Shown in pieces: positions 1 through 33,709 of a DNA stretch of 33,709 nt (within the stretch, counting starts at the first letter, position 1; each line of letters starts with the position of its first letter). The stretch is taken from sequence record DRR723986_30199; one strand, given 5' to 3'. The position numbers were made by a program, and so were the translations under genes. The notes under the pieces are model-generated. The model was not told where the DNA came from. It did no database searches and was given only the letters and a program-made list of their open reading frames with translations.

Positions 1-33
1 ACATGTTCATTCAATAAACCCACGAGTTAGCAG

Positions 34-1638
34 ATGTACGTTAGAAAAAAAATTTTATTAATTACCAGTGGTGATCTACGTTTAGATGCCAATCAAGTAG
101 GCTGGAAATTCCAGGAAAAAATGGAACAGCAGCTTGAAACCACCCTTCATGAATTCGGTTATCAAGTTCTCCGTGGACACAACTATGATTCTTTCAAGAA
201 GCATGGTTTTATTGATTCTCAAAGGATGGGAATTGAAGTTTTTAAATCTCTTGATCCGACATTGCCTATCATAGTAGCTGAAAGTGTTTGGCAGTATACG
301 CACCATGTATTGCCTGGATTAATGACGCATTTGGGCCCGATCTTGACTCTGGCAAACTGGGAAGGAATGTCTTCAGGATTAGTAGGTATGTTGAACCTGA
401 ACGGATCATTAACAAAGGCAGAGGTTACCTATAGTACGCTATGGAGTAATGATTTTCAAGATGATTTTTTTAAGGAAAAATTAGCTGAATGGCTTAAGAC
501 AGGAGTCATCCTACATGATGAGTCGCATGTTCAGTATTTTGATTCAATAGAAATATCAGAAGCAATTAGAGTTTTTGCTAAGGCTTTCGCCCGAGACTTT
601 TTGAAAAATAAAGCCATTATGGGCGTTTTCGATGAAGGGTGTATGGGGATGTTCAATGCTATAGTCCCAGATAAACTATTGAATAAACTCGGGATCTTTA
701 AAGAAAGATTAAGTCAGTCCGCACTTTATGCTGAAATGCTTAATGTAAGTGAGATAGAAGCAGGATCAGTTCTGGACTGGTTGCTAGGCAAAGGGATGAA
801 ATTCGACTGGGGATCCAATCCATTGTCTGAACTCACCAAAGAGCAAACGCTCGAACAGTGCAAAATGTATATCGCTGCACTCAGAATAGCAGATCAGTAT
901 GGTTGCGATACCATAGGTATTCAGTATCAACAAGGATTAAAAGATCTGGTGGCTGCAAGTGATTTGGCAGAGGGTCTATTGAATAACATGGATCGCCCAC
1001 CTGTTTATGACGCAGACGGTAGAGAGCTTTATCCAAAATCAGTATTACCACACTTCAATGAAGTAGACGAGTGTGCCGGTATTGATGCGCTTATAACCAC
1101 TAAGCTTTGGTTAACTCTTGGATTAGATCCAGAAACTACCCTCCATGATATCAGATGGGGTGAGGAATACCTCATCAATGGTGAGCCTGAATTTGTTTGG
1201 GTGTTTTTAATATCGGGAGCAGCACCTCCTGCTCATTTTATTGGAGAATATACAGGAGCAAGTAGTGAGCGTCAACCTCCCATGTATTTTAAAAAAGGAG
1301 GAGGAAGCCTGAAAGGTATAAGCAAGCCTGGTCATATTGTTTGGAGCAGGATTTATATAGACAACGATGAGCTATGCTGTGATTTGGGAGTAGGAGAGGT
1401 TGTTTCCCTGCCAGAGAAGGAAACGCAGAGACGATGGGAAAACACAACCTCTGCTTGGCCTATTATGCATGCAGTATTACCGGGGATTTCCAAGAATCAG
1501 ATGATGGCTAGACACAAGGCAAATCATATTCAAGTAGTGTATGCTGACTCATTAGAATCAGCAAATAATGCAGCTAAGCATAAAGCTGCGGTTTTTAACG
1601 CCCTAGGCGTAAAAACCTTTATATGTGGCGATTTTTAA
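34..1638 (+). CDS. L-fucose/D-arabinose isomerase family protein
   Basis: 534 aa, no signal peptide; GVFDEGCMGM, IGIQYQQGLKD, HFNEVDEC, ETTLHDIRWG and C-terminal MMARHKANHIQV resemble the FucI/AraA-like isomerase superfamily (recognised from memory, no search run). Confidence 0.75.
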   Translation: MYVRKKILLITSGDLRLDANQVGWKFQEKMEQQLETTLHEFGYQVLRGHNYDSFKKHGFIDSQRMGIEVFKSLDPTLPIIVAESVWQYTHHVLPGLMTHLGPILTLANWEGMSSGLVGMLNLNGSLTKAEVTYSTLWSNDFQDDFFKEKLAEWLKTGVILHDESHVQYFDSIEISEAIRVFAKAFARDFLKNKAIMGVFDEGCMGMFNAIVPDKLLNKLGIFKERLSQSALYAEMLNVSEIEAGSVLDWLLGKGMKFDWGSNPLSELTKEQTLEQCKMYIAALRIADQYGCDTIGIQYQQGLKDLVAASDLAEGLLNNMDRPPVYDADGRELYPKSVLPHFNEVDECAGIDALITTKLWLTLGLDPETTLHDIRWGEEYLINGEPEFVWVFLISGAAPPAHFIGEYTGASSERQPPMYFKKGGGSLKGISKPGHIVWSRIYIDNDELCCDLGVGEVVSLPEKETQRRWENTTSAWPIMHAVLPGISKNQMMARHKANHIQVVYADSLESANNAAKHKAAVFNALGVKTFICGDF

Positions 1639-1668
1639 TAATTAACCTAACCCAAAACCCTAAATAAA

Positions 1669-4600
1669 ATGAATGTAAGACTACCTTTTCTTTGGAGGTT
1701 TTCTTTGATTGCGCTAATGCTTTTTGGAGCATTACTTGCGTCAAATCCCTCCTATGCACAGCAACGTACCGTCAAAGGAACGGTAACCACAGGGGATGTT
1801 CCGTTGGGACTTCCAGGTGTTAATGTCTTGCTTAAAGGCACGACTGTAGGAACAGTAACAGATATTGATGGGAATTATTCAATCAATGTCACGGATGGAA
1901 ATAGTGTATTGATCTTTTCAATGATAGGATTTGAAAAGCAAGAAGCCGAAATCGGCTCACGATCTCTCATTGACATTAAATTAAATGAGGATATAAGTGC
2001 ACTGGATGAAGTGGTCGTAGTTGGATATGGGACAGTAAAGAAAAGTGATCTTACTGGTGCAGTGGGAGTATTAAAGAAAGACGATTTTAATGCTGGAGTT
2101 ATAACTTCTGCGGAACAACTGCTTGCTGGAAAAATCCCTGGTGTTCAAGTAGTTCAGAACAGTGCAGAGCCTGGGGGAGCTATTTCTGTAAACATTAGAG
2201 GCGTTGGCTCGGTCAATTCAGGAAATTCGCCTTTATATGTGATTGACGGGTTGCCTATGGATAATAGCCTTGCTGTTTCAGGGTCTGGATCAAATTTTGA
2301 TCAAAAAACTTCCAGGAACCCCTTGGCTTCTTTGAACCCTGGTGACATTGAATCCATTGAAGTTTTAAAAGATGCTTCTTCCACTGCTATATATGGAGCA
2401 AGAGGAGCTAATGGTGTAGTGTTGATTACTACCAAAAAAGGTTCCAAGGGAGGATTGCAAACCAATTATGATTTTTACCTGGGGATTCAAAATGTCGCTA
2501 GGAGGTTGGATGTATTAGACCCAGTTGATTACCAAAGTATACTAAATAACATTATCGATAGCGGAGGTGGATCTGAAGGTGAAAGAGTGGAGGGGATTCA
2601 ACGTAATGGGACCAATTGGCAAGATGAGGTTTATCAGGAAAATGCCCTTGTTCAAAGTCATAACCTATCTTTTACTGGAGGAAATGAGAAAACTCAATTT
2701 TATGCAGGTTTAAATTATTTTGACCAAGATGGGGTTGTTAAAAATTCCTCTTACGAAAGGTTTGGATTTAGGCTCAATCTTGAACATAAAGTATCAGATA
2801 AATTTGTGTTAGGGACAGCGCTAAACAGTACATATACAAAAGATACTTATTTCCCTTCCGGTTTTGGTATTAATGAAGGTGCAGGGGTTTTGTATTCTGC
2901 TTACAACTACGACCCTACTATTAGCCAATTTGAAGATGATGGCTCTTACAACCGTTCTACTTTCATGACGATGGATAGCCCGTTGGCTCTAATTAACGGT
3001 AAAACAAGTACATCCAATAGTTATCGTACATTCGGTACCCTATATATGGAATATTTCCTAAGTAAGGCATTCTCATTTCGAGTAAATCTAGGTGGAGATA
3101 TTAATAGTCAGCAAAGGGATACATATATAGATAGAACAACAATAGATGGCTTTGCAAATGGAGGAATTGCTTCTGTCCTCACTGGAAATCGCAGTAATTA
3201 TCTTGTTGAAGGGTTAATTAATTATAATAAGGTAATTGGTGACCATTCAATAAATGGTGTCATTGGTGCTACTACTCAAAGGTTTATTTCAACAAACTTA
3301 AATGGAACAGCTAGGGCGTTCCCTTCTGATGTTTTAAAAACCAACAATTTAAGTTTAGGAGACCCCCTTTTATATACGTTATCAAACTCTAGGGCTTCCA
3401 ACCAGCTTTTATCGTATTTGGGAAGAGTAAATTATGTATATAAAAATAAATATTTATTAACAGCAAGTCTTAGAGCTGATGGTTCTTCACGATTCGGTAC
3501 TAATAACAGGTTTGGATATTTTCCTTCCGTCGCAGCGGGTTGGAAGATTAATGAAGAAGAATTTTTCTCCAGTATCGAAGAAACTGTAAGTACATTAAAA
3601 TTGAGAGCAAGTTGGGGTAGGACTGGGAACCAGGAAATTGGTAATTATCAAGCAATAACCACGTTTGGAAATGGACCAATTGCTGTAATGGATGATAAGC
3701 AGGTTAAAACACTTGATCCTACAAGAATTGGGAATGAAGATTTAGTGTGGGAAACTACGGAACAATTAAATTTTGGAGTTGACTTTGGGTTTTTTCAGGA
3801 TAGGTTGCAAGGAAGCATTGATTACTATAAGAAAAATACTTTTAATATGCTGCTTAACCTTCCAATCCCTACAGAAACAGGGTTTACCACCCAGACTAGG
3901 AATGTAGGGAGTGTTAAGAATTCAGGATTGGAATTTGGATTAAATTCTACCAATATTAATAGTACCAACTTTAAATGGACCACAAATCTGCTTTTTAATA
4001 CTTTAAAGAATGAAGTTACCGATTTGGGAGGGATTCCAAGAATTGTTACCGGTAGTGCGGGGTTTTCAAACCAAATATCCATTATAGAGGAGGGACTTCC
4101 ACTTAATAGCTTTTATGGATATGAAATCCTAGGTATATGGCAAGAAGGAGATGATTTTTCAACAACTACAGACAATGTTTCTCCTGGAGATTTTAAATAT
4201 CGGGATGTAGATGGAAATGGAGTTGTCAATTCTGAGGATAGAGTGGTTCTAGGGAACTCCTTTCCTAAGTTTATTTGGTCTATCGGTAATACTTTCAGGT
4301 ATAAAGGGTTCGAGTTATATGTATTTTTCGAAGGACAGGATGGTCTTCAAATGTATAATGGAAATCTAGCTGAAACTTATTTTCCAATCAGTTTTAGAAG
4401 AAATAAACTTTCAGAGCCGATTAAAAATAGATGGACTCCAGAAAACCCTTCTACGGTATATCCTTCTTTTGTTAATCCGCTGGGGCAAGGTCAGAAATCT
4501 GTAAACAGCTATACTGTGGAAGATGCCTCCTATGCTCGACTTAACACGGTTCGGATCAGCTATAATTTTAATGTGAATTCAAAAGTTTTTAATTCCGCAA

Positions 4601-4755
4601 AAATTTATGTTACCGGGCAAAATTTAGCTACATGGACAGACTACTCCGGTTTGGATCCTGCTGTTAATCCCAATGGAGGTGCAAATCTTAGAATAGACTT
4701 TAATGCATATCCTATCGCCAGAACTTTTATGGGCGGAGTTATTGTACAATTTTAA
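1669..4755 (+). CDS. susC: SusC/RagA family TonB-dependent transporter
   Basis: Signal peptide, carboxypeptidase-regulatory-like N-domain (GTVTDIDGNYSI), VVVVGYG, plug motif DIESIEVLKDASSTAIYGARGANGVVLITTKKG, LRADGSSRFG, C-terminal Phe. Confidence 0.97.
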   Translation: MNVRLPFLWRFSLIALMLFGALLASNPSYAQQRTVKGTVTTGDVPLGLPGVNVLLKGTTVGTVTDIDGNYSINVTDGNSVLIFSMIGFEKQEAEIGSRSLIDIKLNEDISALDEVVVVGYGTVKKSDLTGAVGVLKKDDFNAGVITSAEQLLAGKIPGVQVVQNSAEPGGAISVNIRGVGSVNSGNSPLYVIDGLPMDNSLAVSGSGSNFDQKTSRNPLASLNPGDIESIEVLKDASSTAIYGARGANGVVLITTKKGSKGGLQTNYDFYLGIQNVARRLDVLDPVDYQSILNNIIDSGGGSEGERVEGIQRNGTNWQDEVYQENALVQSHNLSFTGGNEKTQFYAGLNYFDQDGVVKNSSYERFGFRLNLEHKVSDKFVLGTALNSTYTKDTYFPSGFGINEGAGVLYSAYNYDPTISQFEDDGSYNRSTFMTMDSPLALINGKTSTSNSYRTFGTLYMEYFLSKAFSFRVNLGGDINSQQRDTYIDRTTIDGFANGGIASVLTGNRSNYLVEGLINYNKVIGDHSINGVIGATTQRFISTNLNGTARAFPSDVLKTNNLSLGDPLLYTLSNSRASNQLLSYLGRVNYVYKNKYLLTASLRADGSSRFGTNNRFGYFPSVAAGWKINEEEFFSSIEETVSTLKLRASWGRTGNQEIGNYQAITTFGNGPIAVMDDKQVKTLDPTRIGNEDLVWETTEQLNFGVDFGFFQDRLQGSIDYYKKNTFNMLLNLPIPTETGFTTQTRNVGSVKNSGLEFGLNSTNINSTNFKWTTNLLFNTLKNEVTDLGGIPRIVTGSAGFSNQISIIEEGLPLNSFYGYEILGIWQEGDDFSTTTDNVSPGDFKYRDVDGNGVVNSEDRVVLGNSFPKFIWSIGNTFRYKGFELYVFFEGQDGLQMYNGNLAETYFPISFRRNKLSEPIKNRWTPENPSTVYPSFVNPLGQGQKSVNSYTVEDASYARLNTVRISYNFNVNSKVFNSAKIYVTGQNLATWTDYSGLDPAVNPNGGANLRIDFNAYPIARTFMGGVIVQF

Positions 4756-4767
4756 ATATGGCTTAAT

Positions 4768-6246
4768 ATGAAAATGATAAATATTAAAAATATAATAGCT
4801 GTGATGTTGGTGTTTAATCTGACCTCCTGCATAGACATGCTAGACGAGCCAGTATATTCACAACTCGCTCCTGAAAATCTTCTTACAACGGAAGAAGGTA
4901 TCAAGAATGTACTTTATTCATCGTATGCGCATACGGCGAATATGAGTGGGGCCAGTTCAAAAGCTGTTATAGCTATGGAGGAATGGCAGACAGATCTGAT
5001 GTGGCAAACAGGAGGTGGAGAAAATGGTAATGCAGTTCAGTTTATCAATTATACATTGGATCCGGGAATGGGGCTGCTATTTAGTGATATTTGGAGTCCC
5101 AATTACCGAGCTATTAGGAATGCTAATATTATATTAGAAAATATTGATGATGTGGATATACCAGATCAAAAGAAAAATGAATTTAGCGCAGAAGCTCGTT
5201 TTATCAGAGCCATTAGCTATATAAAACTATATGATTCTTTTGGTCCTGTTCCAATTAGAAGAAGTACCACTGATGAATTGGAAGTTCCTCGACCTTCAGC
5301 TGAGGAAATGTCAGACTTTATAGAAGAAGACCTTTTATTTGGATTGGATCATCTCCCTTTGCCAGGTTCAGAAGAAGAATTTGGAAGAGCAAATAGAGGT
5401 GCCACTTTGGGATTTTTGGTGAAATTCTATTTGCAAGGAAAAGAATGGGAAAAAGTTGTTGAGTATACTGATAAGCTAATATCATTAGGATATTATTCTC
5501 TATATCCCGTGTACCAAGATATGTTCAAAGTTGAGAATGAACGAAACTCAGAGATGATATGGGTGAAACCGGCTTATCCAGACGCAACTAGATCTTCAGC
5601 TAATGATTGGATGAACGGTGCATTTCCGGTTGGTTTTCAAATGGATCCTGTATCAGGACTGGAGTTTCGACCTAACTGGGTAATTTTTGCTTCGGAATAC
5701 AGAATGAGAGATGAGTTTTATAACTCCTTTTCAGAAAATGATAAACGTAAAAATTTAATAATAACTTCATTTATTAACAACGCAGGTGAAACCATACAGT
5801 TGCTTGGAAATGATAATACCCGATCCTTTAAGTATTGGCCTGATCCTAACGCTGTTCAACAGGCACATGGCAATGATATTCCTGTTATACGCTATGCAGA
5901 CATCCTACTTTCAAGAGCGGAAGCGTTAAATGAGATTTCAGGTCCAAATCAGGAAAGTTTAAACTTAATTAATCAAGTTAGAAATAGAGCAGGTCTAAAT
6001 GATTCGGATATATTGTTATCGATGTTCCCTTCCAAAGATTCTTTGCGAGAGCATATTTTAAAGGAACGGGGTTGGGAATTTTATTCAGAAGCGAAAAGAA
6101 GATTGGATATGATTCGAATGGGAGTATTAATTAGTAATGCCCAAAAAAGAGGAATATCCAATGCACAGGATTTTCGTGTTTTACTACCAATTCCACAACA
6201 AGCTATAGATTCTAATCCTATTTTAGTTCAAAATGAAGGATATTAA
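4768..6246 (+). CDS. susD: RagB/SusD family glycan-binding lipoprotein
   Basis: Lipobox NLTSC; EARFIRA, IRYADILLSRAEALNE, ERGWEFYSEAKRRLDMIR, LPIPQ...NP.LVQNEGY; directly follows susC. Confidence 0.96.
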   Translation: MKMINIKNIIAVMLVFNLTSCIDMLDEPVYSQLAPENLLTTEEGIKNVLYSSYAHTANMSGASSKAVIAMEEWQTDLMWQTGGGENGNAVQFINYTLDPGMGLLFSDIWSPNYRAIRNANIILENIDDVDIPDQKKNEFSAEARFIRAISYIKLYDSFGPVPIRRSTTDELEVPRPSAEEMSDFIEEDLLFGLDHLPLPGSEEEFGRANRGATLGFLVKFYLQGKEWEKVVEYTDKLISLGYYSLYPVYQDMFKVENERNSEMIWVKPAYPDATRSSANDWMNGAFPVGFQMDPVSGLEFRPNWVIFASEYRMRDEFYNSFSENDKRKNLIITSFINNAGETIQLLGNDNTRSFKYWPDPNAVQQAHGNDIPVIRYADILLSRAEALNEISGPNQESLNLINQVRNRAGLNDSDILLSMFPSKDSLREHILKERGWEFYSEAKRRLDMIRMGVLISNAQKRGISNAQDFRVLLPIPQQAIDSNPILVQNEGY

Positions 6247-7753
6247 ATTACTTGATAGATTGGGTAAATTAATTCTTCTAACCTTTTGTATCCTTGGCAC
6301 TGTAACATGTGCCAAGGGCAAAAGTGAGCCTATTAAGTATGCAACAGAGAAACCAAATATCCTGCTGATTTATGTAGATGATTTAGGGTATGGGGACATT
6401 TCGGCTTATCCTGGAGCTAGTGGTAGATCGATAGCCGAAACGCCTAACATAGATTTACTGATTAAATCGGGAATGAGCTTTACAAATGCATATTCATCAG
6501 CTCCTTTGTGTTCTCCTGCACGTGCAGCTCTATTAACCGGTAAATCACCTGCTAGACTCGGTTTTGAGTTTGTTACAAAGTTTGAGAAAGATACCCTGGA
6601 TTGGGATGATGAAGAATGGATTGAACTGTTTGAGAATAAAAAGTTAATCTCTCCACCCATTACTTTAAACCTTCCGCTTAATGAGGTTACTGTTGCAGAA
6701 GGCCTTAAGGAATTTGGGTATGAAACTGGAATTGTTGGTAAGTGGCATGTGGCAACACATCACAAAGTATATAAAGGTTGGAGTTTAACCCATGGACCAT
6801 CTCAACAGGGTTTCGATTATGCTAATGAGACTTTTGGAGTCCATCCATACAGTGGAGCCAAATCAACTCCCCAATTAAAAGAGGGAGAATATCCAGAGGA
6901 TTTATTAACCATTGGAGCGGTGGACTTTCTTAAGAAGTCACATAATTCACCGTTTTTTCTGATGGTCAGCCATTATTTTGTTCATACGCCTCATTTACTA
7001 GGTTTACAATGGATTGAAGATAAATATAGAGCAAAGACATTACGTGAGTTAAGTGATGAAGAAGTCCGTTACGCTGCAAACATTGAATTATTGGATCATT
7101 ACGTTGGTCAGGTTTTGCAGGCTTTGGAAAAGGCAGGACATCAGGATAATACCCTGGTAATATTCACCTCTGATAATGGTGGACATCCAGTATATGCCAG
7201 TCATGCTCCTTTTAGAGGAAGTAAATGGAATCTATACGAAGCTGGAATTAGAATACCAATGGTAATTAGCTGGCCAGGGAAAATTAACCCCAACAGTCAA
7301 GTGGATGTACCAGTTATCCAAACTGATTTCTTTCCTACTTTTATGGATTTAGCCGGGGGTAAGGAATTTAAAAGAAACCAGCTAGATGGACAATCAATTC
7401 TTCCCCTGTTGTTGGGTGAAAAATTTAATAGGGAAAAACCTCTTTTATGGTACTTTCCCTATTATCACCCTGAGGGGAAAGCGTATAATAAAGCACTGGA
7501 AAATATTGGTGTGGAGGATGGGGAAATAAGTCAAACACGTCCCCAAGCAGCAATTCGGAAAGGTTCCCTCAAACTAATTTACTTTTTCGACACGGATCTA
7601 GTGGAGTTATATGACCTTAATACTGATCCGGGCGAATTCAATGACCTTAGTTCGATCAGGTCTTGGGAAGCCAAACTAATGAAAGATGATTTGATGCAAC
7701 GTTTGTATTCTTCTCATGCTAGACTCCCTCGTATCAACACTCAAACCCTTTAA
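6233..7753 (+). CDS. Formylglycine-dependent (S1) sulfatase, Cys-type, exported
   Basis: KPNILLIYVDDLG, signature CSPARAALLTG (CxPxR), GKWH, FTSDNGG, LYEAGIRIP; N-terminal hydrophobic signal with Cys; overlaps the susD stop. Confidence 0.95.
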   Translation: MKDIKLLDRLGKLILLTFCILGTVTCAKGKSEPIKYATEKPNILLIYVDDLGYGDISAYPGASGRSIAETPNIDLLIKSGMSFTNAYSSAPLCSPARAALLTGKSPARLGFEFVTKFEKDTLDWDDEEWIELFENKKLISPPITLNLPLNEVTVAEGLKEFGYETGIVGKWHVATHHKVYKGWSLTHGPSQQGFDYANETFGVHPYSGAKSTPQLKEGEYPEDLLTIGAVDFLKKSHNSPFFLMVSHYFVHTPHLLGLQWIEDKYRAKTLRELSDEEVRYAANIELLDHYVGQVLQALEKAGHQDNTLVIFTSDNGGHPVYASHAPFRGSKWNLYEAGIRIPMVISWPGKINPNSQVDVPVIQTDFFPTFMDLAGGKEFKRNQLDGQSILPLLLGEKFNREKPLLWYFPYYHPEGKAYNKALENIGVEDGEISQTRPQAAIRKGSLKLIYFFDTDLVELYDLNTDPGEFNDLSSIRSWEAKLMKDDLMQRLYSSHARLPRINTQTL

Positions 7754-7758
7754 TCAAG

Positions 7759-8934
7759 ATGAAAATTATCACCCTCTTTATATTAATTCTATCTACCAGT
7801 TACGGACTGCGTGCCAGGCAATTTGATAACTCAAAAGTTCCAGGTGTTGTCGTTGCTTATAGCCCAGCTTCTTCGGGCAAGTACATAGGATCTCCTAGTT
7901 TGGCTATTTTACCTAATGGCAATTATGTGGCTTCTCATGATCTTTTTGGACCGGAATCAAATGAGCACAAAAGAGCCACCTCCAAAATTTATTCCTCAAC
8001 GAATAAAGGGAAATCATGGAAGGAAATCGCTGTAATTGATGGAGCCTTTTGGTCTAAACTATTTGTTAATCAAGGTAAACTGTATTTTCTGGGAACCGAT
8101 AGACATCATGGTAATACCTTGATAAGGATGTCAACTGATAATGGAATTACTTGGACAGACCCAGTTGATAGCTCTACTGGTCTGTTATTGGAAGGAGAGT
8201 ATCATTGTGCACCTATGCCAATTATTGAACATAATGGACGGCTATGGAGAGGTATGGAAAGTGCGATGGGACCCATTAAAAAATGGGGTAAAAGATATGG
8301 CGCCTTTATGATGTCCGCTCCAGTTGATGCTGATTTATTGCAAGCCAAGAATTGGACTACTAGTAACATTTTATACTATGACTCAACCTACCTAGAAGGA
8401 AATTTTGGTGGGTGGTTAGAAGGGAACGCAGTAGTGGATAAAGAAGGACAATTATGGGATATCTTACGAGTAGATGATCGCTCGACTCTTGATGAAAAAG
8501 CAGCCAAAGTTGAAATAAGTTCAAATGGAAAAGATGCGAGTTTTAATCCTGCCACAGGATTTATAGATTTTCCTGGTGGAAGTAAAAAATTTACAATTAG
8601 ATATGACGAAAAATCGGAACGCTATTGGACAATTGCAAACGTAATATCTAATGAACTTAAACAGGTGATGAAAGGGGAAAACCCTGCCAAAATCCGAAAT
8701 ACGCAAGCCTTATTTTCATCTCACGATCTCCTTAACTGGGAACAAGAGACAATTCTTTTGCAACACTCGGATGTGGAAAAACATGGGTTTCAATATGTGG
8801 ATTGGGTTTTTGAGGGGAAAAACATCCTATTCCTTTCAAGAACAGCCTATGAAGATGGGGTAGGCGGAGCAAGAAATAACCATGATGCCAATTTCCTGAC
8901 TTTCCATAAAATCAAAAAATTCAGAAAACTTTAA
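7759..8934 (+). CDS. Asp-box (BNR) sialidase-like beta-propeller protein, exported
   Basis: Signal peptide; Asp-box-like SSTNKGKSW, STDNGITW, SSHDLLNW; WLEGN, ILRV and FQYVDW motifs; lacks canonical (F/Y)RIP. Confidence 0.75.
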   Translation: MKIITLFILILSTSYGLRARQFDNSKVPGVVVAYSPASSGKYIGSPSLAILPNGNYVASHDLFGPESNEHKRATSKIYSSTNKGKSWKEIAVIDGAFWSKLFVNQGKLYFLGTDRHHGNTLIRMSTDNGITWTDPVDSSTGLLLEGEYHCAPMPIIEHNGRLWRGMESAMGPIKKWGKRYGAFMMSAPVDADLLQAKNWTTSNILYYDSTYLEGNFGGWLEGNAVVDKEGQLWDILRVDDRSTLDEKAAKVEISSNGKDASFNPATGFIDFPGGSKKFTIRYDEKSERYWTIANVISNELKQVMKGENPAKIRNTQALFSSHDLLNWEQETILLQHSDVEKHGFQYVDWVFEGKNILFLSRTAYEDGVGGARNNHDANFLTFHKIKKFRKL

Positions 8935-8943
8935 TAGAAAGAG

Positions 8944-10434
8944 GTGACTATACCCATGCATATTCCATATCGGTTATTATTGTTAGTCTTTACCTTGATG
9001 TACCCGAGCATCTATAGGTATGTCATGGCTCAATCGAATAAGCCTAATATCCTTTTTATATATACTGACGACCAAGCCTATTGGACTTTGGGTGTATCAG
9101 GGAATGAACAGGCCTATTCCCCAAATCTAGATCGACTTGCATCGCAAGGTGCTTTCTTCGAAAATGCATTTGTGACCACACCTGTTTGTAGCCCATCTAG
9201 GGTCAGCCTGATGACTGGCCAATATGCATCTGAATATGGCGTGTTAGATTTTATAGCCCAGCCCGGTCATAAGCTATATGACCCTGAAAATCCAGTTGGA
9301 CTTGATCCCCAGAGCATCACATTCCCGGAGGTGCTAACTCAAGTAGGTTACACAAACGGATTGGTAGGTAAATGGCATGTGGGTGATTGGACTGAAAAGG
9401 ATTCAGATCAGCGATATCATCCTACCAATCAAGGGTATCACTATTTTATGGGCATTACAGGTGGAGGAGAATCCCCTATAGATCCTATGCTGGAAGAAGA
9501 TGGGGTGGTTAAAAAATTCGATGGGCTGACAGTTGATATTTTGACAGATAGGGCGATGGCATTTTTAGAAAAAAATCAAGACAAACCATTTCTGCTTAGT
9601 GTTCATTATAGGTCTCCTCACGGTAAATGGCTACCTGTGGCTGATCAAGACTGGGATCCATATGAGGATATGGATATGAATGTTCCGCATCCAGATTACC
9701 CGAATCTGGATACGGATAAAGTCAAAACCAAAATGAAAGAGTATATGGCTAGTTCTACTGGAGTTGACCGAAGTGTAGGGAAATTACTTAAGCAGTTAGA
9801 AAACTTAGGCATAGCTGAGAATACGATAGTTATTTTCACTTCCGACCATGGGTATAACATGGGGCATAATGGTATAGAGCATAAGGGGAATGGATACTGG
9901 ATCACTAAACAAGATCATCCAGCAACTGAAAATATTGCTAAAAATTCTCGACCTAATCTTTATGATCAGTCACTTCATGTTCCAGTAATTATTCGCTGGC
10001 CGGGCGTGATCAAACCAGGTACGCGCGTACAGCAGACATTTTCAAACTTGGATTGGTATCCAACTATCTTGGAAATGGTAAGTGCTGATATCCCTAGAGA
10101 CAAAATCCTAAGAGGGAGAAGTGTTGTTCCGATTTTAAAGGGAGAAAAAATTGAAAACTGGGACAATGATCTCTATACTGAATATAGCATGATTAATTAC
10201 AGTACTGCTTTAATGCGCTCTTACCGAACACCTGATTGGAAACTGGTCAAGGATTTCAAAGATCCATCTAGAGATGAGTTATATCACTTGGCAAAAGATC
10301 CGGAAGAACGCGTCAATTTGATCAGTCAAAACACCGCAGACATAAAAGCAATTATCAGTCAATTGACTAAGAATATTTATAATAAAATGGAAGAGAATGG
10401 AGATCCATTATTGGACTCAATAATATACCAGTAA
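8944..10434 (+). CDS. Formylglycine-dependent (S1) sulfatase, Cys-type, exported
   Basis: KPNILFIYTDDQ, CSPSRVSLMTG, GKWH, FTSDHG, ELYHLAKDPEE; the true start may be a slightly downstream ATG rather than the GTG. Confidence 0.95.
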   Translation: MTIPMHIPYRLLLLVFTLMYPSIYRYVMAQSNKPNILFIYTDDQAYWTLGVSGNEQAYSPNLDRLASQGAFFENAFVTTPVCSPSRVSLMTGQYASEYGVLDFIAQPGHKLYDPENPVGLDPQSITFPEVLTQVGYTNGLVGKWHVGDWTEKDSDQRYHPTNQGYHYFMGITGGGESPIDPMLEEDGVVKKFDGLTVDILTDRAMAFLEKNQDKPFLLSVHYRSPHGKWLPVADQDWDPYEDMDMNVPHPDYPNLDTDKVKTKMKEYMASSTGVDRSVGKLLKQLENLGIAENTIVIFTSDHGYNMGHNGIEHKGNGYWITKQDHPATENIAKNSRPNLYDQSLHVPVIIRWPGVIKPGTRVQQTFSNLDWYPTILEMVSADIPRDKILRGRSVVPILKGEKIENWDNDLYTEYSMINYSTALMRSYRTPDWKLVKDFKDPSRDELYHLAKDPEERVNLISQNTADIKAIISQLTKNIYNKMEENGDPLLDSIIYQ

Positions 10435-10444
10435 CCCAAATAAC

Positions 10445-12409
10445 ATGAAACAAAATATTATCTGTTACTCGCTGTTAAGCACGCTAGCTTTGGCGTCCTG
10501 CTCCAAATCCCAAGAGTCTTCAAGTTCGCAAATAGCTACCCCAAAAGACTTTGAAATTGTCAAATACAATAACCCAAATACCACATCTTTTTTGGGAGTT
10601 GGCCTATGGGCCTGGCCGCTGCCGATGGATTACGATGGGGATGGGGATATGGACATGCTGGTTTCTTGTCCAGACAAACCCTTCAATGGGCTGTACTTTT
10701 TTGAAAATACCTCAGGGGATGATTTTCCTGATTTTGCTCCCCCGGTACGTTTAGGGGATGCGATCAAGAATGTGCAAATCTCCCATATTGATGAAGGAAT
10801 GAAAGTAAATGTGCCAGGTTCTGAATTGGTGGATTTCAAAAGTAAACTGGGAAGTGAGGAAAAAGTGCTGTTCGATGCAGAGGAGTTGAAAAAGGGTTTT
10901 GAGAAGGTCCGATTTAACCAATGGAAAATGGTCGATTATGACGGAGATGGCGATCTGGATGTGGTGGTAGGAATTGATGATTGGGCAGATTATGGATGGG
11001 ACAATGCTTTTAATGACCAAGGTGTATGGGTCAACGGCCCCCTTCATGGCTTTGTCTTCCTGCTTGAAAATGTGGACGGAAATTACATAAATAAAGGCAG
11101 GCTGCAAGCTGGAGGTAAGATGATAGATGTCTATGGAGCACCTTCACCTAATTTCGCTGATTTCGACGGGGATGGTGATCTGGATCTGATTTGCGGGGAA
11201 TTTTTGGACCGGATGACCTACTTCGAAAACATCGGAAGCAGATCAAAACCACAATACAAAGAAGGTGTGTTTCTGAAAAATGAAGCTGGCCTGATCAAAA
11301 TGGATTTGGAAATGATTATTCCGGTGGCAGTGGACTGGGATAAGGATGGTCATATAGATCTGGTCGTGGGAGACGAAGATGGTAGAGTGGCTCTGATAAG
11401 AAATACTGGAAACCTAAAAGATAACGTGCCTCAGTTTGATTCTCCTAAGTATTTCAGACAGCAATCCGACAACCTGAAGTTTGGTGCATTAGCTACACCT
11501 GTCAGCGTAGATTGGGACAATGACGGCGATGAAGATATTATTACAGGTAACTCCGCAGGATACTTTGCTTTTATAGAGAATATAGGAGGCGGAGAAAAGC
11601 CGGTATGGAAAGAACCAAAACTGCTGGAAGCAGGAGGAGAAGTGATTCGGATTCAGGCTGATGAAAATGGCTCGATCCAAGGACCGGCAGAAGCTAAGTG
11701 GGGTTATACTACCTTATCGGTAGCAGACTGGGATGGAGATGGAAATAAGGACATAATTTTTAATTCCATTTGGGGGAAAATCGAGTGGATTAGAAATACA
11801 GGTTCAGGCTTAGAAGCACCTCAATCAATCAAAGTAATTCGCGAAGATGAAATTGCTACTTCTCCTAGTTGGAATTGGTGGAAATCTGCTCAGGATGAAT
11901 TGGTGACACAGTGGAGAACTACTCCATTTGCAATTGATTGGGATAAGGATGGCATTATGGATTTGGTGATGTTGGATTTTGAAGGTTACCTATCTTTTTT
12001 CAAGGGAAACAATGAAAATGGTAAACAAGCAATACTTCCTGGAAAACGGATTTTTTATGGTGATAAAGCGTCCATATACACTAATAGGGATAAAGCTGAA
12101 AATGATGAAGCAGGACCGCTGCGCCTGAACAATGCTGAAGCGGGGGGAAGCGGGAGGAGAAAGATAAACTTTGTTGATTGGGATAATGATGGGGACCTGG
12201 ATTTATTGATCAACAGTGTAAATGTGTCACTCTTTGAAAATATAAGTGAAAACTCAGATAAGGTGATCTTTAGCCATAAAGGACCTTTGTCAGAGAGAAT
12301 TCTTGCGGGACATACTACAAGTCCAACATTTGTGGACTGGGATAAAAATGGAGAGTGGGAAGTTCTGGTTGGAGCTGAAGATGGACATTTCTATCATTTT
12401 GTGAGGTGA
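10445..12409 (+). CDS. FG-GAP/VCBS repeat lipoprotein (Ca-binding beta-propeller)
   Basis: Lipobox LALASC; nine D(Y/F/W)DxDG-type loops (DYDGDGDMD, DYDGDGDLD, DFDGDGDLD, DWDKDGHID, DWDNDGDED, DWDGDGNKD, DWDKDGIMD, DWDNDGDLD, DWDKNGEWE). Confidence 0.88.
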   Translation: MKQNIICYSLLSTLALASCSKSQESSSSQIATPKDFEIVKYNNPNTTSFLGVGLWAWPLPMDYDGDGDMDMLVSCPDKPFNGLYFFENTSGDDFPDFAPPVRLGDAIKNVQISHIDEGMKVNVPGSELVDFKSKLGSEEKVLFDAEELKKGFEKVRFNQWKMVDYDGDGDLDVVVGIDDWADYGWDNAFNDQGVWVNGPLHGFVFLLENVDGNYINKGRLQAGGKMIDVYGAPSPNFADFDGDGDLDLICGEFLDRMTYFENIGSRSKPQYKEGVFLKNEAGLIKMDLEMIIPVAVDWDKDGHIDLVVGDEDGRVALIRNTGNLKDNVPQFDSPKYFRQQSDNLKFGALATPVSVDWDNDGDEDIITGNSAGYFAFIENIGGGEKPVWKEPKLLEAGGEVIRIQADENGSIQGPAEAKWGYTTLSVADWDGDGNKDIIFNSIWGKIEWIRNTGSGLEAPQSIKVIREDEIATSPSWNWWKSAQDELVTQWRTTPFAIDWDKDGIMDLVMLDFEGYLSFFKGNNENGKQAILPGKRIFYGDKASIYTNRDKAENDEAGPLRLNNAEAGGSGRRKINFVDWDNDGDLDLLINSVNVSLFENISENSDKVIFSHKGPLSERILAGHTTSPTFVDWDKNGEWEVLVGAEDGHFYHFVR

Positions 12410-13902
12410 TCAATTTTAAATCTGCAATTGGTCAAAAAACAGCAATGCGAATCCATATCCTTGACGTGGGGATTCCTCACGGCGTAGTTAGGAGCTTGTT
12501 CATTGTACTAGTGTTCATTCTTTCAAACTGTAATACCAAACCTTCGAACTCAGAAGGAGATTCTTCGAATATGATTAAGTTAGTTAAAGAAGTACAAGTG
12601 ACTGAAGCGCCTGCCGGACACTTTTTAAACCAGCGACAGGCATTTTCTCCAGATGATGAATATTTAGTCTTTGACAATAGAAATGATGATTCCAAGATAG
12701 GTGAAAATGGAAGTATTCAACTTGTTCATCTTGCTACAAAGCGCGTGGAAACAGTTTATAACCTGCCTAATCAATCTGCTTATGGTCCTGGTGCTGGGGC
12801 GGTTTCATTTCATCCTTCAAAAAAAGAAATTGTTTTTATCAATGGTCTGAATAATGCATCCGAGGGTACCCCATATGGATTTACAAGGCGCATTGCAATG
12901 CAGGTAAATCTTGAAAATGATAATCACTTCTCTCCCTTAGAGGCAAGGGATGGGGTGCCTCCCTTTACTAAGGGTGCTTTGCGTGGTGGTTCGCATGCTT
13001 ATTCCTATAGCTCAGACGGCCAAATGATTAGTTTCACTTATAATGATGCCGTATTAGCAGAGGAGTCATTATCCAATCCTAAAGTACATGATTTAAGAAC
13101 TGTAGGTGCATTTCTACTCGGCAAGCGCGTATCTATTTTAGGTGAAAACAATGAAGAGAATTTTGACGGGAATGGATTTGCTTTTTTGCTAGCAGAAGTA
13201 ACCATTAATCCCAAGCCAGGATCAGATGAAATCAGTAAAGCTTATGAAGAATGCTGGGTTGGAGATGCTGGCTATACTAAGCCGGATGGAACCATTCAAA
13301 AGCGTGCAATGGCTTTTTTGGGAGATGTGATTTCTGAATCAGGGGAGAAAGTAACGGAAGTGTTTATAGCCGATATTCCAGATGACATAAATAGTATGAT
13401 AAAAACAGTGAGCGCAGGAAGCAAGACAAGTCTGCCTTCCATTCCAGCTGGAGTGAAGCAGCGGAGACTCACCTTCACAGCAGACAATAAATATCCGGGA
13501 GTCCAAGGTCCTAGACAGTGGTTAAGAAGTTCTCCTGATGGAAGCGCTATCTATTTCTATCAAAAGGATGATGCTGGAATAGTTCAGATATATTCCGTAT
13601 CACCTTCAAGTGGCAAAATAGCTGCTGTCACGAGTAATGATTTTTCTGCGGATACGGATTTTTCTCTTAGTTCAGATGGGAACTACTTGGCCTATGGGTC
13701 AAAGGATAAACTATATATCACAAAGGTTGATGATAGTTCTACTAGACTTATAGCATCATCTCTTGAAAATAGTATATCACTAAGTAATATTAATTGGTCA
13801 AACCATGGCCACAAAATCGCTTACAACAGAAAAGTTGGGATGAATGGCGAGGCTTTTTATCAAATTTTCACACTAGATCTTTCAAACCTATTAAACAAGT
13901 AG
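12406..13902 (+). CDS. DUF3748/YidR-like TolB-type beta-propeller protein, probable lipoprotein
   Basis: GALRGGSHAYSYSSDGQMISFTYND, DLRTVG, PGSDEISKAYEECWVG, QRRLTFT and PRQWLRSSPDGS match my recollection of E. coli YidR; possible lipobox ILSNC; start may be the ATG at 12445. Confidence 0.8.
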   Translation: MINFKSAIGQKTAMRIHILDVGIPHGVVRSLFIVLVFILSNCNTKPSNSEGDSSNMIKLVKEVQVTEAPAGHFLNQRQAFSPDDEYLVFDNRNDDSKIGENGSIQLVHLATKRVETVYNLPNQSAYGPGAGAVSFHPSKKEIVFINGLNNASEGTPYGFTRRIAMQVNLENDNHFSPLEARDGVPPFTKGALRGGSHAYSYSSDGQMISFTYNDAVLAEESLSNPKVHDLRTVGAFLLGKRVSILGENNEENFDGNGFAFLLAEVTINPKPGSDEISKAYEECWVGDAGYTKPDGTIQKRAMAFLGDVISESGEKVTEVFIADIPDDINSMIKTVSAGSKTSLPSIPAGVKQRRLTFTADNKYPGVQGPRQWLRSSPDGSAIYFYQKDDAGIVQIYSVSPSSGKIAAVTSNDFSADTDFSLSSDGNYLAYGSKDKLYITKVDDSSTRLIASSLENSISLSNINWSNHGHKIAYNRKVGMNGEAFYQIFTLDLSNLLNK

Positions 13903-13903
13903 T

Positions 13904-14845
13904 ATGTCGTTACTTTCAATATTAAATTCGCCTTTAAAAGGTATTGTACCACCGATGGTTACACCCTTGAACGCTGATGGTTCTTTGGATACCGCATCTG
14001 TTAAGAAACTGATTGAACATCTTATTTCTGGCGGAGTTCATGGTATTTTTATCTTGGGAACTACCGGTGAATTCTCTGGTTTGAGTTATCAAACACGCAG
14101 AAATTTAATCACTCAAACATGTAGTCAAGTTGCCGGGAGAGTTCCGGTACTCGTAGGCATAACAGATGTATCCATTGAAGAGAGTATAGCTTTGGCTGAG
14201 TTCTCAGCTAAAGCGGGTGCTAATGCTGTAGTAGTAGCACCTCCTTTTTACAATAATATTGACCAAAAGGAATTGATTCAATATTACCTTCAATTGGCAG
14301 ATGCGATATCCATTCCTATGTTTCTCTACAATATGCCATCTCATACTAAACTGACTATTGAGGTGGATACCGCTGTTAGATTAGCAGAACATCAGCGCAT
14401 TATTGGTTTGAAAGACAGTTCTGCCCATGCAGTTTATTTCCAGTCCTTATGCTATGCATTTAGAGATCATAAAGACTTTGTGCTAATGGTAGGGCCCGAA
14501 GAAATGATGGCAGAAACAGTTTTGATGGGAAGTGACGGAGGAGTGTGTGGTGGAGCCAATATGTTTCCTCAACTCTATGTACAACTCTATGATGCTGCTG
14601 TAAATAGGGATTTTGAGAAGATTTTTGAATTGCAACAGCGAGTAATGGAAATTAGCCAAAACATATACCAAGTAGGTGGGTACAAATCCAGTTACATGAA
14701 AGGGCTCAAAACAGCACTATCATTTATGGGGCTTTGCCAAGCTGAGTTTGCTGCTCCACTTTATCCTTTTTCTCCAGAAGAAGCTGAAAAAGTAAAAGTA
14801 ATTTTAGCTAAGCTTAAATTAGGTCTGAAGCTCGATTTGGTTTAA
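13904..14845 (+). CDS. DapA/NanA-family class I aldolase (2-keto-3-deoxy sugar acid aldolase-like)
   Basis: VPPMVTP, GTTGE, PPFY, LYNMP (catalytic Tyr), GLKDSS (Schiff-base Lys); has YNMPSHT where DHDPS has YNxPxRT. Confidence 0.9.
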   Translation: MSLLSILNSPLKGIVPPMVTPLNADGSLDTASVKKLIEHLISGGVHGIFILGTTGEFSGLSYQTRRNLITQTCSQVAGRVPVLVGITDVSIEESIALAEFSAKAGANAVVVAPPFYNNIDQKELIQYYLQLADAISIPMFLYNMPSHTKLTIEVDTAVRLAEHQRIIGLKDSSAHAVYFQSLCYAFRDHKDFVLMVGPEEMMAETVLMGSDGGVCGGANMFPQLYVQLYDAAVNRDFEKIFELQQRVMEISQNIYQVGGYKSSYMKGLKTALSFMGLCQAEFAAPLYPFSPEEAEKVKVILAKLKLGLKLDLV

Positions 14846-14861
14846 TCGCGCACTTTTTCAT

Positions 14862-14886
14862 AGGGAAATTAAAGTTTCCCTGTTTT
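14862..14886 (+). terminator. Intra-operon hairpin (weak terminator or mRNA-stabilising stem)
   Basis: AGGGAAATT-AA-AGTTTCCCT followed by GTTTT, between the aldolase and SSS genes. Confidence 0.45.
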
Positions 14887-14918
14887 CCCAAACCCGAACC
14901 CAAAATAACTTCCCACAA

Positions 14919-16418
14919 ATGGATTTACCTATCATCGATTTAGTAGTATTTCTTGTTTACATGGCTGCTATTGTCTTGTTTGGAATTTCCTTTTCCTTCA
15001 AGAAAAGAACTGCCTTAGAATACACCACAGGAGGAGGCCGACTTCCGAGTTGGGCGATCGGCATGAGTATATTTGCCACTTTCGTCAGCAGTATTAGTTT
15101 CTTGGCTTTACCTGGAAATGCCTACCTGTCCAATTGGAATGGATTTGTGTTTAGTCTTTCTATTCCATTGGCCGCATTTTTTGCTGTCAAATATTTTGTC
15201 CCACTTTACCGAAACCTGAAGAGTGAATCAGCCTATTACTACTTAGAAACACGTTTTGGTTCCTGGGCCAGAGTATATGCTTCCATTTGTTATTTGTTAA
15301 CACAGTTAGCTAGAATGGGAGCAATAATGTATTTGTTGGCTTTGCCTATGAATGCCTTATTTGGCTGGAGCATTCCTTTGATTATCATTTGTACAGGAAT
15401 AAGTGTAATGGTATATGCCATGCTAGGAGGCATAGAGGCGGTAATCTGGACAGATGCGATTCAAGGAATTGTCCTGATTGCGGGAGCCTTGCTTTGTCTT
15501 GGAGTAATTCTATTTTCTATGCCAAATGGCCCTGGAGAAGTGATTACTATAGCAGCAGAAGCTGATAAATTTAGTTTGGGTAGTTTTAAATTCAATTTTG
15601 TGGAATCAACCTTTTGGATGATTTTAATCTACGGACTGTTTATCAATCTTCAGAATTTTGGGATTGACCAAAGTTATATTCAACGCTACATCACGGCCAG
15701 AACTGAGAAAGAAGCGATAAAATCTACCTGGTTTGGGAGTTTGCTCTATGTGCCCGTTTCCTTGCTGTTTTTCTTTATAGGAACTGCTTTGTTTTCTTAT
15801 TATCAGGCATTTCCAGAACTGCTTCCTGCTGAATTGCATCTCGCTGAGAATGCAGATAAAGTATTTCCTTATTTCATCGTTTCGGGACTTCCTTCAGGAG
15901 TAACTGGGATTTTGATTGCCTCCATTTTTGCGGCAGGTATGAGTACTGTATCTACGAGTATCAATAGTTCAGCTACCGTTTTTCTTTCAGATCATTATAA
16001 AAAATACCTCCATAAAAACACCACAGAGAAACAGTCAATGCGAGTGTTGCTGATTAGTTCTTTCGTGATGGGGGGAATGGCGATTGTTGTAGCCTTGGCT
16101 TTCAACGGAGTTACCAGTGCATTGGAAGCTTGGTGGGCGCTTTCATCAATATTTAGCGGAGGTATTCTAGGCTTGTTTTTACTTGGATTTGTAGTAAAGA
16201 AAGCTTCCAGTAAGGCGGCGGCAATCGGAGTACTTTGTGGCGTTGTGGTCATCGGATGGATGAGCCTTTCTCCGGTTCTATTTAATGGAACCAGCCTGGA
16301 AGGATTTCAAAATACATTGCACACCAACCTCACAATCGTAATGGGAACCTTGACGATTTTTATTGTGGGATTCCTACTTACTGGCCTTTTTTCAAAAAAT
16401 AACAACATAAGCTCATGA
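14919..16418 (+). CDS. Sodium:solute symporter (SSS), SiaT-like sugar-acid transporter
   Basis: Highly hydrophobic; SIFATFVSSISFLALPG, SAYYYLETRFG, GGIEAVIWTDAIQG, DQSYIQRY, IFAAGMSTVSTSINS. Confidence 0.93.
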   Translation: MDLPIIDLVVFLVYMAAIVLFGISFSFKKRTALEYTTGGGRLPSWAIGMSIFATFVSSISFLALPGNAYLSNWNGFVFSLSIPLAAFFAVKYFVPLYRNLKSESAYYYLETRFGSWARVYASICYLLTQLARMGAIMYLLALPMNALFGWSIPLIIICTGISVMVYAMLGGIEAVIWTDAIQGIVLIAGALLCLGVILFSMPNGPGEVITIAAEADKFSLGSFKFNFVESTFWMILIYGLFINLQNFGIDQSYIQRYITARTEKEAIKSTWFGSLLYVPVSLLFFFIGTALFSYYQAFPELLPAELHLAENADKVFPYFIVSGLPSGVTGILIASIFAAGMSTVSTSINSSATVFLSDHYKKYLHKNTTEKQSMRVLLISSFVMGGMAIVVALAFNGVTSALEAWWALSSIFSGGILGLFLLGFVVKKASSKAAAIGVLCGVVVIGWMSLSPVLFNGTSLEGFQNTLHTNLTIVMGTLTIFIVGFLLTGLFSKNNNISS

Positions 16419-18079
16419 GTAACTATGTAATAGGTCTAGATTATGGGACAGACTCCGTCCGTGCCATATTGGTAGCTACAAGTAACGGGGAAGTCATATC
16501 CAGTGCTGTTTATACTTATCCACGCTGGCAAAAACGACTTTATTGCGAGGAGCAAAGCAATCAATTTAGGCAACATCCGCTGGATCATCTTGAAGGCTTA
16601 GAATTTACTATTTCTGCTATAGTCAAAGAATCAGGAATTCATAACTCCCAGATCAAAGCGATATGTGTGGATACTACGGGGTCATCTCCCATGCCAGTAG
16701 ATGCAAATGGAGAATCCTTAGCCTTAAGCGAGGAATTTGCTGAAAATCCTAATGCGATGATGATCTTATGGAAAGATCATTCAGCCATACCGGAAGCTGA
16801 GGAAATTACCCACCTGGCAAAGACTTGGGGTGGAGAGGATTTTACAAAATACTCCGGTGGAATCTATTCCTCTGAATGGTTTTGGGCTAAAATTCTTTCT
16901 ATTGGTCGAAAAGATAAGGAGGTCAAAAATGCGGCAGTTTCTTGGGTGGAGCACTGTGATTATATCACCCGAGTGCTTACAGGTACAAGTTTGGGGACAA
17001 TGAAAAGAAGTCGATGTGCAGCAGGCCATAAAGCGATGTGGCATGAAGACTGGGATGGGCTTCCTCCCAAAGAATTTTTAACCTTATTGGATCCACAATT
17101 GGCTGAATTAAGAGATAATATTTCCTCGCAAACCTTTACTTCAGTTGAATCAGCTGGGACTATCTCCCAGGAGTGGGCAATAAAATTAGGGTTATCCGAA
17201 AATACGGTAGTGGCAGTGGGGATCATTGATGCACACGCAGGTGCTATTGGAGCAGGTATCACTGAAAACACATTAGTTAAAGTAATAGGAACCTCTACTT
17301 GTGATATGTTAATAGCCTCTGAAAAAGCTTTAGGAAAACATTTAGTAAGAGGTATTTGTGGTCAGGTTGATGGGTCTATAATGCCTGGCTATTATGGCTT
17401 GGAAGCAGGGCAGGCCGGATTCGGAGATGTTTTAGCCTGGTTTGCGAGTTTTGTTCTTAAACCTAGTATGAATATCATACAAAGGAGTAATTGTATAAAT
17501 GAGGAGACAAAAAGGATTCTTATGGATGAATTACAGGATTCTATGCTTTCAAATTTGTCAGGAGAAGCAGAAAAATTGAAAGGATTCTCACAGGATATAC
17601 TCGCGTTGGATTGGATAAACGGGAGGAGGTCTCCAGATGCTGATGAATCTTTAAAAGGCGTTCTCGCAGAACTCACCATGGGAACTAGTGCTGCACAGGT
17701 ATTTAAGGGATTAGTGGAATCTCTTTGTTTTGGTTCTAAGCGTATTATTGACAGGTTTGAAGAGGAAGGATTGCTGATTGAGGAAGTTATAGCTATAGGT
17801 GGAGTAGCTAATAAATCGTCATATGTAATGCAGACTATGGCGGATATTTTGGGGCGTACTATTAAAGTCACCGCTTCCACACAGACTCCTGCATTAGGAG
17901 CAGCGATGTATGCAGCCACAGCATCAGGATTAGTTAATTCTCTGGACGAGGCAATTGAGACTATGGGGCCTGGATTTGATGCCATTTACACCCCCAATAT
18001 GCAATTTGAATCTGCCTATAAAATTAAATATGAGCAGTACAAGAAGTTAGGAGAGCTGGTAGAAGGAATGAAATTGTAA
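16415..18079 (+). CDS. araB: Ribulokinase (FGGY family)
   Basis: GLDYGTDSVR, FRQHPLD, LWKDH, YSSEWFWAK, RSRCAAGHKAMW, GICGQVDGS, LEAGQ, DWINGRRSP; ATGA overlap with the SSS stop. Confidence 0.92.
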   Translation: MSNYVIGLDYGTDSVRAILVATSNGEVISSAVYTYPRWQKRLYCEEQSNQFRQHPLDHLEGLEFTISAIVKESGIHNSQIKAICVDTTGSSPMPVDANGESLALSEEFAENPNAMMILWKDHSAIPEAEEITHLAKTWGGEDFTKYSGGIYSSEWFWAKILSIGRKDKEVKNAAVSWVEHCDYITRVLTGTSLGTMKRSRCAAGHKAMWHEDWDGLPPKEFLTLLDPQLAELRDNISSQTFTSVESAGTISQEWAIKLGLSENTVVAVGIIDAHAGAIGAGITENTLVKVIGTSTCDMLIASEKALGKHLVRGICGQVDGSIMPGYYGLEAGQAGFGDVLAWFASFVLKPSMNIIQRSNCINEETKRILMDELQDSMLSNLSGEAEKLKGFSQDILALDWINGRRSPDADESLKGVLAELTMGTSAAQVFKGLVESLCFGSKRIIDRFEEEGLLIEEVIAIGGVANKSSYVMQTMADILGRTIKVTASTQTPALGAAMYAATASGLVNSLDEAIETMGPGFDAIYTPNMQFESAYKIKYEQYKKLGELVEGMKL

Positions 18080-18088
18080 TCACCGACT

Positions 18089-18659
18089 ATGAGAATTTTA
18101 ATATATAAGCTATTTAGTACATTTTATCTGTTAACCTTAATTGTCAGTTCCAGCTACGCTGAGGTTAAGGATGCCCTCACTATTTTCAGATAATATGGGG
18201 CTGCAACAAAAGATGACTGTTCCGATCTGGGGCTGGGCGAAACCCGACTCAAAAGTGACGCTTTCTGCGTCCTGGCTTGATGAGAGCCTCACGTTTGAGG
18301 CAGGTACAAATGGTGAATGGAGAACTAAAATTTCTACTCCTGAAGCTGGAGGGCCTTATACCATTACCATAAGTGATGGTGAAGATGAACATTAGATTAA
18401 AAATGTATTGGTTGGAGAAGTCTGGTTTTTATCAGGACAATCCAATATGGAAATGCCTTTCAAAGGATGTAAATCTCAGCCCGTGGCCGGGGGTAATGAT
18501 GCGATAGTAAAAGCAAATTCTGATCGAATACGGATGATTACTGTGCCCAGGAATGGAGAACTCACTTTGATGAATGACTTTAAAGGAGCTTGGGAGGTTT
18601 CTTCTCCTGAAGTGGTGTCTAATTTCTCTGCTATAGGGTGGTTCTTTGCTGAGGGATGA
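18089..18659 (+). pseudogene. Sialate O-acetylesterase (SGNH) pseudogene, N-terminal part only
   Basis: ATG 18089 gives signal peptide MRILIYKLFSTFYLLTLIVSSSYA-EVK; an extra G at about 18170 shifts frame to MPSLFSDNMGLQQ...AGGPY; in-frame TAG 18393-18395 then IKNVLVGEVWFLSGQSNM; ends at FSAIGWFFAEG* 18659. Confidence 0.9.
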
Positions 18660-19360
18660 GGTAGTGATAATTAAGTACTAAAATATCGAGGTAATGGATC
18701 AATTGGCTTACAAATATTCGGAATTATTTAACTTGTAAGTGCTTGCTAGTAGAGAATTAAAAATTTAGATTTTACTCTCAATATGTTAATTATAGAGCGC
18801 TATTTTTTTATCTGACTGATTTGATTTTCACCTTCGTTTTCATTTGAGTTAAATCAGTTTTTCAAAAATTCAAATGATAGCAAGAGGTATTTGCCACCTT
18901 TCACCTCAGGGTTATTCTCATAGCCTCCGCTCCTAATAACATTATTTAACAAATTAGTTTGTTGCTATTATTCTAATTATTACTATACTCGTAGTAAGAA
19001 AATAGTCATAAGAATACGAATTAAGTATTTGCAACTTTTTCGTAGAAAGGTACTGCTTATTTGAAGCGGTTTTTGATTTGTTTAAAGTGATAGCTATTCG
19101 AGGAGAAGAGAAGTGAGTCAGGGGATATATACTATTAGAATTTAAGGCTCAAGACTAATATTTAAGAAGGTCAGGTAAGGGGTGCGAGAAAATAATGGTC
19201 GCCAATCTTCAACTTTTTCAGATGGATTGAACAACTGTGCGATTAATCCTGAGCTTATTATCTCATACATGCAATTCACCATATAAGGATGGATGGGTAG
19301 GGAATAGTGGGATGGTTTTTAGTTAAGAAAATTATTGTTAAAAATATAAATCTGAAAACA

Positions 19361-22183
19361 ATGAAATTCCTCATTTCATGCCTTCTTCTGGCTTTCATCA
19401 CTTTTGCCTCCCATGCCCAATCCAAACTTAATATTCGGGGAGTGGTGAAAGACACCACCGATACACCGCTTGACTACACCTCTGTGCTATTACTTAGTCC
19501 AAAAGACTCGGCACTTGTGGCGTATACCCTGACTAATAAAGACGGAGAGTACCAATTCAAAAGCGTAGATAAACAGCCGCTGCTCATCAAAGCTACTTAT
19601 ATGGGCTACCTTCCTATTCAAAAGGAACTTGTTCTTCCCGAATCAGGGGATCTGGAAGTGGAAGAGATCCACCTGATGCCCATTTTACAGGAACTCTATG
19701 AGGTGGTGGTAAAAGCCGCCAAAGCGCCGTTGATGATGCGGGGAGATACCCTTGAGTACGATGCCAGCAAATTTAAAGTACCACCTGGAGCCACTCTAGA
19801 AGAATTGCTCCGCAAGCTTCCGGGGATAGAGATTGACAAGGATGGGAATATAGTTGCCCAAGGGCAACAAGTGCAAAAGGTAACAATAGATGGAAGGCGT
19901 TTTTTTGGAGGAAATACCAAAATGGCAACACAAAATTTGAATGCAGAGTCAATAAGCAAGCTTCAACTATTTGATGACAAGTCAGAGCAGGCCAAACTCA
20001 CAGGTGTGGAGGATGGAGTGAAGGAAAAAACCCTAAATGTTGAGTTGAAGGAGGAGGCTAAAAAGGGAGGTTTTGGCAAGCTTTCAGCTGCAGGGGGAAC
20101 AGATGGAAGATGGAGCTCAAATGCTTCTTTTAATAAATTTGATAAAGTAAACCAATTTTCAATTATTGGCTATGGCAATAATGTCAACCAATCAGGTCTG
20201 AGTTGGGACGACCTGCAGGAGTTTAGGGGGAGCAGTGCTTTCCAATTTGGAGACACTGGGGACTTTGGGTTTAATGGAAGCGGTGGGATTAATATTATTT
20301 CAATTTCAGGCGGGGACAATGGGGAATCCTTTGAAATCCCCTTCAACAACCTCAACTCAGGCTACTCCAACAACCAAGCTATTGGTATCAATTATAACTA
20401 CCTCAAGGATAAGAAGGATTTCAGTAGCAACTACTTCTACAGCCGCAGTGACCAAACAATAGAGGGCTTCAACAGTAGGACAAACTTCCTACAGGACAAT
20501 ACATCCTTCACTTCCACTGATCAAAGCTTACAAAATAACATGGCAGGGCACCATCGGGTAAACCTTCGTTTTCAAAATGAATTGGACAGCGCCAACACCA
20601 TTACTATTAACGCAAAGGGAAGGCTAAGTTCACTCACTACATCATTGTTCAGCCACCAGGAGCTAATACGCAGCAGCACAGAGCAAAGCCAAATGGATCG
20701 GGACAACCAATCGGATAGATGGTCAGGAGCCTTTCAGGGAACAGCAATATATAGGCATAAATTCAAAAAGAGCGGACGAAACTTTGCTGCAAGCATAAGT
20801 GATACTTGGAGCAAGGGAGACCAGGAAGGCACCCAAAAATCCGTTGTAGATTTGATGAACTCAACAGATCCAAATACCTATTTCCGAAACTTGGATCAAT
20901 TAAACCAGTCACTGAATAGTTCTAACCTGATCAAATCAAGCTTACTCTTTGTTGAGCCCATCAAAAAAGTATTTTTCTGGGAAACATTCTACAATTTTAG
21001 CCAGTCAACGAGTGAAACAAACCGACAAGTATACGATGTGGAATCAAGTGATACCCAAGAACTAAATCCAGACCTAAGTCGATTTTTTGACAACACAATT
21101 ACTTACAATAGGTTAGGTTCCAGCATCCGATATGCTAACAAAGGCTCTAACTTAAGCGTGGGTTTAGCCGCTTCCAACTACCGATTGAATGGACAGTTTT
21201 CAGTGGTAGAAGATAGTGAGATATTAGGCCGGGTGGATAAGAATTACCTCAATCTCACCCCTAATGCGACTTACTGGAAAACAATGAAAGGCAATAAGCG
21301 GATCAACGCAAGCTATAACATGGCCGTCACTCCCCCAAATATTGCGGACCTGCAACCATACAAGGATATATCAAATCCATTGTATATACGTGAAGGAAAT
21401 CCTGATCTGGAGCCCCAGGTATCCCATTCTTTCAATACAGGATATAGTATGTATGATCCTGCCACCTTTATAAGTTTGCAGTTTTCATTCAATTCAACAT
21501 TCTACCAGAATCAAGTTGTTCAAAATCAGACCATAGACCCCGAAACCTTTGTCACTACCTACAAAGCAGGAAATGTTTCAGGTGGACAGCGTTATTACCC
21601 CTATCTAAGTTTTGGTTTTCCTATTGTAAAAACCAAGGCTACCGCATTCTTATCGGCAAATCCTTCTTATTCTAAAAGTCTTTCGCTCATCAACTCCATT
21701 GAGACAGAGACCGAAACGTATAGCCATAACTTTGGGCTAAACTTAAACCTAACCCCTTTGGAATGGTTCAGCCTTTATACCGGATCATCCTTCCGCCTGA
21801 GCAAAACCAAATATGAACAAAACCCTTCCCAAAACCAGGATATAATAAATTGGAGTGCTTATAGTAATATGAACATAAAACTCCCCAAAGATTTTTACTT
21901 GGATGTGAAGTTTAACTACAGCCGATATGAAAACGAAAGCTTTGGATTTGATCAGAAAGTACCTATCCTCAACGCATTCGTATATAAACTACTTGGCAAG
22001 GCTAAAAAATGGGAAGTCAGACTATCCGCTTATGACATCTTCAAGCAAAATCAAACCATCAGCCAGTATGCAGGCCAAAACTACGTGTCCACTGGAAGGA
22101 TTGAAACACTATCAAGATATTTCCTGCTAGGAGTGACCTACAATATGCGGGGTGTAGAGGTGAAAAAAAACAGACAATTTTAA
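19361..22183 (+). CDS. Outer-membrane beta-barrel protein (TonB-dependent receptor-like, GLPGLI-associated type)
   Basis: Signal peptide MKFLISCLLLAFITFASHA-Q from ATG 19361 (the ORF track starts at 19307); GDTLEYDA, LEELLRKLPGIE, IDGRRFFG, GNPDLEP, RYFLLGVTYN. Confidence 0.88.
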   Translation: MKFLISCLLLAFITFASHAQSKLNIRGVVKDTTDTPLDYTSVLLLSPKDSALVAYTLTNKDGEYQFKSVDKQPLLIKATYMGYLPIQKELVLPESGDLEVEEIHLMPILQELYEVVVKAAKAPLMMRGDTLEYDASKFKVPPGATLEELLRKLPGIEIDKDGNIVAQGQQVQKVTIDGRRFFGGNTKMATQNLNAESISKLQLFDDKSEQAKLTGVEDGVKEKTLNVELKEEAKKGGFGKLSAAGGTDGRWSSNASFNKFDKVNQFSIIGYGNNVNQSGLSWDDLQEFRGSSAFQFGDTGDFGFNGSGGINIISISGGDNGESFEIPFNNLNSGYSNNQAIGINYNYLKDKKDFSSNYFYSRSDQTIEGFNSRTNFLQDNTSFTSTDQSLQNNMAGHHRVNLRFQNELDSANTITINAKGRLSSLTTSLFSHQELIRSSTEQSQMDRDNQSDRWSGAFQGTAIYRHKFKKSGRNFAASISDTWSKGDQEGTQKSVVDLMNSTDPNTYFRNLDQLNQSLNSSNLIKSSLLFVEPIKKVFFWETFYNFSQSTSETNRQVYDVESSDTQELNPDLSRFFDNTITYNRLGSSIRYANKGSNLSVGLAASNYRLNGQFSVVEDSEILGRVDKNYLNLTPNATYWKTMKGNKRINASYNMAVTPPNIADLQPYKDISNPLYIREGNPDLEPQVSHSFNTGYSMYDPATFISLQFSFNSTFYQNQVVQNQTIDPETFVTTYKAGNVSGGQRYYPYLSFGFPIVKTKATAFLSANPSYSKSLSLINSIETETETYSHNFGLNLNLTPLEWFSLYTGSSFRLSKTKYEQNPSQNQDIINWSAYSNMNIKLPKDFYLDVKFNYSRYENESFGFDQKVPILNAFVYKLLGKAKKWEVRLSAYDIFKQNQTISQYAGQNYVSTGRIETLSRYFLLGVTYNMRGVEVKKNRQF

Positions 22184-22319
22184 AAAGCAGCTAACCAACC
22201 TTAACAACAATGAAATGCCCATGTCGAACGGTCGACACACAGGTGCACGATTATCAAAGGGTATTCCATAGCCTGCCCTGACTATTCGGGATGAGCGCTC
22301 AAAATCAAAATATAAACAC

Positions 22320-23063
22320 ATGAAAATAAAATATCTAAGAACCATTCTGCTAATACTGATTTCCACAGGATTAAGAGCACAAAATATTGTTGGTGAAGTA
22401 GAATACCGATACCGGATTTTCTATGATAAAATCTATTCCAACCTGCCCCACATCACCCAACAGGAAAAGGACCGAATTCTACTAACCTGGAGTAACCCTG
22501 ATGGGTACAGCACCAGGATGAAACTCCAGTTTTGGCCAGAAAAAAGCATCTATACTTACGGTGAACCCTATGAAGTAAGCAGCTATTCTTGGCAAGTGGA
22601 AGACTATTTTATTGAAAATAATCTAACAGAACAGACCTCTCTGAAATACATGGATCAAATGGGCAAAACTTACTTAGTTCGTGATAGCCTAAATGCTCCA
22701 AAATGGAGGGTAATGAATGAGATTCGGGATATTCTTGGACACATGTGTATGAAGGCTGTGGCTGAAGACAGCATTAAAGGACAAAAGATCACTGCTTGGT
22801 TCGCTTCCGACATACCTGTTCCAGTCGGTCCTGAGGAACAATTCGGACTTCCGGGTTTGATTTTGGCCTATGACATTAACGACGGCATGCTTATCGTGGA
22901 GGCAGAGAAAATCAATTTTGGGGAACCGGAAGAAATTATCAGCCTGCCCAAAAAAATGAAAGGGAAAGAGTTATCGGGAGCCGAATATCAGGATCTAGTC
23001 AGAGAGTTTATCCAGACTTCTATCAAAAGAAACCAAGCATGGATGTGGAGTGTAAGGTATTGA
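22320..23063 (+). CDS. GLPGLI family exported protein
   Basis: Signal peptide; ILGHMCMKA, AWFASDIPVPVGPEEQFGLPGLIL signature. Confidence 0.95.
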   Translation: MKIKYLRTILLILISTGLRAQNIVGEVEYRYRIFYDKIYSNLPHITQQEKDRILLTWSNPDGYSTRMKLQFWPEKSIYTYGEPYEVSSYSWQVEDYFIENNLTEQTSLKYMDQMGKTYLVRDSLNAPKWRVMNEIRDILGHMCMKAVAEDSIKGQKITAWFASDIPVPVGPEEQFGLPGLILAYDINDGMLIVEAEKINFGEPEEIISLPKKMKGKELSGAEYQDLVREFIQTSIKRNQAWMWSVRY

Positions 23064-23138
23064 GAAGGCATGGTAAAGAGCAATGGGAGGAGTCAAGAAG
23101 AAGGAGGATTGTCTGAAAGTTCCATAATTTCCAATTCC

Positions 23139-23186
23139 TCATAATCGCTTGATGTGAAATAATTACCTCATACTAAGCGATTATGA
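23139..23186. repeat. 12-bp inverted repeat between convergent GLPGLI and fur genes; possible bidirectional terminator
   Basis: TCATAATCGCTT (23139-23150) and AAGCGATTATGA (23175-23186). Confidence 0.55.
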
Positions 23187-23348
23187 AGCTTATCATTAAT
23201 ATAAATCACTCTTTTTAGTTAAAAAAAAACTACCCCTACAGCGCAACTAGGTATTTTACTGTCACTTTGCACATGCAAACCGGACCTTATTGATACTAAT
23301 ACCAACCCCAATTTTTTAAAGTAAAACAGAACATTGATAAAGAACCAA

Positions 23349-23723
23349 TTAATTACAATCCTTACAAACGCCGATCAGAACACAATTCATACGTTGGACA
23401 TTGTATTTTTCCGGAGCTGAAAATTCAACTATAGAGGGCATACATTCTATAGTTTCACATTTTATGCATCGAAAATGGAAATGGTTATCGGGTATGGTAT
23501 TCTCATCGCATTTGACACACATGGCGAAATACTGTTTTCCATCGTCTGCTACAATTCTATGCACTATCTCATCATCACAAAATCGGTTTAAGATTCGGTA
23601 AACGGTTGCTCTGTCAATATCGACCGCCAATTTTTTAACAATTGCGTCTTGACTCATAGCCTTTTTTGATTCACTTAAAACAGTTAGGACGGCCTCTTTT
23701 GCTAGCGTATTTCTTCTTTTCAT
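23349..23723 (-). CDS. Fur family transcriptional regulator
   Basis: IDRATVYRILNRF winged-helix motif, NHFHFRCIKC and C-terminal GVCKDC Zn-binding motifs. Confidence 0.92.
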   Translation of the reverse strand: MKRRNTLAKEAVLTVLSESKKAMSQDAIVKKLAVDIDRATVYRILNRFCDDEIVHRIVADDGKQYFAMCVKCDENTIPDNHFHFRCIKCETIECMPSIVEFSAPEKYNVQRMNCVLIGVCKDCN

Positions 23724-23730
23724 TACTCCG

Positions 23731-23762
23731 CAAATGTGGTGAAAATAATTTAATGCGACAAA
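23731..23762 (-). promoter_or_regulatory. Bacteroidota housekeeping-type promoter of fur
   Basis: Minus strand TTTG (23762-23759), 20-nt spacer, CACATTTG (23738-23731, one mismatch to TAnnTTTG). Confidence 0.6.
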
Positions 23763-23796
23763 TTCGCATTAATTTAATGCGACCTTGTCGCATTAA
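23750..23796. promoter_or_regulatory. Tandem palindromic operators, probably bound by the adjacent Fur-family protein
   Basis: TTAATGCGA-CAAAT-TCGCATTAA (23750-23772) and TTAATGCGAC-CTT-GTCGCATTAA (23774-23796) in the divergent intergenic region. Confidence 0.85.
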
Positions 23797-23809
23797 TGAA
23801 ATCTAATTC

Positions 23810-23817
23810 TATCTTTG
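23810..23817 (+). promoter_or_regulatory. -7 promoter element of the small protein/MFS operon
   Basis: TATCTTTG matches TAnnTTTG, 19 nt before ATG 23837. Confidence 0.7.
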
Positions 23818-23836
23818 CCAAAAGATTTAAGGCCGA

Positions 23837-24106
23837 ATGACAAAAACATTGAATCAAAAGAAGATTGAGGTTTATATAACCGATGTCGATAGCAACTTAC
23901 AGGTAGGACTCCTGCAAAAGCAGCTTGAAAAGAGATTTCCTACCCTTGAAATCAGGTTTGATTTAAATGAAACGGACCTGCTTTATCCCTGTGGGCATAC
24001 CATACTGCGAGTATCTGGGAACAAAATAAATGGTGATAAAATCATTTCAATGCTTATCCAAGCTGGATTTAAGTGTGATGTATTGGAAGATAAAGTGTGT
24101 AAATAA
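23837..24106 (+). CDS. Small conserved-looking hypothetical protein, possibly ferredoxin/HMA-like fold
   Basis: 89 aa; IEVYITDV...FP...FDL...CGHTILRV...GFKCDVLED pattern recalls a small Bacteroidota family; has its own promoter. Confidence 0.7.
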   Translation: MTKTLNQKKIEVYITDVDSNLQVGLLQKQLEKRFPTLEIRFDLNETDLLYPCGHTILRVSGNKINGDKIISMLIQAGFKCDVLEDKVCK

Positions 24107-24130
24107 TTAGCAGATAATCAGAGACAAGAA

Positions 24131-25696
24131 ATGAATACAATAATTTTAAAAGAAAATGAGCAACAAGTTGCTAGTCAGCATAAGCATCCGCATCTAAAAC
24201 ATATTCTAATTGCGGTATGTATAGCGCTTGTGGCAGTTATTGCGTCGGTGAGCGGATTAAATGTAGCTCAACCCATGCTGGCTCTTGAGTTTAATGCGTC
24301 CCAAAATTCGGTGCTATGGATGATAAATATCTATACCCTTACGCTGGCAGCATTGCTGCTCCCTTTGGGTGCGATAGGCGACCGACTCGGGAGAAAAACA
24401 ATGTTAGTGACGGGACTCGTACTTTTTGGAGTATCAAGTGTACTTTCGGGTATAGCAACTAGTGCAACAATAATGATATTTGCCCACTTTCTGACAGGAA
24501 TTGGAGCAGCCATGACAATGCCGGTTACCCTTGCCGTTATTACCTCCACATTCCCTTCCGAAAAACGCTCAAAAGCAATTGGCATCTGGACAGCTGTTGC
24601 AGGAGGTGGTGGTATTTTAGGTATGTACCTTTCTGCCTTGCTTGTAGATATTGCAACTTGGCGATGGTTATTCATTTTACCGGTAATTCTTGCGGCAATT
24701 TCCATTGTGATGACCATACGTTTTGTCCCTAATTCTGTAGAAAAGGTGGTGCACAAATTTGACATATTAGGTTCTATCCTTTCAGTTATGGCAGCCGTTG
24801 GAATCATCTACGCATTACACGAACTACCATCCCAAGGATTTCGTACACCTTCTGTTTTGATTAGTCTGGCGACTGGGATTACTGGGGTTATTGGATTTAT
24901 TATTTGGGAATTGCAACAGCAAGTTCCTCTTTTGGATATACGATTATTCCGTGAAAGGGGCCTCTCAAGTGGTTCGATAACTTTGTTAATTGTATTTGGC
25001 GTACAGGCAGGGATATTCATTGTCCTGTTCCCATTCTTTCAAGGGGTTTTAGGTTGGTCAGGATTGCGTTCTACTTTGGCGATGATGCCAATGGCCGTTT
25101 TAATGATGATCAGTTCAGGACTTGCCCCAAAATTTGTATCTATAATCGGAAGTAAAATTACAATGGCAACCGGTATTGGATTGGGTGCTTTAGGAGCAAT
25201 TTTGATGGCTGTTTTAGTTTCTGTTGAAACGGGCTATTTATCTATACTTCCAGGTTTAATTGTGATGGGGGTAGGAATGGGGTTTTCAATGACACCATCT
25301 ACAGAAGCAATCACATCTTCTCTACCTGATGACCGTCAAGGAGTGGCTTCCGCACTAAATGATATTACAAGAGAATTAGGTACGGCTTTAGGTATTGCAC
25401 TTTTGGGTCCTTTGGTAACATCTGGTTACAAATCGGCAATAGGCGAAAAGCTAAATGGATTCTCTGAAATAATAATTACAAAGGCAAAGGAAGGGTTAGT
25501 CCATGCGCAGATAATTGCACCAAGTACCGGAGACCAAAAGGAACTATTAGTAACTATTGCAAAAGAGTCATTTATTTCTGGTTGGCAACAAGCCATGGGA
25601 GTGGGTTCCGGTGTTATGGTTGTGCTTTTTATTTACATCCTCTTAAGAGGAACAAAAAATGAACAGGTAATCCAAGGAAATAATGATTCAAACTGA
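24131..25696 (+). CDS. MFS transporter, DHA2 (EmrB/QacA-like, 14-TM)
   Basis: 521 aa hydrophobic; motif A GAIGDRLGRK, WRWLF, PLLDIRLF, GVASALNDITRELGTALGIA. Confidence 0.92.
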   Translation: MNTIILKENEQQVASQHKHPHLKHILIAVCIALVAVIASVSGLNVAQPMLALEFNASQNSVLWMINIYTLTLAALLLPLGAIGDRLGRKTMLVTGLVLFGVSSVLSGIATSATIMIFAHFLTGIGAAMTMPVTLAVITSTFPSEKRSKAIGIWTAVAGGGGILGMYLSALLVDIATWRWLFILPVILAAISIVMTIRFVPNSVEKVVHKFDILGSILSVMAAVGIIYALHELPSQGFRTPSVLISLATGITGVIGFIIWELQQQVPLLDIRLFRERGLSSGSITLLIVFGVQAGIFIVLFPFFQGVLGWSGLRSTLAMMPMAVLMMISSGLAPKFVSIIGSKITMATGIGLGALGAILMAVLVSVETGYLSILPGLIVMGVGMGFSMTPSTEAITSSLPDDRQGVASALNDITRELGTALGIALLGPLVTSGYKSAIGEKLNGFSEIIITKAKEGLVHAQIIAPSTGDQKELLVTIAKESFISGWQQAMGVGSGVMVVLFIYILLRGTKNEQVIQGNNDSN

Positions 25697-25821
25697 CTTA
25701 TATAACCAACTGAAAAAGAAGTTTTCAAAATTGATTTGGGGGCACTTATTCATCCTGTATTATATCCACACTTGGCCGGTGTAAACATGTTAGCTTACCA
25801 GTTAGGATAAAGAAAAAAAGT

Positions 25822-26436
25822 ATGACAGAGTTTTGGGAAAAAGCATTTAAAGACAGACAAGAAATGTGGGGTAAGGAACCTGCATATTCAGCTATTTTGA
25901 CAAAAGACCTATTTGTAGAAAAAGGCATCAAAAATGTACTCATTCCCGGAATAGGTTACGGGAGAAATGGGCAAATTTTCGCAGCGAATGGTATGAACGT
26001 TACAGGGATAGAAATTTCAAAAACCGCAATAGCCTTAGCCAGAAAACTTTATGGTTCAGATTTAAGTATTTATCATGGTTCTGTCGCTGACATGCCTTTT
26101 GATGATTATAAGTATGACGGGATTTTTTGCTATGCTTTAATTCACTTGATGGACAGTGGTGAAAGGGCCAAGTTTATTTCTGATTGTTATCGCCAGCTTG
26201 ACGAAAACGGGTTTATGATTTTCACAACGATTGCAAAAAAAGCACTAACCTATGGACAGGGAATCCAGATTGGTAGAGACCGGTTTGAAATGTTTGGCGG
26301 TGTGAAAATTTTCTTTTACGATAGGGAGAGTATTAAGGAGGAGTTTGGAAAATATGGGTTGTTTGAAATTCTTGAGATAGAAGAAAATTATCCATTCTAT
26401 CTCATCAAGTGCAAAAAAAATACAGTAAAAATTTGA
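25822..26436 (+). CDS. Class I SAM-dependent methyltransferase
   Basis: VLIPGIGYGRN (motif I), VTGIEIS, GSVADMPF, YDGIFCYALIHL. Confidence 0.9.
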   Translation: MTEFWEKAFKDRQEMWGKEPAYSAILTKDLFVEKGIKNVLIPGIGYGRNGQIFAANGMNVTGIEISKTAIALARKLYGSDLSIYHGSVADMPFDDYKYDGIFCYALIHLMDSGERAKFISDCYRQLDENGFMIFTTIAKKALTYGQGIQIGRDRFEMFGGVKIFFYDRESIKEEFGKYGLFEILEIEENYPFYLIKCKKNTVKI

Positions 26437-26451
26437 GGCAGAACAGTTCGT

Positions 26452-26471
26452 AATTTACCAAATGGTAAATT
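26452..26471. promoter_or_regulatory. Palindromic site upstream of the Crp/Fnr gene
   Basis: AATTTACCA-AA-TGGTAAATT; near-identical to the site at 27079-27094. Confidence 0.75.
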
Positions 26472-26502
26472 TTGGGAACCAGGCTCTATTAATTTTGCGG
26501 CT

Positions 26503-27069
26503 ATGGAGGAATTGATTGATTACATCTTGCAGTTTGGCAATCTGAATAAGCAACAAACTGAGCTTATTGCGAGCAAAGCAAAAGATTTGGAACTCCGCAA
26601 AGACGGGTATTTTTCGGAGGCTGGTAAAATACCGAGACAAGTCGGTTTTGTTTTAAAGGGCGTTGTCCGTGGCTACTATTATAATAACAAAGGAGAAGAA
26701 ATTACACGATGCTTTATTTCAGAAAATAATTTAGCGGTAGATTATGTAAACTTTGAAGCAAATACGGCATCTGCAGAATACATACAAGCCAGCACCGATT
26801 GCAAGCTTATGGTATTTTCAAAGCAGGATTGGGAGGAACTTTCGCATACCATTGTAGGCTGGGACACCATTAAAACTAAAATGGTGCAAAAGTGCCTGTA
26901 TCAGAAATCAAGAAAGAGCCCGGTGATTTCCCAGGATGCGACTACCCGCTATATGGAATTTTTGGAAAACTATCCCGCACTTACCAACCGAGTTGCGCTT
27001 TCACATATAGCTTCATACTTAGGTGTCACCCAACAGTCACTGAGCAGAATAAGAAAAAATATGAGGTGA
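26503..27069 (+). CDS. Crp/Fnr family transcriptional regulator
   Basis: cNMP-binding-like GFVLKGVVRGYY; C-terminal HTH IASYLGVTQQSLSRIRK; TAATTTTG at 26490-26497. Confidence 0.93.
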   Translation: MEELIDYILQFGNLNKQQTELIASKAKDLELRKDGYFSEAGKIPRQVGFVLKGVVRGYYYNNKGEEITRCFISENNLAVDYVNFEANTASAEYIQASTDCKLMVFSKQDWEELSHTIVGWDTIKTKMVQKCLYQKSRKSPVISQDATTRYMEFLENYPALTNRVALSHIASYLGVTQQSLSRIRKNMR

Positions 27070-27078
27070 TTTTTGCTT

Positions 27079-27094
27079 TTTACCATATGGTAAA
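27079..27094. promoter_or_regulatory. Perfect 16-bp palindrome, probable Crp/Fnr-family binding site for the SDR gene
   Basis: TTTACCATATGGTAAA, between the regulator stop and the SDR start. Confidence 0.8.
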
Positions 27095-27149
27095 TGACTT
27101 CATTTTTTGTAGTGAAACCTTTACACTATAAAATTAAAATCAAAAAAAT

Positions 27150-27887
27150 ATGAAGACAGCATTTATCACAGGTGCCAACAAAGGCATTGGTTTTGAAACC
27201 GCAAGACAATTATTGGACAAAGGGTTTTACGTTTATCTGGGTAGTCGAAATCTGGAAAATGGTGACAAAGCCATTCAAAAACTAAGAGCCGAAAACTTAA
27301 CGAATGTTGAAGTAATTAGGATTGATGTAACTGATCTTAAATCGGTTCAGAATGCCCGAATTGAAGTCGGTAAGAAAACGGATTCATTAGACGTTTTGAT
27401 CAATAATGCAGGAATCAATGGCGGTGCACCCTATAACGCATTAGAAGCAAGCAGAGAGCAGTTTTTAGCTGCGTTTAATACAAATGTTTTTGGCGTGGCA
27501 AGTGTTACGCAAGCCTTTATTGATTTATTGCACCAATCACCAGAGCCTAGAATTGTCAATGTAAGCACGAGCGTTGGCTCCCTCACTCTACAAAGTGATC
27601 CCAATTGGATGGGATATAACTTCGCTAAATATGCAGTCTATGGTGCGTCAAAAGCAGCTTTAAATATGTTTACCGTTCATTTGGCTTATGAGCTTAAAGA
27701 TACCTCGTTTAAAGTAAACGCAGTATGTCCGGGTTATACTAAAACAGAATTTACAGGCTACCTGGGAGGGGAAGTTAAGGAAGCGGGTAAACGCATTGTA
27801 AAATACGCTTTATTGGACAAAGATGGCGTTTCAGGTAAATTTATAAGTGAAGAGACTAATCCTGAAACAGGGGAAATTCCTTGGTAA
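27150..27887 (+). CDS. Short-chain dehydrogenase/reductase (carbonyl reductase-like)
   Basis: TGANKGIG, LINNAG, IVNVS, catalytic YGASK, VNAVCPG. Confidence 0.95.
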   Translation: MKTAFITGANKGIGFETARQLLDKGFYVYLGSRNLENGDKAIQKLRAENLTNVEVIRIDVTDLKSVQNARIEVGKKTDSLDVLINNAGINGGAPYNALEASREQFLAAFNTNVFGVASVTQAFIDLLHQSPEPRIVNVSTSVGSLTLQSDPNWMGYNFAKYAVYGASKAALNMFTVHLAYELKDTSFKVNAVCPGYTKTEFTGYLGGEVKEAGKRIVKYALLDKDGVSGKFISEETNPETGEIPW

Positions 27888-28101
27888 CAAAATTCCAATT
27901 TACAGGGCAAACACATTTGCGGACCGGCATTACCATTGCAAACCAGGTTGCCCTTTTCTCAACAAGGGATTAATTCACTTGCATTTAGACTGTATCTTCC
28001 TTAAGAATCTGAGCTTTGCATTTTACTTCCGGATTCACAAAGCATCATTTCATCCCTTAGGAACGACTAATTGTAAATTCAAGCTTTCTTTCTAAAATAT
28101 A

Positions 28102-28143
28102 TTACCGAACGTTTGGTAAAAAAATTTAAGGCTTATACATTTG
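28102..28143 (+). promoter_or_regulatory. TetR operator overlapping the tetR promoter
   Basis: TTACCGAACGTTTGGTAA (28102-28119) contains -33 TTTG (28112-28115); 20-nt spacer; -7 TACATTTG (28136-28143). Confidence 0.85.
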
Positions 28144-28147
28144 CCTT

Positions 28148-28711
28148 ATGAGACCACAAAAGATAGAGGAACAGGAAATGCTTAATGGCTTCGCAAAACT
28201 TTTCAAAGAGAAAGGCTATGAAGGGACAAGCTTGGCGGAATTAGCTCTGGTTACTGGATTAAAAAAAGCAAGCTTGTATCATCGATTTCCCAAAGGAAAA
28301 GAAGAAATGGCAAAAGCTGTATTGCTAAATATTAATGATTGGGTAGAAGAACACGTCTTCAATACACTTACCAATCAATTGCTTTCTCCACCAGAGCGAC
28401 TTAAAGATGGATTGCAATTCATTAAAAAACTCTACGAAGAGGGAAACTCACCTTGCCTTTTACAAGCCTTTTCAATGCAATCTGGGATAAACATATTTAG
28501 CCAACTTATAAGTGACTCTATGTCATATTGGGTGGATGCTTTTACAAATATTGGGTTAGCATTTGGTTTAAACCAATCAGTAGCAAAAGAAAAAGCTATT
28601 CAGGTACTTATTGAAATTCAAGGTAGCTTGATTGTTTCAAGAGGTTTTAATAACCCAACTATTTTCATTAATGCCTTGAATAATATTGAAGGTTTATATA
28701 CTAAAGAGTAA
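28148..28711 (+). CDS. TetR/AcrR family transcriptional regulator
   Basis: LFKEKGYEGTSLAELALVTGLKKASLYHRFPKGKEE N-terminal HTH. Confidence 0.95.
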   Translation: MRPQKIEEQEMLNGFAKLFKEKGYEGTSLAELALVTGLKKASLYHRFPKGKEEMAKAVLLNINDWVEEHVFNTLTNQLLSPPERLKDGLQFIKKLYEEGNSPCLLQAFSMQSGINIFSQLISDSMSYWVDAFTNIGLAFGLNQSVAKEKAIQVLIEIQGSLIVSRGFNNPTIFINALNNIEGLYTKE

Positions 28712-28731
28712 AAAAATTTGTATTAATTATT

Positions 28732-28747
28732 TACCGAACGTTCGGTA
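28732..28747. promoter_or_regulatory. TetR operator upstream of the hydrolase genes
   Basis: Perfect palindrome TACCGAACGTTCGGTA; one mismatch to the copy upstream of tetR. Confidence 0.85.
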
Positions 28748-28882
28748 TTTTAGTAGCTGGTCTGCAATTTTATTTGATATGAGAAAAAAGAAAATGGATT
28801 CACATAATGTATTTACCAATCTTAATCTGCTGTACAGACAATAAAATCGAAACAAAAAAAAATAATAAAAACTGATAATAAA

Positions 28883-29740
28883 ATGAATCAAATTAAATAC
28901 AAAAACGCATTAATTGAGGGAGTGTCAATTGCTTATCGGGAAGTTGGGGATCCAGGTAAAGCCACAATTTTATTATTGCACGGTTACCCATCATCATCAC
29001 ATCAGTACAGGAAAGTGCTAAACCAACTGGGGGATGAATTTCACTTAATTGCACCAGATTATCCGGGTTTTGGTACTAGTGATTTTCCATCTCCTGACCT
29101 ATATGAATACACCTTTGATCATTTGGCCCACACCATGCAGTCATTTATTAAATTAAAGGGATTAGACACCTATGCCATTATGATGCAAGATTATGGGGCT
29201 CCTATCGGTTTCAGGATAGCAACTGCGGACCCAGAAAAAGTAACCGCGATTATTACTCAAAATGCCAACGCTTACGAGGAAGGTATGGGGCAAGCTTGGT
29301 TAGGTATTAAAGAATTTTGGAAAGACCGCAATGAAAGTACTGAAGAAGCTTTGCTGCCAGCATTTACTCTTGAAGGTTTAAAATGGCAATATACTCACGG
29401 TACTAGAAATCCTGAAAATATCAATCCTGATACTTGGCATTTAGATTATTTAAGAATGTCGCGTCCTAATGCACATAAAGTAAATTTGGATTTATGGTAC
29501 GATTACCAAAGTAATTTAAAGTTGTATCCGAAATGGCAACAGTATTTAAGGGATTATCAGCCACCAACCTTAGTTGTGTGGGGTAAAAACGATGAATACT
29601 TTCCAGAAAGCGGTGCAGAAGCCTTCAAGAAAGATATTAAGAAAATAGATTATAATATTTATAATACAGGACATTTTGCTCTTGAGGAAAATGGAGATGA
29701 AATAATATCCAAAATACGGGATTTTATGAATGCTTTATAG
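28883..29740 (+). CDS. Alpha/beta hydrolase, epoxide hydrolase/dehalogenase-like
   Basis: LLHGYPSS, IAPDYPGFG, Asp nucleophile elbow QDYGAP, WGKND, catalytic His TGHFALE. Confidence 0.92.
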   Translation: MNQIKYKNALIEGVSIAYREVGDPGKATILLLHGYPSSSHQYRKVLNQLGDEFHLIAPDYPGFGTSDFPSPDLYEYTFDHLAHTMQSFIKLKGLDTYAIMMQDYGAPIGFRIATADPEKVTAIITQNANAYEEGMGQAWLGIKEFWKDRNESTEEALLPAFTLEGLKWQYTHGTRNPENINPDTWHLDYLRMSRPNAHKVNLDLWYDYQSNLKLYPKWQQYLRDYQPPTLVVWGKNDEYFPESGAEAFKKDIKKIDYNIYNTGHFALEENGDEIISKIRDFMNAL

Positions 29741-29833
29741 AATTTCTATAAGGTTTTTTTAACAAGGTTGAACACTCGAAATTTGCATAACTGTCAGGTG
29801 CTAAACTATCACTTATTTTAAAGTTAATGAATA

Positions 29834-30754
29834 ATGAAAACCGCTTTGAATGTGATCTTACTAATATTTAGTATAGTCCAATTAATGAATGTTAAATCTT
29901 TTGCCCAAGTGAGACAAAACCAATTTGTAACTAAAATAGGAGAGTTAGAAGTTATATCCTTATCAGACGGTATTGTGCCCACAGATGCCTTCACTTTATT
30001 AAAAGAGGAGCATCCTGGTCAAATCGAAAGTTTACTTAGTACATTGGAGATAAAAAACCCGGTAAATATTCAAGTCAATGTATTTCTAATTTTGGTAAGG
30101 AATAAAAGAATCCTAATTGATGCTGGAGCTGGTGATTTTTTAAATAGTGTCTCAGCAGGCAAACTAGTAGAGAGTCTAAAAGAGGTAGGATACGAACCAA
30201 GAGATATCACTGATATACTGCTTACACATGTTCATGCGGATCATTCTGGAGGACTAGCGATTAATAATGAAATTGTCTTTCCAAATGCCATTATTCATTT
30301 AAACGAAGTTGAATATAACTACTATTTCAATAATCATAATCTTGATGCTATGAATGAGGTGCAACGATCTTTTTTTTTGAAAGAACAAGTTATATTAAAT
30401 TTATATAAAGAAAGAATAGAGACTTTTAAGGGTTCTGTAGAATTATTTCCAGAAATAGAGACTGTTCCTCTAGTTGGTCACACTCCTGGTCATATGGCTT
30501 ACTTACTTAAGAGTAGGCATAATAAAATACTGTTTTGGGGAGATATGGTACATATCAAAGATGTGCAATTTTCATTTCCGAATCTTGAGAATTTTTATGA
30601 TTTGGATATCGAACAAGCAAGGAGACAGCGACTAAGGGTATACAAAACTCTAACACGTAAAAATATAACTATTGCAGCAGATCACATTAAGTTCCCTGGT
30701 ATTGGTAAACTTAGCGTAAATGATAATGGATATGAATGGGTTCCTACAGATTAA
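29834..30754 (+). CDS. Exported metallo-beta-lactamase-fold hydrolase (methyl-parathion hydrolase/lactonase-like)
   Basis: Signal peptide; LSDG, LIDAGAG, THVHADHSGGL (HxHxDH), GHTPGH, WGDMVH, HIKFPGIG. Confidence 0.9.
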   Translation: MKTALNVILLIFSIVQLMNVKSFAQVRQNQFVTKIGELEVISLSDGIVPTDAFTLLKEEHPGQIESLLSTLEIKNPVNIQVNVFLILVRNKRILIDAGAGDFLNSVSAGKLVESLKEVGYEPRDITDILLTHVHADHSGGLAINNEIVFPNAIIHLNEVEYNYYFNNHNLDAMNEVQRSFFLKEQVILNLYKERIETFKGSVELFPEIETVPLVGHTPGHMAYLLKSRHNKILFWGDMVHIKDVQFSFPNLENFYDLDIEQARRQRLRVYKTLTRKNITIAADHIKFPGIGKLSVNDNGYEWVPTD

Positions 30755-30944
30755 GTAAATGTGAAAGAGGTGGCTATTGACTGAATGTACTGATGATTTT
30801 TTCTATCCCTTAGAGCTTATGTCCTGTCATCAAAGTATAAACACTTGGCCCTTGTTGTTCCTTAGGTCCTCACAATGTATAAGGACGATTCATGGGAGCA
30901 AGTAGGGAATTTCTTGGGGATTATATAAGGTTTGATGGTAGTCT

Positions 30945-31022
30945 TCTTCGATGTTTCTACGATGCTCCTACGATGCTTTTACGATCAGCCATCGAAGATG
31001 GATCGGAAATGAATAGGAGAAA
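30945..31022. repeat. Degenerate 11-bp-period repeat array with internal inversion
   Basis: CTTCGATGTTT/CTACGATGCTC/CTACGATGCTT/TTACGATCAGC then CATCGAAGATG/GATCGGAAATG/AATAGGAGAAA. Confidence 0.7.
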
Positions 31023-31442
31023 GATTGAATTAAACCTGTTGAATTATTAGCTAACAACTGATTGAGCTACCCTTTGGAACATGCTTACCTATGACTCATT
31101 TACTGAGCAGCATTTACTAAAAAGATAGGGGATGTTATAGCTGGCTCAGGAGTTACTTTAAGGTTTTGGTCCAACTAACACCCACTTGTTTTTTGCTGAT
31201 AATTCCGATAGTGATTTGGTAAACCCACATAGTAATCTACTATGGATGTACCTGTTAACACGTTTGAAGAAATTATCAAATTAAACAGCTAGGTCTGGGA
31301 TTGGGCGTATGCAGTGCTGAACTACTCACCTGGATAAAGGCAATATCAAAAGGGAAGTACTGGAAAATGGAATGGTGATCTACCACAATCCCACCAGGGT
31401 GCAGTGGCATAATCTGATCCATGACAAATTATTTTTACCTAC

Positions 31443-31582
31443 GGCTAACGCTAAAGTTGTGATGCGCCCTAGACGGAATCGGATAAATGGGGGTGAGGGA
31501 AAGGGTTGATGCTTTGAAACAAATTGCTCCCGACTTGTTTACAGGATTAGTATGGATATTAGTGTATGACCTAGCGTTAAGA
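31443..31582. repeat. attC-like inverted-repeat element (candidate)
   Basis: GGCTAACGCTA at the left end and TAGCGTTAAGA at the right end; 8-bp perfect IR TAACGCTA/TAGCGTTA; 140 bp span. Confidence 0.35.
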
Positions 31583-31919
31583 AATAATTCACAAATCATT
31601 CTAGGTTTTAGTCTGTAGGTAGGGCAGCCAAATCCCACACAGGCACTACAAACTATTTGATTAAACCCAGGCGAGGATTGAGGTAGAAAAACGATTTCAA
31701 ATTGGTAAGGATATTACTACGGAACTACTTCCGACAATCGTCGTGTATCCCACCCAGTCTAAACAATAATTTGACTACTCCCAGAGGAGGTAAGCTAGAG
31801 TTTGAATTATTTAGATAGCTTTTCCTTACATCTTCATTTTCTCAATTCTTTCGTTGGATTGATTATCTCTAAGTTTTGTACTTTTAGTAAGGTGATTAAA
31901 TTCAAAAAAGATAGAGATT

Positions 31920-33518
31920 ATGCCAAATGTATTTTTTAATAGAATCGAAGATGAGACTGGTGGCTTATGGGGGTATGAGTTTAATGAAAAAGCCGATTGG
32001 AAAATATTTGCCTTATCAAAGGATAAGTACACAGGGCTGGATTTAAGTAAGCCAATTTATTTTACCTCCAGCGAATTTAACTTATATGAGTTTGATTCGA
32101 TCTTAAGAAAAAAGGTGGGCAATGGGCTTGTGGAAAGACCTTATATTATTTTTAAAGATTGTCGATTTAGAATTCAAGAACCCGTTTCCTTCAGTAATTT
32201 TTTAATTGAATTCAGTAATTGTCATACTTTAACAGGTAATTTTTCATTTGAGAACTGTTCTAATTCAAGCATACGAATTACTAACCGTACTTCTTTTGGA
32301 ATCATCCTAATAAAAGAGAGTACTGATATCGATTTCCAGCTTAAGGATGTTGAATTTCGAGAATTGGTGCTAAGGAATTTGACAAATATGAATTTCAATG
32401 CTGAAGCCATAACCCAACCAAAAATCATCCTTAACACCTGTGGATTTAGAGATTTTTCTATCTATAACTCCAAAATTCAAAAACTTAGCTTTGAGAACTC
32501 AGAAGTAGGATTTCTAACTCTGAGCGGGGTCTCAGGAGGAGAAATTAGCTTGTTTGCGGATCATAAATCAAGGATTGGTAAAAAGAAAATTTTTGAATAT
32601 GGAAGTCTGAATATCCTGAGTTGTAATTTTACAAATCTGTCGCTAAACGGAACTGAGAAGGATTTGCATTTAAAAAGCCTTGAAATAAAAGATACTTCAA
32701 ATTTCACTTTGGCGTCAATGGAAATCAATAGTCTAACCTTAGTTGGGACTGGCCTTTCCGATATCCTCATTTTTTCATGTATGATTATGAATTTGAGATT
32801 CCTGTACTTTAAAATAAAGGAAAATGTGGTCTTTAATCTTGGTGAATATGGTAACGGAGCATTGATCCTAGACAACGCAATTTTGAAGGGTTTGGAAGCG
32901 AACCCTAGTTTCTTTCACAATTTTAAAAGTTTAGAGTTCAAGGACTCATCAATTGTGGGCTTTGTTGCTCATTCATATAAAATGATTGACCAAGAAATCT
33001 TAAGAAAGATGAGGGGTGATTATGTGAGCAAAATTAATTTCTGTAGGGAAATGAATGCATTAATGATCGAACAGAACAACAAGCATTATGCTACAATTTA
33101 CAGAGCTTTGGAATTGGAATTTAGAGCCAAAGTCAATGATTCCTCATTAAGTTGGTTTGATAAACAAGTACTTAATCTAAACTATTGGTCTAATTTCCAT
33201 GGCACAATGCCCCAAAAAGCATTGTTTTGGATTTTGACGCTGATGGTCATTCAATTTGGAGTTATCAATCTTGACCTTTCTTTCCAAACGAATCTTCCTT
33301 ATGAAGCAGGTCTTGACTTTTTGTCCCAAAATTATTCATACTTTATCAAGCCTTTCACTTTTCTAACTGAAGTAGAAGAAAACTATAAGCCGTTTCATAG
33401 TGAGAATATGGAAGCTAGGTTTCATCCAGTGACTAAAGGATTTGACTTCTTGTTTAAGATCTTATTTGCCTACCTGTTATATCAATTTATTGCGGCTTTT
33501 AGGAAATTCAATAAATAA
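31920..33518 (+). CDS. Hypothetical membrane protein: N-terminal beta-solenoid (pentapeptide/LRR-like) plus two C-terminal TM helices
   Basis: Periodic FxxCxF/LxIxx strands over most of the length; then WSNFHGTMPQKALFWILTLMVIQFGVI and FLFKILFAYLLYQFIAAFRKF. Confidence 0.75.
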   Translation: MPNVFFNRIEDETGGLWGYEFNEKADWKIFALSKDKYTGLDLSKPIYFTSSEFNLYEFDSILRKKVGNGLVERPYIIFKDCRFRIQEPVSFSNFLIEFSNCHTLTGNFSFENCSNSSIRITNRTSFGIILIKESTDIDFQLKDVEFRELVLRNLTNMNFNAEAITQPKIILNTCGFRDFSIYNSKIQKLSFENSEVGFLTLSGVSGGEISLFADHKSRIGKKKIFEYGSLNILSCNFTNLSLNGTEKDLHLKSLEIKDTSNFTLASMEINSLTLVGTGLSDILIFSCMIMNLRFLYFKIKENVVFNLGEYGNGALILDNAILKGLEANPSFFHNFKSLEFKDSSIVGFVAHSYKMIDQEILRKMRGDYVSKINFCREMNALMIEQNNKHYATIYRALELEFRAKVNDSSLSWFDKQVLNLNYWSNFHGTMPQKALFWILTLMVIQFGVINLDLSFQTNLPYEAGLDFLSQNYSYFIKPFTFLTEVEENYKPFHSENMEARFHPVTKGFDFLFKILFAYLLYQFIAAFRKFNK

Positions 33519-33709
33519 ACTGGGGTTAAAAGATACATCAATAGACCAACCTCCCTCCCAAAGCCATCTTTTGAAAACGATTGTTAATGCGGGAGGATGG
33601 AAATGAGTTTCATTTTTATAGCACAGTTCACATTAGCTACATAGGAAATCATAGCGCATTTACATTTCAAAACAGTCAAAATATTTTGATGAACTGCCTT
33701 TTCTTGGTG

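Follow-up and report, generated by a model that had tools for sequence, protein, structure and literature searches.

Which sugar is taken apart by a gene cluster that joins a sialidase-fold protein, a SiaT-like symporter and a NanA/DapA-superfamily aldolase to a FucI-family isomerase and a ribulokinase? The cluster lies in a 33,709-nucleotide stretch of DNA from sequence record DRR723986_30199 (the whole stretch is referred to here as the window). Its open reading frames (ORFs) comprise 11 tightly spaced plus-strand genes at 34-18079, separated in order by 30, 12, -14, 5, 9, 10, -4, 1, 73 and -4 bases and followed by a broken acetylesterase gene (Table 1). Domain identities were established through Pfam and NCBIfam profile searches of window ORFs of at least 100 aa. 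Every gene named by a first-pass annotation of the sequence was found where that annotation had put it, on one strand, although its list had missed the FG-GAP and DUF3748 lipoproteins. Its remark that nanE, nanK, nagA and AraD do not occur in the window was borne out, as no nanE-, nanK-, nagA-, araA- or araD-like family was detected among the ORFs scanned; ORF 31920-33518 matched no family. The O-acetylesterase remnant that it described is real. The remnant reads in a single frame with an in-frame stop, ends after approximately 170 residues and has 33-44% identity (tblastn) to the N-terminal regions of two complete proteins (loci L031 and L080) that bear Pfam SASA (PF03629), while its two pieces by themselves match no Pfam family. 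We propose, with modest confidence, that this Bacteroidota cluster is a PUL for a sulfated glycan bearing Kdo or a closely related 3-deoxy-2-ulosonic acid, in which Kdo would be converted to pyruvate and D-arabinose.

Table 1 Genes of the cluster, with coordinates in the window and the family or method on which each identity is based.
Feature	Coordinates	Strand	Basis
Divergent FucI-family aldose-ketose isomerase (P0001)	34..1638	+	Fucose_iso_C
SusC-type TonB-dependent transporter	1669..4755	+	Plug, CarboxypepD_reg
SusD-type glycan-binding lipoprotein	4768..6246	+	SusD_RagB, SusD-like_3
S1 (formylglycine) sulfatase with signal peptide	6233..7753	+	Pfam Sulfatase
Secreted six-bladed sialidase-fold propeller (P0002)	7759..8934	+	predicted structure
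Second S1 sulfatase with signal peptide	8944..10434	+	Pfam Sulfatase
FG-GAP repeat lipoprotein	10445..12409	+	FG-GAP_3
DUF3748 beta-propeller lipoprotein	12406..13902	+	DUF3748
DapA/NanA-superfamily class I aldolase (P0003), proposed Kdo aldolase	13904..14845	+	DHDPS
SiaT-like Na+/solute symporter	14919..16418	+	SSF
AraB-type ribulokinase	16415..18079	+	NF003154
SASA-type (sialate O-acetylesterase family) gene remnant	18141..18659	+	frame reading, tblastn

Gene identities, folds, synteny and co-occurrence are shown below; from them we infer the following scheme, in its substrates, in the order of its reactions and in what the propeller and the FG-GAP and DUF3748 proteins do. On the cell surface and in the periplasm, SusC/SusD and the FG-GAP and DUF3748 lipoproteins would seize and process the glycan, and the two formylglycine sulfatases would remove sulfate. 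The propeller would then free the ulosonic acid, a step for which relatives also have a BT1013-like BNR_2 enzyme. The free acid sugar would be taken up by the symporter and split by the DapA-family aldolase into pyruvate and D-arabinose. The FucI-family isomerase would convert D-arabinose to D-ribulose, and the AraB-type kinase would deliver D-ribulose-5-phosphate to the pentose phosphate pathway with no epimerase needed.

The proteins assigned to the outer steps are shared with related Bacteroidota loci to differing degrees. SusC is 63-65% identical to its counterparts in Algoriphagus and Cyclobacterium loci. The first sulfatase (184.5 bits to Pfam Sulfatase; CSPAR motif at residue 93) reaches 75-76% identity in Cyclobacterium and Algoriphagus, and the second (186.6 bits; CSPSR at residue 82) reaches 76% in two Arenibacter loci and is missing from the Algoriphagus resistens locus. 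The FG-GAP protein matches FG-GAP_3 in four stretches (98 bits), has a lipobox-like N-terminus and is 87% identical in A. resistens (L054) and 59-60% identical in L029, L034, L036 and L083. The DUF3748 protein (96.4 bits) has a lipobox-like N-terminus downstream of an internal Met, and a PDB sequence search returned no match for either lipoprotein.

The propeller P0002 matched no Pfam or NCBIfam family, and its sequence contains two Asp-boxes but lacks an R[IVL]P motif. Its structure model (pLDDT 94.2) was compared with solved structures through VIA-align; the best 50 entries were all sialidase structures (Z 28.5-31.5), counting one sialidase-derived designed protein and one receptor-sialidase fusion, with the best matches superposing at an rmsd of approximately 3.2 A over 290-319 residues at 13-18% identity. 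The sialidase-like propeller of the first-pass annotation thus has a sialidase fold. Relatives of P0002 occur in at least 473 stretches of genome_contigs. Among 80 P0002-homologue loci, a DUF3748 gene lies within 10 kb on either side in 13, mostly as the direct neighbour, and an SSS or DHDPS gene lies within 10 kb in just 17, so the propeller is not bound to the proposed Kdo route.

A probable link to Kdo release comes from the BNR_2 genes of related loci. The Bacteroides thetaiotaomicron protein BT1013 is described, in a passage of PMC13501991, as a GH78 rhamnosidase at the N-terminus joined to a KDO hydrolase at the C-terminus, the latter active on chain C of RG-II, and part of PMC11214529 classes the RG-II Kdo hydrolase in GH33. 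The BNR_2 genes of the loci syntenic with ours share 49% identity with the corresponding domain of a GH78-BNR_2 fusion of 1270 aa (L090), which is likened to BT1013 by its domain architecture. A BNR_2 homologue was found on the same contig, within approximately 27 kb, in 5 of 6 genomes with a P0001-type isomerase of at least 64% identity versus 38 of 401 genomes overall (Fisher p = 3e-5, relatedness ignored). Speaking against the Kdo reading, P0002 itself aligns to the BNR_2 family over just 74 columns and has neither a Pfam BNR_2 match nor a RIP-type motif; it is the sole sialidase-fold protein of the window, from which a BT1013-like BNR_2 gene is absent. In keeping with such a glycan, Kdo and sulfate are reported together in Cobetia polysaccharides (in part of PMC11766843) and Kdo is reported in prasinophyte scales and thecae (in passages of PMC10762512 and PMC13213038). 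A section of a preprint (10.64898/2026.03.13.711244) states that B. thetaiotaomicron secretes D-Kdo instead of using it, and a gene-level pathway of Kdo catabolism was not found in the literature searched.

The proteins assigned to the inner steps were analyzed in the same manner. The symporter (SSF, 159.9 bits) is the sole inner-membrane transporter within the cluster. Aligned to its best solved relative, 5nv9 (286 bits), it keeps Arg135 and Ser60, with Thr63 replaced by Ser, Thr58 by Phe and Gln82 by Leu; two of the changed positions align with residues of 5nv9 that contact Neu5Ac. A lone SiaT-like transporter with the aligned Arg135 kept would fit uptake of an acid sugar from which the pentose is then made intracellularly. 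The aldolase P0003 belongs to the DHDPS family (Pfam, 214.8 bits) and displays the motifs GTTGE at 52, YNMPSHT at 142 and GLKDS at 168. Its closest solved relative, PDB 4xky (341 bits, residues 7-300), was deposited as a dihydrodipicolinate synthase and also has the YNMP(S/T)HT stretch. P0003 falls below the NCBIfam dapA cut-off (196.2 versus 206.15), and a separate DapA above the cut-off lies away from the locus in all five related genomes searched. P0003 is also far under both nanA cut-offs (114.7 versus 382 and 153.6 versus 281), and paralogues 45-53% identical to it occur in loci with no isomerase or kinase (L082, L084-L087). P0003 is put forward as a candidate Kdo aldolase, with the deposited name of 4xky and these paralogues as points against.

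The putative relationship between P0001 and FucI is based on a single C-terminal match to Fucose_iso_C (32.9 bits versus a cut-off of 29.3) and a weak profile alignment that is colinear with canonical FucI over 376 columns (probability 3.6%); the N1 and N2 FucI domains were unmatched, as were NCBIfam and PDB sequences. In the Atlas it neighbours clusters labelled 'fucose isomerase family' (0.98), and E343, D372 and H498 are invariant across 15 homologues. We propose that it may act as a D-arabinose isomerase. The kinase scores 681 bits against NF003154 (cut-off 428), and its first 4 bases overlap the end of the symporter gene.

Comparative analysis ties the isomerase to an aldolase. P0001-type isomerases were detected in 16 of 401 sampled Bacteroidota genomes. 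In the five genomes besides G001 with a P0001-type enzyme of at least 64% identity, each fetched 20-kb region has a DHDPS-family gene, four have an SSS gene (47-48%), four an AraC gene and one araB. The three annotated loci of this clade (L088, L090 and L092) encode RG-II-type enzymes, namely Apiosidase, a BT_1020-like propeller, GH95, GH2 with malectin and DUF3826, and their aldolase is of another DHDPS-family type, 23-29% identical to P0003. A. resistens has the same gene order as the window at 54-89% identity, with a BNR_2 gene (276.6 bits) between isomerase and SusC. In Arenibacter aquaticus (L002 and L083, one contig) the order is araB, canonical FucI, three BNR_2 genes, a P0002 homologue, a sulfatase, two unannotated ORFs, SusC, SusD, a sulfatase, BNR_2, DUF386/YhcH, FG-GAP, aldolase (53% identical to that of the window), SSS (59%) and LacI. 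The Arenibacter loci thus have a canonical FucI, with all three FucI domains, in place of P0001, and the kinase paired with it is 51-53% identical to that of the window; such a pairing would fit D-arabinose as substrate. The first-pass Kdo reading is partly supported: its catabolic half, from ulosonic acid to pyruvate and D-arabinose and on to D-ribulose and D-ribulose-5-phosphate, gains independent comparative support (the BNR_2 genes of relatives, the Arenibacter FucI swap, the P0001-DHDPS link and the absence from related genomes of AraA and of an aldolase of AraD or FucA size), which does not extend to Kdo as the sulfated residue, to a particular polymer or to the substrate preference of any one enzyme.

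The alternative that survives best, though we hold it unlikely, is that the acid degraded is another 2-keto-3-deoxy acid, for instance Kdn, Dha, an acid of the KDG type or a Kdo with methyl or other modifications, so that the aldose product is not D-arabinose and the isomerase and kinase would work on that other aldose. Kdo is the common ulosonic acid that yields D-arabinose on aldol cleavage, and the Arenibacter pairing suits that pentose; L090 moreover has a separate second gene set that would suit Dha. On the other side, P0003 scores under every curated equivalog, and two DHDPS types fill the same position across related loci. Imperialibacter (L009-L012, G004) retains the propeller, DUF3748, the aldolase (57-60%) and SSS (72-73%), and its genome G004 displayed no P0001-type gene (E 1e-10 or better), canonical FucI or ribulokinase above the cut-off. 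Passages on prasinophyte coverings also report 5-O-methyl-Kdo and Dha.

Somewhat less probable still is a glycan that bears D-arabinose itself, for example bacterial-wall D-arabinofuranosides, from which the propellers would free D-arabinose for the isomerase and kinase, with the aldolase and symporter serving an unrelated acid sugar of the same polymer. The isomerase and kinase pair requires just D-arabinose, and Foldseek gave the GH93 exo-arabinanase 3a71 as first match for P0002 (E 4e-12), but GH93 is not among the best 50 VIA-align entries, and a profile search of the window revealed no GH172, GH183 or other known D-arabinofuranosidase family. The SiaT-like nature of the sole transporter and the invariable adjacency of the isomerase clade (at least 64%) to a DHDPS-family gene also speak against it.

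An ordinary Neu5Ac locus, with its ManNAc genes elsewhere and an unrelated pentose module alongside, appears improbable. The sialidase fold, the SiaT-like transporter, the NanA-superfamily aldolase and the SASA remnant would all suit it, but the nanA scores of P0003 and the changed residues at the presumed Neu5Ac-contact positions do not, and the overlap of kinase start and symporter stop argues against an unrelated module. G002 and G003 have DHDPS and N-acylglucosamine-2-epimerase pairs away from the locus, and isomerase and aldolase genes are again found together in loci of the RG-II type, RG-II being a glycan not known to contain sialic acid. The first-pass annotation had allowed that nanE/nanK or araA/araD just upstream might explain these genes; in the closest syntenic genome the nearest 3 of 12 upstream ORFs are instead a divergent AraC regulator, a MacB/FtsX permease and an AI-2E transporter. 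In the relatives G001-G003, as distinct from the window's own genome, there is one ribulokinase match each, within this locus, AraA_N is unmatched, and an aldolase of AraD or FucA size is missing (the sole class II aldolase match is weak and sits inside a 705-722 aa open frame). Together with the DapA genes and epimerase pairs placed away from the locus, this makes ara, fuc and nan alternatives look unlikely there. An L-arabinose module, with the isomerase as a non-orthologous AraA and AraD encoded elsewhere, is accordingly very improbable even though the kinase scores 564.8 bits against the L-ribulokinase model TIGR01234, slightly below its cut-off of 583.25, for in G048 a complete araA-araD-araB set exists separately from the second araB that adjoins its P0001-type gene, and the canonical FucI found in Arenibacter does not, to our knowledge, act on L-arabinose.

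Read as a Kdo-type locus, the cluster can be set beside several known systems. It resembles nan/sialoglycan PULs in sialidase-fold release, SiaT-like import and cleavage of a 2-keto-3-deoxy acid by a class I NanA/DapA-superfamily aldolase, as well as in the SASA remnant and, in the Arenibacter version, the DUF386/YhcH gene. It differs in an aldolase below the nanA cut-offs, in lacking a ManNAc epimerase, kinase and deacetylase, in the FucI-family isomerase and ribulokinase that would act downstream, and in its sulfatases and its two lipoproteins (FG-GAP and DUF3748). With the BT1013 RG-II PUL it shares, through its relatives, the BNR_2 genes and the occurrence of the P0001 clade in RG-II-type loci, whereas the window lacks GH78, GH140, GH143, any other RG-II enzyme and a BT1013-type BNR_2 gene. 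Escherichia coli B catabolizes D-arabinose through L-fucose isomerase and then D-ribulokinase, and here too a FucI-type isomerase and an FGGY kinase would lead to D-ribulose-5-phosphate, a product for which no AraD or FucA is needed; the differences are that D-arabinose would form inside the cell from the aldolase, the isomerase is very divergent and the kinase is AraB-like. Finally, a Kdo aldolase activity is cited, in part of PMC12199768, from work of 1966-1990 with no gene attached, and the reaction is the same as that proposed for the 13904-14845 product.

Analysis of the window bore out the gene cluster that had been proposed in the first-pass annotation. Eleven plus-strand genes span 34-18079, and the spacings between them are 30, 12, -14, 5, 9, 10, -4, 1, 73 and -4 bases. 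The susC/susD pair, 12 bases apart, is followed by co-directional sulfatases and propellers, which is the arrangement of a PUL. Both sulfatases carry the C-x-P-x-R motif and belong to family S1. Inspection of the N-termini by eye indicates export of the sulfatases, the 391-aa protein (P0002) and both lipoproteins, and suggests that the isomerase, aldolase and kinase are cytoplasmic. PDB sequence searches with the DUF3748 and FG-GAP proteins returned no usable match, and the Atlas neighbours of the former were DUF3748/PD40 clusters only. The O-acetylesterase remnant described in the same annotation was also located, at 18141-18659, as a single reading frame with an internal stop, ending after approximately 170 residues and resembling the N-terminal part of two full-length SASA acetylesterase-domain proteins; the two esterase pieces matched nothing when scanned alone against Pfam. 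The remainder of the window (an outer-membrane barrel, FUR, an MFS transporter, a methyltransferase, an SDR, a TetR regulator and hydrolases) looks unrelated to the locus. Directly after the locus, 19307-23063 encodes a 958-aa OMP_b-brl_3/CarboxypepD_reg outer-membrane protein and then a Porph_ging/PNGase_F-II_N-like protein, a pair that is probably unrelated to it. A 532-aa plus-strand ORF at 31920-33518 matched no Pfam family. No RNA sequencing run was listed as containing the window, and the DNA runs that were listed have no more than 0.47 of the sampled words in common with it; neither habitat nor expression was deduced from these runs.

Genes of the cluster, in order along the window
Feature	Position	Strand	Evidence
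FucI C-terminal-domain protein (isomerase, P0001)	34-1638	+	no other FucI domain matched
SusC	1669-4755	+	family scan
SusD	4768-6246	+	family scan
S1 formylglycine sulfatase, first	6233-7753	+	Pfam Sulfatase 184.5 bits; CSPAR motif
391-aa protein without family (P0002)	7759-8934	+	Pfam/NCBIfam scans
S1 formylglycine sulfatase, second	8944-10434	+	Pfam Sulfatase 186.6 bits; CSPSR motif
FG-GAP repeat lipoprotein	10445-12409	+	family scan
DUF3748 propeller lipoprotein	12406-13902	+	family scan
DHDPS-family protein (aldolase, P0003)	13904-14845	+	Pfam DHDPS 214.8 bits
SSS transporter (symporter)	14919-16418	+	family scan
Ribulokinase (kinase)	16415-18079	+	NF003154 681.2 bits, cut-off 428

Family tests were applied to the four proteins on which a catabolic route would depend. 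The Pfam match of the aldolase, together with its GTTGE, YNxP and GxKD lysine motifs at residues 52, 142 and 168, places it in the DHDPS/NAL class I aldolase superfamily. It scores below the cut-off of the DapA equivalog (TIGR00674, 196.2 against 206.15) and below both NanA cut-offs (114.7 against 382 for TIGR00683 and 153.6 against 281 for NF003164). Open-access papers and preprints yielded no printed reference sequence for Kdo aldolase (EC 4.1.2.23). The closest structure is PDB 4xky (341 bits), deposited as dihydrodipicolinate synthase, and the two proteins have a YNMP(S/T)HT stretch in common. True DHDPS carries an arginine within the corresponding stretch, and 4xky may itself be a paralogue of other function rather than a lysine-pathway enzyme. 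For the isomerase, Fucose_iso_C alone among Fucose_iso_N1, N2 and C passes its threshold (32.9 against 29.3). BLASTP against canonical FucI was not significant, the weak profile alignment was colinear at 3.6% probability, a PDB sequence search gave no usable match, and the Atlas sets the protein among clusters that bear the name fucose isomerase family. Residues E343, D372 and H498 are invariant in 15 homologues. In the weak colinear alignment E343 and H498 stand opposite the Glu and His of canonical FucI that are presumably metal ligands. The pairing of D372 with the third ligand comes from a similar motif and not from the alignment; the ligand assignment is a lead and not a test. The kinase passes the AraB equivalog NF003154 and falls slightly under the cut-off of TIGR01234 (564.8 against 583.25). 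The best solved relative of the symporter is 5nv9 (286 bits), SiaT, which transports sialic acid in Proteus mirabilis. Of the aligned residues, Arg135 and Ser60 are conserved, and Thr63 is replaced by Ser, Thr58 by Phe and Gln82 by Leu; the arginine is presumably carboxylate-binding, with a Ser/Thr cluster. Such features would fit the import of a carboxylated sugar other than Neu5Ac.

Taken together, these proteins can be arranged in a route from Kdo to D-ribulose-5-phosphate. The symporter, as the only inner-membrane transporter in the cluster, would import the carboxylated sugar, and its SiaT-like residues would also fit the formation of the neutral pentose inside the cell. The chemistry of EC 4.1.2.23, in which Kdo is cleaved to pyruvate and D-arabinose, is established, and this reaction would fall to the class I aldolase. 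FucI-type enzymes isomerise D-arabinose to D-ribulose, the step proposed for the isomerase. AraB-type kinases are able to phosphorylate D-ribulose at C5, so that the kinase could supply D-ribulose-5-phosphate, which would be used without an AraD-type epimerase.

To weigh this route against arabinose, fucose, sialic acid and lysine metabolism, genome-level checks were made, all of them in relatives, of which there were five (Algoriphagus resistens, two Arenibacter, Imperialibacter and a further genome with a P0001-type gene). DapA above the cut-off (288-298 bits) is encoded elsewhere in all five, and the aldolases of the loci score 175-184. In both Arenibacter genomes a DHDPS gene adjoins an N-acylglucosamine 2-epimerase elsewhere, which is the usual Bacteroidota sialic acid arrangement, and the only epimerase of A. 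resistens is about 160 kb from its locus. Canonical FucI was found only in the two Arenibacter genomes, inside the locus. AraA_N was found in none of the first four relatives, and the search for class II aldolases gave a single weak match in them, within a frame of 705-722 aa, so that an AraD- or FucA-sized gene was not found in these four. The only ribulokinase match in A. resistens and the two Arenibacter is that of the locus. In the fifth genome araA, araD and araB form a complete set on one contig, and another araB lies next to the P0001-type gene on a different contig. Upstream of the A. resistens isomerase, the nearest three of 12 ORFs encode a divergent AraC, a MacB/FtsX permease and an AI-2E transporter.

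A search of 401 evenly drawn Bacteroidota genomes with the isomerase found P0001 matches in 16, six of them 64-80% identical and ten 58-61%. Five genomes at 64% or more, A. resistens being left out, were examined over 20 kb each: a DHDPS-family gene occurs in all five loci, the symporter (47-48%) and AraC each in four, and araB in one. The three annotated loci are of RG-II type, with an Apiosidase (GH140), a BT_1020-like propeller, GH95, GH2 with malectin and DUF3826. One of these (L090) also encodes a 1270-aa fusion of a GH78 rhamnosidase with BNR_2. This is the architecture that a review (PMC13501991) describes for BT1013, whose N-terminal GH78 rhamnosidase and C-terminal KDO hydrolase act on RG-II chain C; PMC11214529 places the RG-II Kdo hydrolase in GH33. 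In the A. resistens and Arenibacter loci BNR_2 occurs as stand-alone genes, which share 49% identity with the fused BNR_2 domain. A BNR_2 homologue occurs in 38 of the 401 genomes and in five of the six with an isomerase at 64% or more, where it is always on the isomerase's contig and within about 27 kb (Fisher p = 3e-5, relatedness not corrected). The P0001-like genes at 58-61% occupy 11 loci of other contexts with a DHDPS neighbour in none, and consequently they were not counted as Kdo support. Of the two that were annotated, one (L097) lies in an operon with an ABC sugar transporter and an FGGY kinase, with a GH27-like NPCBM protein, and the other (L103) has as neighbours an FGGY-like gene and one for a periplasmic sugar-binding protein. 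Beside the fusion, symporter and isomerase of L090, a second gene set (L090:11241-19054) encodes a DHDPS, an Fe-alcohol dehydrogenase, a second DHDPS (29% to the window's aldolase), a dehydrogenase resembling PdxA, an acid-sugar kinase of DUF1537 type (SBD_N/NBD_C) and another SSS. Such a set would be suited to the breakdown of Dha, the heptulosaric acid of RG-II, via a four-carbon acid.

In an effort to place the family-less P0002, a model was built on an alignment of 50 homologues from the fetched loci, reaching a pLDDT of 94.2 and pTM of 0.90 (single-sequence model, pLDDT 32.6). Foldseek placed a GH93 arabinanase at the top of its list, ahead of GH33 sialidases (TM about 0.55-0.63). With VIA-align the best 50 entries were sialidase structures (Z 28.5-31.5), superposed at an rmsd of about 3.2 A over 290-319 residues with 13-18% identity. 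The model is a six-bladed propeller with two Asp-boxes, as in GH33 structures. An R[IVL]P motif, which would hold the first, RIP-type arginine of the GH33 triad, is missing from the protein, and no Pfam family, BNR_2 included, matched at E 0.001 or better. In an hhalign comparison the P0002 and BNR_2 families aligned over no more than 74 columns, near the Asp-boxes, so catalytic residues cannot be transferred from BNR_2 to P0002. Based on the sialidase-structure matches, the missing RIP motif and this short alignment, P0002 is assigned to the sialidase fold but to a separate family. Relatives are encoded by at least 473 of 600 candidate stretches. The best 80 are 59-81% identical and come from Cytophagales, Sphingobacteriales, Chitinophagales and Arenibacter, a conservation across four orders that is unusually high for a family-less protein. 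Most of these 80 loci have the propeller without the catabolic genes. The propeller adjoins or is near a DUF5009 protein in Runella and Aquirufa, and in several Spirosomataceae it lies downstream of an ECF sigma, anti-sigma and SusC/D set.

Gene content was counted within 10 kb on either side of the P0002 homologue in the best 80 loci, some of which end at contig edges. SusC was found in 28 and a sulfatase in 17, either of two DHDPS types in 13, DUF3748 in 13, the symporter (40% identity or more) in 12, a strong BNR_2 gene in 12, symporter and DHDPS together in eight, and an araB-type kinase, each time with an isomerase, in five. The A. resistens locus keeps the window's gene order at 54-89% identity, without the second sulfatase and with an extra BNR_2 gene between isomerase and SusC. 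About 110 kb from it (L082:9199-18289) are an aldolase paralogue (53%), SusC, a glucuronoyl-esterase-like protein, a 596-aa family-less protein and a BNR_2 gene with 43% identity to the type resembling the Kdo hydrolase. Arenibacter aquaticus has a larger version, contiguous on one contig (L002 and L083), in the order araB, canonical three-domain FucI, three BNR_2, propeller, sulfatase, two unannotated ORFs, SusC/SusD, sulfatase, BNR_2, DUF386/YhcH, FG-GAP, aldolase (53%), symporter (59%) and LacI. Olivibacter/Niabella loci comprise AraC, symporter, the other DHDPS type, SusC/D, propeller and DUF3748, with BNR_2 in two of three, and the Imperialibacter locus consists of AraC followed by propeller, DUF3748, aldolase and symporter only. 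Two displacements are seen between loci, the divergent isomerase exchanging with canonical FucI and one DHDPS type with the other at the same position.

Several observations stand against the Kdo reading. The window is without a BT1013-like BNR_2 gene, and action of P0002 on Kdo is putative. The DHDPS type of the RG-II-type loci shares no more than 23-29% identity with the aldolase of the window, whose closest structure is deposited as DHDPS. Aldolase paralogues at 45-53% have a glucuronoyl-esterase-like gene, GH31 or oxidoreductases in their loci but no isomerase. Imperialibacter retains the aldolase-symporter core in a genome in which no P0001-type gene, canonical FucI or ribulokinase above cut-off was found. 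The Kdo route of the first-pass annotation stands in part: the isomerase/DHDPS/BNR_2 linkage and the ara and nan checks in relatives speak for it, and the Imperialibacter core without isomerase and kinase speaks against it. On balance we lean, by a modest degree, towards Kdo to D-arabinose to ribulose-5-phosphate as the best-supported explanation of the locus.

Kdo is a constituent of Gram-negative lipopolysaccharide and of many capsules, and it is also found in the RG-II of plants and the scales of prasinophytes. Kdo and sulfate are reported together in Cobetia polysaccharides (PMC11766843), and Kdo, 5-O-methyl-Kdo and Dha in prasinophyte scales and Tetraselmis thecae (PMC10762512, PMC13213038). 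Literature searches of open-access papers and preprints found no gene assignment for Kdo catabolism or Kdo aldolase. For Kdo aldolase activity a 2025 paper cites 1966-1990 work only (PMC12199768). A 2026 preprint describes D-Kdo as being secreted by B. thetaiotaomicron and by most of the Flavobacterium strains tested, as being consumed by Fusarium oxysporum, and its pathways in other gut microbes as still unconfirmed (10.64898/2026.03.13.711244). If the Kdo reading is true, it would supply a gene for an orphan EC number, explain which organisms of soil, gut and sea consume the Kdo that others excrete, and offer metagenome markers for the turnover of bacterial necromass and algal scales; the marine sulfated version would point to an as yet unnamed substrate polymer and to three exported families without known activity. 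A wider proposal is tentative and, in our judgement, rather more apt to fail than to hold. It is that the locus and its relatives constitute the first genetically defined bacterial Kdo catabolic pathway. The orphan Kdo aldolase (EC 4.1.2.23) would then have its gene, and the FucI superfamily would gain a new clade of D-arabinose isomerases. In the marine version the P0002, DUF3748 and FG-GAP families, together with the sulfatases, would be further new enzymes on a sulfated Kdo-bearing glycan not yet identified as a bacterial food source, with marine bacterial capsules and prasinophyte scales as candidates. Compared with a sialic-acid-type utilisation locus, the locus of the window is a new variant.
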